Source: a virus. Taken from it: DNA of 64,000 nt. Shown here in pieces: positions 1 through 64,000 of this stretch (within the stretch, counting starts at the first letter, position 1; every line of letters starts with the position of its first letter). A program made the translations under genes and the position numbers. The DNA lies in IMG/VR virus record IMGVR_UViG_3300028920_000064, positions 13,441-77,440 of that record; one strand, given 5' to 3'. The notes beneath the pieces are model-generated. The model was not told the origin of the DNA. It was given only the letters and a program-made list of their open reading frames with translations, and searched no databases.

Positions 1-2
1 GC

Positions 3-1892
3 CGGTTTGTTCTTGCTCTCTACAACAGTGAATTGGCCCCAGGTACTCATTTCCATCTTCACCCTGTCCTCATTGCCTGTCTCTTCAAAACGGATCTTCT
101 CCGTCCGGACAATGGTGGGAGCCTTTTGTACGACCTCATATTTCTCATCGTCATCCAGTGCGGCCAGGTCAACCCCAAGCTCCATGGCCCTTTCACTTGT
201 GATCTTCCTCATCTTGTACCGGTGGATGAGAACACCGTAATCTGCTTTCTCTTTCCATGCAGATGACCCCTTGATATCATACAATGAGGGCATCTTGTAG
301 TTCTGCCCCGTCATCTCAATTTTCCTGGGATGTACAATAACATTGCCGAATACGTCCCAGTAATCGTTAAAATCAATCAGCTTATCCAGCTGCTCACTGA
401 TAAAGGCTGTCTCGCTCTGCCATTTTGGTTGCTGATGTTCAATCTTATTCCAGGCATCGACCACATATCCGAAAATGTTCTCTGTCTTTTTCAGATAGAT
501 CAAGTACCTCTCAATAGCATCCAAAGTATTCACCTTACTTGGATCCACCTTGCCCCCAAAACTCTCGTAGTTCAGTTTATCCGGAGATATTACAAAGAAA
601 TGCCTTTCTACAAAATTCATCGCCTTGCGATACATCTCATCGGTCATGCTGTTCTTCTGCCCCTTCCGGATGCTCATACCGGTTAATGACTCTGCGATCT
701 TGGCATACTCCCTGGCTACTGGCCTGTTCTCAGGGGTAAACATCGCCCACTTTGCGTTGAGATCCGTGTTGTGCTGAATGAATTTAGTCAACCACCATCT
801 CGTCCATACACTCTTCCCGGATCCAGGAACACCCGTGGTAAACTGGATGAGCTTCGGCTTTACGGTAAAAAGGTTGTCTACTTCCGGTACACCGATACCA
901 TATCCAGGAACAAAACCATCATTGCGAATCTTTTCCAGGTCCTCACGTACATGAGAGGCTTTGACAACACCTTTGATGGGAACTGATGAGGCATTAGCTA
1001 TACAGTCTGCGACACCCTTCTTCCCCAATGCCGGCAGTTTTTTTTCCTCATTACCCATGAACACCTCATTGATATCCTTGTATCCATTAGGATATCTGAT
1101 GATCCTACACTTTTCCTTCCCCAGGATCATGGCCAGATGCCCCCTCAGCTTCACCCCGGGAGGATCTGCATCCACCGACAGGTAGAAAATATCGATATCC
1201 TTCAAAACGCTCAGGACATATTTGTCCTGCAGATAGGCGAACTCTTTATCAAAGTTCTTACTGTTCAACGATGGTGCGCCCTGCGGTACGGAAACTGTAT
1301 TGTTGTACCCACACTCTTTGTAGGTCAACATATCCCACTCACCCTCCGTTACAATCAATGTGTTATTCCTAAATCGGTTACCGCTATCATCGTGGGTCCG
1401 GATGTCTTGCAAACCAAAAGGGATGATCCTTGTGCCTAAATCCTTGTTCAGCTGTGTCCACTTCGGGTATTTCGATCCTTTCTTCCAATCCAGGTCCAGG
1501 AACTTGACATTGACCAGGGTGAGATTCATAAAGTATGGAAATCCCAGGATCGTTGCCGGACCCCTCTGTGATTCGTATAACTTGGCTCTTTTTGCGGTGT
1601 TCAATGAAATACCTCGTTTTTTGAGATATTCTCTCACCTTCAATGTGAACTGCTTCTGCTGTGATGGAATCTTGCTTTTCTCTCTCACCTGCTCATATCG
1701 ATCCTGAGCATCCAGGTTTCCAGACCATCCACAATGATGACATTTATACCACCTGTTCCCCGGCTCATCATTTACCGTCAGGCATCTTGCCCCTTTATGC
1801 TTCTCCCTTTTATCATCGCATTCAGGACAAATAGTGGCATACCTTGACTGCCCAGCCCTTGTCTGGATCCCGAGATCTTCAAACTGCATCAT
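3..1892 (-). CDS. Twinkle/T7 gp4-like bifunctional primase-helicase (3' end runs off window; missing from ORF track)
   Basis: Manual translation from ATG 1892 gives Zn ribbon CPEC...CHHCGWSG, TOPRIM motif LIVTEGEWD...VSVPQGA, Walker A TGVPGSGKS (~811-837), VDAWNKIE, and PSLYDIKGSSAWKEKAD. ATGA overlap with the upstream gene. Confidence 0.92.
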   Translation of the reverse strand, partial: MMQFEDLGIQTRAGQSRYATICPECDDKREKHKGARCLTVNDEPGNRWYKCHHCGWSGNLDAQDRYEQVREKSKIPSQQKQFTLKVREYLKKRGISLNTAKRAKLYESQRGPATILGFPYFMNLTLVNVKFLDLDWKKGSKYPKWTQLNKDLGTRIIPFGLQDIRTHDDSGNRFRNNTLIVTEGEWDMLTYKECGYNNTVSVPQGAPSLNSKNFDKEFAYLQDKYVLSVLKDIDIFYLSVDADPPGVKLRGHLAMILGKEKCRIIRYPNGYKDINEVFMGNEEKKLPALGKKGVADCIANASSVPIKGVVKASHVREDLEKIRNDGFVPGYGIGVPEVDNLFTVKPKLIQFTTGVPGSGKSVWTRWWLTKFIQHNTDLNAKWAMFTPENRPVAREYAKIAESLTGMSIRKGQKNSMTDEMYRKAMNFVERHFFVISPDKLNYESFGGKVDPSKVNTLDAIERYLIYLKKTENIFGYVVDAWNKIEHQQPKWQSETAFISEQLDKLIDFNDYWDVFGNVIVHPRKIEMTGQNYKMPSLYDIKGSSAWKEKADYGVLIHRYKMRKITSERAMELGVDLAALDDDEKYEVVQKAPTIVRTEKIRFEETGNEDRVKMEMSTWGQFTVVESKNKP

Positions 1893-2218
1893 GGAAGTAG
1901 GGCCTCGCTTTTTTCGTTACGCACAATGAACTTAGGGCCCATGCCCTCAAGATCTGCAAAAGGATAACAGAAATCCAATTCCGTCATCAGCTGGCCATTC
2001 TTGTACCCTGGTCGGCACTTGTTGGCAATAGTGCTTTCAGCCAAGCCGGTAAGATCTGCATATTGTCTGATTGTCCAGACATTGTGACGAAGCATATCCC
2101 TTATCAACTCCCGATCCTCATTTGGGATCTCATGCTTGTTCATAACTCTGACCTCCAGCTCTTCATCTTTCTTGATGAGCCTTATCGATGACTTGATTAA
2201 TCCAATTTTCTCGCTCAT
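1889..2218 (-). CDS. Small helix-turn-helix DNA-binding protein
   Basis: HTH-like WTIRQYADLTGLAESTIANK. Start re-called at ATG 2218 (ATGA overlap with the upstream stop). Confidence 0.7.
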   Translation of the reverse strand: MSEKIGLIKSSIRLIKKDEELEVRVMNKHEIPNEDRELIRDMLRHNVWTIRQYADLTGLAESTIANKCRPGYKNGQLMTELDFCYPFADLEGMGPKFIVRNEKSEALLP

Positions 2219-2649
2219 AGTCTCCAAAGTATTAAGCCTACACCCAACAGAAGGGCTATCAATCGTGGCCATATAAACGAGTTGGCGTGTAAATGATTTC
2301 TGAATATCCATCTTTCTATCCGATCAGTCATCTTTACTGTGCCGATATAAGTAAAGGGATAACCGGCTGAAAGGTTATGGATTGGATTGAAGATCGCATA
2401 CCTGATGCAAAGCCAGGCAATGATGACATGAACAAATAAATATCTCCAAAAATGCCATCCATCTGCATAGTAGGGTTTGAGATCAAGATTGTCATTAACC
2501 AGCAAAGGCCAAAACAGGACAAGTGCGGGGATCCCCATCAGTTTTACAAACTCAATTGCTGCTGCAATCTTCTTCATGCCTCTATGGGCAAGGCCCTCAT
2601 GCACTGCTTCCAGCACGGTGAAGAACAAAATAATTGATAATAGTATCAT
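2215..2649 (-). CDS. Multi-pass membrane protein, unknown function
   Basis: About four hydrophobic segments. Start moved to ATG 2649 because the GTG at 2670 overlaps the -7 promoter box. Confidence 0.7.
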   Translation of the reverse strand: MILLSIILFFTVLEAVHEGLAHRGMKKIAAAIEFVKLMGIPALVLFWPLLVNDNLDLKPYYADGWHFWRYLFVHVIIAWLCIRYAIFNPIHNLSAGYPFTYIGTVKMTDRIERWIFRNHLHANSFIWPRLIALLLGVGLILWRL

Positions 2650-2669
2650 TTCGTAAATGTTTGTTTTCA

Positions 2670-2700
2670 CAAATGTATTTATAATATTTCTTTAAACAAA
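2670..2700 (-). promoter_or_regulatory. Bacteroidota primary-sigma promoter (TTTG-N19-TACATTTG)
   Basis: Exact match to the -33 TTTG / -7 TAnnTTTG consensus with a 19-nt spacer, directly after a terminator. Confidence 0.8.
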
Positions 2701-2711
2701 TTATTTTGCAC

Positions 2712-2740
2712 AAAAAAAGGGGATCCACTGGACCCCCCTT
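2712..2740 (-). terminator. Intrinsic terminator after the lysis cassette
   Basis: AAGGGGGGTCC-AGT-GGATCCCC-TTTTTTT on the minus strand. Confidence 0.85.
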
Positions 2741-2760
2741 GACCGCTTTACTTGGATGTG

Positions 2761-3501
2761 TTAGCCGCCTACAGCTAAAGCAGCAATAATAGCCAGGAAT
2801 ACACCTGAAACTATTTGCCAAAAGGTTTTACCCCGCTGCTTCTTATTGATCTGCTCATCTTGGATATCGATAATCTGATCTTTGTTTATAATCACACTAT
2901 CAAGATCAAGCCTGCTTTCTTCCATCAGCAACATTGCTGATTTCTGCTCATAGAGGACTGTATCCTTCAAGTCCAGCTGGTAGTCCTTCTCATCGATCTG
3001 AGAAAGGAGATTTGTGTTTATCTCATCCAACTTAATATTCTCCAAAAAGGTAAGATGGATCCCCTTCACCTGTGGCTCATTAAAAGGATACTTCAAATGA
3101 CCTGGGTACGGATACGCCTCGGTCACCAGGAAGTCATAACTTGTGTCCGCCGGTATAGTCAGTAGGCTATCGGACAAACTCTGAAATTCGGCCTGCAAAA
3201 CGCTGTAATCATATTCCAGATCATCAGCCCTCATAACCGATGCTCCCAGGCTATCCCTCAACTCTTCGATCCTCTGATCTTTTAAGAGTAAAAGACTATC
3301 CCTTTCCTTCACATCAGCTTGCAGGATATCGTTCTGGATGTTAAGGCCGGTGATTCGCTCCACCATAATCTCAAGGTCGGATCGCTCACAGCCATTCCGG
3401 ACTAAAGAGAGGATAAAGAATATGATCACGATCAAGAGAGCAACGGTCTTGATCCTGCTCAGATTATCCCCTATCCAGTCTATGATCTTGCCGAAGGTCA
3501 T
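2761..3501 (-). CDS. Putative spanin-like coiled-coil membrane protein
   Basis: N-terminal hydrophobic stretch ending ...LVRNGC, long coiled coil, C-terminal hydrophobic helix. Last gene of the lysis cluster. Confidence 0.55.
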   Translation of the reverse strand: MTFGKIIDWIGDNLSRIKTVALLIVIIFFILSLVRNGCERSDLEIMVERITGLNIQNDILQADVKERDSLLLLKDQRIEELRDSLGASVMRADDLEYDYSVLQAEFQSLSDSLLTIPADTSYDFLVTEAYPYPGHLKYPFNEPQVKGIHLTFLENIKLDEINTNLLSQIDEKDYQLDLKDTVLYEQKSAMLLMEESRLDLDSVIINKDQIIDIQDEQINKKQRGKTFWQIVSGVFLAIIAALAVGG

Positions 3502-3737
3502 TACTGTTCCGGCTTTGCGAGTGCCCCTTCAGAGTTCTCGAACAGGTTCTTCGATAGGTATGCAAGCAAGGCGGTCACGGCCACGATACCCATGGATTTG
3601 AAAAACTCCCCGTCAAATACCGGTGGGCCGGCCTGTAGAACCTCATAGAGAAATGTGACCAGGGATGTCAGAACGGCCATCAATAGACCTTTCAGAAAAT
3701 CTCTCAGGTTCAGCTTAAACAATTTTGATCGTTCCAT
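3501..3737 (-). CDS. Putative holin
   Basis: 78 aa with two TM helices and charged termini, next to the endolysin. Confidence 0.7.
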   Translation of the reverse strand: MERSKLFKLNLRDFLKGLLMAVLTSLVTFLYEVLQAGPPVFDGEFFKSMGIVAVTALLAYLSKNLFENSEGALAKPEQ

Positions 3738-3766
3738 AATAAGTGTTTTTGGGTGAATAATACTTG

Positions 3767-3774
3767 CTAAGTTA
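3767..3774 (-). promoter_or_regulatory. Candidate variant -7 promoter box TAACTTAG
   Basis: Intergenic. The same or similar octamer recurs at 49723, 54187, 60683 and 61785. Confidence 0.45.
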
Positions 3775-3785
3775 TAAAATTCTAA

Positions 3786-4217
3786 TCACTTAATCTCTAA
3801 AGTTATATCCTCGCCGTGACGAATAGCATCCAGCATCTTCTCAATAATTATCATTTCATACTCGGTGCTGTTGATCACTTTCCCCTTCACTTTGTTCTCT
3901 CCTGGCAATATACAGCCGGCAGAATCCTCTGCGGTGTTGCCACGGTGGATGCGGATCCCCAGGAAGTGTTTGACATTCTTTACCAGTGGCAAAAGCCTTT
4001 GAAATTTGGGTGACATGGTGAGGTCCACCTCATATTTGCCATAAGGGATTGCAGTCATGCCGTACACCTTCCCTTCCCCGGGATCATTCAGATCACCATC
4101 CCGGTTTAGATCCCTCACTTTGTCCTCTATGGTGTCGCATAGATAAATACCATTGATAAAAAGTGATCCAATGGTGTAGTTCTCTCCTAAAAAACGTCTT
4201 TCAAGTCTTAGTTTCAT
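3786..4217 (-). CDS. DUF5675-family putative endolysin
   Basis: MKLRLERR...YTIGSLFING...AIPYGKY...IRIHRGNT..DSAGCILPG is the typical DUF5675 H/C motif. Lysis-cluster context. Confidence 0.85.
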   Translation of the reverse strand: MKLRLERRFLGENYTIGSLFINGIYLCDTIEDKVRDLNRDGDLNDPGEGKVYGMTAIPYGKYEVDLTMSPKFQRLLPLVKNVKHFLGIRIHRGNTAEDSAGCILPGENKVKGKVINSTEYEMIIIEKMLDAIRHGEDITLEIK

Positions 4218-4579
4218 GGTTTTACAAATTTGATAAGTTCAGATATCCAATTATTTTGAAAGGCTGCCATAACGATAGCTTGCAAGCCAAGAAGAAGCAC
4301 TATCCCGATGAACGCTGTAAGTTTTGGACGCTTGCCCATTAAATTCAGGGCCCTGGTTGTGCGTATGCTTGGCTGTAGCTCTTTAAGCGTTTTTGCACAG
4401 GTCTCCTCCCGTTTATTGCAACTGCCTGCAATTTTCACGATAGCTATTTCATTTTTCCGGATCCGAGTATTCTGTTCCTTCACCGTTTTGTGAATATCAT
4501 TCATCTTGTTGCTCAGCCTTTCTTCCTGGCTGGTCATCAAGGTGATGATTGGTTGTAGATCTTCTATTTCTAAAGACAT
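4214..4579 (-). CDS. Coiled-coil protein with C-terminal TM helix (holin/antiholin-like)
   Basis: N-terminal coiled coil, single TM (AFIGIVLLLGLQAIVMAAF), ATGA overlap with the endolysin. Confidence 0.5.
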   Translation of the reverse strand: MSLEIEDLQPIITLMTSQEERLSNKMNDIHKTVKEQNTRIRKNEIAIVKIAGSCNKREETCAKTLKELQPSIRTTRALNLMGKRPKLTAFIGIVLLLGLQAIVMAAFQNNWISELIKFVKP

Positions 4580-4594
4580 TCCACTGCTTTTAAA

Positions 4595-7500
4595 TTATTG
4601 GCCCCTTTGCGCTCTCTCTATTGCCTTTAATTCTGCTGCTTCCTTATTAAAATCCCTTGGCCTTCCGGTTTCGGGGTCAATTGATTCCTCAAGTGCTTTC
4701 CTCAAATCTGCCGCCACCTGTAAAACTATTGCCCCCTGCTGATCCTTTAGTGCGTTATCGGCTTGAACATTCTGGTCGAAATACCCATTCAATACATTCC
4801 TGAAAGCCGCATAGTGGCCCTCGTATCTGAGGTGCGGGTATCTCTTATACAAATTTATTAAATATTGCACATCAACAGATCCGTAAATCTGAGGATCCTT
4901 GTACAATCCTGTGTCATCCAGCTGCAGGGCCACTCTCCGGTTAGGCTCTCCCATTATTGGGGCGTATTCAAATGCGCCTATGGGATATTCAGCATAAGTG
5001 GAGAACTGCGAGAATAGGAAAGCATCCAACATCCTTGCGTCAATAAAGGGATTGTCCTCTGACCGCCAGGTGACATAATCTGATCCTTCCTGTATCATTC
5101 TGGAAAACTTGCTTGCATTTTGGGTTTCCCTGGACACAATGGCCACATCCCTCTCCTCTGGGGGAATGATATGCTTCTGTCGGTAAAGATCATAGTTTGT
5201 GGCCCAATTGATAAATCCTGAGAACCCACTGGTCACACCGCTTACGCTGTATGGATTCAGGTTCTGAATTGCTGACCACCAGAAGCCATCGCCAAAAGCG
5301 TCTTTGTCCTTCAATATAACACGGTCCATACCTCTTTGTGCAATAGATCCTATACGTCCCAGTTCAAAAGGCTTTGGCACGATGATCCATCCACGACCAA
5401 AAGGATTGGGAAGCCTGTAAAATCCATCTCTCAGGTAATTGGGATGAGTCAAATACTCTTCTTTCTCATCATCTGATATCCATGGTGCCCAGGCTATCAG
5501 CATTGAGTTCATAATAGAGGGCATGATGGAGAATAGTGCAAGATGTCCCAAGAACCGTCCCGGGCTCTTCTTTGCTACCCTCACAATCTTCTCAACGCCT
5601 CTGACAGCGGCGCTGGTGAATATCATAAACTTATTCAACTCACGCACAACTGTTCCTGCTGCAGCAAAATCCATGAGATCCCTTGCGATAAACGCTGCCC
5701 TGGCTGATGCCTCAACGTGGGATAGCCCATATTTCTTAATCCCCTCCTGGTAGGCTGACATATACTGCAATCTACGAGTAGGGCGTTCGCTCATGTTTAG
5801 CTGCTTCCTGGCAAACTGGAAACCTTTCCCCACCAGGGTATATGTCGTACCTGGCCGGCCTCTTTTCTTGGCCTGTAGCATATACTGATGATGAGGCAGC
5901 TTGCTTTCTTTTCTTGCATTGATGCCGACAATCTGTTTACGTGGGACAAATCCGAACTGGCCACCACCATACCTTTCAAAGCCGTTATCTGCATCCTTAT
6001 TGGGTAGCAGGTGCCAAGGTCTTGAATATCTTTTTGCAGTGCCAATCACTGACCACTGAAGAAGGTCTCGGATCATGTTCCTGTTCACAAAACGAACTGA
6101 CCTGGTAATCGCCTTGCGTAATAACTGAGGGGCAAAAGAGATAATCTTCATTGCAAGACCATCCTCTGAAGATATAAGGTCCTTCCAGTTATTGTATAGG
6201 TATTTATCCCCAAATACAAGGAACCTTTTTTCTCCGTTTTGGTAAAAAGCTATGCTGTTAGGTTCTGCTTTTTTGGAAACCCATGCGATCTCACCCTGCT
6301 TCACAACCTCTCCCTCATACATATCCCTGCCAACCCAATCTCTTTCAAACACATCGGCAAAGGTTTGAACCGTGTAGTTCATGTCCCCCACATCGATCAC
6401 GTTTATCCAGGACCTGATAAGGTTGGACACTGGGTTATCAATGGGCCTGTCGCTTCCTTTAAAGGGAAATACGACATCCCTGGGGAGTAATCCTTTCCCG
6501 GATGGCCTTCTGTTTTCTTCAAACTCAAGATCCTTGCCGGCCACCATGTCTGCAGGCTCAATAGCCTGAAGCCTGTTCATGCCCACATAGTCCAGGTTCT
6601 CGTTCTGTATAAGATCCTTGGTGTACTCAGAGATCAAGCCGGCCTGGTAAGCATAGTTGGACCATTGCTTGCTGATCTCTCTATATATTCGCCAAAACTC
6701 GGTGATACCTTCAAAAAGCTCCGGATTATTTGCCTTAACCTCTTCAAACTCTTTGAGTGTTTCAACAGCGATATCATAATCTCTTTGTCCGGATTGAGCA
6801 GCACCTGTTATAACTATGTTGGTGAAATCATAACGCCCCTCCTCGCCTTTCGGGTCGATCCAAACCTTCTCCGGATCCAGCTTACCCTCATCGATGCGGG
6901 TAAGGATATCATTTATCTTCCCCTGCCACATTTCTATGATATGGGGATGCTGTGCCAATAGCTTCAGTGGTGGTAGCCGATCCTCTGTGTTTTCCAAATC
7001 AAACCTGATCAATCTTGCCTGGTATTTCTTTGGCAATTCAACAGCCCTTTGAGCAATGCCATACTTCATAGCTTCAACTACATTGGCCTCGTATTCAGCG
7101 TCTGAATGCCCGGGGATAGCTTCGTACATTGAATCAAAAATCAATGGCCGGCCCGTTTTTGAATCGTAAATAGGGGTCCCATCAAGATCCATCACGCCCC
7201 TTTTCATAAGATTTTCCAACTTAACATCGATGCCCAGGTGGTTCCTGGCCATGATCTCAAAGTTTCTCAGTGGAGACAGTTGATTGGGATCATGGATATC
7301 CTTAATTCCTTTCTGCTTCGCTGCGTATTTGAAAGCCTCAACAAGTGGGTCAAGGAAGTACCATATCCTCCTTCCCATCTTATCAAATATGGTTACTTTG
7401 AACTGGCCCTGCTCGTTTTCCCTGTTCCATTCAGTTTTTTGCCTTCCCTCTGTGGGATCCAGGCGAACATTGGCCAATAACTGATCCCCGGCTGAGGATC

Positions 7501-10500
7501 CGTAAAGAGTCCTGATATCCTTACCGAACTGAACCAGACCATCCCATACCTTTTTCTCTGGCATAAGCTGTGATGAGAACCATTTGTAAGTGGTGGGGAA
7601 CCTTTTCTCTGCTTCATTTGGGTTCACAAGCCATGCCCGGGTAAACTCAGCCATGCCCTCAGCCATCTTGTATCTCTCTGGATTCTTATGCCCCCGGGGA
7701 GGCTTGCTTCCAAATTCCCAAAGATCTCTCAGTTCTGATTTGAGTTCAGAGTAAATAGGGTAAGCCTTGGGGCCAAGCAATCCATACTTGTCATCAAGGT
7801 AGTGGCCTATCTCATGTGCCGCTGTATCCTCATCACCAAACCTCTTGATACCCATCTTACCAGTGGTGGGATCATACGCTCCTGCCGCCCTTCTGGTGGA
7901 TGGCCTACGGGTATATTGAATTTTCTTTCCAATAGCATTGGAAACATCGTCCTGGATCTCCCACAGCTTCTTCGGGCTTTTCCCTTTCTCCGGAGTTATT
8001 GGGTCAGGTGCCACTCGGCCTTTGGTGGTCCTGTATATCATGCCAATTGGCTCATTATGGGGATTGGATAACCCTCCCCTGTCCACTGCTCCGGTACGTG
8101 GCGGTGCGCCATACTCGTCCATAGTGTTTGAGGCATCGGTCTGGTCCATGGCTCTTTGCACTTGCTTGCTGCTTGATTCAATGGTCAGCTTGAACCGTTC
8201 GTCAAGAACATTCAGTAAAGGCTGTAGTGCATCCTCATTGAACTTTGCTACCATGCGATCATTTTTCTGCTCAAACAGGCCATAGTCCACAATAGACTTG
8301 ATCACCTCGTTAGCATAATACTTGGATCCGCGCTTGGTAGAGGCGGGAACCCTCAACTCATATAGCTGTGGAGAGCTGTAAGTCAGCTTCTTTATCAACA
8401 CATCCTTCGACATATCCTCAACCATGTCGTATGGAGCCAGGGCCTTGATGATGCTGGCAGCTTTCTTTATAGGTATCCTGGCCGTATTCTCAGTATCATT
8501 GATCCAGTTCTCAGGCATCAGTATACCTCTTTCAAGGCTACCGTCAGCCATGGAGAATTTAATCAATCGACCTTTCTTAAACTTAGTCATCCCTTGAAGG
8601 ATGTTTCCGGTCACGATATACCTTTTCTCCCTGGTCCTTTTCTTTTTGATATCATCCCAGGTGTCGAGTATTTCCTGTGACTCCCTGGTTCCAAGATGGT
8701 AGCTGTTTCCCCTGATGGCATCCAGGTGTACGCTTTTACTGACAGGTATCCTGAACATCCTGCGGCTATCAGTGGTAGCAAATTTCAACAACACATTGCT
8801 CGGGACCCAGGGGTTGTCCTTCTTCATGTTCACATCATAACCGATAAACACTCCTTTGTTCATGCGAACCATGTCCAGCTGATCATCCTCAGTGAATGGG
8901 ATCTCCAATCCTCTTCCGGGATAGAAGAAATCGAAATAGGATTTGAACTTTGATTTATGCAAAAGCGCAACAGATCTCAGCGTATCGATGCGATCCGCTT
9001 CACGCTGATCAATCTCGTTCTTTTTTAACTCATATTCCCGGGACTTCTCCTCCGGTGTCAATCCCGACTTCTCCTCTATCTTCTTTTTCTGTAAGGTCCT
9101 GGCCTCATTGGAGCTTTCTGTAACTTTTGCAATCTGCTTGGCCAGCTGCTCATCGATCCCCTTATCCATGGCTGCCCTCATTTCCTCAACATGATTATCC
9201 GGAACCTCATCCAGCTTTTCCATCAACTGCTCTCGGGTAAAAGGCTTCCTGGTCACATTGACATCTGATTTATTCAATACAGTGTCATCGCCAAAATATG
9301 AATATCCTCCTTCGCCATCAATAGAAACTTCACTCTCCACAAACTCGGCATCCAAGGACTCATTGGTCACCATCAAATCGTTGGTGCCGGTGCTGTTCAG
9401 ATAGTCTATCTCTTGCAGGTATCTCTCCTCTACCTCGTTCTTAAACTCCTCCTGTAGTTCAGAGGGGAGAATTTGTATCCTTCCGGATACTCGGTGTGCT
9501 GCATCCTGCTTGTTGGGATCCTTGCCTCCAATATTCAGGGGATCACCTATCAGCTGATTGATTTGCGGATTATCTTTCAGATACTCATATACCACATTGT
9601 CACCATACTTGTTCAGGAAATCAACAACATCCGCCAGGCTCTTGCTCTGCTTCTGATTTCCGGATGTGTTGGCATCAAGTGATTTCAGCTTCTTGGCATT
9701 CATCATAAAGTTCCTCAACTCTGCTGGGAGCGTTGAGGTAGCGATATTGTAAATCGGCTTATTCAGCTGATCTGCCCGATAAACCCTACCGAACAGCTGA
9801 ACCACCACATTGATATCGAAATCGTTTTGCAGTGTCCACATGGTCCTTTGACTCACATCGTCAAAGTCTGGCGATGAGTGCATGGAGATACCAGTAGATC
9901 CTGCCTTATTTACAATGGCCGCCACCCCTGGATTGTTGTTAAACCTGGCCACGGCCTTGATCTTATCTCCCCTGTCATTCGTTACCCAGGTTCCCTTGGT
10001 CTCGTCTGCATTCATCTCAAACATACTGCCACGGCCAGTAATTTCAACTACCTCAAACCCTGCATCTGTGATTCCTTTTTTCAATACATCGATGGGAGAT
10101 ATAGGTATGCCGGTTGACATCCTTTGGATGTTTTCCATCATGGTATAATATCGATCTCTTCCGGTGGGTGTGAGATCCTCCGGTTCAAGCATCTTCTTGA
10201 GATCGTTGCCCTGCTCGTCTTTCTCGGTATATTTCATTACCGTATCCATCCCCCTCTTCAGGACATAGGAGAAATCCAAGTCTATAGTTTCCCCCTTTTT
10301 CAGTTCATCGTTATTAAACATATCCAGGAAGATGCTCTCCATGGTGCTTTTTAAAGCGATAACCGGTTTCCGGCCTGCTTTCAAATCCTCAACGATCATT
10401 GGTATGGCCTCTCTCACCTTCACTGATAGTAATAGCTGATCGATGACATTCCATATACGGCTGAAGTATGGCTGATTTGATATACCTGCCTGGCTTGTGC

Positions 10501-13500
10501 CGGCTCTCTCTCCTACCTGCCTACCTTCACGCTTAACCTGTTCGTTCATTTCCTGCAGGACAGGATTAATATAATCCCTCTGGAACTTAATGATCTCCCG
10601 TAGCACACTGGTTACATTGTCAAATCTTTGAACCATCTGCTTGCCCAGCTCGGGGTTATATGATTTTTGTGAGGGATCAGTATCGCCAATAACGATATAA
10701 TTCATTTCAGCATCCATCCGGAAGCCTATCTTGCTGAACTGTCCTGACTCTGCCAGCTGGTGAGTTATGATCTCCTGCAGGGCAGGACCACCGGCGATGA
10801 TACCATCTACTAATTCCTCAAGGGACATATTTGCCTCCTGGAGAACGGTTTTCATTGCATAAAGAGGCATGTTATCAGGACGCTTGGCATAGGTCGCTGA
10901 CAAGAATATACCTCCATTGGTGTTCAGGATCCACTCTTTGAAAAACTCCCCGGTATTGCTCTGCCCGCTGGCCTCATGGCTCTCGTCCATTATGAACACT
11001 ACATCGTGATCCCTGGTTAGCTGCCTCAAGAAGTCTCGCTTGGCATCATCCCTTCCCTCTGTGGTGAACTGGGAATAGGATGTCATTACCATTTTCACAT
11101 CACTGGGAAGTTTACGGGATCCAGGCTTATCAGGTGTACCAACGATCCTTCTTAACTCTTTGAAATCAGCCTCCCACTTTGCTTCTCCTTCTTTGTCAAA
11201 TACCTTCACCTTCTGTCCTGAACTGGAAAACTGCTTGTTCATTATAAAAGGCTTGTAATTGGGGGACCCGATGTTAACCAGGTCCCGATAAATATCGGTA
11301 AACAGATCAGCGCCTTTGGTGATAAATACTGGCAGCTTGCCGTTCTCAACAGCATACCTCACAACTGATGCTGCAATTCTTCCCTTGCCGGCACCGGTCT
11401 GATGGCCGATGATCATCGCATTGTTCCCTTCAATATTGTAAATAGCCTGGCCAATACCATCTATTTGCTCGGCAAAATTGCCTGTTGCCTTCATATCGTC
11501 CATGCTGTTGTACTTCAGCTTGGCCCGAACGTATTCATCAATATCTCCGATCTCATCACTCAGCTGCTTCAGTGCATCCTGTACCTCAGCTGCTATTGAT
11601 GCAGGGATCACAAATTTGCCTGACCCCATCCTGCTCAAAGGAGTGTATGGAGTAACATCATCAGAAGAGATGTCCTCTATACCAAGCTCTCGCTTACTAC
11701 TCTCATCAGGCTTTCCAATGTTGTTTGTTGGTAAATCGAGCGCACTTCGCGTGGGTCGAACTTCTCCAAATCTTCTAATTTCTCCCCTTCGTCCCGTCTG
11801 ATCAGTTCCACCAAATGATTTTGGAATTGTGGACTTCGCATTATCTGTTCTGCTTGCCCTGGTACGTCCGGCTCCGGGATCAGGTCTAGTAAATCTTGGA
11901 TTAATGAACGCCTCATCTCCAGCGGCTCCTTGCTCAGGAGGGATTCCAGTTTCTTCTGAAACAGTCTGATCAGATCCGGGACGCTCTGTGGTTGGGTTTG
12001 GGTCGGTTTCTCTACCGCCCACAAGCGAATCAGATCCTCGCTCGGCATCCACTTCTCTTTGTAAGCTATTCCTTTCATTCGCTTTAGTTTTTAGGATGTT
12101 AATTCTGTCACGTACATCTATCCAATCAGTAACAGGGTCAAATGATTTGTTGTAGAGTGGGGCTGCACCTTTCTTCTCTGTCTTACGGCCATTGACCAAT
12201 ATCAGCTTTACAGGATAACTTGCGCCCATGGTTTTATACAGATCCCCAGGAATCTGTATCACATCCTCAACGTAATAATTCTTGTTCAGCCAGTTGAAAA
12301 ACGCCAGGTCTTTCCCAAGCATCTGATCGTTGGGTTTGAACTTCACATGGCCACCGGTAATGATAGCCGCTTTCCCTGTATCGCTTAATGATTTAAGAGC
12401 ATGGGCAACAGGCAGGTATTCACCATGTAGCCAGTACCCTTCAAAATCTTCGGTCCTGCCACCGAAAGGAGGATTGATATGGACAGCATCCACGGTTCTT
12501 ACATCCAGCTGATCCTGGATCCCCCGGGTGCTGTCCACATTAAACACCCGATATCCTTGCTCAATGAGGTTTTGCCAACGCCCTTTGTCAATCTCATTGG
12601 CCCGCACTCCTTTTCTGTTTGCTGTGATCAACAAAGCACCGTTGCCGGCACTGGGATCCATGACATTATCAACATCCTTTGCATTGGTATATTCACCCAT
12701 AAGAAAAGCCAGGGGAACGGGAGTGCTGTATTGTTGCTTCTCCTTGATCTCATTGGTCCGGTATGATAGAGTGGGGAACGTGGTATACAATTCCTGGATT
12801 CGTGAAAATTTCTCATCGCTGGTCAGTGTCTCATCCATAGCGATGGTTCGGGCCACCTCAACCATGGCCACTTCTGCCCTCTCACGAATGTTTGTCTTGT
12901 TGGTAACGCCCCACTTTTTTGCAATAGCTGTTAGCTCCCTGAAATCAGCAATCGGCTCTCCATTCCATATCCGGTTCTTCACCTCCCAGGTAAATGCTCT
13001 TTGACGTACCAGGTTATGCTTTTCCTCAGTTTCATCTAAAATCTCTGAGAAATACTTTACTGATTTAGCTAGCTTCTCTTTTGAGGCGAACTTATATCCT
13101 TTTGCCAATGATCTCGCATGAGACCCTATGCCATACATGGCCATAATGGGCGATGTCGGATAGAACCTGTCATGCAGATATCTTATCTCGCTGATTCCAT
13201 TGTTGGTAAATCCCAGCTGGGCAAGGATCTTGTGATGATCGTTTGTCAGCCTCACAAGCCTATCCAGGTCCTCTTTTTTGGCATGTTGGAGTATAAATGG
13301 TGTCAACGGCTCACCTCGCTTGACATAACTTTCTAGCAGCTCTAAAACGGTCTCCTGGGTCCAATCTGTCTCAACAGGTATGGGGGTGAACATAACCTTT
13401 CCTGAAAGGATATCGTTCTTCCTTCTTTCATACTCAGCTGCTTTTTGTTTGTTGGCGATATCCTCCTTCCAATCAACCTCTGCCTGAAAGTAGGATCTCG

Positions 13501-16500
13501 GTTGCCTGTACATCTGCTTCTCAAGTCGTTCGGCCTGGTCCATTTGACCGATAGATTTGTAGATGTCAATGATCTTGCTCAGTTCATCCCTGTATTCTTT
13601 GTTGTCATACGGGGGAACTTCCTCTGCTTTTCCCTCAACGATGAGTTCACGGAACTTATCAACTATGACCGCCTTCTTCGACTCTCCCCGGATAGACATG
13701 GGATCCTCCATGATGGCCACAGTTAGCTTATCGAACTGTGCCGGTGCCTCCCCGAACAGCCCCCCTAAATCTTTTACTCGCTGATCTCGGGGATCAGTCC
13801 ATTCCTCCACCCTTACGATCTTGAGTTCTTTGGAGAGTTCAGGGATGTAAAATACTTTTCCTACTATATCGGAATATGGATCCTGTGCCGGTATCTCCGT
13901 CTGTCCCGCCGCCTCGCTGCCGGCTGTGGCCTTTGATTGATCAAGCGCATCGATCTCCCTGTTCAACGCTTCTATCTCTGCATCAAAAGGTTGTAATGCT
14001 TTCTTAATGTTTTCTTCAGTAGGCTCAAAGGTTTCATCGAACATCACCGGGGCATTGGGATCGGCCTTGGTGTCACCAAACAATCCTTTGCGGTCAGTCA
14101 GTTCAGCATACTTTTTCTGTTTCTGCTTCTGAATGTCCTGGATCTTCTCACGTTTCTCAGTGATCTTATCCTCAATCTCCTTGGTTACCCTTTCCCTTTC
14201 CCTTCTGTTTTCTGCCGGACTTGCTCTTTCACCGACTCCACGATCAGGGCGTTCTTCGCCAAGCTCTGCTTCGACAGCTGCCCTGGCTGCTTCTTGTTCC
14301 TTGATTTCATCTTCAATGTTTTTAAGGTACTGGTCTTTTTCTGCTTCAGTCAATAGGCCCATTTCAACAGCTGCATCCACGTTGTTAGGAGCCAGGTCAC
14401 CATATTGCATGGTGAATTTTTCAAGATTTGCATCACCAATGGTGCTTAAAACCTTATTTATAGGAACGCCTACCGGTGGGGTGTTCCTGGTTTGCCTAAT
14501 GTTCAACACACCTTGGTTGTATGCCAAATCCAGGAAGTTCAATAACTTATTGGCGGCAACAGTGTTCTTGCCGGCTTTGATGTTTTTGACAGCAGATTGT
14601 ATCTGTCTTTTATCCAGCCAGACATCAGCCCCCTCAAGGTATTCGGGGTTATCCATTAATTTGTTGACGAAATCAATGAACCCGGGATCCTCGTATTCTT
14701 CCAGTGTTTTCTGCGCATCGATCTCCTCCTGGGTTACCTTATCGGCTATCCTTCGTATGGGCTTACCCTCTTTATCCCGTACAGTCAGATCCCCTTTCTC
14801 AGTTTTAATGGTATAGCCAAGCTCATTTACTGCCCTTCCTATGTACTGATAAAGATCTGCCCTTTTCTGAGTGTAACTTTTGGGGAGATTGTTGTATTTC
14901 TCAACAAAGTCAATCACAGCATTATGCCTGTTCACTCTGATTTTCTCGTCATACTCAGCTTTTAAAGCCTCATCTTTTTCGGTTTGCTTTTCCTTCTCCT
15001 TCTTAACCTTTTCAGCAGCTTCCGGATAAAGCTCATTGAAGATTGCGCTTACCCTTTCAAGCATGGCTGCTCCTTGATACTTGTCTGTATCAATCCAGAT
15101 CTCTTTCTCTGGAATATAATCTTTGGTTTGTGATGTTGCGCTGTCCTCAAAGGTGGGATCCACCATGCGCCTCATCTCCTCACCACTTACCATTATTGTC
15201 TTTACATCGTTTGGAAGGGATAGTGCTTGATATTCTTGCTTGGTTACCAGCTTTTCTATGTTCTCAGGCTGAACGCCCTCTGCCGGTTCCTCTTCTACTG
15301 GCGGTTCCTCTACGGGGGCCTCCTCCTCTATTGGAGTTGTGAGATCTTCGGTTAAAACATTCTTGATATGCTCACGGATGGTGATATCGGGATCAATCTC
15401 TTCCTCCCTTGCCCGGGAAATATCATCCCACACATACAGCATTGCGTTGTCAAACTCTGTCTGAGTGAGATCCGGAGCAAGTTCTCTGATGGTTTTTTCA
15501 ATATCCCCCTGGATCTGCGCTGCATAATCACCTACCTCTTTCTGCCAATCTTCAGCCAGGATCTCTGCGGCTCGGTTCATGTTGCGAAGTTCCTGGTCTA
15601 GCTTCTTGCGCTCTTTCTTCTGTTCTAGTGTTAATCGGCCTTTGAACTCGGTATCCAGGCGTTTCTGAATAGCTTCACGATCCTTGGTGATCTCCTCCAC
15701 TTTGGATGCAACTTCATCCTCTCTGGCCACGAAACGAGCATTCAGGTCCTTCAGCTTTTCATTCAGAATTTCTTTTGGTTTCCCAAAAACTGTTTCAACC
15801 TCTTCCTCAACCACGGGTTCCTCTGTAGGTTCTTCGGGTGCCGGCTCTTCTTTTGCCTTCCGGATCTCCTTTGCTTTCTCAATGGCCCTTACCACATCGA
15901 TGTCCATGTCGGGTAATGGAAGCCTTTCGGTGGGGTATTTCGCCAATTCTTCAGCAAGATCTTCTATACTGGCAAAGTCCCGGCCACCATACCTGATCAT
16001 CCCTTCCTCTTTCTTAGGAAGGGCTTTCCTTTCTTCCAATGCCTGCTCGGTTACGGCCAGAGCTTCTAGCACATCAGCCCTGATTATGGGGATATCCTCA
16101 ACATTCTTGATAGTCCGTTTATCCCTGCCAAGTATTTGAATCACATTTTGAACATCCAGGTTCAAATCTTCATTTTTGATATCCCCTGTACGTCCTTCTT
16201 CATACATGGCATCAAGGGTCTGGATGATATTCTTTGCAACATCCTGCCTTTCCCTTAACTGGGCCTCATTCATAAATTGAGTATCGAAGGTCCATGGCTT
16301 TGTCTCATCCACCTCAACCTCTACCTTCGGTGCCGGTTCTTCTTCTACTGGGGGTTCCTCAGCAGGGGGCTCCTCTTCAACTGGCTCAGGCTCTACAGGA
16401 GGTTCTTCCGGAACGGGTTCAGGTTCAGGTTCAGGTTCAGGTTCGGGCTCAGGCTCTGGTTCAACAGGCTCTTCTACGGGTGGCTCGGGAGGTTCAACAG

Positions 16501-17899
16501 GCTCAAGGGGTTCTCCCTCTTTCTTTCGGGTTGCAATATCAACTCCCTTGATAGCCACACCGCCGGCAGTAAAGTATGCACCACCAGCGAATCCTGCCCA
16601 AAATGAATCCCAGGCATTGTCCATGGGTTCAGCGTCGGGCCTTACGCCTGTGTGTTTATCAACAATATTTTCTCCGACAGCATTGATAAATTCCTCCGCA
16701 CCCTCTTGAACAGGTGCTGTCCATAGACCTACCTTTCTGTAGGTTGCCATCATCCAGGATCTCAATCCGGTTTCAAGCACCTCTTTTGTAGCATCTTTCC
16801 CGATAGTCTTTATAGATGCTTTTATCAGATTACCAAGACCCTGAGTGCTAAGTTCTGTCAGTGACTCAAGTGTGCCTGTCAAAGCCGCATTAAGTATGGC
16901 TGCCCCCTCCGGGGTTTCAGCCTCGATCAGCCTTTCATATTTTTCCCCTCCAACGTATAACCCCAATGAAGCAAGTCCCGGTGCGCCACCGAATGCTGCA
17001 ACTATTGTAAGTGGTAAACTTTCGGCACCTTCAAGAACAGCTGCGCCAACAGCTTCCTTTTTGTTCCCGTCATTCCATAGTTCAGTTATGGTTTTATCAT
17101 ACCGCTTACTGCGGTCCAGGAACATCTTTTCCCTTTCTTCCCAATTCTTGTAGTAGTTGGTGCGGGTATCAATAAGGTTCTTGACATCGTTGGATGCTTT
17201 TAATGTTTGCACCGGTCCTAGCGCACCAAACCCCATTTCCTCTACAATCTCTCCAACCTTATCCGCTTTCCCCGGGTCTATGCCCAGTTTCTTCAGTTCC
17301 CACGTAAACACTTTCCCCGGGACGGTCAATAGCTTTTCCGCAAACTTGGAACCTTTCTTGGAATATTCTGGTAGCTTGGAAACCCCAGCCAGGATCCTCT
17401 CTCCCAAATCACCCATGAAAGATTCTTTGGCAGGCTGCCCTTCCTCTCCCGGTAAGGGTGCCAATAAGCCCTGTGGCTCTCCCTCTGGCATGAGCATCGT
17501 CATGGCATCTTTTGTGTCAAGATCCTCTGTAGACTTGGGAGGTTCGCCTTTAGGCCAATCCATAGGGGGCTTGGGGGCTTCTGGTATGTAATCCTCAAAC
17601 GAAGGAATAGGGAAAGGATCTGCCGGCTGTACCGGAGGAGGAAACTTTTCTTGAAGATATTTTGCCCTAGCTGATTCAATCTGTACCTGATCGGCTCCTT
17701 CCTCTGCTTCAATAGGGGCCAGGTATTTATCAAAATACTTGTTAAGCCTATCTTCCTTTTCCTCATCAGAAGCCTGCTGGTATGTCGGATCGTTAAGCAT
17801 CATGTTCTCATAGAACTTGGCTCTTTCACGTTTCGACAAACCCCTGTCCTGTGTGGTGGGGTTATAATCAGGCTTCTTTACAGTTTCTTTCTTTCCCAT
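4595..17899 (-). CDS. Giant polyvalent (DarB-like) putative ejected protein: N6-adenine MTase + Strawberry-notch SF2 helicase + zincin + LPD38-like domain
   Basis: MTase motifs DPSAGNG (~12650) and NPPFG (~12470). Helicase motifs GHQTGAGKGR (~11390), DESH (~10980), SATYAKRP and QLFGRVYR. HEIGH...AEGMAE (~7810). PKPFELG (~5370). Hydrophobic Gly/Ala N-terminal region and a PE-rich linker. Confidence 0.85.
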   Translation of the reverse strand: MGKKETVKKPDYNPTTQDRGLSKRERAKFYENMMLNDPTYQQASDEEKEDRLNKYFDKYLAPIEAEEGADQVQIESARAKYLQEKFPPPVQPADPFPIPSFEDYIPEAPKPPMDWPKGEPPKSTEDLDTKDAMTMLMPEGEPQGLLAPLPGEEGQPAKESFMGDLGERILAGVSKLPEYSKKGSKFAEKLLTVPGKVFTWELKKLGIDPGKADKVGEIVEEMGFGALGPVQTLKASNDVKNLIDTRTNYYKNWEEREKMFLDRSKRYDKTITELWNDGNKKEAVGAAVLEGAESLPLTIVAAFGGAPGLASLGLYVGGEKYERLIEAETPEGAAILNAALTGTLESLTELSTQGLGNLIKASIKTIGKDATKEVLETGLRSWMMATYRKVGLWTAPVQEGAEEFINAVGENIVDKHTGVRPDAEPMDNAWDSFWAGFAGGAYFTAGGVAIKGVDIATRKKEGEPLEPVEPPEPPVEEPVEPEPEPEPEPEPEPEPVPEEPPVEPEPVEEEPPAEEPPVEEEPAPKVEVEVDETKPWTFDTQFMNEAQLRERQDVAKNIIQTLDAMYEEGRTGDIKNEDLNLDVQNVIQILGRDKRTIKNVEDIPIIRADVLEALAVTEQALEERKALPKKEEGMIRYGGRDFASIEDLAEELAKYPTERLPLPDMDIDVVRAIEKAKEIRKAKEEPAPEEPTEEPVVEEEVETVFGKPKEILNEKLKDLNARFVAREDEVASKVEEITKDREAIQKRLDTEFKGRLTLEQKKERKKLDQELRNMNRAAEILAEDWQKEVGDYAAQIQGDIEKTIRELAPDLTQTEFDNAMLYVWDDISRAREEEIDPDITIREHIKNVLTEDLTTPIEEEAPVEEPPVEEEPAEGVQPENIEKLVTKQEYQALSLPNDVKTIMVSGEEMRRMVDPTFEDSATSQTKDYIPEKEIWIDTDKYQGAAMLERVSAIFNELYPEAAEKVKKEKEKQTEKDEALKAEYDEKIRVNRHNAVIDFVEKYNNLPKSYTQKRADLYQYIGRAVNELGYTIKTEKGDLTVRDKEGKPIRRIADKVTQEEIDAQKTLEEYEDPGFIDFVNKLMDNPEYLEGADVWLDKRQIQSAVKNIKAGKNTVAANKLLNFLDLAYNQGVLNIRQTRNTPPVGVPINKVLSTIGDANLEKFTMQYGDLAPNNVDAAVEMGLLTEAEKDQYLKNIEDEIKEQEAARAAVEAELGEERPDRGVGERASPAENRRERERVTKEIEDKITEKREKIQDIQKQKQKKYAELTDRKGLFGDTKADPNAPVMFDETFEPTEENIKKALQPFDAEIEALNREIDALDQSKATAGSEAAGQTEIPAQDPYSDIVGKVFYIPELSKELKIVRVEEWTDPRDQRVKDLGGLFGEAPAQFDKLTVAIMEDPMSIRGESKKAVIVDKFRELIVEGKAEEVPPYDNKEYRDELSKIIDIYKSIGQMDQAERLEKQMYRQPRSYFQAEVDWKEDIANKQKAAEYERRKNDILSGKVMFTPIPVETDWTQETVLELLESYVKRGEPLTPFILQHAKKEDLDRLVRLTNDHHKILAQLGFTNNGISEIRYLHDRFYPTSPIMAMYGIGSHARSLAKGYKFASKEKLAKSVKYFSEILDETEEKHNLVRQRAFTWEVKNRIWNGEPIADFRELTAIAKKWGVTNKTNIRERAEVAMVEVARTIAMDETLTSDEKFSRIQELYTTFPTLSYRTNEIKEKQQYSTPVPLAFLMGEYTNAKDVDNVMDPSAGNGALLITANRKGVRANEIDKGRWQNLIEQGYRVFNVDSTRGIQDQLDVRTVDAVHINPPFGGRTEDFEGYWLHGEYLPVAHALKSLSDTGKAAIITGGHVKFKPNDQMLGKDLAFFNWLNKNYYVEDVIQIPGDLYKTMGASYPVKLILVNGRKTEKKGAAPLYNKSFDPVTDWIDVRDRINILKTKANERNSLQREVDAERGSDSLVGGRETDPNPTTERPGSDQTVSEETGIPPEQGAAGDEAFINPRFTRPDPGAGRTRASRTDNAKSTIPKSFGGTDQTGRRGEIRRFGEVRPTRSALDLPTNNIGKPDESSKRELGIEDISSDDVTPYTPLSRMGSGKFVIPASIAAEVQDALKQLSDEIGDIDEYVRAKLKYNSMDDMKATGNFAEQIDGIGQAIYNIEGNNAMIIGHQTGAGKGRIAASVVRYAVENGKLPVFITKGADLFTDIYRDLVNIGSPNYKPFIMNKQFSSSGQKVKVFDKEGEAKWEADFKELRRIVGTPDKPGSRKLPSDVKMVMTSYSQFTTEGRDDAKRDFLRQLTRDHDVVFIMDESHEASGQSNTGEFFKEWILNTNGGIFLSATYAKRPDNMPLYAMKTVLQEANMSLEELVDGIIAGGPALQEIITHQLAESGQFSKIGFRMDAEMNYIVIGDTDPSQKSYNPELGKQMVQRFDNVTSVLREIIKFQRDYINPVLQEMNEQVKREGRQVGERAGTSQAGISNQPYFSRIWNVIDQLLLSVKVREAIPMIVEDLKAGRKPVIALKSTMESIFLDMFNNDELKKGETIDLDFSYVLKRGMDTVMKYTEKDEQGNDLKKMLEPEDLTPTGRDRYYTMMENIQRMSTGIPISPIDVLKKGITDAGFEVVEITGRGSMFEMNADETKGTWVTNDRGDKIKAVARFNNNPGVAAIVNKAGSTGISMHSSPDFDDVSQRTMWTLQNDFDINVVVQLFGRVYRADQLNKPIYNIATSTLPAELRNFMMNAKKLKSLDANTSGNQKQSKSLADVVDFLNKYGDNVVYEYLKDNPQINQLIGDPLNIGGKDPNKQDAAHRVSGRIQILPSELQEEFKNEVEERYLQEIDYLNSTGTNDLMVTNESLDAEFVESEVSIDGEGGYSYFGDDTVLNKSDVNVTRKPFTREQLMEKLDEVPDNHVEEMRAAMDKGIDEQLAKQIAKVTESSNEARTLQKKKIEEKSGLTPEEKSREYELKKNEIDQREADRIDTLRSVALLHKSKFKSYFDFFYPGRGLEIPFTEDDQLDMVRMNKGVFIGYDVNMKKDNPWVPSNVLLKFATTDSRRMFRIPVSKSVHLDAIRGNSYHLGTRESQEILDTWDDIKKKRTREKRYIVTGNILQGMTKFKKGRLIKFSMADGSLERGILMPENWINDTENTARIPIKKAASIIKALAPYDMVEDMSKDVLIKKLTYSSPQLYELRVPASTKRGSKYYANEVIKSIVDYGLFEQKNDRMVAKFNEDALQPLLNVLDERFKLTIESSSKQVQRAMDQTDASNTMDEYGAPPRTGAVDRGGLSNPHNEPIGMIYRTTKGRVAPDPITPEKGKSPKKLWEIQDDVSNAIGKKIQYTRRPSTRRAAGAYDPTTGKMGIKRFGDEDTAAHEIGHYLDDKYGLLGPKAYPIYSELKSELRDLWEFGSKPPRGHKNPERYKMAEGMAEFTRAWLVNPNEAEKRFPTTYKWFSSQLMPEKKVWDGLVQFGKDIRTLYGSSAGDQLLANVRLDPTEGRQKTEWNRENEQGQFKVTIFDKMGRRIWYFLDPLVEAFKYAAKQKGIKDIHDPNQLSPLRNFEIMARNHLGIDVKLENLMKRGVMDLDGTPIYDSKTGRPLIFDSMYEAIPGHSDAEYEANVVEAMKYGIAQRAVELPKKYQARLIRFDLENTEDRLPPLKLLAQHPHIIEMWQGKINDILTRIDEGKLDPEKVWIDPKGEEGRYDFTNIVITGAAQSGQRDYDIAVETLKEFEEVKANNPELFEGITEFWRIYREISKQWSNYAYQAGLISEYTKDLIQNENLDYVGMNRLQAIEPADMVAGKDLEFEENRRPSGKGLLPRDVVFPFKGSDRPIDNPVSNLIRSWINVIDVGDMNYTVQTFADVFERDWVGRDMYEGEVVKQGEIAWVSKKAEPNSIAFYQNGEKRFLVFGDKYLYNNWKDLISSEDGLAMKIISFAPQLLRKAITRSVRFVNRNMIRDLLQWSVIGTAKRYSRPWHLLPNKDADNGFERYGGGQFGFVPRKQIVGINARKESKLPHHQYMLQAKKRGRPGTTYTLVGKGFQFARKQLNMSERPTRRLQYMSAYQEGIKKYGLSHVEASARAAFIARDLMDFAAAGTVVRELNKFMIFTSAAVRGVEKIVRVAKKSPGRFLGHLALFSIMPSIMNSMLIAWAPWISDDEKEEYLTHPNYLRDGFYRLPNPFGRGWIIVPKPFELGRIGSIAQRGMDRVILKDKDAFGDGFWWSAIQNLNPYSVSGVTSGFSGFINWATNYDLYRQKHIIPPEERDVAIVSRETQNASKFSRMIQEGSDYVTWRSEDNPFIDARMLDAFLFSQFSTYAEYPIGAFEYAPIMGEPNRRVALQLDDTGLYKDPQIYGSVDVQYLINLYKRYPHLRYEGHYAAFRNVLNGYFDQNVQADNALKDQQGAIVLQVAADLRKALEESIDPETGRPRDFNKEAAELKAIERAQRGQ
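16416..16457. repeat. Hexamer tandem repeat (GGTTCA)n encoding a (PE)n linker
   Basis: ggttcaggttcaggttcaggttcaggttcgggctcaggctc within the giant ORF. Confidence 0.85.
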
Positions 17900-17910
17900 T
17901 GATCTAAATG

Positions 17911-19539
17911 TTAGGGAGTTTGATTCAGCACACCATACATCTCTGCCATATATTTCTTGATCTCCTGGAGGTCGTATTCTTCAGCGCCCATCTTTGCAAG
18001 ATAGGCGTTGTTCACACTGGCCCAGGGAGTGATAATCGTTTTTCCATGCTTGGATACATAATCGCTCCATGATACAGTTCCCATGGACTTCTCTTCCTGC
18101 GCTGCGCCATATACCGATTTTGTAAGCAGATATGGTTCGTAGGTCAGGGGGATCCCCTGGTTAATCATTGCTTTCAGAACCTGTGTGGGTATCGGCTTGC
18201 CTGGGCGTACAGTGTATTTCTTCGTTGATCGGTTGCCCTCTTTGTCAACATGCTCATACTCCATGGGTAGATTATCCGATCCATTGTATGTGGGCATGAA
18301 GGATATTGATGCCGCCTTGTGGGATCCTATCTTAGTCCTGTCTGGCTCGGCTCCTGTGCTGGTATCAATTGCATCTGCCGGGGTGATGGAGTCAAACACC
18401 TCATCGATGCCTGAAAGAGGTATGTTATATGCTTCGTATTCCATCTCATCAGCCTGTTGCATCTCAGGCGTTTCCTCCTTCTTCTTCCCTCTCCAATTGG
18501 TTTTATAGGTAGCCGGGGTGATGGTCTGTGACTTCATCACGATGGGCTGATTGGCTGCTGCCAGGTCAATGCTACCATCATCTGTTCGTGGTATACCACC
18601 TCTGAGACCGGTGGGCTCGCCCTGATCATCCTTCGGCAGCCTTGATGTTTTCTTGGTAGTGGTAGTTCCGTGTAATCCGGAGAACTTATTGGCAAACCAT
18701 TCTTTCGGGTCCATGACAATACCGTCAGCATTTCGTTTGTCGGGGGCTACCTCATACATGGAATCGATGGCGTTCTTCATGTTCGGCTCTGCCATTTCGT
18801 AGCCAATGCGGTATGCTTCGTGAACTTTCTTGGGATCAGCCCCGGTGATCTGTGTGGTAGTCATTGTGTTTGTGATAGGATCAACCTTGATTTCATGGCT
18901 CATCACATCCGAACCTTCTACCATGGATCCTACTTTCTTCGCATAACCAATGATGTCCTGTGGCTCGGGTTTGTAAACAACAAGGGTTCCTGCATTGTCC
19001 ACAAATGGTTGGGCAAATTCTGTGACATCCTCTGCCTCATTCATTCTTTGAACATTCTGGTTGGTGAGTTCCCAGTCGATCTTATCCCTATTGGCTCCCC
19101 GCATCACTGCCAGGTCCTTTTTGTATTGCTCTGCGTAATGGTTGTGAATAGGTATATCCGTAGCCATCTTGTTCTCAAGTTCGGATAGCTTGGCCGTGAC
19201 GTTCTCTCCTTCAGGTGTCTTTGCCATCTTTGCCAATCCCCCTGCTGCCTGTTGCTGCTTAAACAGGGCACCCATCTGAACCAGGTCTTTATTGTACTTG
19301 CTTGCTATTTTTTTATTAATACCCTCTACGGTGGGCATCGATTTGATGTATTGCTCATAATTTCTCTGGTCCAGCTCCTTATTCATCATTCTTTCCTGCC
19401 TGGACTTTTCCCAGCCGGCACGAATGGTGGCAATGGGATCGTAGGAACTCTTTCCAAGATCCGGTACACCTATTCCCAATGGATCGGCCCCTTCTGGTAT
19501 GTTGAAATTAACATCGCTATAACTTGTTCCCTTTGCCAT
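17911..19539 (-). CDS. Putative internal virion/ejected protein
   Basis: 542 aa, between the pilot-like gene and the giant protein. No recognised motif. Confidence 0.5.
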   Translation of the reverse strand: MAKGTSYSDVNFNIPEGADPLGIGVPDLGKSSYDPIATIRAGWEKSRQERMMNKELDQRNYEQYIKSMPTVEGINKKIASKYNKDLVQMGALFKQQQAAGGLAKMAKTPEGENVTAKLSELENKMATDIPIHNHYAEQYKKDLAVMRGANRDKIDWELTNQNVQRMNEAEDVTEFAQPFVDNAGTLVVYKPEPQDIIGYAKKVGSMVEGSDVMSHEIKVDPITNTMTTTQITGADPKKVHEAYRIGYEMAEPNMKNAIDSMYEVAPDKRNADGIVMDPKEWFANKFSGLHGTTTTKKTSRLPKDDQGEPTGLRGGIPRTDDGSIDLAAANQPIVMKSQTITPATYKTNWRGKKKEETPEMQQADEMEYEAYNIPLSGIDEVFDSITPADAIDTSTGAEPDRTKIGSHKAASISFMPTYNGSDNLPMEYEHVDKEGNRSTKKYTVRPGKPIPTQVLKAMINQGIPLTYEPYLLTKSVYGAAQEEKSMGTVSWSDYVSKHGKTIITPWASVNNAYLAKMGAEEYDLQEIKKYMAEMYGVLNQTP

Positions 19540-19557
19540 GAGTGTTGATTTTTTACA

Positions 19558-20223
19558 TTAAGACATTATTCCACCTGCAATATCCATTATTTTACCAAAG
19601 GTCCCGCCAGTGAAAACATTGCCAAGCTGTTGGGCGGTTGCGTCAAGTGCGCCACCCATGCCTTGAAATGATTCAGCCCATGACCCCATCTTGGTTTTTA
19701 AACCTTCCCACTCTCCCTGCCGGCCCTGCTGTTCAAGCATTGCTGCTTTCTGCTGCGCCATAAGGTAAGGGTCAGCCTCGTTCCAATTCCATGCTTGCTG
19801 CTGCCATTGACCAAGCCCCTCTAAGGCCCCCAGGTACTGATCCTCTGCTTGGTTCCTGAACTGTGCATTTGTCACACCCAGGTTTGCAGTAGTATCCATT
19901 TGGTTTGCATAGAGATCTGCAATACCTCCGAAAGCCTCAGCACCGGTACCCATCTCTTTCATGGCTTCTACCCCTCCGGCAGTGGCTTTTTGAATTTGGT
20001 TTTGCATTGTAGTTAGACCGGGCATATTTTGAAACCTTTTACCACTGGCCAGCTCCATCATCATCTGTATGGCTTGCGGTGTTTGCATCTCCGGGCGCTG
20101 GAAAGACTGCGACAAGGATCTTGCCTCGTCAATCATGCCCTGCCCCAACTGCATTTGTTTCTTGCCCAAACGGGAACCCTGGATCCCGGCACCGATGTTT
20201 CCTAAGAATGAGAATATACCCAT
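19558..20223 (-). CDS. Putative DNA-transfer/pilot (cargo) protein
   Basis: G/A/Q/M-rich helical protein starting MGIFSFLGNIGAGIQG, immediately after the muzzle gene. Confidence 0.6.
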   Translation of the reverse strand: MGIFSFLGNIGAGIQGSRLGKKQMQLGQGMIDEARSLSQSFQRPEMQTPQAIQMMMELASGKRFQNMPGLTTMQNQIQKATAGGVEAMKEMGTGAEAFGGIADLYANQMDTTANLGVTNAQFRNQAEDQYLGALEGLGQWQQQAWNWNEADPYLMAQQKAAMLEQQGRQGEWEGLKTKMGSWAESFQGMGGALDATAQQLGNVFTGGTFGKIMDIAGGIMS

Positions 20224-20239
20224 GATATCATAATTTTAA

Positions 20240-23200
20240 TTATTGACTTCTTTCACTTGGCCGCGACAAAACGGCTATGTTCGATATTGTTATCTTATCT
20301 GTCAGAGCGCCTGAGTTTTGCACAAGCATATCTACCCGCAAATACAAACCTCTCATATTGCGGCCATTCATTTCTTTTTGGCTCTGTGTTCCAGGCCCGG
20401 GAGTGTTGATGTCATTCAGGATCTGGCAGTAAAATACCCCTTCCCGTTCTTCGATGTTCACATCATATATGTTCGTCTCCATCTCACCGGATCCCGCTGT
20501 GGCTTTTGCAGGAACAGTCACGCTGTTAAACTGTGGCCGGCCACCCGTCATATAGGCATGGATGGCTTTGAATATCTTCACCTTCATGGGGTTTTGGTTG
20601 GCATAAAACACCAGGTTTGGTGTCCTCACAACGCCAGTAAGGGTATTGTAATCAGTCCCTGCCCACCACTGATAAACAGTATTCAGGTTTGTCTGATATA
20701 ATTTTCGGCCAAACCAATACATCACACCTCTTTCAAAATTCACATCCAACTGATTCTTCCACCTCTGCTCCCTCTCGCTGTAAGTGATAACTTCTTGTGT
20801 ATTGGATCCTGTTCCGAAGAGGCAGAACAACTCATCTGTCACCTTTGAATATCCAAACTGAACCCACACGTTATGTTGATCACCATAGGCTTTCAGGGCA
20901 TTTGCCTTATCGATGAAATACCTTTTCATCTTCCTGTCACTGATCACCTCAATGCCGTTTGCCGCGTCCCTGATAACGGCTCCCTCTCCCTCGTCCCAAA
21001 AGTACAGGTGACGGTCATGGACTATGACACTATCCGGATGCCTTGTCCCGTAATTCTCCATTGCAGGACGCACTGATCCAAATACTTTGTCTGTAAATAG
21101 GTACTGAGCCTCACCAGAGGCTTTAAAGGACTCTTGCCGGCTTATGTATATACTTACAGGCTTGGTGTACTGTAAGACCTTTAAAACGAATCCTACGAGC
21201 CTCATGCTCTCAATAGGCCCATATTCATCTTTGAGATCCAGGTAATCGTCAAACTCAAACTCCGCTATCTGGTTCAGCTGAGATCCTATGTTCACTTTCC
21301 CTCCATGTCTCAGTCTCTTTGTCAGAACATTTTGCTGCTGGCTATCGATATCGGGGATTGGGTTTCCCTGGGATGTGAGCTGATTGGTGAAGTAAAAATC
21401 AGAGGCATACTGGCTCTCTACCCATATAGCAAAGTTCACATCGTCATCTACGTTCCGGAAGTTCCGGAGGTATTTCCAATTATCGTGTGATGTGTTGACC
21501 ACGGAAGCGGGCGTTGATGGCTGGCCGCCGGCAGTCAGGACCTGATCAACATTACCTTTGTGAAACTTGTTCCCATAGATGTCAGTCCCTATCTCAAATG
21601 TCATTCCGGTGGTAAAATACAAGTTCGACTCTGTAGTGAAGGGCCTGTAGATCTCCACCAACAGGTTATCTGGCCAGGCATTAGGAGGCCCAGCTGTGGA
21701 GGGAACAAAGGATGGTAGATTATCATTAACCGGGAAGTATATCCATTCACTCTGGATCTCCGTGCTATCATGCGGATCGTCACCTATTGTGCTTGCCTGT
21801 TCATAATCAGTAAACACGGCCATTATCTCCACATCGTAAATCGCGTCGTTGATCTCTGTAAGCACTCCCGCTCCGCTGACCTTCCCGATGATCCGGATCC
21901 TGTCTCCTTTCTCCCACACATATTCCTCAACAGACCAGTTTAAAAGGTTATCCCTGGTGTTGGCCTGCGCCTTCTTGATCCTCAATCGGAAGTATTCATC
22001 CCAGGACACAAAGGCGGATGAGTCTGTATGGTTCTTTTTACCCTGTGCAAAATTATATCCCAACAGCTGTAGGTGCCATGAGGTAGACTTGTTGCCTGCA
22101 TACACGATCTCGTAGCTGGCTGCCTGTGGAGGGGGTAAATGATTTAACTCAAAAGTGATTATGGGCTTACGACCCACATTGCTTGATGTGTTCTCGGTGG
22201 GAAATGGGATGTATGTTGTCATCTCATCTGTCCCGATCAGCGGTGTGATCCTCCCTACAATATCCCGGTAGATGATGGCCCAGGCGTGTGTAGCGCCCGT
22301 CTTGAGCATTGGCACCTTATCTACATAGGTGACGCTGTTTCTCTCATAAAAGAACTCATATTCCCATAACACATAGGGCCTGTTGAATGTAGATGCCTGT
22401 CTTGGAAAGGCGCAGAAGGTGTATGCAGATGGTGTGAAGCAGGTATCTACCTCCCCAGCCCATACCGTGTTGACAGCTCCACTGATGCCGGCCACGGCTG
22501 CTGACGGATATGAATCCGTCCCATTGTAGACGTATGAGGCTGTGGTCCATGGGTCTGATGACTGGAATTTTATTCTGACCTTGAACTCACAAGCGCCCGG
22601 GTTTGTTGTTGGAAGGGTGAATCTGAGCAGGAAATCAAATATGTCCTCACTCACCCACCTGGCAATATCCAGGACGTTGAGGTTGACAGTTTGAAAGGTT
22701 ATCCCTGACAGGTCCTCCCATGAAAGATCAATGTCTACCTGGGATCCTATCCTGCTATATCCCTCTGTGATATTCCCAAAAGCCAGTATGTTCCCTTCGA
22801 TCAGCTCCATGTGTTTTGCCCGGATGGGAACATAATGGAACAGATTGAAAACATCAGCTGAGGGGACAACGGCACCGGCTTTATCATTATAGAAATACAC
22901 ATACAGCGCCTCATTTGCTGGCAGTATCCTGTAATTCTTGTCATTGACTACATAAATCTCATCGATGATGAACCAGGTTGAGGGATCCTCTGATGTCCTG
23001 GCCACTATACGAATCGATCTGACTTGCTCGTTGCCGGTATTGACCTGTAACCGAATCGTGTTGTTGTGTGCGGGGTCTGTTTCCGGATCGCCAAAGACCG
23101 TTTCTTCTTGCGAAGGTGCCGGCACAAAGCTCGGAGGGGCAAATGTACTCTTCCTGTAATCCATGTAGATATACTGGTAAGAGAACTGCCATGTCTTTCC

Positions 23201-23986
23201 TTTCAGCTGATTTACAGCCACCGATGGTGTTGGAAGATATTCTGCTGTTGCGGCAATCAACGGGGGTAGTGCGGCAAGTGTAAAGTTGTTTGGATCCACG
23301 GGATCCAGGTATACATCAACCACCAACTCAATAGGATCATAATAGGTAGGGGCCAGGTCGGGAGTGGTAGAAACACCCGTTGTGCTTTGCAGGACCTCAT
23401 AAACATAGTCCAGGTAATAGATGAAATCACCGGCTGAATATCCGGGGCTGTTGGCATAAGCCGCCTCCCAGTAAGAAACCGCTGAATCAATCCCTGCATC
23501 CCACGTTCTCTCCATCTTCTCCATATCCATCTGCCGTATGTCATTCACGTTGTCAGTGAAGATTAGCCGGCCATCAACGATCCGTGGGTTGTAAAACTTC
23601 TGTTTGTCTGAGTCCCATGCTTTTATATTCCATGTGGCAGCAAGTCCCTGGAACACTATCTTGAAAGTGTTGTTCAAGATATCGTGCTTGATGATCACAA
23701 ACTGCCCAACGCTTGATACCTCGCCATAAGCCAGGATATATGCCCTGTCGTTCTCCTCATCCTTCGCTATCCCCAGGTGGAGCCAGTTGGTTGTTGTCCC
23801 TCCCATGTTTGGAAGGGTGAGTGCTAAGTGTGATTTGACAGAAGATAACAATCCCCCATCTCCTTGCTCCTGTGTTGGGCTGGTGTGTAGGTTTCGTAAT
23901 TCCTCATAATCTCCCTGCTCAAAGTGCCTGGGATCGTCATCGGTGTTAAGGCCACCTATGGGTATGATATCTTCTCTCTGTTGCAT
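20240..23986 (-). CDS. Tail stabilisation / muzzle protein (P22 gp10-like, crAss-type)
   Basis: N-terminal GGLNTDDDPR, then LIFTDNVNDIRQ, VPIRAKHMELIEGNILAFGN and C-terminal GRNMRG, as in crAss-type stabilisation proteins. Follows the ring genes. Confidence 0.8.
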   Translation of the reverse strand: MQQREDIIPIGGLNTDDDPRHFEQGDYEELRNLHTSPTQEQGDGGLLSSVKSHLALTLPNMGGTTTNWLHLGIAKDEENDRAYILAYGEVSSVGQFVIIKHDILNNTFKIVFQGLAATWNIKAWDSDKQKFYNPRIVDGRLIFTDNVNDIRQMDMEKMERTWDAGIDSAVSYWEAAYANSPGYSAGDFIYYLDYVYEVLQSTTGVSTTPDLAPTYYDPIELVVDVYLDPVDPNNFTLAALPPLIAATAEYLPTPSVAVNQLKGKTWQFSYQYIYMDYRKSTFAPPSFVPAPSQEETVFGDPETDPAHNNTIRLQVNTGNEQVRSIRIVARTSEDPSTWFIIDEIYVVNDKNYRILPANEALYVYFYNDKAGAVVPSADVFNLFHYVPIRAKHMELIEGNILAFGNITEGYSRIGSQVDIDLSWEDLSGITFQTVNLNVLDIARWVSEDIFDFLLRFTLPTTNPGACEFKVRIKFQSSDPWTTASYVYNGTDSYPSAAVAGISGAVNTVWAGEVDTCFTPSAYTFCAFPRQASTFNRPYVLWEYEFFYERNSVTYVDKVPMLKTGATHAWAIIYRDIVGRITPLIGTDEMTTYIPFPTENTSSNVGRKPIITFELNHLPPPQAASYEIVYAGNKSTSWHLQLLGYNFAQGKKNHTDSSAFVSWDEYFRLRIKKAQANTRDNLLNWSVEEYVWEKGDRIRIIGKVSGAGVLTEINDAIYDVEIMAVFTDYEQASTIGDDPHDSTEIQSEWIYFPVNDNLPSFVPSTAGPPNAWPDNLLVEIYRPFTTESNLYFTTGMTFEIGTDIYGNKFHKGNVDQVLTAGGQPSTPASVVNTSHDNWKYLRNFRNVDDDVNFAIWVESQYASDFYFTNQLTSQGNPIPDIDSQQQNVLTKRLRHGGKVNIGSQLNQIAEFEFDDYLDLKDEYGPIESMRLVGFVLKVLQYTKPVSIYISRQESFKASGEAQYLFTDKVFGSVRPAMENYGTRHPDSVIVHDRHLYFWDEGEGAVIRDAANGIEVISDRKMKRYFIDKANALKAYGDQHNVWVQFGYSKVTDELFCLFGTGSNTQEVITYSEREQRWKNQLDVNFERGVMYWFGRKLYQTNLNTVYQWWAGTDYNTLTGVVRTPNLVFYANQNPMKVKIFKAIHAYMTGGRPQFNSVTVPAKATAGSGEMETNIYDVNIEEREGVFYCQILNDINTPGPGTQSQKEMNGRNMRGLYLRVDMLVQNSGALTDKITISNIAVLSRPSERSQ

Positions 23987-24750
23987 TATCGTTTCGGTGT
24001 TTGCCTGCTGTGCTTATAAACGTGCCTGCGGTATTCATCTGCCGTAAATGCGCTTTGGAAGAAGTCCAGGGCATGAACCTGTTCTTCATACTGAGCCTTT
24101 TTCCTTTCCTTCTCTGTGGCTGATACTTTGGAGTCGTTTTCGATCAATTGCCAGAAGGCATAGGCCCTTAATGCTGAAACGGCTTCCCGGGGGATGACCG
24201 TTGTGCCTTGCAGCTTTACACCAGTGGAGATATATTCCAGGACTATCTCTGCCCTGGGGATGGATCCGGAGAATATGATCGTCCTCTTTTCCCTGTCAAA
24301 TCGATAAAAAGCCTGATCTGCCCCGGGCATACCATAAAGGCCGGCCACAAACTGACCGTTCCTTGTATGCTCAGTGAAATAAAGGTTTTCCGTAAATGAA
24401 GAAATATTGCTATCGGTATTCCCAACCTCCTCTCCATCAACAAATGTTCGGGGAAACAATATCTGCTTATGATTGGTAAGCACCCTCAGCTTGCCGGCTA
24501 TTGGAATGCCTATTTTTAGCCAATCAACAAAGTCTGCAGGAACATCAACAGTCTTTGCCTCAGACATTCGCAGATAAACCACCTCAATATTGTCCAGGTG
24601 CCATAAGTTGAGATCTGAATATCCTTCGATAACTATCTGTTCCAGGAAGGAATAATGCCTCATTGAATAGTCCCTGAGCCTATTGAGAACACTCATAACC
24701 ACATAATTGATAGTGGTTGTCCCTTGAATTTTTGGATTTTCTGTACTCAT
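23986..24750 (-). CDS. Tail ring (tubular) protein, crAss-type
   Basis: VDVPADFVDWLKIG and EIVLEYISTG. Size and position match. Confidence 0.7.
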   Translation of the reverse strand: MSTENPKIQGTTTINYVVMSVLNRLRDYSMRHYSFLEQIVIEGYSDLNLWHLDNIEVVYLRMSEAKTVDVPADFVDWLKIGIPIAGKLRVLTNHKQILFPRTFVDGEEVGNTDSNISSFTENLYFTEHTRNGQFVAGLYGMPGADQAFYRFDREKRTIIFSGSIPRAEIVLEYISTGVKLQGTTVIPREAVSALRAYAFWQLIENDSKVSATEKERKKAQYEEQVHALDFFQSAFTADEYRRHVYKHSRQTPKR

Positions 24751-25373
24751 CGCTGATTGGCTTTATTGTCATTAATAGTGTCCTCCCCTGGCTTTTCCCT
24801 CAACAAGCCGATCACGGCCTGGATAAGCAGCTCCTCTTTGCCGGCAGGGACGGAGATCGTTTCAAAATCATCAACCTGGTCAAAAGGAACAATCATCTTA
24901 ACCTTGACAGCTGAACAACCATCAGGCACCTGGCCCAGGACTAATACGTGGGAATTGATTTCCGTCCCGGCGTTTTTCTCAAGATAAAAGGTCGGCTTAT
25001 TGCTAACCTGCCCCACATCCAGGGCGTTGAAAACCGAATTGGCGTTTGTCTCCCTGTACGCAAAGGTGTTTGTGAGATCTGTGCCGGCAGACACCTGCAG
25101 GATCCCCATGCCATTTGGCAACTGTACCGGAGGATATGGTAACAACGCCCGATCATTAACAATATTTACATCATGGTTCAGAGCCCAAGCATCCAACACA
25201 CTATAATCGCTGTGCATCTTACCCTCTAGGTATGTTGCCATGACAACGGAGTTGTAGCCAAGTGCAAGCAGGTTTGAAATGATCTCAGGGTGATATCTGC
25301 CCTTCACATCGTCCGGAGCATCACCCCCGGCCAGGTAATCCTGCACCAATTCGATTAAATGTATCTTTCTCAT
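24747..25373 (-). CDS. Tail ring protein, crAss-type
   Basis: 208 aa, helix-beta-helix layout with C-terminal DTINDN. Position matches. Confidence 0.6.
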   Translation of the reverse strand: MRKIHLIELVQDYLAGGDAPDDVKGRYHPEIISNLLALGYNSVVMATYLEGKMHSDYSVLDAWALNHDVNIVNDRALLPYPPVQLPNGMGILQVSAGTDLTNTFAYRETNANSVFNALDVGQVSNKPTFYLEKNAGTEINSHVLVLGQVPDGCSAVKVKMIVPFDQVDDFETISVPAGKEELLIQAVIGLLREKPGEDTINDNKANQR

Positions 25374-25525
25374 TTCTTCCTCTTTTTACTGGTTTTCCCT
25401 TTGGTCCAGCCACCGCCTTTTTTCCGCTTAATACCGGTGCTTTTGACGCAGATCCCGTAGGCGTTTGATTTACTCTTCCCGGATTTCCGCACCTTCTTGA
25501 CGCACCGTTCAAGTTTTGCAGGCAT
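25370..25525 (-). CDS. 51-aa highly basic protein (not in ORF track)
   Basis: MPAKLERCVKKVRKSGKSKSNAYGICVKSTGIKRKKGGGWTKGKTSKKRKK. ATGA overlap with the next gene. Confidence 0.75.
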   Translation of the reverse strand: MPAKLERCVKKVRKSGKSKSNAYGICVKSTGIKRKKGGGWTKGKTSKKRKK

Positions 25526-25527
25526 GA

Positions 25528-25638
25528 CTATTTCTTCTTACCTGTTTTCATCACCTTGCGTGCTGACTTCTTGTAGCCAGTTGCCTTGGGCTTTGACGAT
25601 CTCATCGCCTTGCCCATTTTCTTCTTCCTGCACCCCAT
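25528..25638 (-). CDS. 36-aa highly basic protein (not in ORF track)
   Basis: MGCRKKKMGKAMRSSKPKATGYKKSARKVMKTGKKK. TGATG overlap with the upstream ORF; fills the gap exactly. Confidence 0.65.
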   Translation of the reverse strand: MGCRKKKMGKAMRSSKPKATGYKKSARKVMKTGKKK

Positions 25639-25826
25639 CACTTCATGCTTTTAGGCGGTTTCTTCCTTTGCACTTTCTTTCCCGTCCTGGTCTTGATGTA
25701 ATTGCCAGGGGGCATTCCATAGTCCTTTGAGTAGCGTCCCTTCTTTTTCACTTCCATCCGGGCAGCTTTCCTCCTGCCCTTAGCTCCTGTCAATGCGCCG
25801 CTTCCGCGCTTCGGTTTTTTTGCCAT
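25638..25826 (-). CDS. 62-aa highly basic protein
   Basis: 23 K/R versus 2 D/E. Tightly packed in the operon. Confidence 0.7.
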   Translation of the reverse strand: MAKKPKRGSGALTGAKGRRKAARMEVKKKGRYSKDYGMPPGNYIKTRTGKKVQRKKPPKSMK

Positions 25827-25841
25827 GATATCATGTTTAAG

Positions 25842-26546
25842 TTACACTCCTTGAGCCTTATGCTGTTCAGCATATTGCTCCAATTGTTGCTCACGGATGT
25901 TTATTCCAATATAACTGAGGATCATCATCGTGAGATCCCGGTGTAGGTGTTGAGGCCATTCATATTCAACCGGTGATGCCCCCTCGGTGATATATCCTGT
26001 TTCCTGTACATAATCGAAAACCGGATCCAGAGGATACCTGATATAGGCGAAATCAACTTGCGCTATGGATGTGGGGTACACATAAATGCCATCGCTACGC
26101 ATCACACAGGCCGGATTCTTGGCCGTTGGCTCCTTGGTGAAGTTCCCGGACCTGTCAGAATATTCGTCCTCTGTAAGGCTCTCTACGGGCTTCCAGAGGA
26201 CCTTTGGCGATCCATCGACCTGTCGTTGATATCCGTAGCGCATGGCATCAAACCCAAAATAGTCTACTGGGTAGGCCACCACACCACCCGCTACGGCTTG
26301 TGCAGCCACTCTTTTTTTCAGGAACCTGGTTTCATCAGTCAGCCTTTGGGTAGCATCCAGGTATTGACGAGATATGGGAGCGCCCAGCTGATAATCTTCC
26401 GGAAGCCCCATCTTTACCTTAAACAGGTCCATATTTGCAACCTTTACCAGCTGCGCAAACCTGTCAGGTGTTATCACATTACCCTCATAATCCTTGTCGG
26501 CAATGTAATTTATCAGTTCCCATTGTTCAAAAAGTGTCATAATCAA
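25842..26546 (-). CDS. Tail ring / head-tail adaptor protein, crAss-type
   Basis: N-terminal IADKDYEGNVITPDRF and C-terminal YIRYPLDP...ILSYIGINIRE pattern. Confidence 0.7.
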   Translation of the reverse strand: MIMTLFEQWELINYIADKDYEGNVITPDRFAQLVKVANMDLFKVKMGLPEDYQLGAPISRQYLDATQRLTDETRFLKKRVAAQAVAGGVVAYPVDYFGFDAMRYGYQRQVDGSPKVLWKPVESLTEDEYSDRSGNFTKEPTAKNPACVMRSDGIYVYPTSIAQVDFAYIRYPLDPVFDYVQETGYITEGASPVEYEWPQHLHRDLTMMILSYIGINIREQQLEQYAEQHKAQGV

Positions 26547-26549
26547 TTG

Positions 26550-27065
26550 TTATTTTGTGTCATCCACCATCCAAAAGATCAGGTCCATTACATTTTGGGG
26601 GCATTTTTCGTGCGCCTCCATCAGAGAGAGAGGAACCATGAAGGGTTTGAAATCGGTGTCATCTTCAATAAATTCCTCATTGTACTTCTTCACCTTGTCA
26701 TCATGCTTGTCCATCTCCTCCTTGTACTTCTTTTCCAGTTTGGCCAGGTCCTTCCGATATGCGCTTGCCTCGTCATCCTGCCCCTCAATGTCGTAGATCA
26801 TCTGGAACGTGCCAGGATCGATCCCCGGGGTCCTTTTCAGCACAGGTTCCCCTTTCTTATCCTTCACGGAATGCTTTTTGGCCAACTCCTCCCGTTCTTT
26901 TTTGAATTTCTCCATCTCTTCTGACATCTTGATGGTCAATTCCATGTCCTCAATCTCATCCTTCACCAAGCGTTTGTTCTTGTTAACTGCATAGGTTACC
27001 CTGGGATGTTCAAATCTTGCCATGTTCAGCCCTTGCCTGAATGTGTACAAATCTTTCTTTTTCAT
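26550..27065 (-). CDS. DUF1617-like phage protein (possible tail-fibre assembly helper)
   Basis: YAVNKNKRLV...EREELAKKHSVKDKKGEPV. Directly follows the tail fibre. Confidence 0.5.
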   Translation of the reverse strand: MKKKDLYTFRQGLNMARFEHPRVTYAVNKNKRLVKDEIEDMELTIKMSEEMEKFKKEREELAKKHSVKDKKGEPVLKRTPGIDPGTFQMIYDIEGQDDEASAYRKDLAKLEKKYKEEMDKHDDKVKKYNEEFIEDDTDFKPFMVPLSLMEAHEKCPQNVMDLIFWMVDDTK

Positions 27066-27100
27066 AGTAATTGATGTTGTTGGTTAATAATCATATAAAG

Positions 27101-30100
27101 TTACACTATATTAAGTTTGCTTTTAAGATCTTCTATCTCTAATTGTTGCTCTTTTACAGCATTGACCAGCAAGGCAACCACTCCGTCATAATCTATGTTT
27201 AGATAATCAGTTTGGCCAAGTTTCCTTACAGCCTCTGGCAACACTGCCTGGACATCTTGAGCTGACAGGCCGGCTCTCATGCTACCATCCAGGCCCGTTT
27301 CTATCTGTCCTTGTTCGTTTAAGCTGTACAGGAATCCTTCAAGGGCCATCACCTTCTGTGTTGCGCTAGAGATGACGCACTCGTAATTTTTCAACCGGAT
27401 ATCAGAAGTAGAAGCCCCTCTTCTTACCTCGTTGGTAGTGCTGTCATAAGTAAGGTAATAATCACCCGCTGTTGTATTGATGCTGGTGATGTGTATGGTG
27501 TCTACAAATATGTCATCAAAAGGATACCCAGCATTCCCAAGATTCACATCACCACCTGCGCCTGAACTTGGGATAATGCTATAATAGGGCCAAATACCAC
27601 CTGCCCCTATACCCAAATGTCGATTACTACTTCCGTAAAAATAAATATATCCAGGCGTGTTACTGCCTTGAATCCAAACAGTATTGGCTCCAAATTCTAA
27701 ATGCTCAGTATCAGCCAGTCTTATATCATCGCCAGAGGTGGCTGGGGTAATTACATTAGAAGTCACATCCCAGGCCCCACCGCCTGCTGTACCATAGGTA
27801 AGCAGTCCGGATGTGGTGTTGTAATAAACCACGTTTGTCTCCGATCCCTTTGCTTCAAGATGTCCTGCAGAACCGGTTCCAAAATATATCTGACCATCCG
27901 TTCCGGCGGTAAGGGCCAAGCCTCTCTTTAAATACAGGTTCCCGCCATTTCCCCCTGCGCTATCACCTCCTGCTACTGTCAAATTCCCCCCTGCTGAGGT
28001 ATCAATACTTTGTTTTGCCTGTAAACTATTTGTTACGACATAACTCCAAGGAAATGTCGGTGAACCAAGAGAGCCTGGGGTTGATCCTGGGAAAATACCT
28101 CTGTTATTGTTTAATGTTAAACTGCCTACGTTTGTTGCATTCTGAGCATTGAAATTGATTGTCGCATCAGCAACAGATATACTTGTGGTGCCATTACCTA
28201 CGATCAAATAATTATCAGTAAGGGTTCCGGATGCTGTTACGTCTCCGCTTCCACCAGCGAGGTCGGACAACGTGTAGGATCCCGTACTATCTGTCAACTC
28301 CATTTCGGTCCCGTCTACATCGATATATACAGAGGCGCTGTCTACATACAGCCTGTTCACATAGGCGTTATTCCAATAATATGAGCTTGATCCTAACTCC
28401 AATGTTTTAGTTGCATTTGGGATCACATTCAGGTATGGCCGTATTGATAAAGCTCCCACCAATAACGCAGTACCACTATTACACGTTATATTGATACTGT
28501 TAGCTGCTGATTCAAAAATATAGGTATCACCGTCACCAAAGGTTATTCTTTCAGTGGTATTGGCCAAAAGGATGTCATCCCCTGGATTTGTTGGACTTAA
28601 ATTGGTGCCGGTCCTTGTCCATGCTGAATTTGCAACGCCATCAGCGTAATCTTTGACTGCCGCCCAGTCGGGTATCCACCGATCCAGTGTAGTTCCCACA
28701 GTAGAATAATCATCTGCATATTGAAATCCAATTGAATCTTCAGTATCCGTTACTGTTATCGCATCGACATCAAACTGTATATTTTTAACTGTACTAGGTG
28801 GTCCGGAAACAGAGTTTACCCATCCAATAGCGGTAAGCCCGCCAGAATAAAGAGTTGAATTAGTTCCTGACAAAGCCCCAAAACTTTGTACATAACTAGA
28901 AGCGCCAATCGTTCCAACATAAAATGTTCTGCTTGTTCCACTAAAAGCTACACTGCTAGTAAGTGCGCCTCCCAGGTCTACATTACCTGCAACCTCAGTA
29001 AGTCCAGAATCAAATGTGTAATAAGAAGAAGCCGCTGTGTCTGCATAACCTTTGACTGCCGCCCAGTCGGGGATCCATCGATCAAGGGAACTGCCCGCGG
29101 CAGAATAATTGGCATTATAAACCATCCCAATGAGATCCTGCTCGTCATATACAGTAAAATTATCTGCCCCGATATGGAATCCTTTTGGATCAGTAAACAC
29201 ACAAACTAAGTTTATTTCTGGATCATTATAAGGGCTTATGTGAAGATATCCGTAAGATGAAACGCTAAATTGGGCTTGTATTAGTATATCATCTTCGGAG
29301 GAAACATTAAAGTATTGAATTTGCTGATTACTACCGTAGGTTCCAAACGTAATCCCATAAATATTACCTCCGTTGATTGTAACGTCTGTGCTTAAAGTTC
29401 CGCCCCAATCTACATTGCCTCCGGCCTCAGTGATACCGCTATCAAAGGTGTAAACCGTTGCTGCGCCAATTGCGGCAAACACAGCGCCTGATGTGGGTAT
29501 GTGGGTATCATCGTCCGTGAGGGTTGTTTCCACAGTATCAACACTGCCTGAACCTGTGAGAGATCCATATACCCCTGCAGCCGTTCTCCTTAAAATACCA
29601 TTTGAACCAAAATCACCATCTACCACCACATCAGAGTGTGAGGTTTCATACGTGCTTACACCGGTATTAAAATCTGAGATATCAGCATACCCAATTGAAT
29701 GCGGGTTTCCAGTGGTGATCTGGCTGTGTGAGTATGCTGTATCCCAGTTTGAAGAGCTATCTGTGATTGTATCATATACCCCAGCTGCAGTTCTTCGCAT
29801 CAGCCCATTGGCGGTAAAGTCACCATCAACAATAACATCAGCATGAGATGTCTCATAAGTGCTTACTCCGGTGTTGAAGTCCGTGATATCTGCATATCCA
29901 ATGCTGTGAGGATTCCCTGTGGTAATTTGGCTATGGGAATAAGCGGTGTTCCAATTGGCAGAGTTATCCGTGATTGAGGTGTCCCATCCTGATCCGGTGG
30001 AGAGGGCTATTCCCGCACCTGGATACACCATTCCACCACCAGAGGGTGCATCAGCGTAGGTGAGTTCACCAGTAGTGCGGTTGTAATAAATGATCGATGT

Positions 30101-33100
30101 GCCGGTGCCTGTTCCTGTGATGTCTGGGAGGTATACTTCATCACGAATAGTCACCCCTGCGTCAGTTGTAAGCTCTAAGAGCACATCCGCTTCAAGGCCA
30201 TCGTTTGAAACTGCCGCCCTCAAGGTGCCGCCCAGTGTCGTGTTGTCGGACGCTACCCAAAGCCCGATGCCGGTAACAGCATTCAGGGCTGGATCACCGC
30301 CTCCTAAGCTGAGGGTGCTGGTTGAGATCTGACTTCCGTATCGAATAAGAGCTACATCCTCCTCCGCATTGGTATAGTGCACCCCTACTAATGCCCCAGT
30401 CTTAACGGTTGAATTGGTCCTGGTTGTCCAGTCGTTATTATCACCTCCAACTTTTATCTTCTTCCCATACTGATCCAGTTCGGCAGCATTGTATAGCGTC
30501 AAATTAGTTGGAGTAATCTCAGCTGTTAACGTACCAGTAGTAGTTGTGTTATTAGCTGCCACATAAAAATTAATTCCTGTTACTGTATTCGCAAGGGCAC
30601 TGCCCCCTCCCAAAAGCATCAAATTTGCCGTACTGCCAGAAGAAACATATAAACCTCCGACATCCTCCTCAGATAAAGAATAATGTGGAAATACAATACC
30701 TCCCCATTTTAATGTATTATCAGTTCTTGAAGCAAACCCCGGTAAATCTGCCCCTATTTTCGCGACAAACCCAACCTGATCCAACTCAGCACCGTTGAGT
30801 AACTGGAGAGTAGAGCCATCAAAGGTCATGTACTGCTCTGCGTTCAATATATCTGTAGTGGCCGTTGAGGTTACTACACGATTATCGCCCTGGTTGTTGA
30901 CGGAAACATCTGATGTTCCAGTAGGCGCATCTCCATAGGTAAGTTCGCCCGTTGTGCGATTGAAATACACTATCGATGTGCCGGTGCCTGTACCTCCGAT
31001 ACCTGGGAGGTAAACCTCATCGTTGATGGTTACTCCGTCATCAGTGTTGAGTTCGGAAATGTTGTTTACATTTAACCCAATAGAATCAAATGTACCAGCT
31101 CTACTCCCTACCGTAGTTGTTTGATCACCCGCTGTCCAAAATGAAATTAATGTTGCTGTATTATGCAGGGCACTACCCCCTCCGATAAAAACTTGATTTG
31201 ACGTATCATTAACAAGGTGCCCTATAGTAAGTATATCCTCTTCATCATTGTCATAGTGAGGTCCAGTTATTAAACCATTTTTAGCTGTGTTGTCTGTTCT
31301 GGCTAAATGATCCGATAAATCAGCACCTAATTTTAAAGTTAGACCATACTGATCCAGTTCGGCAGCGTTGTATAGCGTCAAATTAGTTGGAGTAATCTCA
31401 GCTGTTAACGTACCAGTAGTAGTTGTGTTATTAGCTGCCGTATAGAAAGCATGTCTTGTGACAGTGTTTAAATCAGCAGCACCGCCTCCGTAAAATATCA
31501 CATTAGTCGTTGCCGTTGATGAGACTAGACTTACGGCAACATCTTCTTCAGCATTCGTGTAATGAGGCACAACAACGCCCCCGGCTTTTATTGTAGCATC
31601 TGTTCTGGCTGTGTATGACCCAGCATCACTGCCAACTTTTATGTAAACCCCATACTGATCCAGTTCGGCAGCATTGTATAGCGTCAAACTTGTAGGATCT
31701 AAGAATGCCGTTAGCGTTCCAGAGGTAGTTGTAGTATTCGCTGCTGTAAAAAAGCCGACACCCGTTGCTGCATTTCCTAAACCGTTACCACCACCGATGT
31801 TTACAGCATTCCCCCCGCTATTATTGTACCCATAAATTAAAATAGTATTTTCTTCGGCTGTATTATAATGAGGAACAGCTATCATCCCTCCTTTTGCTAC
31901 AGCGTCAGTTCGTGATGTAAAACCGCCAGCCGTATCAGCCCCTATTATTGCGGAGAATCCATACTGATCCAGTTCGGCACCGTTGAGGAGTGTCAGCGCG
32001 GATCCATCAAAGGTGGCATACTGTTCAGCGTTCAGGGCATCAGTGGTCCCTGTGGCTGTGATAAGCCTATCGTCCCCCTGGTTGGCCACGGACACATTGG
32101 ATGAGCCGTAGGTGAGGTCATCATCAAATCCGGAAAGTGTTATTCCGCTTCTCACCCCTGTCAGCTCCGTCCATGCTACCTGGTGGGGGTTGCCAGAAGT
32201 AACCTGTGAGTGAGAATATGCTGTGTTCCAGTTGGTGCTGTTATCGGTGATCGATGTATCCCAGGCCGATCCGGTGGAAACAGCGATGCCGGCTGCAGGG
32301 TATACCATAGAGCCTGCACCCTCATCAGCATAAGTTACCTCACCTGTGGTTCTGTTGTAGTACAGGATGGAAGTGCCGGTGCCGGTGCCTCCGATACCGG
32401 GAAGGTAAACCTCGTCATTGATCGTTACCCCTGCGGCCCCTGTCAGCTCTCCGATGGCGTTTACATGAAGTCCGTCAATATCGATTAATGCGGTAAGAGT
32501 TCCGGTCAAAGTGGTATTGTTGGCTGCCGTAACCAGTCTTATTTCGGTAACAGCGTTTTTAGCCGTGTTGCCACCTCCTATATATAGGCGGCTATTTGTA
32601 CCGTCAACTACAACTGAAAGCCCTACAACATTTTCTTCAGAATTAGTATAATGAGGAAACGTGATCGCCCCTAGCTTTGCTGTTGCATCCGTTCTCCCTC
32701 CTCCTGATGGAAAGTCACTGCCAAGAACAAGATAGTCTCCATAATGATCAAGAAATACACCGTTAAGCAACGTCAGCGATGTCCCATCATACAGTACATT
32801 TTCCTCAGCATTCAGCACATCTGTTGTGGCTGTTGAGGTTACAACCCTGTTGTCTCCCTGGTTGGTTACCGATACATCAGAGGTTCCGCTTGGTGCATCC
32901 CCGTATGTCAGCTCCCCAGTGGACCTGTTGTAATACACAATGGAGGTCCCTGTTCCGGATCCCCCGATGGTGGGCATATACACCTCGTCATTGATCGTTA
33001 CTCCGGCAGCAGCTGTCAGTTCTCCGATGGTGTCTACGTAAAAACCATTTATATCAATAAAAGCTATCTGAGTACCTAATAGGGTTGTTGTATCAGCTGC

Positions 33101-35944
33101 AGTATAGAAACGAATGTTCATCGGGGCATTGTAAGAACTGTCACCCCCTATATAAATTGCGGAACTTGAAGGGCCTACAGCACCCCTGATCAATAACATG
33201 GGCTCTTCCGCATTAGTGTAATGTGGAACCGCTACATGACCATCTTTAAAAGTTGAGTCTGTTCTTGCCGTATAGTCGTTAATATCCCCTCCAACCAATA
33301 TCTTTTCCCCATACTGATCCAGTTCGGCAGCATTGAGTAATTGGAGTCCGGCGGTAGTGAATGTACCTACCTGGGTTCCAGATAAAGTAGTTTGATCATC
33401 AGCTAAATTGAACCGGATTTCAGTAAGTGTATTATAGGTATTATTTCCTCCAATTGCAACGAAATTGCTGGTAGTACCAGAAGTTGCGCTAAAAACTCCA
33501 ACATCTTCTTCATCCGTATCGTAATGAGGAATAGTAAATGAAAAATCTTTAATTACATTATCTGTCCTTGAAGAACGATCATTAAAATCACTTCCAGCTA
33601 ATATGGCTCCCCCATACTGATCCAGATACATCCCATCTTCCAGTGTCACCTTCTCTCCGTGCATGGATATCCCATGCCCGCCTGTGCGCTCGTATATATC
33701 GTCAACATACAGATCTCCGGTGGGGGTGATATCCCCGTTTACATCCAGGTTGTCCTCAATAAGCACATTGCCGCCTGTGACCCATGATCTGAGTACCATG
33801 TTACCGGAAGCATCGATGCCCACATAACCCTGCTCGTCACCATCGTTGTCTTGGAAGGAGATAAGGTTTGTTCCTCCCTCGGGCGTTCCCGGGAAAGATC
33901 CTGCTCCCACCTGCCGAATAGTCAATGGCCGGTCATTGGATGTTTGGATTGTTATCGGCCCGGTGAATGTTCCCCCGGTGACCGGCACAAAGGCTGCTGC
34001 AACAAATTCCAACCCATCTTCGGCTGGCTTTACTCGCACGAAGTAGCTGCCAAATCCTGTATAATCAGTAGGTGTATCGCCTAATCCAGTAAATACCGTT
34101 ACGCCAGCAACACTGTCTGCATACGCTTTTACTGCTCCATAATCAGGGATCCATCTGTCATCAGTGATTCCGTTGGTAGAATAATCAGCTTCATACGCAA
34201 GGCCTTTTTCAAAAAGAAGATCCTCTAAAAATGTTCCGAAATTGGATGAAACCCGGAATAATATATAATCTCCCGTTGCGTCCTGAACATACATACTTGC
34301 AGTTGAACCAGCTGCAACAGATTGAGCCGTTATCTGACAAGCTGGACTAAGATAGTCAATGACGGGGCCAGAGTGGGCCGTGAGCCGTATCCTATTAGCA
34401 TCGTAATACAGTTCAGTTGCAGTATCCACATCAGCAGCGGCAAGGGTTAATGAGTGAGTCCCAACGGGTATTGTTGTCGCTTGTGTTAATTCACCCCCTA
34501 AACGAACTGTTCCTGTTGTGTTGGTAAGCCCGTTCTCAAAGGTGTATGTTGCCGCCCCTGCAAATAATAAATCAACGTAGTCTTTGGCCACCAGCTGCCG
34601 GTCAACATAGCCGGCCTTATAATCACCCTTTTCTATGAGGCCGGTTGCTGTAATCTCATATCCCCTGGTGTTGGCCGGGGTGCCAATGTCTCGCACCTGA
34701 AGGGTTACGGATGAATCGGTGACCTCAACCTGTCCCTCCGTGGATCCATCGCTGGCTTTTTGCACAATGCCTCCGGAGGCGGAAATGCTCTGGCTTACCG
34801 TTTGTCCAGCATCGGATCCGGAGAACAAGACTTCATAGCCTACCATGAGAATTGAGGTGTTCTCCTCAAGTATGCCGCCCCAAACCACATTCCCGGCACC
34901 CTCTGTGAGGCCATTTGAGAAGGTATATGTGCCTCCACCGCCTCCACCGGTCCATGGTGGGCATGGGGTCACTAACTCCGATGACACGCCTCCGCAGATG
35001 CCATCACCGGTGTATTCAACCATCTCCTGTATGATGTAAGATTGTTTGTCGGCTTCCTCAGCATCACCGGACCAATATGCTTCATTGAGCAGGTGCCATG
35101 CTGTGTTGAGGATGACAAGGCGTTTTTGGTAAAACTCCTGGTTGTTCAGGTTGCAAGCCATCGCCTCCTTGTAGGTAAGGAGCATGGTTTCGATAACATC
35201 ATACATCGCCCCTATACATCCCCCGTACACGCAATGGGTGAACTCACCGGATCCATCCCAGTAAATCCTTAAAGTATCGGGGTTGCGATATTCCACAAAC
35301 GAGCTGATGGTAATCGTCCATTCATTCGTGTAGATCGGGGTCACCTGTACTTCAGCGTTGGAACTTACCACATCCGCTGGGGGTGTGGGAAGCTCATCCG
35401 GATACGCTATCCGGTGTTCACGGATAATCTGATGGACATTGTTTCCATATTCCGTGGTGTCTGTTGATGTCAGAACCCCTGTGTATGGTCCTGAAACAGT
35501 GGTGTTGGCAATCGTTGGAGGATCGAAATCATATTGGTAAGTGTCCAGGAAATTGTAATACTCATCCAAAACACTGTTGTACCATGAGATCTTCAGGGTA
35601 TAGTTCCCTTTCAGGATGTTGGTATAATCCGTCAGGGGATCCAGGGGAAGGGTAATCGTCTTGTTCAAATATCTGCTGGTGGCCGGCACGATATCGGGGC
35701 TGTTAAAATCTTCGTTCCGATATATCTCTCCCTCCGGGCCTGCCAGTATGATCGTGGCCACAACATCGTTGATATTCCATCCAAGAACGCCATAGTCCAG
35801 GTTATCCTGCACAATGATGATCGGGTTGGTGGGCCTTAGATCTATGGTAAAAACAGCATCTCCGGCTGCCTGTGCTGCGTTGGCTAACACACCAGACGTT
35901 GTAAACGAGCTGTTAATGGTACCTGATATGTTTACTATTGCCAT
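27101..35944 (-). CDS. Giant modular tail fibre/spike with C-terminal peptidase S74 intramolecular chaperone
   Basis: TSDIRLK...GLSAQDVQAVLPEAV...IDYDGVVALLVNAVKE coiled coil (~27101-27412). G/T/S-rich with many internal repeats. Confidence 0.88.
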   Translation of the reverse strand: MAIVNISGTINSSFTTSGVLANAAQAAGDAVFTIDLRPTNPIIIVQDNLDYGVLGWNINDVVATIILAGPEGEIYRNEDFNSPDIVPATSRYLNKTITLPLDPLTDYTNILKGNYTLKISWYNSVLDEYYNFLDTYQYDFDPPTIANTTVSGPYTGVLTSTDTTEYGNNVHQIIREHRIAYPDELPTPPADVVSSNAEVQVTPIYTNEWTITISSFVEYRNPDTLRIYWDGSGEFTHCVYGGCIGAMYDVIETMLLTYKEAMACNLNNQEFYQKRLVILNTAWHLLNEAYWSGDAEEADKQSYIIQEMVEYTGDGICGGVSSELVTPCPPWTGGGGGGTYTFSNGLTEGAGNVVWGGILEENTSILMVGYEVLFSGSDAGQTVSQSISASGGIVQKASDGSTEGQVEVTDSSVTLQVRDIGTPANTRGYEITATGLIEKGDYKAGYVDRQLVAKDYVDLLFAGAATYTFENGLTNTTGTVRLGGELTQATTIPVGTHSLTLAAADVDTATELYYDANRIRLTAHSGPVIDYLSPACQITAQSVAAGSTASMYVQDATGDYILFRVSSNFGTFLEDLLFEKGLAYEADYSTNGITDDRWIPDYGAVKAYADSVAGVTVFTGLGDTPTDYTGFGSYFVRVKPAEDGLEFVAAAFVPVTGGTFTGPITIQTSNDRPLTIRQVGAGSFPGTPEGGTNLISFQDNDGDEQGYVGIDASGNMVLRSWVTGGNVLIEDNLDVNGDITPTGDLYVDDIYERTGGHGISMHGEKVTLEDGMYLDQYGGAILAGSDFNDRSSRTDNVIKDFSFTIPHYDTDEEDVGVFSATSGTTSNFVAIGGNNTYNTLTEIRFNLADDQTTLSGTQVGTFTTAGLQLLNAAELDQYGEKILVGGDINDYTARTDSTFKDGHVAVPHYTNAEEPMLLIRGAVGPSSSAIYIGGDSSYNAPMNIRFYTAADTTTLLGTQIAFIDINGFYVDTIGELTAAAGVTINDEVYMPTIGGSGTGTSIVYYNRSTGELTYGDAPSGTSDVSVTNQGDNRVVTSTATTDVLNAEENVLYDGTSLTLLNGVFLDHYGDYLVLGSDFPSGGGRTDATAKLGAITFPHYTNSEENVVGLSVVVDGTNSRLYIGGGNTAKNAVTEIRLVTAANNTTLTGTLTALIDIDGLHVNAIGELTGAAGVTINDEVYLPGIGGTGTGTSILYYNRTTGEVTYADEGAGSMVYPAAGIAVSTGSAWDTSITDNSTNWNTAYSHSQVTSGNPHQVAWTELTGVRSGITLSGFDDDLTYGSSNVSVANQGDDRLITATGTTDALNAEQYATFDGSALTLLNGAELDQYGFSAIIGADTAGGFTSRTDAVAKGGMIAVPHYNTAEENTILIYGYNNSGGNAVNIGGGNGLGNAATGVGFFTAANTTTTSGTLTAFLDPTSLTLYNAAELDQYGVYIKVGSDAGSYTARTDATIKAGGVVVPHYTNAEEDVAVSLVSSTATTNVIFYGGGAADLNTVTRHAFYTAANNTTTTGTLTAEITPTNLTLYNAAELDQYGLTLKLGADLSDHLARTDNTAKNGLITGPHYDNDEEDILTIGHLVNDTSNQVFIGGGSALHNTATLISFWTAGDQTTTVGSRAGTFDSIGLNVNNISELNTDDGVTINDEVYLPGIGGTGTGTSIVYFNRTTGELTYGDAPTGTSDVSVNNQGDNRVVTSTATTDILNAEQYMTFDGSTLQLLNGAELDQVGFVAKIGADLPGFASRTDNTLKWGGIVFPHYSLSEEDVGGLYVSSGSTANLMLLGGGSALANTVTGINFYVAANNTTTTGTLTAEITPTNLTLYNAAELDQYGKKIKVGGDNNDWTTRTNSTVKTGALVGVHYTNAEEDVALIRYGSQISTSTLSLGGGDPALNAVTGIGLWVASDNTTLGGTLRAAVSNDGLEADVLLELTTDAGVTIRDEVYLPDITGTGTGTSIIYYNRTTGELTYADAPSGGGMVYPGAGIALSTGSGWDTSITDNSANWNTAYSHSQITTGNPHSIGYADITDFNTGVSTYETSHADVIVDGDFTANGLMRRTAAGVYDTITDSSSNWDTAYSHSQITTGNPHSIGYADISDFNTGVSTYETSHSDVVVDGDFGSNGILRRTAAGVYGSLTGSGSVDTVETTLTDDDTHIPTSGAVFAAIGAATVYTFDSGITEAGGNVDWGGTLSTDVTINGGNIYGITFGTYGSNQQIQYFNVSSEDDILIQAQFSVSSYGYLHISPYNDPEINLVCVFTDPKGFHIGADNFTVYDEQDLIGMVYNANYSAAGSSLDRWIPDWAAVKGYADTAASSYYTFDSGLTEVAGNVDLGGALTSSVAFSGTSRTFYVGTIGASSYVQSFGALSGTNSTLYSGGLTAIGWVNSVSGPPSTVKNIQFDVDAITVTDTEDSIGFQYADDYSTVGTTLDRWIPDWAAVKDYADGVANSAWTRTGTNLSPTNPGDDILLANTTERITFGDGDTYIFESAANSINITCNSGTALLVGALSIRPYLNVIPNATKTLELGSSSYYWNNAYVNRLYVDSASVYIDVDGTEMELTDSTGSYTLSDLAGGSGDVTASGTLTDNYLIVGNGTTSISVADATINFNAQNATNVGSLTLNNNRGIFPGSTPGSLGSPTFPWSYVVTNSLQAKQSIDTSAGGNLTVAGGDSAGGNGGNLYLKRGLALTAGTDGQIYFGTGSAGHLEAKGSETNVVYYNTTSGLLTYGTAGGGAWDVTSNVITPATSGDDIRLADTEHLEFGANTVWIQGSNTPGYIYFYGSSNRHLGIGAGGIWPYYSIIPSSGAGGDVNLGNAGYPFDDIFVDTIHITSINTTAGDYYLTYDSTTNEVRRGASTSDIRLKNYECVISSATQKVMALEGFLYSLNEQGQIETGLDGSMRAGLSAQDVQAVLPEAVRKLGQTDYLNIDYDGVVALLVNAVKEQQLEIEDLKSKLNIV
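29567..29956 (-). repeat. Tandem duplication with 207-nt (69-aa) period inside the tail fibre
   Basis: NW.TAYSHSQITTGNPHSIGYADI.DFNTGVSTYETSH.DV.VDGDF..NG..RRTAAGVY occurs twice. Confidence 0.9.
30465..31439. repeat. 96-bp near-identical direct repeat (30465-30560 and 31344-31439)
   Basis: One mismatch over 96 nt. Shorter copies of the core ccatactgatccag at 31650, 31959, 33309 and 33612. Confidence 0.9.
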
Positions 35945-35945
35945 G

Positions 35946-36485
35946 TTAGTTCATTTTTACCGTCAACTGATTGTAACTGATCTGAGCCTGGTCACCGGTG
36001 GGGATATCCAGTGGTAAAGGCAATTCCTTTTTGAACAGCATATTTCCTCCCTGCAATGAATCCATCACTGCTATATGGGTGATCGTCACTTCAGGCCCCT
36101 GATTTGGTGGCCATGTTGCCACCGGGATGTTCTTCGCTCCCCCGCTTTTATACTCCCATCCGGAAGCCCCTCTTATGATGGGGACCCTGGTATAACCTAA
36201 GTAGCTTGCTTCAAGCCCTTGGTCCCCTATCTCACCAGGATCCCCAGTAAGTAAAGCTATGTAGAAATTCCCCTCAATCGCCGAACCCCTTAAACCTGAT
36301 TGATCGCCAATCCCAGCAAAATCAAGGTTCATAAATAATAGCTCTACCACTTTTTGTTCCATAAAATCTGTGGCATCATCAGCACCAATGCCTCCACCGC
36401 CACCATAGTCAATGTTGGTGAAATGCTCCAACGCTGTCCCGGTGGACAGTGTAGACATCTGTACTAATAGTTCTCCCGTTGTCAT
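35946..36485 (-). CDS. Small tail-fibre-associated structural protein (paralogue of 43234-43668)
   Basis: FYIALLTGDPGE...EASYLGYTRVPI...TITHIAVMDS..GGNML. Confidence 0.7.
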   Translation of the reverse strand: MTTGELLVQMSTLSTGTALEHFTNIDYGGGGGIGADDATDFMEQKVVELLFMNLDFAGIGDQSGLRGSAIEGNFYIALLTGDPGEIGDQGLEASYLGYTRVPIIRGASGWEYKSGGAKNIPVATWPPNQGPEVTITHIAVMDSLQGGNMLFKKELPLPLDIPTGDQAQISYNQLTVKMN

Positions 36486-36925
36486 TATGGTAGTTCTTTA
36501 TCCCACACTTTGTTAGCAATATCTGTCTTATCTTGCTCAGTCACCCCGGATCCCTGCACCACAGTGATCAAACCAGCTGAATTGGTTGGGATGACCTGGA
36601 CCTGATTCTGAAACAAAATTCCATTTTCTACATCCCAGATGTCATTGTTTGATTCTTCCAATACAACAGTATACTGACCGTCCTCAAACCGAACTTGATA
36701 AGAATTTATAATTTTAATGAACGGTGCATAAGCCACTCCGGCAATGGTTGTCCCGGCTGTGTGTTCGTACGCTTGTTTAAACACAATAGCTTCTTCATTA
36801 TCCATTATGGCCATAAGATCAGAACGAAACTTGCTGTTAGTTCCATAAGTATACAAGGTTCCAGAAACCAGCGTTAAATCTGATTGCGGAACATCAATGA
36901 TCCTATTTGGAAAATCCACTGTCAT
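36485..36925 (-). CDS. Hypothetical virion accessory protein
   Basis: 146 aa, beta-rich, with coupled overlaps on both sides. Confidence 0.6.
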   Translation of the reverse strand: MTVDFPNRIIDVPQSDLTLVSGTLYTYGTNSKFRSDLMAIMDNEEAIVFKQAYEHTAGTTIAGVAYAPFIKIINSYQVRFEDGQYTVVLEESNNDIWDVENGILFQNQVQVIPTNSAGLITVVQGSGVTEQDKTDIANKVWDKELP

Positions 36926-39843
36926 TCGTCAGGTATCATGTAAATAGTTGCGTCCAATCCTGTATTATTAATAGTTCCAGTAAACGTCCCAGGTTGATAA
37001 AATGGTGAACTTGATGACTTTCTCGATCTGGCCGATACCGGTTGATCGCTTGAATATCGCAGGTTCACAGAAACTTCACCGTTTACGTCCGTGACATCGC
37101 TTATAATCGCACAAGTTGATACTATCGTTCCCGTAGCTGGTGTTGCGGGAGTTCCGGAAACAGTGAAGGTATAAGCGTCGGCAGTTGTTACAGTTATTGT
37201 CTGAACACCGTTGTATTCCCTTTGATTGGCCCCTGCAATAAGAACCTTCTGCCCTGTTTGTAATCCATGAGAACTATGGCTTACCGTGGCCGTTGATCCG
37301 CTTCGGGTAATCGAAACCGAATCCTCATAAGGAAGATCGCCTCCGGAATCAGCAAGCATTAATACCCTCGCTCCCTGTATTGTAGCCTGAGTAGTTGCAT
37401 TAAGAGCGGTCAGCTTTACGGGGAGTGATTCTACAATGTTCACCGTCCCTCCGTAGGGAGTACTTATTTTATCCGTATCAATCTCTGTTCCATTTGTCTT
37501 TACGATTGTCAATATCCCTGTTCCATGATATGCTATTTCACAAGTGCATCTCGAATCAAAGGTTATATTATCAAACTCAATCTCGAAATCCCCGGCAGTG
37601 CATTTATCAAATAATATTCCAATAGGATAATTTTCGATTTCTGTATCAGCCAAGGCATCAATATCAGACTGCATATTGGCTTCCGTATCACTTTCAATTG
37701 TGTACTTCGCAGGAGCTCCCTTTTCAAACAATTCAGTAAGTTCTGCTTGGCTAAGTTCCCTTGTAAAGCTGAACCAATGAGCTGACCACATATACTCGTT
37801 TCCATCAAATGTAATGTCAGTGCCAAATACTTCAAGGTTAGTCTCAGGCTTGCCAAATACCACATCGCCTACATGAGCATCCAGATTAGTTGAGGTAAGT
37901 GGATTTCCGTTATCTGCACTTTGCTTTATTGCATCAATCCAGAACTTAAATTCCTGATCACCTCCATAATCAAATGCGAATACAATGAAATACGGCCTGT
38001 TTATATCAAGTGCGAAGTCTGAGTATACATGAACATTATCATCTCCTGTATCTGCAAACTGAGCCAATAGCTTATTTCCTACTCCCATTATAAAAGCAAG
38101 GTTATTTACTGATCCGCCCTCATTATAGAAACAGTTAAGTGATTTTTGGATGGTATTAAAGCATATCCATGTTCCAAAACTCCTTGCCGTTTGAGTTTGT
38201 GAATTCATGTCATCCACATCACTAATCCGCCTACTATCTGTATTTGAGTCAAAACGCAAAGCGTATGTTTCTCCCCTTACAAGTTCAGGGGAAGTATCAA
38301 ATTCATGAGTGCCAACTACGCTCTGAGTCATCGGTCTATTGTCCGCAGAATAACCATCATCATCAAAATCATTCTGAAGTTTCCACCAATGATCCGGAGT
38401 TCCTCCTGTTAAGTTGATCACAACATCAGAATACGATTCAGGTGGAATGCCCACCTGTACGGCTATAAAACCAACATCAGACGAATCGTTTGTGACAAAA
38501 AGAAAACATAAAGAATCAGCCAACGCTCCCGCAACTATATCTATCTGAATTTGTGTATCTGACCACGAATCTACCGACTGAGTGACCTTTGTTCCTGTAT
38601 AATCATCGTTCTCTACAAGTTCTACCTTTCCTGAACCTTGAGAAGATTCAAAATCTTGTCCTATAATAATTACATTGGTTTGGGAATTGCTTACAATATT
38701 ATCACCATCTACACTGTCAATTTTAATGTATGCAGTTCCATTTATGTTTCCAAAATCAGCAACACCATACCAATAAGTTCCGGTATTACCGCTACGGTGT
38801 ACCCATGTGCTAATTTGAGAAGCACTACTCATATATGCTGACAATGCTCCACGGGCATGAGCCGTTCCTCCTCCTTCAGAAAACCCCGTCCACTCCAAAG
38901 CACCTTCAGTAACATCAGCAAGCGTCTGCGGAACTGTTAGACTTGTATCATAGCTTCCATTGTTTGGAATTGACTTACTTGCAGTTGTCCTTGCTGTACT
39001 CATGGCCGGATGACACAGTACATAGATGAATATGTCACCATTATTGGCAGATGTAGAATCAATCTCTACGCTTACCTTTGTAACATCAGAACCAGCTGCT
39101 GCGGCATGGGATCGATCTTCAATTGCGGTATTGCTTCCACTATCCCCTTCTTGTTGATTTTGGACAATCATGGCCTTACTCCAAGAGGGAACAGAAAAAG
39201 TACTGCCGCCTGTTCCTTGGGAATCGTTTACCAATGTTTTCTGACCAGTTGAAAAACCACCTCTATAATATCCAACTGTCCAATTAGCACCAGTAAATTC
39301 AACTACTGTAACTTGAACATCTATCGCAGCCCCATTGTCATCTTGCCTTGAAACAACCAGATTATCCGAAGAATCGATATAAGCAATCGCTCCCGCTTCT
39401 TGCCAAAGAGTGTTGCTATTTTGACCCGTATCCTTACCATTAATAAAGCAAACACACTTATTACGATCTGAAATACCGGATACAGCGGTTGAGGTATTTT
39501 CCACGTTCGCTCCAAGAGCCATTGTATATCTGCCTCGTACAATAAACTCGTCAGGCCCACCACTACTCCCGGTATAACGCCAAACCTCACCTATGACTTT
39601 TTGTTGTGAAGTTGATCCTTTCGTAATATTGAAGACAATCTGAGTAGTAGAATTCAACTTAGCCAAAACAGAAAGAGCGTCCGGCCCTTCGTTTCCAGTA
39701 GAACCCGTCGGCCCTCCAGACATATCCCTCCAGTTATTGATACGCACAAAGGCATTGTTCAGCACCACAGTATTGGTCAGAGTATGAGTCTGTCCATTAC
39801 TGGATACATTAACATCGAACGTTTCTACCTTTAGTACTCCCAT
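36922..39843 (-). CDS. LamG/ConA-like domain virion accessory protein
   Basis: PDHWWKLQNDFDD...FGTWI...FKFWIDA (LamG-like) and SHGLQTGQKVLIAGA...YNG...YTFTV small beta domain. C-terminus shared with 39850-41145. Confidence 0.7.
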   Translation of the reverse strand: MGVLKVETFDVNVSSNGQTHTLTNTVVLNNAFVRINNWRDMSGGPTGSTGNEGPDALSVLAKLNSTTQIVFNITKGSTSQQKVIGEVWRYTGSSGGPDEFIVRGRYTMALGANVENTSTAVSGISDRNKCVCFINGKDTGQNSNTLWQEAGAIAYIDSSDNLVVSRQDDNGAAIDVQVTVVEFTGANWTVGYYRGGFSTGQKTLVNDSQGTGGSTFSVPSWSKAMIVQNQQEGDSGSNTAIEDRSHAAAAGSDVTKVSVEIDSTSANNGDIFIYVLCHPAMSTARTTASKSIPNNGSYDTSLTVPQTLADVTEGALEWTGFSEGGGTAHARGALSAYMSSASQISTWVHRSGNTGTYWYGVADFGNINGTAYIKIDSVDGDNIVSNSQTNVIIIGQDFESSQGSGKVELVENDDYTGTKVTQSVDSWSDTQIQIDIVAGALADSLCFLFVTNDSSDVGFIAVQVGIPPESYSDVVINLTGGTPDHWWKLQNDFDDDGYSADNRPMTQSVVGTHEFDTSPELVRGETYALRFDSNTDSRRISDVDDMNSQTQTARSFGTWICFNTIQKSLNCFYNEGGSVNNLAFIMGVGNKLLAQFADTGDDNVHVYSDFALDINRPYFIVFAFDYGGDQEFKFWIDAIKQSADNGNPLTSTNLDAHVGDVVFGKPETNLEVFGTDITFDGNEYMWSAHWFSFTRELSQAELTELFEKGAPAKYTIESDTEANMQSDIDALADTEIENYPIGILFDKCTAGDFEIEFDNITFDSRCTCEIAYHGTGILTIVKTNGTEIDTDKISTPYGGTVNIVESLPVKLTALNATTQATIQGARVLMLADSGGDLPYEDSVSITRSGSTATVSHSSHGLQTGQKVLIAGANQREYNGVQTITVTTADAYTFTVSGTPATPATGTIVSTCAIISDVTDVNGEVSVNLRYSSDQPVSARSRKSSSSPFYQPGTFTGTINNTGLDATIYMIPDE

Positions 39844-39849
39844 TGCGTA

Positions 39850-41145
39850 TTATTCATCTGGAATCATTAAAATCGTTGCAGTAAACCCACTGCTTGTTAC
39901 TGTACCCGATATAGGAGTGCTCCTATAATAAGGCGAAGAACTACCTTTTCGCACTACACCCACAATAGGCTGATTGCTCGAATAATCGATATTTTCAGTG
40001 ACTATTCCGGAAGCATTAGTGAGTTCGTTAATGATTTCAGTACCAGCTGGCAAATCACCTCCGGAACCCGCTTCAATATATACTCTTGCATTTTCAATTA
40101 CCGCACCGCTATTTATGTCCTTTACAGTGATTGTGATAGCAACAGATTCAACCACAGTAATCGTTCCCCAAGGAGCAGAACATTTTGAGGCTATTGCATT
40201 GGCTCCATTTGTGTTTGTAAGAGTTAATGTTCCGGTGCCAAGATATTTTACTTGAATTGAGGCAAGCTCATTAAATGTAATATTATCAAGGCTTAATGTA
40301 ACATCTCCATCTCCCGTAACCGCTTGTATTTCTATGCAACAAGCAGCGTTCCCTCTTTCAGTATCAGCATACGCATCTAAAGCTGTTTGCATAGCTGACT
40401 GAGTTCCGGAAGAAATAACAACATCTCCCAATGCTCCTTTTTCAAAAAGCTCTACACGAATATCCTCATCAGACAGGTCTGCTACCGCTCCATCCCATGT
40501 ACACCATTCGTTATACAATCCATTAACAGGGCCATTCAATATTACAGCAACCTCACCCACACCTACTGTTCCTGCCGGATCAGCAAATTCAGCAACACCC
40601 CTTGAATTAAGGTCTGCCGTATCTGGTTGCCTATCCACCGGAGAGGCATCAAGCATCTCTATTCCATCAACAAAGAACTTTGCCTCGTTAGCATACCCAT
40701 TACCAAGGAATATCCCACATAAATGATATACTCTATCTGGCACTAAGTAGGGGCCAAATATCTGAATATCAAAATTTGTAGGCTCAACAACCTCAAACAT
40801 AACATTGTTACCTATTGCAAGCACAAAATGGAAGGCCGTTGATTGATTGCCTTCCCCATATACTCGTTTAGGAGGCCCCTGTTCAGTATCCACCATAAAC
40901 CAACCAGCTACAGCCTTACGGCTTTGTGCAGAGTTATTTATATCCGTGGTTGTGGGAATAGAAACCCTATCGCCTGTTGTATTTGATCTACCAGCATTTG
41001 TAACATCCTTACATAACGGAGTGGCAGGATAATCCCAACCCGTACCAGTACCATCGGCAGAGCCTACTTGATCAGTGATGTCACTGTCAAAAGACCACCG
41101 ATGATCCGGGCTGAGGTTAGAATCTATGTCACTTCCGTATGCCAT
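39850..41145 (-). CDS. LamG/ConA-like domain virion accessory protein
   Basis: PDHRWSFDSD...VAGWF...VYHLCGIF...KFFVDG. Ends MIPDE. Confidence 0.7.
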   Translation of the reverse strand: MAYGSDIDSNLSPDHRWSFDSDITDQVGSADGTGTGWDYPATPLCKDVTNAGRSNTTGDRVSIPTTTDINNSAQSRKAVAGWFMVDTEQGPPKRVYGEGNQSTAFHFVLAIGNNVMFEVVEPTNFDIQIFGPYLVPDRVYHLCGIFLGNGYANEAKFFVDGIEMLDASPVDRQPDTADLNSRGVAEFADPAGTVGVGEVAVILNGPVNGLYNEWCTWDGAVADLSDEDIRVELFEKGALGDVVISSGTQSAMQTALDAYADTERGNAACCIEIQAVTGDGDVTLSLDNITFNELASIQVKYLGTGTLTLTNTNGANAIASKCSAPWGTITVVESVAITITVKDINSGAVIENARVYIEAGSGGDLPAGTEIINELTNASGIVTENIDYSSNQPIVGVVRKGSSSPYYRSTPISGTVTSSGFTATILMIPDE

Positions 41146-42851
41146 TACGCATCAGATTGTCCCGCTCCGCTTACACTGAAACCAGCAGCACCCCAGCTCT
41201 GGGTAGTTTCAACTTGCTTCTTTGGTGTTCCGCCACCATCTCTTACTCGAATAAACATGGATACTGGTGCGGTATAGATACCGGAAAATTGCTCCGTTGC
41301 CCCTGTCGCGAGCTTGTCAATGTAAGAAACAAACACATTGTTTCCGGAAGTTGCATTGTCGGAACTGAAATTTTCGGAACCGGTAAAAGTGAATGTCGAA
41401 CCCGTCCATGAGGAATAAGCAACCCTGCGATATACCCCACTGTCCGTTTGAATCCGGATTGTTCCAGTTTGAGGAACGTGGCTGGGAATAGCAACCGTCA
41501 CTACGGCTTGTGTTTCAGATGCCCCGCTCAACGTGGTATTCAAAGTTCTCCAATCGAAATCGATGTCACCTGAATCATTGTCCGTAACCAGCACGTAATC
41601 TTCACCGCTTTCCAATCCTGTAACCGCACCGGTCTGGAAGTTGGGAGGTGAATAAGGATTACCGTCCAACGCTGTAACACTATCGCTGGAAGCAAGATCG
41701 CTTTTTTCAATACCGAAACCGTAGGCACCGATGATAGCTGATCCGGTGGACTGACCACAGGCCACAAAGGAAACCGAACGGGATGTAACAGTCACATTTA
41801 CATCACAAGTTGCTCCAGATGAACCACCTGTAATTTCCTGTCCGTCAGTTGGAGCTACCCCGGTGAGAAGTTGGATATACATCTTTGTCGGAGCAGTAGT
41901 GGAATTGATGGCAAGCATCTGTCCAGTTCCACCTGACCACGATACAGCTTCATAGGCATCGAATGTTCCCGAAGGGTTATCCACGGTAATATCGTGAGTA
42001 ATACCCCTGAATAACTCCCCATTGAGGCCGTACAGCGTTTCGGATGTACCCCTTCGTTGGTTCCATTTAATCCACTCGTAGAAATCATTCACAATCGGTG
42101 ATGCAGGGGAGCTTCCGTTTCCGAAACTCCATTCAGAGTAGTAATACTCATCCACCGTGTCGTTATTTACGTCAATAGCGGCATATCCTTCCGTATCGTT
42201 CGCGAATTGATCGTATGCCGCAACCGTGGCAAGTAGAGTTGTGTTATTCAGGTCATCTTGATAAGTCAGGGCGATGGTGTTGTTACCCCGCCCTGTCGGA
42301 GCAACCGGGAATTCCCAATAGGACTTTCCCCATTCGCGGGTCTGACCCAAAAGCCTCCGGCCATCGATGTCCGCTCCACTTGTTCGCACCTTGAGCATAA
42401 AACGGTGAGAGATACCCGATCCTGCGTCCGCATTCAAACCAGTAGTCCAGAAATTGGTGACCAGCGCACCGTTCTGCACGATCTGCAAATATGTACCCGC
42501 TGCCGAATAACATACAAACCCGTCGTAGATTTCATCGCCACCTTCTTGGATGATTGAGCCGTCATACAGGTGTTCGCTGGCCGTTTGATCGATGTTATAC
42601 GTCACACCACCACTGCCGGAATGATCTACCAGCGTAATGATGTTATCAGTCGATCTTTCAGACGGGTTCTTCGTGGTGATGTCAATCTGATCATCCCCAG
42701 CATAACTCGCATCATCCGCAAAGGCCTGCAAGCCCCTGTGAAATTCAATAGTGGTTGCGTACGAAGGACTTCCCCCTCCGTGCGCATCCCCCACGTACCG
42801 GATATTACCGGAGGCTGCCGTGGTTTCCCAATCTGCTGCTACAAAAGCCAT
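41145..42851 (-). CDS. Hypothetical virion accessory protein
   Basis: 568 aa, G/T/S-rich and acidic. First gene of the accessory cassette. Confidence 0.65.
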   Translation of the reverse strand: MAFVAADWETTAASGNIRYVGDAHGGGSPSYATTIEFHRGLQAFADDASYAGDDQIDITTKNPSERSTDNIITLVDHSGSGGVTYNIDQTASEHLYDGSIIQEGGDEIYDGFVCYSAAGTYLQIVQNGALVTNFWTTGLNADAGSGISHRFMLKVRTSGADIDGRRLLGQTREWGKSYWEFPVAPTGRGNNTIALTYQDDLNNTTLLATVAAYDQFANDTEGYAAIDVNNDTVDEYYYSEWSFGNGSSPASPIVNDFYEWIKWNQRRGTSETLYGLNGELFRGITHDITVDNPSGTFDAYEAVSWSGGTGQMLAINSTTAPTKMYIQLLTGVAPTDGQEITGGSSGATCDVNVTVTSRSVSFVACGQSTGSAIIGAYGFGIEKSDLASSDSVTALDGNPYSPPNFQTGAVTGLESGEDYVLVTDNDSGDIDFDWRTLNTTLSGASETQAVVTVAIPSHVPQTGTIRIQTDSGVYRRVAYSSWTGSTFTFTGSENFSSDNATSGNNVFVSYIDKLATGATEQFSGIYTAPVSMFIRVRDGGGTPKKQVETTQSWGAAGFSVSGAGQSDA

Positions 42852-42871
42852 AATTTATCAATTTTTGCGGT

Positions 42872-43228
42872 TTATATATAATTCAAATATTCCTCTTTTT
42901 TTATGTCGTAATGAATGACACCCAACACAAGAGAACGACGCAACATTGTTCCGTCTTTTTTGCTCAAGGTGAATTTCCTCCACGTGATATGCAAGGGCTC
43001 ACACGTAATCACGAACCTCGACGCCTCGCCCCGGTGGTAAGTAATGACGATATCCTGTCCCTTCTCCTCCTCGCTAATCTTCTTCCAGCCCTTTTTTAGC
43101 AAAGCAGGTTCCATTTCATAGAGCTCAGAAATCACAGATGGTCGGGCCTTTATGATTTGCCTTTTGGGTGCAAGAGGCTTAGGCGGGGGGACTCGCTTCT
43201 TAACTGGTTTCGACTTTTTCTTTTCCAT
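42872..43228 (-). CDS. Hypothetical protein with K/P-rich N-terminus
   Basis: 118-aa ORF within the operon. Confidence 0.6.
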   Translation of the reverse strand: MEKKKSKPVKKRVPPPKPLAPKRQIIKARPSVISELYEMEPALLKKGWKKISEEEKGQDIVITYHRGEASRFVITCEPLHITWRKFTLSKKDGTMLRRSLVLGVIHYDIKKEEYLNYI

Positions 43229-43233
43229 GATTT

Positions 43234-43668
43234 TTAGTCTAAGTTTATTGCTAATGCGTTGGGCCCAAATTGGGGCTGCACCTCTATGGACACAAGTAGG
43301 GGTCCTGGTAATTCTCCATGGAACACCATGTCATCCCCTGTTGGCGTTTTGCAAATTCCGAAATGAGTGTCTGTCTCGGAGCCTCCGGTGCATTCTGGAA
43401 AGTTTATGTTTGCAAAATTTAGTGCTTTGCCGTTGGCCTCTGACCATCCTGCTGCTCCCCGGGGAACGGCTGCTCGGGCGTACCCGCCCCATGCCGCCTC
43501 GTTGGTGATATCGCCATCTTCCCCAGGATCCTGAGTAAGGAGGCATATATAGACATTCCCATCTGCCGCCGATGGTTGTACCCCTGCTGCATCCCCCAGG
43601 TCTGCAATGGCCTCGTTGAGGAGGATCAGTCTTAGCACCTCTGATTCAAAACTGTTTGTTGCTCCCAT
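43234..43668 (-). CDS. Small tail-fibre-associated structural protein
   Basis: VYICLLTQDPGE...EAAWGGYARAAVPR...THFGI. Start re-called at MGATNSFE (43668), downstream of the hairpin. Confidence 0.7.
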   Translation of the reverse strand: MGATNSFESEVLRLILLNEAIADLGDAAGVQPSAADGNVYICLLTQDPGEDGDITNEAAWGGYARAAVPRGAAGWSEANGKALNFANINFPECTGGSETDTHFGICKTPTGDDMVFHGELPGPLLVSIEVQPQFGPNALAINLD

Positions 43669-43689
43669 TTCTTCGTTTTTATGTAAATA

Positions 43690-43720
43690 TGCCGTACCCC
43701 TGTACATCAAGGATACGGCA
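43690..43720 (-). terminator. 13-bp stem-loop, weak terminator or processing site
   Basis: TGCCGTATCCTTG-ATGTA-CAGGGGTACGGCA followed by TATTT. Confidence 0.55.
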
Positions 43721-43749
43721 CAAATAACATCCTATATCCTGTCAAGCAA

Positions 43750-44676
43750 CTAATCCGCCGGCTCAAGTTCCTCGTCCAGCTCCTCTGCCCCCTCTGCCAT
43801 CACAACCTTATTGCCTTTTAAGGCTGTTACAAGCATTTGGGCAAATGAACGATTCCCAAGATAGTAATCGTATAGCGCTTCACTGGGATCCGCACCCGGA
43901 CCAATCTGACAGATAGGCTCATTCTTCTTGCCATTGGCTGTCACCCATGCCCACGTTTTCTTTGCGACCATGTAAGTGATCAGCTTGCGATCCACTGCAT
44001 TCTGCAGGTTGGCCCTTACCTCAAGGGTCTGTTCAGCATCGACAAGTTCAAGGAATTTTTCAACTCCGGTGTGCCTGTCGCGGCCAACCTGGTTCTCAAC
44101 GGCCAGCTTCACCTGTGCGAAGGATAACTCTTCAACATCGTTGATAAAGTATGCTTTCGCCACCTGGCGTAGCTTTTTCTCTCCCAGGCCCATCTTTGAC
44201 GAATAGATCAAAGCCTTGACAGTGGCCATCTCTTCTTCCTTCAATGCTTTTTTCTCAGCTGTACCTCTCAGATCCTCAATCACACATTTGGGGACCTTTT
44301 TGTTCCAGTTCTCCCCTCCTTCCAGGAAGGGGCAGCATTTAAGTAGCCAGTAGATCAACTCAATGTCAGATTTTTCCAGGATCATTGATCCTCTGAGGAT
44401 AAGGTTGTGTGGTTGCCATATAACACGGCCATTTGTGCCAATAATTTTATTCTCAGCATACCTCCAGCTCTCTGTGCCAGAATCCGTCTTTACGGTAGCA
44501 ACGAGAGGGAATGAAATAGAGTTTGGTTTGTCCGGTAACCGGTTGTGCTTGCTCCTGCTGGGGCGCACCCTTGTTTCCGGATAGATTAGCCGAATTGGGA
44601 ATTTGGGATATTTCTTCTTTACCCAATTGGAGTCTGCCGCAGTCATCTTGTAAACTTCATCGTTCTTGTATAACAT
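43750..44676 (-). CDS. Conserved crAss-like protein adjacent to MCP (putative structural)
   Basis: 308 aa directly downstream of the MCP. Layout resembles the MCP-flanking gene of crAss-like phages. Confidence 0.55.
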   Translation of the reverse strand: MLYKNDEVYKMTAADSNWVKKKYPKFPIRLIYPETRVRPSRSKHNRLPDKPNSISFPLVATVKTDSGTESWRYAENKIIGTNGRVIWQPHNLILRGSMILEKSDIELIYWLLKCCPFLEGGENWNKKVPKCVIEDLRGTAEKKALKEEEMATVKALIYSSKMGLGEKKLRQVAKAYFINDVEELSFAQVKLAVENQVGRDRHTGVEKFLELVDAEQTLEVRANLQNAVDRKLITYMVAKKTWAWVTANGKKNEPICQIGPGADPSEALYDYYLGNRSFAQMLVTALKGNKVVMAEGAEELDEELEPAD

Positions 44677-44702
44677 AGCTTGTGTTTGATTAATTAGTGA
44701 TT

Positions 44703-44733
44703 AAAAAGGAAGGCCCCGAAGGACCTCCCCTTT
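44703..44733 (-). terminator. Intrinsic terminator after MCP
   Basis: GGGAGGTCC-TTCG-GGGCCTTCC-TTTTT, with a cUUCGg tetraloop. Confidence 0.85.
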
Positions 44734-44751
44734 ATTTGGTTATTGATCGGC

Positions 44752-46134
44752 CTATGCGGGCTCCATCAGGACCATCTGATTTCCTCCACGGAAATGCGCT
44801 CCCACATGGCACCTTTGATAGGTTTCCCTCTTGTCAAACTCAGTGACCTTCAGGCCCTCTCCGGCTCCACCAACCTGCCAGACTTCCATTCTCCGGTTGT
44901 ATTTGCCTAAGCCACGGTACCTTGTACCAATGGACTCAACCATGTTCCCGGAAACGGGGTCTTTCTTCTTGTTGATGGGCAGGAACATACCAAGTTTGGG
45001 ACCGATGTTCTCATACCCGGTGGCTCCGTAGAGCTTGGGGTTGTTGAGTACACCCATCCTTTTGAACAGGTAGGTTCTCTCAGACTTGGTGAGGTACTTG
45101 AAGTTCACCGATGCTCCCAGGGACTCATTGGCGTTGAACAGCACCTCGTTGGTAGTCTGCCTTGCATAGACGATGTTGGTGTCTGCAAAGTAGCTTACCA
45201 GGCTGTTCTCAATGTCCTGGTGCAGGGTGATCCCAAGCAAACCAAGGATATAATTGCCTGCTCCCTCACGGTCAAGGGTGTTGTCCATCTCGTCAAATTC
45301 CAGCACATCGAATGCACCGGAGGTGTACGACTGCTCGTTTCCTACCCTACGGATATAGGGCACCATTCCCTCGGTGGTCTTGATGGGCCGACCAGTTTCG
45401 GGATCAACGAGCAGGGTGTTGACGGTTCTCTTACCAAACAACAGCGCACCATCGATGCGGAGTGCGGTTCGGTAATCGATGTCCACTTGACCCAGGTGGT
45501 AGTAGGCATTGGTTTTGGCTCCCATGGTATTTACCTGGAACCAGGTCTGATTGACCATTTCTGAACCAGTTACACCGATAGTCTCTTTGATGATCTGAGC
45601 ATCGTTCTCATACTCCCAAGTTCCCCTGACAGCAGGATCGGGCTGGCCGGATCCTTCAGAGAAAGCGTTGGAGGTAATGATCAACTCATCACCGGCAGCC
45701 AGGGCCGGGAATTGCTCGGTATCATCATTAAGCCTACAGGTAATTTCTGGTGCAGTGGGTGTGGTCACATCAATGTCGATCACCGATCCCGTCACTTCAT
45801 TGGGGAATAGGATAATATCCCATAGCCGTACATAGAAGTTATTATTGGCATCCAGTGAGTTTGCATCAAGCACGAACACGATGTCGGCACCAATGGCCGG
45901 CTGTGCTACAATCGCGTCTACAATGCAGACTTCGTGGATTCGGTTCTCTTCATAATGTGAGTAGGTATCAAGACTTACCTCCTTCTCAAATCCCATGGAC
46001 CTGAGCAGCTGGAAGTAAGATGCCCCCTGATCTCCGTAACGGGAGAACAAAGTATTCAGCTTCTCGGGCTTGTGAATGTCAAACCCGGAGATGATGTCTG
46101 AGGCGTATATTTGCGCAATAGCATCTGGATTCAT
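44752..46134 (-). CDS. Major capsid protein (crAss-like HK97 fold)
   Basis: 460 aa with LFSRYGDQ, AFSEGSGQP, YENDAQIIKE and TEGMVPYI. Between scaffold and terminator. Confidence 0.85.
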   Translation of the reverse strand: MNPDAIAQIYASDIISGFDIHKPEKLNTLFSRYGDQGASYFQLLRSMGFEKEVSLDTYSHYEENRIHEVCIVDAIVAQPAIGADIVFVLDANSLDANNNFYVRLWDIILFPNEVTGSVIDIDVTTPTAPEITCRLNDDTEQFPALAAGDELIITSNAFSEGSGQPDPAVRGTWEYENDAQIIKETIGVTGSEMVNQTWFQVNTMGAKTNAYYHLGQVDIDYRTALRIDGALLFGKRTVNTLLVDPETGRPIKTTEGMVPYIRRVGNEQSYTSGAFDVLEFDEMDNTLDREGAGNYILGLLGITLHQDIENSLVSYFADTNIVYARQTTNEVLFNANESLGASVNFKYLTKSERTYLFKRMGVLNNPKLYGATGYENIGPKLGMFLPINKKKDPVSGNMVESIGTRYRGLGKYNRRMEVWQVGGAGEGLKVTEFDKRETYQRCHVGAHFRGGNQMVLMEPA

Positions 46135-46184
46135 AATTTCTGTCTTTTTTGATTAAACATAATACACACCTCTTACTTGATCAA

Positions 46185-47399
46185 TTACTGGTCATAAGCC
46201 CCCATTTCTGCATTGAATATCTCGTCCTGCTGCTTCTCAAGATCCGTTTGTGGCGGAGTTGGAGGTGCAGGAGGCGCGTCGTTATTCCTGGCCGGTGATG
46301 GATTTTCATAGAGAGCGTGGACCTGTTCCTCTGTCAGACTTCTCGCCTTCTCAAATACGGAATGGACGATTTCTGGAATCTTGTTTACCATCAATGTGTT
46401 ATACACCATGGTAGAGATTGTCTGTACATTTGTTTCGTTCAGTTCCATCTGGTTCTGAACGGCATAATTCTGGACAAACTCCTGGATCTCTTTTTGCTCG
46501 GATTCTGAAATTTCATAGTCCAAAAGAGGCTCCTTTCCATTTTTGATAGGTACTTTCAGTTTCGACAGTGCAGTGCTGACGTTCTTGCCCACGTTACTCC
46601 AACCGGTCTGCAAGGTTGCTTTTTCCTCCGGAGTTAACTCCTTCGGCTTCTCCGGCTCTAGGCTTTGCTCAGGCACCTTCAGTTTGGCCTTGATCTCTTG
46701 TAGAGCCTTTTTTGCGGATGTTCCATCTGCATCCAATCCCAATTTGTTGACTTCAAGTTCAGCCTCGTCAACTTGTTCCGGATCCACATTGTACTTTTTC
46801 TCAAAGTATTTTCTGATCTGTGGCTCCTTCCCTGACTGTTCGGGGTGATCTAGCACGTATTTGGTTATCAATGCTTCCATGGAGTCCATGGTCGCTACAT
46901 CCGCGCTGTTGATCTTGTGAAATACCCCGTAGTCCCTGGTCCCGGTTTCCTTGACAAACTCATTGAACAAAGCCACTTCGTCGTTTGCGAAGTTTGTTTT
47001 GGGCTTCAAATTGAGTTTTTCTTCCAGTTCAGCCTTGGCCTGTCTCAGGCTTTCGACCTCATCTAATATACCGGGTATATTCGCGGTTTTGACCTCATCA
47101 ACACTCTTAAAGCGATCACCGAAAATCTCTTTCAGTAAAACGTCCGGTGCTGGTGGATCAGGCTCCGCAGGTGGTGTGGCCGGGGGTGTGCCCCCTGCCG
47201 GTTCCGGAGTGTCTGGCGGTGTTCCCCCTGATGGAGGATCAGTCGGCGGAGGATCTCCTTGTGGGGGATCTCCCGCTGGTGGATCTTCCTGGGGGGCACC
47301 TGCCTGCTTTAAAAGCTCTTCCGGATTCATACCCTCAACATCCTGCAATGCAGCAAATTCAGGGTTGTTTTTGATTTCTTCAAATGATTGTTTCGCCAT
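46185..47399 (-). CDS. Putative capsid scaffold protein
   Basis: Acidic, Pro-rich N-terminus and helical body, between portal and MCP. Confidence 0.65.
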   Translation of the reverse strand: MAKQSFEEIKNNPEFAALQDVEGMNPEELLKQAGAPQEDPPAGDPPQGDPPPTDPPSGGTPPDTPEPAGGTPPATPPAEPDPPAPDVLLKEIFGDRFKSVDEVKTANIPGILDEVESLRQAKAELEEKLNLKPKTNFANDEVALFNEFVKETGTRDYGVFHKINSADVATMDSMEALITKYVLDHPEQSGKEPQIRKYFEKKYNVDPEQVDEAELEVNKLGLDADGTSAKKALQEIKAKLKVPEQSLEPEKPKELTPEEKATLQTGWSNVGKNVSTALSKLKVPIKNGKEPLLDYEISESEQKEIQEFVQNYAVQNQMELNETNVQTISTMVYNTLMVNKIPEIVHSVFEKARSLTEEQVHALYENPSPARNNDAPPAPPTPPQTDLEKQQDEIFNAEMGAYDQ

Positions 47400-47401
47400 G
47401 A

Positions 47402-49705
47402 TTACGCCGATTTTTGTGGTTGTTGTTCTGCTATTTTACTATCCAATGTTTTTTCCAATGTGATCTCCTCCATTTTGAAGCCATGCTTCTCCTTCTCATT
47501 TCTGAGTTCAAGATCAGCCTTATGCGATTCCTCGGATTTTTTCAACTCACTTTCAAATTCTTTTTCTTTCCTGGCCAGTTCAGATTTGATCTGTGCTGAC
47601 TCCTGCTCCCGCTTGCCATCAAGCTCCATATTCTCCCTCTGTATCTGCAGCTGACGTTCCTTATTCTTCTTGCTTCGGAAGCTCAACATGATCTCGGCCA
47701 GCTTCTCATTGCCGGCCTCCAACAGCCTTTCGATCATCATAAAGTCTTGTTCTTCGATACCCACATACCCATCCTTGTCTGGCTGCATTGCTTTCATGGC
47801 CGATTCCAGGATCAGCTGTTTTCTTTGCTGTGTCGGCTTGGCCTGGATCTGTATCTCCCAATCAGCATCAAGCGTTTCTGCACCAACAGATAGTATTTTG
47901 ACACCGGCCCCTCCCACTACAGGGATGTATCCTTCATAGGCTTTTTTGTCGTGACGGACCAGTACCTGCATACGTATGGCACATGCCCTGGCAACAAGCT
48001 CTTTCAATCGTATGTACCCTGCATAGATTGGCTTCAGAGCATTGTTGGTGGCTGCAATAGCCATCTCTGCACCGCCAACACTTTGGTTGGGATCCGGATT
48101 GCTGGCATCAGCGATCTGGTTAATGCCGGTGAGATCTCGGATGAAATTCAGGTTTAGATCAAATAGTGTGATGAATTCCTGCAGCTGAGGACCGATACCG
48201 CCTGTCAGTTCCTGGATCGGGCGCATACCCCCGGGGATGTTCTGTTTTCCCATGTGGGTTGTCATCTTGTAGATCAGGTCCCCGGTGTCCCTTCGGATCG
48301 AAAGGATCTCCAACGGCTCCATCTTCTCTCCGCCCAGCTTCATATTCATCAGTGAGGTGTATTCCACTGCAACACCTGAGTTGGCAGACATAGCCAGGGC
48401 GTTTTGCATCTTCAGCCAGGTCAGCTGGATCTGGTCAAGGTTGGGCACGGAAAGACTGACGATTGAACGTCCTGGGAGTTTGTAGAATTTAAAAGACAAC
48501 TCAACCTCCTTCTTGCCTGGTCGGGGGACATCGTACTGTAAACCGTAGTCATAGACATACTCTGTGCCCACAATCCACTTGGCCCTGTAAACGACCTTGA
48601 ACTTGCTCTGGATGGTTTTTTTGGTTTCTGTGTCATAGAACTTCCCATCTTTTTCTTCATACATCAGTGTTTCGCCCCGGGAATTGGTTCTCTTGGTAAA
48701 ATTCTTTGAGTTGACGGAGAACCACTCAGCGTCCATGACATCAATCATAAAATTGTCGTACTTCCACCCGCCGCCACTGATCTGCAGATCCTCTTCGGTC
48801 CAGGACGAAAGATTTTGGTTCCCGTTCCTTCCGTTGTAAAACTGAGCCAGGTTGCGAAGTTTTTCCTCAGACAGATCGGTGTTTTTGCGAAGATTGGAAA
48901 TTGTTTCGGAAATCAGCTCTCCTGCATATTCTGAGTTCCTGTGGTCCCAATGGCGGGAGTATTGCATGATCAGCTTGAGGGGATCCACATAGCGGGACTT
49001 AACCTTTCGGGTGTATATGTCCGTAAAATCCCTTACAGATCCACAATTGATGGTGGCAAAATCATCAAGCATCTTTCGCTTGATCTCCTTCCAGTCGGAG
49101 ATATACATCGTGTAGGCCAACCCCTCCTCAATCTCTGTCTCCTTGGCCAGCTTGAAGCCTCCCACTTGCTGATACATCTCAAGCTCGTCCACCGTCTCGG
49201 GGATCCATTCTGGTTCTGGCTTGTAACCGGCCATGGTGTTGACAGCATCAACAATCGGCTTATACCTCCCCTTGAACCATTTGCGTAGCTTGTTCAGTTC
49301 GCGCTCATCGTTGCTTTTGGGGTCAACGGCTGTGGCCACGATAGAGTGTTCCTGTTCCTCAAAGATGCCTCGTATGATGTGAAGAAATTTGGGCATAACT
49401 GAAAAAATCTCCCAGTTAACATTCATGTATCCTGTGAGATCTCCCCCTTCTTCTGATTCGTCCAGAAGAATATCCTGATATTTGCCTACATCCTGGGTGC
49501 CGGCAGCGTATAATCTGAGGTTGTGAAGTTCGTCAATTGTTGAATATGGGACCCCGGCCCTGTCGGTAACATACGCTGCGTACATAGCCTCGCACCACTT
49601 TCTGCACCATTCAGCACCTTTTTCTTCAGTTGGTATCTCGTCTTTGGGAAAAGCGTATGAACCACGCTGATAGGAGCTTATTGTATTTAACACTGCGTTG
49701 GCCAT
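47402..49705 (-). CDS. Portal protein
   Basis: 767 aa with LRLYAAGTQDVGKY, MNVNWEIFSVMPKF and IRDLTGINQIADAS, plus a C-terminal coiled coil. Follows TerL. Confidence 0.88.
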   Translation of the reverse strand: MANAVLNTISSYQRGSYAFPKDEIPTEEKGAEWCRKWCEAMYAAYVTDRAGVPYSTIDELHNLRLYAAGTQDVGKYQDILLDESEEGGDLTGYMNVNWEIFSVMPKFLHIIRGIFEEQEHSIVATAVDPKSNDERELNKLRKWFKGRYKPIVDAVNTMAGYKPEPEWIPETVDELEMYQQVGGFKLAKETEIEEGLAYTMYISDWKEIKRKMLDDFATINCGSVRDFTDIYTRKVKSRYVDPLKLIMQYSRHWDHRNSEYAGELISETISNLRKNTDLSEEKLRNLAQFYNGRNGNQNLSSWTEEDLQISGGGWKYDNFMIDVMDAEWFSVNSKNFTKRTNSRGETLMYEEKDGKFYDTETKKTIQSKFKVVYRAKWIVGTEYVYDYGLQYDVPRPGKKEVELSFKFYKLPGRSIVSLSVPNLDQIQLTWLKMQNALAMSANSGVAVEYTSLMNMKLGGEKMEPLEILSIRRDTGDLIYKMTTHMGKQNIPGGMRPIQELTGGIGPQLQEFITLFDLNLNFIRDLTGINQIADASNPDPNQSVGGAEMAIAATNNALKPIYAGYIRLKELVARACAIRMQVLVRHDKKAYEGYIPVVGGAGVKILSVGAETLDADWEIQIQAKPTQQRKQLILESAMKAMQPDKDGYVGIEEQDFMMIERLLEAGNEKLAEIMLSFRSKKNKERQLQIQRENMELDGKREQESAQIKSELARKEKEFESELKKSEESHKADLELRNEKEKHGFKMEEITLEKTLDSKIAEQQPQKSA

Positions 49706-49722
49706 GGTCTGTTATGTTTTGC

Positions 49723-49730
49723 CTAAGATA
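49723..49730 (-). promoter_or_regulatory. Candidate variant -7 box TATCTTAG upstream of the portal
   Basis: Intergenic, 17 nt before the ATG. Confidence 0.45.
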
Positions 49731-49739
49731 TGAAATAAT

Positions 49740-51989
49740 TTACCTACGGTAAACCCTCTTCCTGTGGAATTTGGTGATATCCACCTCTTCATTTTCTAAT
49801 TCTTCCAGTTCATCATATATCCCGGCAGTACCCAAAAGGGCATATCCACCCGCTGAAAACAAGTCGTAGTCGGTCATCTCTTCGGGTCCGGCAATGTCCC
49901 TGCATTCCTCCAAAAGTTCAATATGGTTCTCTTCATCAGCCTCGTACTCTATGAAGTTCATGTACTCTCCAAAAATGTCCTGCTTGATCTTGTCATTCGT
50001 GTTTGCACCAGGCGTTTTACCCTGTTGAAAAGTTTTTGGATCTACTCTATAAAGCAGGAATGCTGAATAACCCCTTTGCTCAAAGTAATCCCATAGGAGA
50101 TCTACGTTGATTTCTGGAAACATTTGAACACCATAGTAGACGCACATCATCAGCATGTCCTCTGCATATTCGTACTTATCATAGGTGCGATTTGAGTATG
50201 TGCAGACAAATTTCCGCTTCATGGAAAAGTCCCCGTCCTTCACCTTCCCTTTCCGGACCACTGCTCCACCTCCTTTGGATTTGCGGTTCCCCTCTGTCTT
50301 GTTGAATTTGAAAGGGTCACCCCCGGCCACTCCCCAGGATGTGTTGCCTGCTTTCCATGATTCAAACTCGTCTGACCAGAATTTTCTGTTGGCCTCATTA
50401 TCATTCAGCTGATGTGATACCCTGAACTTGCCTCCTTTGCGGGCAATAAACTCTACCCTGGTGTCCCGGTCATTGTTCACCCACCTGAAATCACCAGCAA
50501 CAGGCATGGCTGATCCTTCCTTGAAGCGAAGCTCATCGATGTATGTCTCAAGTTTTTGCATATTGAACCCGGAGGACTTGGCGGCTGTCCGGAAACATTC
50601 GGTAAATGTCATGGGGTACAGCCTGATCTCCTCGGATAATCCTTCGTAGTCTCCTGCATCGATGTACCCTTTGCGCCTGTTCAGCAGGTATTCTTTGGCC
50701 CCTATCTTTCGTCCTATATACGATGCCTGCTCTTTCGTGGGGGTGTCGATCACTGAATTGCCATATTGATCAATGAATCCCTGCAGGCCCTCGTATGCGG
50801 GTATGAATAGTGTGGCAAGTCCGGATCTGGTCTGTCCGTTGGGTGTCCGGGTAAAGTAATCGCTCATCATGCACTGGTGCTTGAACATCTTACCTCCCCC
50901 TCTCTCCATCTCACCCACGGTTGAGGTTTTGATGGTGAACCCGATGATATCAGATCCCATTACCAAACATTCTTTCACAACCAGGTGGCGATCCCAGCAG
51001 GACAACCCCTTCTTCAGCTTACCCACCTCATCGTCATGGTGGAAATACAGCTTGTCACCGTCATAGGCTCCTGGGTCAGCATTATCGAAATTGATCATTG
51101 ACTCAAGCCCTATCTCTGATGTGGCCAGGGATCCTTTGCTGCTCAACCTTCGTGCCGGCGGAGAAAAACTGAGTTCGGTTTTTGGTGAGGTGGATCCCTC
51201 GTAATTGGGTTTGAAGAAAAAAGGCAGCTTCTTCCATGGGCCAACCAGGTGTTTGATAAAACACTTTCGGCCCTGGACCTCGTTCATCGACTGAATTCCT
51301 CCCCAGGCTCCTATCGTGCTTGATATGATCTCGTAGTTTATACACTCGGCCTTATAGGTCGCTCCCTCCCTCCTGTGCTTGGGATAGTTAAAGCCGTAGA
51401 ACACTCGGCCACCGGTTTCTATGAAATCGAAATATCCTGTTTTCTCATCCCTGATAGCATTTCCTTTGTCATCGATGTACTTAAAGGTTCGGGTTTCATT
51501 GTAGATGTGTCGGGCAAAAAGGAAGAACTTGCGGTCACGATCCCTGTATTTCGGTAGGCCCACATCGATTTTCCACCAGGCTATGTAAAAATAGTTCCAC
51601 CCATCGATGTATGTGGGTTTGCCGTTATTAAAGAACCAGTAACCGTTGAGGCGATAATACCATGCTTTTCGCATGAACTTGATCTCCTGCTCATAAATGT
51701 CCTGATGCTTGGACAGCTCATCCCATATCTCATCAATGGTTTCATATTTTCTCTGAAGCTCTTTTAAACGCCTGGGCATCTTTGGGGGCTTCCACATCTG
51801 ATCCTTGGCCGGGAGGCCAAATCCGTCTATCAGGTGGTATTCTGGTGGGTCTGGAAGATCGATCCGTAGCGGTGTCAGGTCCCGGTCATCGTTGTTTACC
51901 CAAAGATACTTGTCCGGTTTCTTATACTGAGTCAGGATCTGAGTGTCAACCTCGTCACCGTATCTCTTTATCAGTGACAGGCTGTTCAT
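49740..51989 (-). CDS. terL: Terminase large subunit
   Basis: KHRREGAT (Walker A-like), HHDDEVGK (Walker B), KTSTVGE coupling motif, and nuclease motifs GGDPF, EIN and YDL. Confidence 0.92.
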   Translation of the reverse strand: MNSLSLIKRYGDEVDTQILTQYKKPDKYLWVNNDDRDLTPLRIDLPDPPEYHLIDGFGLPAKDQMWKPPKMPRRLKELQRKYETIDEIWDELSKHQDIYEQEIKFMRKAWYYRLNGYWFFNNGKPTYIDGWNYFYIAWWKIDVGLPKYRDRDRKFFLFARHIYNETRTFKYIDDKGNAIRDEKTGYFDFIETGGRVFYGFNYPKHRREGATYKAECINYEIISSTIGAWGGIQSMNEVQGRKCFIKHLVGPWKKLPFFFKPNYEGSTSPKTELSFSPPARRLSSKGSLATSEIGLESMINFDNADPGAYDGDKLYFHHDDEVGKLKKGLSCWDRHLVVKECLVMGSDIIGFTIKTSTVGEMERGGGKMFKHQCMMSDYFTRTPNGQTRSGLATLFIPAYEGLQGFIDQYGNSVIDTPTKEQASYIGRKIGAKEYLLNRRKGYIDAGDYEGLSEEIRLYPMTFTECFRTAAKSSGFNMQKLETYIDELRFKEGSAMPVAGDFRWVNNDRDTRVEFIARKGGKFRVSHQLNDNEANRKFWSDEFESWKAGNTSWGVAGGDPFKFNKTEGNRKSKGGGAVVRKGKVKDGDFSMKRKFVCTYSNRTYDKYEYAEDMLMMCVYYGVQMFPEINVDLLWDYFEQRGYSAFLLYRVDPKTFQQGKTPGANTNDKIKQDIFGEYMNFIEYEADEENHIELLEECRDIAGPEEMTDYDLFSAGGYALLGTAGIYDELEELENEEVDITKFHRKRVYRR

Positions 51990-52596
51990 TGTTTGATTTC
52001 TTTAATGCTATATCCTCGGGCCTCAGCTGAAGCCTCTCCTCTTCCATATACCTCAATACAGCATCTCGGATATAAGGGTTATCATCTTCAGTCAACAACT
52101 CGGCCATAGTGTTTTCCAACTCTTCCTGGATAGATCTTAGGTCAGGGATCCGCTTGGTGGCCCCTCCCATAACATCTAGCATGATGTTGTAATAACTGGC
52201 TTCAATGGTTACCAGGTAAGAATATTTGAAGGATCGGTGTAGTCTCACAAACTCAACAACCTTCCTGTTCACCTTCTCATTCTTCCCTTTTAAGAAATCC
52301 TCAACAGGATCCTCAAAGTTCCCCTTGTCATCCAAAGCAAACCCAACATCGTGAGCAATCTCAATCTTTCTTTTTAAAACATCCGGATATTTGCTGCGGT
52401 ATGGTGTGCTTTTGTCGTACATGCAGAAAATGAAAAGCATCACCAGGTTGTTATCAAGTTTCTCCCCGGGAGGTGTTTTGAATGGCTGGTGCTTTTTCAG
52501 CTCCGGGAAGATTTTTAAAACAGATTCACCTTCCGGAACCTTGGAGGGGTTGAACTGCATCCCCCTAAACTCTATGTTGGTAAATTGCCAGTTCAT
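51955..52596 (-). CDS. Hypothetical protein, candidate terminase small subunit
   Basis: Helical 213-aa ORF overlapping the terL start. Position only. Confidence 0.45.
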   Translation of the reverse strand: MNWQFTNIEFRGMQFNPSKVPEGESVLKIFPELKKHQPFKTPPGEKLDNNLVMLFIFCMYDKSTPYRSKYPDVLKRKIEIAHDVGFALDDKGNFEDPVEDFLKGKNEKVNRKVVEFVRLHRSFKYSYLVTIEASYYNIMLDVMGGATKRIPDLRSIQEELENTMAELLTEDDNPYIRDAVLRYMEEERLQLRPEDIALKKSNNEQPVTDKEIR

Positions 52597-53291
52597 ACTA
52601 CTGCGAGTATATCGTGACGGTGTACCCTGTAGAGCTTCCTGCCATTATCTATCTTCGCGTGGTACTCATACTCCACCGGGATATCACGGATCCTTTTTAG
52701 GATAACGGTATCGCCCACCTTCTCGTCATGGAACCTGTCAGACTTGTAATCGTCAGCATATTCCTCATTGGGTGTTCCCATGTAAGCGATCTTCCCATAA
52801 GTCACATTCACGTTCGATGGCTTGCGAAGATCCACAAGCTGTATATTATTCTTTTTGGCATCTTCCACCATCCTGGTCCACTCAGGATCCTCCACCGGTT
52901 CGATCAATACATATCCATTGATGGGCCTTACATTTCCTTCCTCAATGGCTGCATAGATGTTGTGGTACTTGATAAATATGTAAATATCGTTCCCCTGCTT
53001 GGTGTATAGCTTTCTTTCGGGGGAAAGGCAGTTTTGAATGGCCAGGAAATACATTACAACCCGATCCCCAGCTTTCAACTCAGGTTTCGTTTTCCATGGA
53101 TATCCTGGCCTGTTGTGGTGGTAGATCAGCCTTGTGGGTGCTTCAATTACTGTCCCAACACGAACAATGTGTTTTTCAGGCTCATAGGTGGTGTCTATCC
53201 TCAACTCAAACCCCGATGCTGTTTTGATGATATCATTGGCTGGATCCAGTTTGACAACCACATTATTGCCGAGCGTCTGCTTTACGTTCAT
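52593..53291 (-). CDS. groES: Co-chaperonin with two tandem GroES-like domains
   Basis: Domain 1: LGNNVVVK...TASG...GTVIEAP...LKAGDRVV. Domain 2: RPINGYVLIEP...GKIAYMG...KVGDTVI...HDILAVV. Confidence 0.8.
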   Translation of the reverse strand: MNVKQTLGNNVVVKLDPANDIIKTASGFELRIDTTYEPEKHIVRVGTVIEAPTRLIYHHNRPGYPWKTKPELKAGDRVVMYFLAIQNCLSPERKLYTKQGNDIYIFIKYHNIYAAIEEGNVRPINGYVLIEPVEDPEWTRMVEDAKKNNIQLVDLRKPSNVNVTYGKIAYMGTPNEEYADDYKSDRFHDEKVGDTVILKRIRDIPVEYEYHAKIDNGRKLYRVHRHDILAVV

Positions 53292-53571
53292 AGTCTTTGT
53301 TTTTTACACAGGTCATCACCCCATTGATCTCTACAAATTTCAGCTTCCCTTTCTTGACCAGGACTTCAAACCTTTTTGCCATGGCTCTTTTGTCATATCT
53401 TGACAAGGCGTTGAAAGCGGCCACTTGATTTTTGTGAAGGTTTACCCACTGGCCTTTGTAGTTGATACAGGTATAGTTTTGGATTACATCAGTGGCCTTG
53501 TCCCTGTCGGTGGGTGTAGACCACAATACCTTTTTCAGGTATGCGAGAATCTGCCGGATTATCTTCTTCAT
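53263..53571 (-). CDS. Hypothetical protein
   Basis: 102-aa basic ORF overlapping the groES start. Confidence 0.6.
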   Translation of the reverse strand: MKKIIRQILAYLKKVLWSTPTDRDKATDVIQNYTCINYKGQWVNLHKNQVAAFNALSRYDKRAMAKRFEVLVKKGKLKFVEINGVMTCVKNKDYERKADARQ

Positions 53572-53583
53572 AGCTTCTTGATT

Positions 53584-53629
53584 AAAGAGGGGGAGCAGCT
53601 TCGGCCCCAGGGTCCTGCTTACTCCCCCT
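53584..53629 (-). terminator. Stem-loop after the 171-aa FN3 gene
   Basis: AGGGGGAG...CTCCCCCT followed by CTTT. Large loop and short U-tract. Confidence 0.5.
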
Positions 53630-53643
53630 GCACCCCAACAATA

Positions 53644-54159
53644 TTATGTTGCGTCAGTTGTGAATGCTCTCAGCTCGCTGTACACGGTTGCACCAGCACT
53701 TACAGCTTTGATCCTGTAATAATACTTGGTGCCGGCTGTCAGTCCGGTCAGCAGGCAGGTGACAGGCGTTGCTGCATCTCCGGAAAGGGGAGACTGTGTT
53801 GCTGCCTGTGAGGATCCCAGTGCCTTTGTAACGCCATACTCGGCAGTCACCACCGTGGATACTCCATGGTCGTGAACAATGCCAGGCACGGTGGCGGTAG
53901 TGGTCGCTTTGGTGGCCACGGCTTGTGATGTCACCTCTGGCGGCTCGTCATCTCCTAACGCCCACAGCCTTGAGATGACCGGCACTGCATCTGCTACAAG
54001 TGATGCAATGTCGGCTTTGTCACCAACATAGTGTGCGTCTTGTGATTCTCTCACAACAAAAAGGTTCCTTTCATAGGGTCCTCTCTGTGTGTCCCCGGTC
54101 TTGGGGTTTACAGGTTTTACGGTAACCTTGACCTCGATGTTTAATTTGAAATCATCCAT
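53644..54159 (-). CDS. Unknown N-terminal domain + fibronectin type III domain protein
   Basis: LTGLTAGTKYYYRIKAVS...SELRAFTT. Colinear paralogue of the N-terminus of 54273-60650. Confidence 0.8.
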   Translation of the reverse strand: MDDFKLNIEVKVTVKPVNPKTGDTQRGPYERNLFVVRESQDAHYVGDKADIASLVADAVPVISRLWALGDDEPPEVTSQAVATKATTTATVPGIVHDHGVSTVVTAEYGVTKALGSSQAATQSPLSGDAATPVTCLLTGLTAGTKYYYRIKAVSAGATVYSELRAFTTDAT

Positions 54160-54186
54160 TTTTATAATGTTTAGTTCAACATGGTG

Positions 54187-54194
54187 CTAAGTTA
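54187..54194 (-). promoter_or_regulatory. Candidate variant -7 box TAACTTAG
   Basis: Identical TAACTTAGCA to the copy at 3765-3774. Confidence 0.5.
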
Positions 54195-54198
54195 CAAA

Positions 54199-54273
54199 TT
54201 ATTGCTTTCTCTTCCTGACGATCCAGTGCAACCACCTGGGGAGGCATCCTGGTCTGTTTGATTTGTTTCTCAT
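54199..54273 (-). CDS. 24-aa cationic micro-ORF (not in ORF track)
   Basis: MRNKSNRPGCLPRWLHWIVRKRKQ. TAATG overlap with the stop of the 2125-aa gene. Confidence 0.45.
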   Translation of the reverse strand: MRNKSNRPGCLPRWLHWIVRKRKQ

Positions 54274-57200
54274 TATGGGAATGTTACTTCTTTGAATGAA
54301 ATATCATCAACAAATACACTTCCACTGTCCGTGATCCCGGCCTCTTTAATATCTATTCTGAACGCGGTATCCGGAGCTTTATAATAAACCTTGAATTTTC
54401 TCCACTTTTGATCATAACTATTATAAGCTCGCATATAAAAAGCAGTTCCATTCTCTACCGTACATTGCCAGGAATCACCTTCTCCGCTATGTCTGTTTGC
54501 TATGAGAAGTCTATATATATTCCCTGCGGTGACTGTGAACTCTTTATAAATCCCTGCGCCTGATGTGGGGTTGGGGTTGGCATCGATCTTGAAAGCATAA
54601 TCCCCATTATATGTTTCCACATCTTGTGATTCAAAGGAGTTAGGGGCACCAAGATTTACAGGTGTCCATCCTGTCGTTGCATTGGTTTCATTGCCGTTCG
54701 GATCACTGACAGCGTTTGCATCGGTGTGGAGCTCGCTGCCTAAGATGCCAATATCGATTTCATCATCGTCAATTGTTACCCTGTTGCCGTTCTGCAGAAT
54801 GGTCTGCATAGCACTGTTTGATGCTTCCGTTCTTTTTCCTGCTGCCCCCCAACAATAAATACGACTATCAACAGCAGTCCATGATTTGATATAGTTGTCT
54901 ATCATCTCAGAGGTCATAGCCGGGCAATTATAAAAGAATAATTGAGCTAAAGTAGATGGCAGTGAAACTACATTTTCAAATGTGCAATTAGTCTGCTGTA
55001 GGCTTAATGAGAACAATAGCGGTAAGCTGCTTAATTTTGAGATATCACCATAAACATTTGGGCCAGAAAAAGAAAGATATATTAGTGTGCTGGTTTTTGC
55101 AAATACCTCAATATTACCATAAGCATTTGAAAACTCATTTATTGTCGCTGCTGCAAAAAGCAGATACAAATTTTCTAAGTCTGCAAATGGTTCAATATTA
55201 AAAGAAACCGGCTGATTAATGACATTTATGTTTCTAAGCTCATTAACATGACCGTCCACGTAGAAATTGTAATACCCCGAAGCCGTGTACGCCGTGGTAT
55301 GGGTGATCAGCGTGTCATCCTGGCCCTGGATCAATGTTTCCGTGCCATCCCCGTCATGTATATTCAGATATTTGGTAGATGGGAGTTTGAATTTGAAGTC
55401 GAACTGCGTCACCCCATCGTAGAACACCTCAAACTTTACAGGGCTATCATAGTTCACCTCAACAGTGTTACCGGCCTGAAGCAGGCTGATCAGTGCATCA
55501 TCACTGGCTGGGGACCTGGAAGCATTCTTACCTCCGATGTTTATTGTCGCTCCACTGGTCCCTGCGTTGTCCAAACTGATCAGGCAGTTGTCTACCATGG
55601 TGGTGGTCCATCCACAATCACTCGCATCAATTTCGATTGCTACAGTGAGGTTGACAATGTTATCAAAGGTTACTTGTGATTTATGGACCCATAGATAATC
55701 CAATGCTGTACATACAGATAAATCACTAAGATCGCCCGACACTTGTGTTCCGTTTAGATTGACTCTCAGAATAGCTGTTCTTGCCGACAATACCCCAATG
55801 TCTCCATGGGTGTTGGTGTTAGAGAGGTCCAGGTATAATAAGCTGCTCAAATCTTCTAATTCTCTAATATTTCCCTCAACGGACGTTCCGCTTAAAGCTA
55901 CTTGTGCTAAATCAGTCTTATCTCTAAGAACCCTGATATCCCCCTCAAATAGTGAGCTGAAATTAGCGTTAAGGTCAAATAGAGATGTTGCGTTTCTCCA
56001 TCCCCTGATGTTGCCTGATACCCCGGTGGACCAAATGTGTAAATCTTCCAGATCTGTAAGCTCTCCAAGCCTTGTTGCGTCACCACTAACAAACGCCTGC
56101 CCGCCTATCCTAAGCTCAGTTAACGATCTCACTGCTCCATCCACATAAAACCTGTACTTACCCGGGCTTGTATATGTGGTATTGTGGGTGATTAGTGTTC
56201 CGTCCTGGCCCTGGATCACAGTTCGAGTCCCGTCACCATCGTGGATCTCCACGTACTTGGTGGCCGGCAGCTTGAATTTGAATTGGAATTGGGTGTCGGT
56301 GTATTCAACATCATACCACACCGGACTGTCGAAGTTTACATCAACCGTGTTTCCGTCCTCTAGCAGTGTACTCATGGCAGCATCGCTGGCCGTTGTCCTG
56401 GGGGCGTTGTTTCCGTTAATTAAAACCACTCCGCTTGTCATTCCTCCGTTGGCTATTGATATTAAGCAGTTATCCACCATCTCGCTGGTCCAGTTGCAGT
56501 CTATGGCAATAAATCCACCACCAGGATCAAACGATTGTACAGTGTCCCAGGTAACGCTTGATTTTCCCACAACAACGCCCCCTGGCGCAAGCCAGGGAAG
56601 CTCCCATAGTTGGGATACATCTCCTGTGATGGCGAGGGATTGGGCTGACATTGAATCTAGGCTTAAAGGTAGTAAGACCTCTATATTCCCTCTTATTAAT
56701 GTCTGTTCTTTGCTAATTTGGAAGGACTCAAGGTTTGAGAGTAACCCCAGCTTGTTAAAATCGCCAGATATGCCTGGGGATCTCATAACTCCTACATAGT
56801 CTACATCAACCAGCTCGTTCCATCTGGATATGCTACCAGTAACATTTTCTTGGTCGATAATGGAGATGTTGGTCAAATTGGCATAATCACCATCTACTAT
56901 GAATTGATATTCTCCTTCTTCAGTGTATGTTGTTTCGTGAATTATGTAAGTGTCATCTTGACCCACAATTGTTGTAAAGGTGCCATCCCCTTCATTAACT
57001 ATTATTCTTTTTGTGGAAGGAAGTTTGAATTTGAATTGAAACTGGGTGTCGGTGTAATTGACGGTGAACATAATGGGCGATTGGTCGTAGTTCACTATAA
57101 CCGTGTTCCCTGCGGCCAACAGTGTGCTAAGTGCTGCATCACTGGCGGATGTACGGGTATCGTTGTTTCCGTCTAGCTTTATATTTGCTCCGGAAGCTCC

Positions 57201-60200
57201 TCCGTTGGCCAGGCTGATCAGGCAGTTGTCAACATCTTCCGAACTCCAAGCATTATTATGAAACTGCATGGTTGCTAATGCGGAAAAATCCCAAGTCTCA
57301 ATATTTTCAAAGCTCGTTCCGGGCTGATCAAAAGAAAATATTTGATAAATAAGCGTTAATGGGTATAGCTTGCTAAAGTCTCCAAAGACCTCTGACTGAT
57401 ACACTACTAAACCATCTAGGCTAGTAAGAACGGCCAGTTCGGATACATCTCCCGTCACTTTCGTGCCCGCGACATAAAATGTTTCTAACGATGTCAGGTT
57501 TAGAATATTCTCTAAGTTGCCGTCAAATCCAGTGCCTGAAACATTTAAATCAATCAAAGATGATAGCTCCCCAAACCTGTTAATGCTTCCTGATACAAAA
57601 GATTGGTTGTTAATCTTGAGTTCTGTTATATCCGATAAATCGCCCTCCACATAAAATGTATAAACACCTGGCTCGGAATAATCGGTTGTGTGGGTAACTT
57701 CTGTTGCGTCGTTCCCGTCTACCTCGGTGATAGTACCATCTCCATCATAAAAAGTCAATGTGCTTGTCGATGGAGCTTTGAAATCAAACTCAAACTGGTT
57801 CGTCCCATCAAATTTTACTTCTAACGCAATAGGTGAGGTAATCACTTTCCGGACGCTTACATCGTCCAGATACATTCCTCCGTTATTGTCTGCACTGGCC
57901 TCAGCTAGCCTTATCTCGATTGGATCCGCAGTAAGAATGGGTTGATATGCCACACATTCTCTAAATGTTGTAAGATGTGAAAATATGAAGGCGTTGGTGT
58001 TATAGCCTGGATACGCAAGCCAGGCTTTCCCCTCTCCTATGTGCCTTATAGCCAACTTTACATAACCTACATCGCCTTGGGAAAAAGTAAACTCTTTGGT
58101 AATCTCAGCTCCTGATGTAGGTGTTGGTTGGCTGCTTGCTTTCAGTGCGTATTTCCCTTTATACTTGACCTCTTTTTGAGATGCAAAAACATTTCTACCC
58201 GTTCCATTTAAATTTTGCTCAGTCCATCCGGTGATGGCGTTTGCTTCATTCCCATTATTATCAGAAGCGGCATTTGCATCCGTATGTTTTTCGGGGCCTA
58301 GTGGAAATGGGCTTTTAGGTTCATGTAGGTAAATATAATTCCCATTATTTACCAAGGTAATTAAATCGTCATCTGATGCGGTGGTCCTGGGTTCATTAAA
58401 AATCAAGGTAATTTTAATTCCGGATGCGTTCTTAAATGCTGAAATAATGTTGTCAATATCGCTAGAGCTGAAATCTCCCATAACTGCAAATGAGGTTGAG
58501 GATGCCCATTCGTCAGGAGATGTGAAGCTAAAATTGCCCTGGCCGTACACAAAAGACAAGCTAGCGAGGTCCTTCAGGCTGCTTAGGTCTCCCGTTAGTC
58601 TTGATAAGGGAAAGTAAATGGCTTCCAAAACGGTGATATCAGCAAAAACAGATACATCTCCGATTATATTTGTTCCCCCTACATTAACGAATGTAAGATT
58701 TACAAGCTCATTAAACCTTGCTATGGATCCATAAACAAAATCTTGGGCTGAAACATTTAGGTATGTGATATCCGCCCAATCGCCATCTACAAAGAATGTG
58801 TATGTGCCTGGCTCTGAATAATCGGTTGTGTGTGTGACAAGGGTATCGTCTTGGCCTGCCACGTTTGTTGTAGTGCCATCCCCGTCGTAAATATCCAGGG
58901 TTGAGGTTGCTGGTGCTTTGAATTTGAAATTAAACTGATCGGTGCCGTTAAATTCTATTTGTAAGACAATGGGGCTTGTTATTACCTCCCTCAAAGAAAA
59001 ACTGTCGATATACACTCCGCCGGCGTTGGTGCTGCCATCTTCTTTGATAAATGTAACCAAAGAGGTGCTGCTTGCTTTTACATAAGCGGCCCATTTTTTC
59101 CAATCTCTTTGAACATAGCTATTCAATGATCTGCCATCAAAATTAAGCTCCCAATCTTTTCTATAATTATCAAAATCAAGTGCTTTCCAAAGGATCCCGG
59201 CCCTGAACAGTTTGCCTGCCTCAACTGTTTTGGTATATGTTATTTTCGCTCCTGATGTGGGGTTGGGGTTGGCATTCGTCTTAAAAGCATAAGACCCTGT
59301 TTTTTTCACACTGCTTTGTGACACAAACTCATTGGGCGCATCCAGCCCGGTGGCCACCCACCCTGTTGTGGCATTGGCCTCATTGCCGTTCGGATCACTG
59401 ACAGCATTGGCATCGGTGTGAAGCTCATCCCCAAGAGGCATGATCACATCATCTTCTCTGACAAAAACAGCGTTGTTATTCTCAACAGATTCCAATAAAT
59501 CCTGGTTGCTTGCCAAGGTCCTTTCTTCTGATAAAAATGCTGCTATCTGGCAGTTGACAGATCCTTTGGTGGAGGCAATAAGATTGTCCACTCCTTTTGA
59601 GGAAAGATAGTTGAAAGAAAGATAAGCACCATCCAACCCATCCCATGTTGCAACATTGGCAAACCTGACTTTTTTACTGTGAACACTTATGATGTACAGA
59701 TCGGTTGTGAACTGATCCAGCTGTGATAGATCGCCTGTGACACCATCACTCGTAATATAAAAATTTACCAGCTTGGTCCAGTTTCGTATTGAGGTTATAT
59801 CACCATATAATCCAGGGCAAGGATCCTGTGGAAATCCAAAATAAGCAGTATCTATATCAGACATCTCTCCCCATCTGCTCACATCACCACGAATAAATGG
59901 ATAACATGGAACTATTGATCTGAAAGAGGTGATGCTAACCACATCTCCTGTGACTTTAAAATTATACTTCTTTTTCTGAGTGTAGGATGATGTGCGGTCA
60001 ACGTATGTATCATCTGCGCCGGCAATAGTCTCGCTCGTTCCGTCTCCCCATTCAAGTGTTATTGATTTTGTGGCGGGAGCTTTGAATAAAAACCTGAATT
60101 GTTCCTCTCCGGTATAATCGAATTGAAAGATCAGGGGTGTTGTGAGAGTTGTAAACGAATGAAGATGAGTGTATACTGTTCCTGCGCTGCTGACTGCTTT

Positions 60201-60650
60201 GATGCGGTAATATATGGTTTGCTCTACCTGCAGATCGGAGAGATCCCAACTCACCTCCTCCGGGGATCCCCCGGACAACGGTGATGAGGATGCCTCTGTT
60301 GAGGTTCCTAGTTCAGGTGTTGATCCATATTCCAGGGTTACTGTTGTTGAGAGCCCCAGGGAGTCCACCAGGCATTTGATCGATCCGGAGCTGATGGTGA
60401 TATCATACGCCTGGGGGTTGCTGATCCTCGGTGGCTGATCGGTGGCCAGCTGCCATTGTCTTGAGATCACCTTGATAGCGTCAGCCACCTTGCTTTCCAA
60501 CTCTGCATCCGTGGCTACCACGTTGGCTTCTGCTGTCAGCTTTTCGATAAAATTGTTCTGTTCTTCTGGCGCTCCTATGGGGGTGATAAACTTGTGATTT
60601 ACCGGCTTTGCCGTAACCTTAACCTCAATTCCTAATCTGAAGTCCTTCAT
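54273..60650 (-). CDS. 2125-aa FN3 + 6x(PKD-like cap/LRR/C-cap) + 3x carbohydrate-binding-like domain protein
   Basis: Repeated QFxFKFKxP...GDGT...GxYxFxVDG caps. LRR units such as LxxLxLSxTxVxGDIxxL. C-caps VDNCLISL...RTxASDxxL. Three HTDANA.SD.NGNE.NA.TGW...DxxSxxxV jelly-roll-like units. Confidence 0.8.
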   Translation of the reverse strand: MKDFRLGIEVKVTAKPVNHKFITPIGAPEEQNNFIEKLTAEANVVATDAELESKVADAIKVISRQWQLATDQPPRISNPQAYDITISSGSIKCLVDSLGLSTTVTLEYGSTPELGTSTEASSSPLSGGSPEEVSWDLSDLQVEQTIYYRIKAVSSAGTVYTHLHSFTTLTTPLIFQFDYTGEEQFRFLFKAPATKSITLEWGDGTSETIAGADDTYVDRTSSYTQKKKYNFKVTGDVVSITSFRSIVPCYPFIRGDVSRWGEMSDIDTAYFGFPQDPCPGLYGDITSIRNWTKLVNFYITSDGVTGDLSQLDQFTTDLYIISVHSKKVRFANVATWDGLDGAYLSFNYLSSKGVDNLIASTKGSVNCQIAAFLSEERTLASNQDLLESVENNNAVFVREDDVIMPLGDELHTDANAVSDPNGNEANATTGWVATGLDAPNEFVSQSSVKKTGSYAFKTNANPNPTSGAKITYTKTVEAGKLFRAGILWKALDFDNYRKDWELNFDGRSLNSYVQRDWKKWAAYVKASSTSLVTFIKEDGSTNAGGVYIDSFSLREVITSPIVLQIEFNGTDQFNFKFKAPATSTLDIYDGDGTTTNVAGQDDTLVTHTTDYSEPGTYTFFVDGDWADITYLNVSAQDFVYGSIARFNELVNLTFVNVGGTNIIGDVSVFADITVLEAIYFPLSRLTGDLSSLKDLASLSFVYGQGNFSFTSPDEWASSTSFAVMGDFSSSDIDNIISAFKNASGIKITLIFNEPRTTASDDDLITLVNNGNYIYLHEPKSPFPLGPEKHTDANAASDNNGNEANAITGWTEQNLNGTGRNVFASQKEVKYKGKYALKASSQPTPTSGAEITKEFTFSQGDVGYVKLAIRHIGEGKAWLAYPGYNTNAFIFSHLTTFRECVAYQPILTADPIEIRLAEASADNNGGMYLDDVSVRKVITSPIALEVKFDGTNQFEFDFKAPSTSTLTFYDGDGTITEVDGNDATEVTHTTDYSEPGVYTFYVEGDLSDITELKINNQSFVSGSINRFGELSSLIDLNVSGTGFDGNLENILNLTSLETFYVAGTKVTGDVSELAVLTSLDGLVVYQSEVFGDFSKLYPLTLIYQIFSFDQPGTSFENIETWDFSALATMQFHNNAWSSEDVDNCLISLANGGASGANIKLDGNNDTRTSASDAALSTLLAAGNTVIVNYDQSPIMFTVNYTDTQFQFKFKLPSTKRIIVNEGDGTFTTIVGQDDTYIIHETTYTEEGEYQFIVDGDYANLTNISIIDQENVTGSISRWNELVDVDYVGVMRSPGISGDFNKLGLLSNLESFQISKEQTLIRGNIEVLLPLSLDSMSAQSLAITGDVSQLWELPWLAPGGVVVGKSSVTWDTVQSFDPGGGFIAIDCNWTSEMVDNCLISIANGGMTSGVVLINGNNAPRTTASDAAMSTLLEDGNTVDVNFDSPVWYDVEYTDTQFQFKFKLPATKYVEIHDGDGTRTVIQGQDGTLITHNTTYTSPGKYRFYVDGAVRSLTELRIGGQAFVSGDATRLGELTDLEDLHIWSTGVSGNIRGWRNATSLFDLNANFSSLFEGDIRVLRDKTDLAQVALSGTSVEGNIRELEDLSSLLYLDLSNTNTHGDIGVLSARTAILRVNLNGTQVSGDLSDLSVCTALDYLWVHKSQVTFDNIVNLTVAIEIDASDCGWTTTMVDNCLISLDNAGTSGATINIGGKNASRSPASDDALISLLQAGNTVEVNYDSPVKFEVFYDGVTQFDFKFKLPSTKYLNIHDGDGTETLIQGQDDTLITHTTAYTASGYYNFYVDGHVNELRNINVINQPVSFNIEPFADLENLYLLFAAATINEFSNAYGNIEVFAKTSTLIYLSFSGPNVYGDISKLSSLPLLFSLSLQQTNCTFENVVSLPSTLAQLFFYNCPAMTSEMIDNYIKSWTAVDSRIYCWGAAGKRTEASNSAMQTILQNGNRVTIDDDEIDIGILGSELHTDANAVSDPNGNETNATTGWTPVNLGAPNSFESQDVETYNGDYAFKIDANPNPTSGAGIYKEFTVTAGNIYRLLIANRHSGEGDSWQCTVENGTAFYMRAYNSYDQKWRKFKVYYKAPDTAFRIDIKEAGITDSGSVFVDDISFKEVTFP

Positions 60651-60682
60651 TGTCTAAGGTTTTTAATGTTTTCTCATAAAGG

Positions 60683-60690
60683 GCAAGTTA
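60683..60690 (-). promoter_or_regulatory. Candidate variant -7 box TAACTTGC upstream of the LRR gene
   Basis: Abuts the terminator U-tract. Confidence 0.45.
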
Positions 60691-60691
60691 C

Positions 60692-60722
60692 AAAAAACCC
60701 CCAATGTTTGCGCAATGGGGGT
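60692..60722 (-). terminator. Intrinsic terminator
   Basis: ACCCCCA-N12-TGGGGGT followed by a T run. Confidence 0.75.
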
Positions 60723-60878
60723 CACTTGCTATGAACAAGAAAGCAGATCAACCGCTCGGCAACGGCTAATTGCTCCCAAGTTATGAAAATCTATGGATGT
60801 AATGTGAATGAGTTTTTTCAAAATCTCTGATTTTGTTACCTTAAAACAGAGATGTATTCTATATATATATTTTATGGT

Positions 60879-60922
60879 TCCCGTTTTCCGGGACATTGAT
60901 GTCCCGTTTTCCGGGACATTGA
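60879..60922. repeat. Two 21-bp direct repeats (23-bp period), iteron-like
   Basis: tcccgttttccgggacattga at 60879-60899 and 60902-60922. Includes the inverted repeat ATGTCCCG-TTTTC-CGGGACAT and sits next to an AT-rich tract. Confidence 0.85.
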
Positions 60923-60928
60923 ATTCGG

Positions 60929-61252
60929 CTATTTGAGGCATTTGATCGTCCTTGGGTTACGGGTAAGTGTTTCAATATATCCTTTCCTCTTCAGATCGAC
61001 AAGCATGTTCCGGATCCTTTTCTCAGAACACCTCATCAGTTCGCCAAGATATTTGTTGGAAGCAAAACAATGTTTGTCCTGGTCCATCATCCGAATGTAG
61101 GCCATGAGAACTTGTTCTCCTGCGCTGAGATCATCAGCGTACAGATATTCTGCCGGGATCCATAATCCTTGCAGCTGCTTGGGGTTGATCAATTGATTAT
61201 CGGGAGTCTGTGCCGACTGCTCCCATGGCGGGGCAATAAAGTCTGATTTCAT
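60929..61252 (-). CDS. Winged-HTH protein resembling the N-terminus of phage replication initiators
   Basis: GLWIP...DLSAGEQVLMAYI...CFASNKYLGELMRCSEKRIRNMLVDLKRKGYI. Confidence 0.8.
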   Translation of the reverse strand: MKSDFIAPPWEQSAQTPDNQLINPKQLQGLWIPAEYLYADDLSAGEQVLMAYIRMMDQDKHCFASNKYLGELMRCSEKRIRNMLVDLKRKGYIETLTRNPRTIKCLK

Positions 61253-61283
61253 ACTGGTTGGATTTTGTGGACAGTAAGATTAC

Positions 61284-61319
61284 AAAAAAAAGAACCGCCA
61301 TGCAAGTACATAGCGGCTC
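61284..61319 (-). terminator. Intrinsic terminator
   Basis: GAGCCGCTATG-TACTTG-CATGGCGGTTC-TTTTTTTT. Confidence 0.85.
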
Positions 61320-61405
61320 GGTTCTCCTTTTAGCAGTAATGTGTCCAACCAGCATTACGGAACAAAAATAGGGAAAAAAGGATATCCCATACCTGTTGAA
61401 AACTT

Positions 61406-61759
61406 TTATTTCTTTTTTTCAACAGGCTCCTCTGCCTTTTCAGTGGCCTCCTTTTTGGCCGCCGCCTTCTTGGGTGCCGGTGTGGGTTTCTTCTCGGTGG
61501 TGTCCGTCCTCTTGGTTTTGGGGGTCACATCCTTTGTGGGCACATTCCCGGTTTCCAGGACCTTCTTGGCGATGGCTAATCGTCGCACCACCTCCTCTTT
61601 CGGAACTTTGCCCATCAGAACCACGCTTGTTGTTTTGAGTTGCCCGATCTGATTGGGTCCCCGGGATCTGACCTTCTTTTTATCCACTGGCTCACTGAGC
61701 TGTGAAAAGGTGGTTTTCAGCTCCACCTTGCCTGTTAGAAAGACTTTCTTTGTTGCCAT
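61406..61759 (-). CDS. Basic protein with K/A/P-rich (histone H1-like) C-terminal tail
   Basis: KKPTPAPKKAAAKKEATEK. Confidence 0.65.
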   Translation of the reverse strand: MATKKVFLTGKVELKTTFSQLSEPVDKKKVRSRGPNQIGQLKTTSVVLMGKVPKEEVVRRLAIAKKVLETGNVPTKDVTPKTKRTDTTEKKPTPAPKKAAAKKEATEKAEEPVEKKK

Positions 61760-61811
61760 GGTAAATTGTTTTGATTAATCGACTACAAGTTAGAATATAT
61801 TACCAATAACC

Positions 61812-62270
61812 TCAAATGTCGCTTTCCTCTGAAGGAATGATTTTCTCCACACGGGCATGTAGGCGATATCCTTTTTCCATCAACATCTCGCCAATCGTGT
61901 TAAGAGCATCCAACACATCGTTTACCCCCGTTCCCACGAATATTGATGTGAACATTACTGATTCCCAATCCTTAGCCGCCGTGGGAGGTGGATCAGGAAT
62001 TTCCTCCATGAGAGGGGCTTTTTCCTCGGGAGGATCCTCCTTTGGCTTTTCCTCAGTTTCCCCGCCAAACATTTTCTCATTAAAAGCTCGTAGTTTGACC
62101 ATGGTGGGTTCCCTGAAGTCCAGGGCCACCTCATCGATGTCCAGTATGTCCTGAACCTTGCCATGGGCCACATCCATCTCTTTGGCGATCCTGGCATGGG
62201 ACCATCCCTGCGATTTCAGCTGTTTGATGTTCTCCCTGGCTGTGCGAATCTCTTTGTAATTGCTACTCAT
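61812..62270 (-). CDS. HTH domain protein
   Basis: LKSQGWSHARIAKEMDVAHGKVQDIL. Start likely at ATG 62270 (or 62297). Confidence 0.65.
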   Translation of the reverse strand: MSSNYKEIRTARENIKQLKSQGWSHARIAKEMDVAHGKVQDILDIDEVALDFREPTMVKLRAFNEKMFGGETEEKPKEDPPEEKAPLMEEIPDPPPTAAKDWESVMFTSIFVGTGVNDVLDALNTIGEMLMEKGYRLHARVEKIIPSEESDI

Positions 62271-62598
62271 CTGTGCTTGTGTGTTTGTAAGTTCCATCTT
62301 CTTGCTTTTCCCAGGCACGTTTCTCGTTTTTACTGTGCTTGATGTAGAGGTTATCCAGGAAGTCATTATAGCACATCCCGTAGTTTGTGGCCAGATTAAT
62401 GATCACAAGAACAGTGTCGGCCATCTCTTCCTGCACCTTCCTGCGATTATCATAGGTCTGCCATTTCTCGTAGTTATCTACAGCAATCTCCAACTCAAAA
62501 ACCTCCTCCCCCAGCTTTTTAATAATAGCTGCAGGATCCCTGGGTGTACCAAATGTTTCCCCAAACCAGTTTTTAAGCGTTTGATACAACTCTCTCAT
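62263..62598 (-). CDS. MazG-like / DUF550-type NTP pyrophosphohydrolase
   Basis: KKLGEEVFEL...VQEEMADTV...KHSKNEKRAW (EExxE / ExxD metal motifs). Confidence 0.82.
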   Translation of the reverse strand: MRELYQTLKNWFGETFGTPRDPAAIIKKLGEEVFELEIAVDNYEKWQTYDNRRKVQEEMADTVLVIINLATNYGMCYNDFLDNLYIKHSKNEKRAWEKQEDGTYKHTSTDE

Positions 62599-62975
62599 TG
62601 CGTCATCCTTTCTTCTGTTTTCTCCCTCATGTTGTCAATAAAGAGCTCCACCGCGGAGTTCCAGTAAGAGTACAGAGCATCGATACCCTCCTCAAAAAGC
62701 CTTACCTCACCACCAAGCATCACCAGCGCCTCATCATCAGCCTGAAACTTCTCCCAGGCATCAGATAATACACCACTGACACCATCGCCAGGATATCCCA
62801 CAGCAGCACCCTCAAATGCTATTGCCTGCACATCCTTCCCCGCCTCAGTCATCTCGTACTTAAATTTCCCCTGCAGGAAACGTACCCTCTCATTGTACAT
62901 CTCCTTGGCAGTGTCCAGCTTTGCCTCCAGGATCTTCTCAATCCTTTCTAATTCAAAAATCGTGTAGTGTGCCAT
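62595..62975 (-). CDS. Hypothetical protein
   Basis: 126 aa with an ATGA overlap. Confidence 0.65.
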   Translation of the reverse strand: MAHYTIFELERIEKILEAKLDTAKEMYNERVRFLQGKFKYEMTEAGKDVQAIAFEGAAVGYPGDGVSGVLSDAWEKFQADDEALVMLGGEVRLFEEGIDALYSYWNSAVELFIDNMREKTEERMTQ

Positions 62976-62998
62976 CTAATTACAATATTTCGTGAAAA

Positions 62999-63259
62999 TT
63001 ATATATTACGATTGTGCCCAGGACCATACACACGTACCCGCTGCCGGCCCTTCATCATACCAGCAACCTTGATCACCATCACTCCCTTATCCTCATACAC
63101 ATGATACGTCTCCTTGTCCCGTACAAAGTGATTCGTTAGCGTATTATAGCTGATCTCCAAAAAATCAGCCAATACCCTCCGGTTTGTAAAACCCTTCGTC
63201 AATGCCTTCCCGTTGCCCTGGTCAGCAAATACCACGTAGAAATCCCGGTCCATGTTCAT
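62999..63259 (-). CDS. Small HTH-like protein
   Basis: RRVLADFLEISYNTLTNHFVR. First gene after the 63352 promoter. Confidence 0.6.
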   Translation of the reverse strand: MNMDRDFYVVFADQGNGKALTKGFTNRRVLADFLEISYNTLTNHFVRDKETYHVYEDKGVMVIKVAGMMKGRQRVRVYGPGHNRNI

Positions 63260-63320
63260 TCAGCCCCCCCCTTTCTCGAAATTTTTTTCCATATAACACG
63301 ATTACGATCCATCAGTGTGT

Positions 63321-63352
63321 CAAAGGTAAGAAATGTGAATTTAATATCCAAA
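63321..63352 (-). promoter_or_regulatory. Bacteroidota primary-sigma promoter (TTTG-N20-TACCTTTG)
   Basis: Exact -33/-7 consensus about 60 nt upstream of the first gene. Confidence 0.75.
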
Positions 63353-63359
63353 TGGAAAT

Positions 63360-64000
63360 AACATTTCTGCACGATGTAAGTATGTCCTATACCGAAATTA
63401 CGTACCCGGGGTAAGTGACCGTCTGTGTGCAGTCTATGTTTAAATACAGCCATGCGATCCCCGAACGAAAATCGGATCTGCGGACCCGCCCCCCTCCATT
63501 GGCCTTCAGTGTGCCTGCCCTCGGCCTGAACCTCATAAGCGGTGCCTGTTCCCTTGGTCATACACAAGCGATCTCATGCCTTGATAGGGTAGGGGATAGG
63601 ATCACAACAAATACCTGACATTGTGGCCTATTTAACATAACAATAATTATCGGACAAGTGAGGCTATGACAATAAAGCGCCTGTAATCCACTGTTCATGC
63701 GGTGTTCGTGGGTTGTGTACCGGCTCTCTTATCTGTCTTGAGAGCGAGAGTTAAAGCCCTGAGAATGCGATATAACTAGCGTTAATCGCCTGTGATATTG
63801 GATAATTGCTTAATTTTGAGTTAAAACGTACAAATTCTAGTTTAAAATGGCTGATCTTCCTCCTTCTCCTCCCTCCTTACCTACAGTATCACAATCTATA
63901 CATGAGATGTTTAATACATTACGTGGTGGTGATGTGGTGCTGTTTAAGCGGATTTACTTGGCCTTGTGGCGTTATCTGTGGCCTTTGAGTCGTGTTGATC
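63360..64000. other. Non-coding region with strand-skew switch; candidate packaging-start/terminus region
   Basis: No credible ORF. C-runs around 63468-63497. The plus strand changes from C/A-rich to G/T-rich. Confidence 0.45.

Follow-up and report, generated by a model that had tools for sequence, protein, structure and literature searches.

The 4434-aa protein described here is, judging from its sequence, a phage-type polyvalent cargo protein that combines a frame with a DarB-like payload, would be injected and is probably anti-restriction; we put the probability of this reading at about 0.65. The protein (hereafter, the giant) has a mass of 503 kDa, a pI of 5.2 and 109 homologs, and its gene takes up 17% of the 77.4-kb genome of an uncultured, short-tailed phage (CheckV, 100% complete). 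The window that we analyzed is a stretch of 64,000 nucleotides of this phage (positions 13,441 to 77,440 of IMG/VR record IMGVR_UViG_3300028920_000064), and its features are collected in Table 1.

Table 1. Features of the giant gene and its surroundings, in window positions (residue numbers are those of the giant).
Feature	Positions	Strand	Basis
Giant cargo-type polyvalent protein (candidate), 4434 aa	4595..17899	-	ORF call, Pfam, motifs
N-terminal module (~residues 250-470), two Gly/Ala-rich hydrophobic helices	16490..17152	-	phmmer, module HMM, hydropathy
Pro/Glu-rich low-complexity linker (~471-999)	14903..16489	-	composition in 100-aa blocks
Mostly helical region (1000-1667)	12899..14902	-	AF2 model m137df1b3dce4, pLDDT 81
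Putative gamma-class N6-adenine DNA methyltransferase (DPSAGNG, NPPF)	12110..12898	-	
Strawberry-notch-type SF2 ATPase (GAGKG, DESH, Sno C-terminal domain)	9575..11485	-	Pfam, motifs
Post-helicase beta/alpha domains (2985-3245), co-travelling with the methylase-helicase cassette	8165..8947	-	
Zincin metallopeptidase domain (HEIGH 3362)	7550..8041	-	
Helical region Y (3470-4040), part of the C-terminal scaffold	5780..7492	-	AF2, BFVD
LPD38 domain and hydrophobic segment (~4116-4140)	5078..5461	-	Pfam, phrog_9854, hydropathy
542-aa Cys-free protein	17911..19539	-	synteny: phi38:1 gp100, Panino 500-aa protein, crAss001 C2
221-aa Cys-free Gly-rich protein	19558..20223	-	positional counterpart of phi38:1 gp99
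Muzzle-like protein, 1248 aa	20240..23986	-	phrog_14478 7.5e-38; phmmer to phi38:1 gp97 4e-21
Ring-like proteins of 254 and 234 aa, plus genes for proteins of 208 and 171 aa	23986..27065	-	PHROG, phmmer
Ring-like protein, 254 aa	23986..24750	-	ORF call
Ring-like protein, 234 aa	25842..26546	-	ORF call
Terminator-like hairpin, strong, 11-bp stem and T-run	2716..2740	-	

The domain content proposed in the sequence-only reading was upheld, as the Pfam domains and every quoted motif were recovered in the 4434-aa protein. Pfam placed N6_Mtase at residues 1713-1918 (1.6e-7), with DPSAGNG at 1748 and NPPF at 1809; ResIII/AAA_34 at 2139-2388 and Helicase_C_4, the Strawberry notch C-terminal domain, at 2616-2775 (2.3e-19), with the helicase motifs GAGKG (2169) and DESH (2305) near-invariant among homologs; and LPD38 (PF18857) at 4147-4274 (1.9e-12, 48.1 bits against a cut-off of 27), a region that also matched phrog_9854 (1.4e-23). 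The N-terminal module, which has hydropathy peaks at residues 283-317, had no Pfam match. AF2 models of the giant cover residues 1000-1930 and 2985-4184; in the VIA and Foldseek lists a single domain filled the list for each model, and other parts were barely probed. Region 1000-1667 includes a helical domain ahead of the methylase, in an HsdM-N-like position, and the Foldseek alignments of the first model to whole HsdM chains spanned 440-490 columns. The putative methylase is of the EcoKI/HsdM N6-adenine type. In an alignment of eight sequences, whose members are 38-69% identical to the giant of the window, H3362, E3363 and H3366 of the zincin are invariant, and this domain is probably a self-processing MPTase. 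PDB sequence searches with the giant alone and with a profile of the eight sequences gave no meaningful match.

The phage had been read as a member of a crAss-like lineage, an assignment that did not hold. TerL, portal and MCP showed no significant match to their phi14:2 counterparts with phmmer or hhalign, and when five-sequence clade alignments were run against single phi14:2 proteins, the hhalign probabilities stayed below 1%. The sole significant sequence link to phi14:2 involved gp90, which was matched by the gene that follows the MCP (p308 family; E 3e-6). The core proteins group instead with the phi38:1 clade (phmmer against phi38:1: TerL 7e-37, portal 2e-50, MCP 1e-11), and TerL is 27-31% identical to those of Elemovirus, Maribacter phage Panino and MW202828. 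On these comparisons the phage is best placed with the Pervagoviridae (Cellulophaga phage phi38:1), Elemovirus, Panino and MW202828, and not among the crassviruses. It is distantly related to the crAss-like gut phages, and the MCP and TerL of its clade cluster structurally with those of Crassvirales (PMC9855967). The order GroES-TerL-portal-X-MCP ... ring-ring-muzzle-small-small-giant is common to the phage and the Pervagoviridae/Elemovirus-like clade, and the protein that ends this slot in the relatives (Pervagoviridae, Elemovirus, Panino, MW202828) has 1.7-3.9 kaa.

The local gene order given earlier (ring-like, muzzle-like, 221-aa, 542-aa, giant) was reproduced by ORFs that all lie on the minus strand. 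The ring-like region matched phrog_13977 and phrog_14543 ('virion structural protein'), and in phmmer the ring-like proteins matched phi38:1 gp96 (7e-10) and gp95 (1.8e-10). With the muzzle-like protein, crAss_MUZ_C scored 1.4e-3 and 19.5 bits, below the 27-bit Pfam cut-off; the score for phi38:1 gp97 was 1.1e-18 and 67.9 bits, and three of six clade members match. PDB searches with the 1248-aa protein and with a six-sequence muzzle profile returned nothing meaningful, and the profile found no crAss001 chain. The 221-aa protein aligned colinearly with phi38:1 gp99 at a BLASTP E of 0.047, which is not significant, and the 542-aa protein had no significant sequence similarity to gp100. The hairpin listed in Table 1 closes the long virion operon three genes past the giant.

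We then compared the giant with other proteins that carry its parts. By sequence it is a scaffold protein, composed of the ~220-aa N-terminal module and the C-terminal zincin, helical region and LPD38, into which a payload of ~2700 aa was inserted; the payload core consists of the N6-adenine methylase, the Strawberry-notch translocase and the two small post-helicase domains. A phmmer search with the N-module against 1.84e9 representatives matched 310 cluster representatives, in proteins of up to 5776 aa and always near the N-terminus. Among 96 long proteins with this module, only 2 carry the methylase/Sno cassette, while 23 carry LPD38 and 15 region Y. Region Y is also found in P0120 (1852 aa, no cysteine, HEIGH at 852), which has both the N-module and positions 3356-4457 of the A1 HMM and therefore represents a payload-free frame. 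By itself, the cassette (HMM 1676-3312) is common to the otherwise different giants L004-L008 and to gp3 of Bacteroides phage BS-TP4; the virion families of the phage's clade had no match among the neighbours of L004-L008. In BFVD, many entries named 'large polyvalent protein' were matched in their C-terminal parts by the last 1200 aa of the giant (region Y with E down to 9e-18), and these entries bear other payloads, e.g. RelA/SpoT and lytic transglycosylase. The module HMM also detected the N-module in the slot proteins of Panino (1829 aa, 2e-24), phi38:1 (gp101, 1e-15) and Elemovirus (gp18, 1e-13), but not in the 3859-aa slot protein of MW202828.

The three post-muzzle proteins (221 aa, 542 aa and the giant) contain no cysteine in 5197 residues, where 33 would be expected; the other 28 window proteins tallied have 89 in 13967 residues, and the Poisson P of the deficit is 4e-15. 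Cysteine is also absent from the slot proteins of phi38:1, Elemovirus and Panino, and nearly absent from phi14:2 gp65-gp70, which MS/MS detected in virions. GenBank labels the slot proteins of phi38:1, Panino and Elemovirus 'structural', labels that are annotation only; neither Nilsson 2020 nor the mSystems 2026 paper on phi38:1 gives proteomic evidence on slot proteins, and the latter does not mention gp101. The synteny with virion genes, the absence of cysteine and the labels of homologs suggest that the giant is likely to be cargo, as had been proposed. Total avoidance of cysteine may thus offer a simple compositional marker for predicting ejected proteins.

We also searched for an RNA polymerase (RNAP), which the sequence-only reading had found missing from the giant. 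With an HMM built on the catalytic cores of seven Crassvirales RNAPs, the best E in the genome was 8.5 and the phi14:2 control was found at E 0; Pfam RNA_pol_Rpb1_2 and RNA_pol_Rpb2_6 had no match in the genome. Pfam RNA_pol was likewise blank, as it was in all 14 control genomes, and this result therefore carries no weight; lack of an RNAP match in PHROGs is also uninformative, because PHROGs has no family for phi14:2 gp66. Neither AF2 model (residues 1000-1930; residues 2985-4184) shows double-psi barrels, and the VIA and Foldseek lists for these models contained no RNAP or double-psi barrel chain. The only DxDxD in the giant, DMDID at 664, lies in the Pro/Glu-rich linker and is not conserved. 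By the core HMM, Pfam and the models of the two regions, no RNAP was detected in the giant or elsewhere in the 77.4-kb genome. A 2125-aa protein considered as a polymerase was rejected as such; it is an LRR protein. A tblastn search with phi14:2 gp66 returned 147 records, all of Crassvirales type by name or host, with none from the phi38:1/Elemovirus/Panino/MW202828 clade by name and host tallies. Since the sampled relatives have no gp66-like RNAP, its absence is clade-wide and not an event of the phage's own lineage. Host-type promoters had been cited in support of reliance on host RNAP, but sigma-70-like sites (25 and 35, where shuffles give 25.7 and 28.6, respectively) and the Bacteroidota -7 motif TAnnTTTG (29 against 40) occur near or below the shuffle level, and the argument was therefore dropped.

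In the mechanism that we propose, the giant would be made late, together with the virion proteins, and loaded behind the muzzle into a capsid or tail cargo space along with the two shorter post-muzzle proteins (221 aa and 542 aa), and would then be threaded unfolded through the tail, before or along with the DNA; because it has no cysteine, disulfide trapping during this passage would be impossible. Inside the host cell, the zincin would cleave it into working pieces, and the methylase-motor unit would load on the incoming genome, translocate along it and either methylate adenines or strip or block type I-like restriction complexes in cis. Transcription of the phage would depend on host RNA polymerase. 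A point against this cargo model is size, as 503 kDa is very large for passage through a tail.

The earlier interpretation was that a crAss-like lineage once had a virion RNAP in this slot and swapped it for the methylase-helicase polyprotein. It is in line with the absence of RNAP from the phage genome, with the structural clustering of MCP and TerL noted above, and, as a positional analogy, with phi14:2 and crAss001, in which small cargo genes come after the muzzle gene, with giant RNAP-associated genes beyond them. However, the sampled relatives share the slot order without a gp66-like RNAP, and an N-module giant occupies the slots of Panino, phi38:1 and Elemovirus. The ends of the giant are homologous to these shorter slot proteins, and therefore the methylase-helicase entered a slot protein that was already there and did not replace one. 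In addition, no homology was found between the frame and phi14:2 gp65-gp67, and the data do not give the direction of RNAP loss or gain at the base of either clade. We thus regard a swap as very improbable.

It is also unlikely, if somewhat less so, that the giant stays unpackaged as a late cytoplasmic enzyme, processively methylating progeny DNA ahead of packaging and so protecting the DNA of the virions in advance. Co-transcription with late genes would make it present during DNA replication and packaging, a methylase joined to a translocase fits processive modification, and the methylase could equally well work on progeny DNA inside the cell that makes it. However, a cytoplasmic methylase would not need 2700 further residues, and full cysteine avoidance extends only to the two preceding proteins and resembles the depletion in proven crassvirus cargo. 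The N-module and LPD38 frame moreover recurs in proteins whose annotation is virion structural, and LPD38 occurs only in polyvalent proteins of the phage type, for which injection is predicted. The giant could instead be mainly a structural ejectosome component, a trans-envelope conduit like T7 gp15/gp16 or the P22 ejection proteins, with the enzymes as passengers; we consider this highly doubtful, as the ejectosome match was within the noise for helical proteins. Such a role would be compatible with the cargo explanation, the two not being mutually exclusive.

A broader and more tentative possibility is that a sister clade of the crassviruses (Pervagoviridae, Elemovirus, Panino-like phages and the present lineage) delivers effectors in general from the crass-type cargo space at the muzzle, with a conserved cysteine-free frame (N-module ... 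zincin-LPD38) directing a freely swappable multi-enzyme payload into the host. If so, the RNAP giants of crassviruses would count as a specialised type of payload within a common ancestral system, and the at least 310 N-module clusters would be a catalogue of injected phage effectors.

The class to which we assign the giant was described by Iyer, Burroughs, Anand, de Souza and Aravind (2017, J Bacteriol) as phage-type polyvalent proteins with a methylase-helicase dyad, with DarB as the archetype; Sno-type ATPases occur in only a few of them, LPD38 only in the phage type, and the MPTase is a processing protease (PMC5512222). The giant resembles them in carrying several unrelated enzymatic domains, among them an EcoKI/TaqI-like methylase N-terminal to an ATPase of the SF2/SWI2-SNF2 clade, a zincin MPTase and LPD38, in the location of its gene among virion genes, and in its C-terminal 1200 aa, which correspond to polyvalent-named BFVD entries. 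It differs in its Strawberry-notch ATPase, in the Pfam-blank N-module at its start and in the position of its gene behind a crass-type muzzle. We therefore regard it as a well-dissected addition to the described class, which leaves the concept of Iyer et al. 2017 unchanged.

The likeness to P1 DarB that had been drawn earlier was borne out as an analogy by description: the same enzyme pair occurs in the same order, and the predicted logic (virion-packaged, in cis protection, type I) would be the same. DarB has ~2255 aa, so the giant is about twice as big; it also differs in its Sno-type motor and delivery frame, P1 having a myophage head with DarA/Hdf helpers and this phage being a podophage with a muzzle. 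Pfam reported no DarA-type domain in the giant. The best match to the cassette in a cultured phage is BS-TP4 gp3 (5391 aa, PQ571277.1, 'hypothetical protein'; 31.5% identity over ~1530 aa), which adjoins a portal gene and differs from the giant in virion module and flanking regions. No Burkholderia phage was among the 39 tblastn matches of residues 1650-4434 (E <=1e-5).

In the nearest cultured relatives, the slot proteins are phi38:1 gp101 (1691 aa), Panino CDS0069 (1829 aa) and Elemovirus gp18 (3694 aa), which share the N-module and the absence of cysteine and, as here, are the last large gene after the muzzle, ~200-aa and ~500-aa genes. Unlike the giant, none bears the methylase/Sno cassette; the payloads are a tRNA-methyltransferase-like PHROG in Panino and DUF3293 in Elemovirus, and gp101 has no family. 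The Crassvirales cargo block (crAss001 gp45-gp50; phi14:2 gp70-gp65, with RNAP gp66) also consists of post-muzzle genes for huge, cysteine-poor, ejected proteins, and the cargo of crassviruses is stored behind the muzzle, to be ejected in a partly unfolded state (PMC10172136). A zincin lies in the block as well: phi14:2 gp70 contains HExxH and weakly matches the zincin of the giant (E 6e-3), and the annotation of Carjivirus gp45 reads 'fused to zincin protease'. However, the block is split among several genes, and the giant has no two-barrel RNAP and no significant homology to gp65, gp66 or gp67. The claim that both occupy the same position stands for the location after the muzzle, but the Crassvirales RNAP genes lie three to five genes past it, so the slots are analogous and not identical. 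A slot behind a crass-type muzzle thus need not hold a polymerase, and in the nearest described relatives of the crassviruses its occupant is a modular carrier without cysteine, whose enzymes differ from phage to phage and here form a DarB-like, probably anti-restriction unit. This provides a concrete model for the injected content of abundant marine and gut Bacteroidota-type podophages, and a family of several hundred clusters that could be mined for injected counter-defence enzymes.

The source record (77,440 bp, linear, a single IMG/VR virus) was rated 100% complete by CheckV. Almost all genes in the window lie on the minus strand, in the order listed in the table. The remainder of the genome encodes RadC, PcfK, PcfJ, RecT, a YqaJ exonuclease, RusA and a primase. 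The RadC-PcfK-PcfJ block is similar to the leading or anti-defence part of conjugative elements from Bacteroidota, and it and the 4434-aa protein (hereafter the giant) lie at opposite genome ends. The DUF5675 gene downstream of the giant is conserved in a close relative (L003). Both small paralogues that match Pfam Gp80 (fibre I protein of Ralstonia podophage GP4) also match phrog_240 'head protein'. The 2125-aa LRR protein, which is similar to plant receptor kinase LRRs (up to 2e-5), is probably a receptor-binding or surface protein and not a polymerase.

Features in the direction of transcription (window coordinates unless stated)
Feature	Position	Strand	Remarks
2125-aa LRR protein	54273-60650	minus	Upstream of TerL; phrog_14220 piece
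171-aa FN3-like protein	53644-54159		Adjoins LRR protein
GroES-like protein		minus	Precedes TerL
TerL		minus	phrog_6681, 1e-75
Portal		minus	phrog_6547, 2e-63
404-aa protein			Next after portal
MCP			phrog_13704, 3.5e-30
308-aa protein	43750-44676		Follows MCP
Small paralogue	43234-43710		Pfam Gp80, 8e-18
Small paralogue	35946-36485		Pfam Gp80, 1e-19
Tail-fibre genes			After 308-aa gene
2947-aa fibre	27101-35944		Ends with Peptidase_S74 intramolecular chaperone domain, residues 2847-2907
171-aa gene			After fibres
Ring-like, 234 aa			
208-aa gene			
Ring-like, 254 aa			
Muzzle-like, 1248 aa			
221-aa, 542-aa and giant proteins	4595-20223		Directly after muzzle-like gene
Giant, 4434 aa	4595-17899	minus	Last of the three
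Three small genes			After giant
DUF5675 protein	3786-4217		9e-27; two genes downstream of giant, same operon, before terminator
Terminator-like hairpin	2716-2740		Strong
RadC, PcfK, PcfJ	293-3020 of genome (L001), outside window	plus	3e-40, 2e-34, 4e-32

Homologues of six virion genes were found by phmmer in Cellulophaga phage phi38:1 of the Pervagoviridae (TerL 7e-37, portal 2e-50, MCP 1e-11, ring-like 2e-10 and 7e-10, muzzle-like 4e-21), and TerL was 27-31% identical to those of Elemovirus, Maribacter phage Panino and the Manatee Spring podovirus MW202828. These relatives have the same order of GroES, TerL, portal, a gene of about 400 aa and MCP, and later two ring genes, muzzle and small genes, ending in a gene of about 200 aa, one of about 500 aa and a large protein. 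No tRNA genes were found in the window, whereas phi38:1 and Panino have 16-19; GroEL, which phi38:1, Panino and MW202828 do encode, was likewise not seen there. The sequence-only reading had called the virion crAss-like. Sequence comparison with the crassvirus phi14:2 was silent except for the gene after MCP: the family of the 308-aa protein, which includes phi38:1 gp94, matched phi14:2 gp90 (HMM E 3e-6), likewise directly after MCP, and this is the only virion gene significantly similar to crassvirus sequence. The Pfam model crAss_MUZ_C matched phi38:1 gp97 at 1e-18 and the muzzle-like protein here at 1.4e-3, below the cut-off. Given that the MCP and TerL models of Pervagoviridae and Pachyviridae cluster with Crassvirales by structure and not by BLAST (Evseev et al. 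2023, PMC9855967), the term holds only in a distant sense.

The domain reading of the giant was confirmed: Pfam detected N6_Mtase, ResIII/AAA_34, Helicase_C_4 (the Strawberry-notch, or Sno, C-terminal domain) and LPD38, and every motif quoted earlier was present, with HExxH invariant among the relatives. We also found a module of two Gly/Ala-rich hydrophobic helices (the N-module, residues about 250-470), which phmmer, run without filters against 1.84 billion representatives, placed in 310 clusters, always near the N-terminus and in proteins of up to 5776 aa. Its HMM matched the corresponding proteins of Panino (2e-24), phi38:1 (1e-15) and Elemovirus (1e-13) and no phi14:2 protein. Among 96 long representatives, the LPD38 region occurred in 23 and the helical region before it in 15, and only two carried the methylase/Sno cassette. 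P0120, a relative of 1852 aa, combines the N-module with the zincin/helical region/LPD38 end (HMM 3356-4457, 6e-138; HEIGH at 852), so that it is the frame alone, lacking the payload of some 2700 aa. The opposite case is the stretch that runs from the methylase through the post-helicase domains (HMM 1676-3312), which is also present in giants that differ in their other parts, in five IMG/VR loci (L004-L008) and in gp3 of Bacteroides phage BS-TP4 (5391 aa, 'hypothetical protein', L023 1511-17686), which adjoins the portal gene and shares 31.5% identity over about 1530 aa of cassette. With this cassette, the cultured BS-TP4 offers a usable experimental model. The last 1200 residues of the giant match C-terminal segments of numerous BFVD entries that are named as large polyvalent proteins and have RelA/SpoT, lytic transglycosylase or methylase domains elsewhere. 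A large protein database contained 109 homologs in the full-length range (2.7-6.4 kaa); most come from contigs of 55-80 kb and also bear other polyvalent-protein domains, e.g. ART-PolyVal and InPase.

The earlier proposal was that a crAss lineage had swapped its virion RNA polymerase for this protein. Its premise that the giant contains no polymerase was supported by four agreeing lines of evidence. A tblastn search with the phi14:2 virion RNAP gp66 yielded 147 phage records, with identities as low as 22%. Judged by name or host, every one is of Crassvirales type; by the same tallies none was from Pervagoviridae, Elemovirus, Panino or MW202828, and the collection includes 68 Elemovirus genomes. 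A catalytic-core HMM built from seven crassviruses and run with all filters off (phi14:2 control, E 0) gave no hit in this genome, where the best E was 8.5, none in complete phi38:1, where it was 4.1, and none in those parts of the other relatives that were sampled. Pfam models of the cellular barrels had no match in the whole genome, and no polymerase was detected outside the giant either. The T7/N4-type Pfam model also gave no match, a negative that carries no weight because it matched none of its control genomes. Both AF2 models of the giant, which cover residues 1000-1930 and 2985-4184, are largely helical with short sheets only; most of the stretch between them is accounted for by the Sno helicase match (2139-2775). 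The single DxDxD (residue 664) falls within a Pro/Glu linker and shows no conservation. The swap itself fails, because all sampled members of the clade lack the crass-type polymerase and the slot already had a frame protein, which then received the cassette as an insertion. The supporting argument from host-type promoters was also lost, since consensus sites occurred at chance level.

The giant, 542-aa and 221-aa proteins contain no cysteine in 5197 residues. With 89 Cys in 13,967 residues of the other 28 window proteins tallied, 33 would be expected (Poisson P 4e-15). Cysteine is likewise absent from the equivalent trios of phi38:1, Elemovirus and Panino, the MW202828 giant has one, and phi14:2 gp65-gp70, proven cargo by MS, have six in 6990 residues, while all muzzle, MCP, portal and TerL proteins contain Cys. 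The three post-muzzle genes are thus set apart as one class. This would fit proteins threaded unfolded through the tail and cell envelope, and Cys avoidance could be used to recognise ejected proteins.

The giant has the defining features of phage-type polyvalent proteins (Iyer et al. 2017, PMC5512222). The DarB analogy drawn earlier stands. In that paper the adenine methylase-SWI2/SNF2 dyad ranks third in frequency among the elements and has P1 DarB as its archetype; Strawberry-notch ATPases occur "in a few instances", LPD38 is listed as phage-only, and the zincin MPTase is assigned the role of cutting the polyprotein. Based on these class features, we propose that the giant is likely synthesized late, loaded together with the two small Cys-free proteins, ejected and then self-cleaved, and that the translocating methylase may give cis-protection to the entering DNA, with transcription left to the host enzyme. 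What we add is the setting behind a crass-type muzzle, the family of N-module proteins and the lack of cysteine as a signature.

The protein encoded by the last large gene of the slot has a length of 1691 aa (phi38:1), 1829 aa (Panino), 3694 aa (Elemovirus), 3859 aa (MW202828) or, in this phage, 4434 aa. In phi14:2, the genes after that for muzzle gp71 are gp70, gp69, gp68, gp67 (1797 aa), the RNAP gp66 (2180 aa) and gp65 (1421 aa), and the record reports MS/MS detection in virions for all of these. In crAss001 the muzzle is gp44, gp45 and gp46 are cargo, and gp47, gp49 and gp50 are RNAP-associated (PMC10172136). From these gene orders, the position of the giant is analogous to the crassvirus cargo block but does not coincide with that of the RNAP gene. 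The RNAP genes of crassviruses are of giant size too, as in cr55_1 (4551 aa), cr50_1 (4774 aa, annotated 'DNA helicase'), Carjivirus gp44 (4070 aa) and Fpv2 (4401 aa; loci L018, L019, L020, L021), and Carjivirus gp45 is annotated as a zincin protease fusion. Therefore, the crassvirus cargo block looks polyvalent too.
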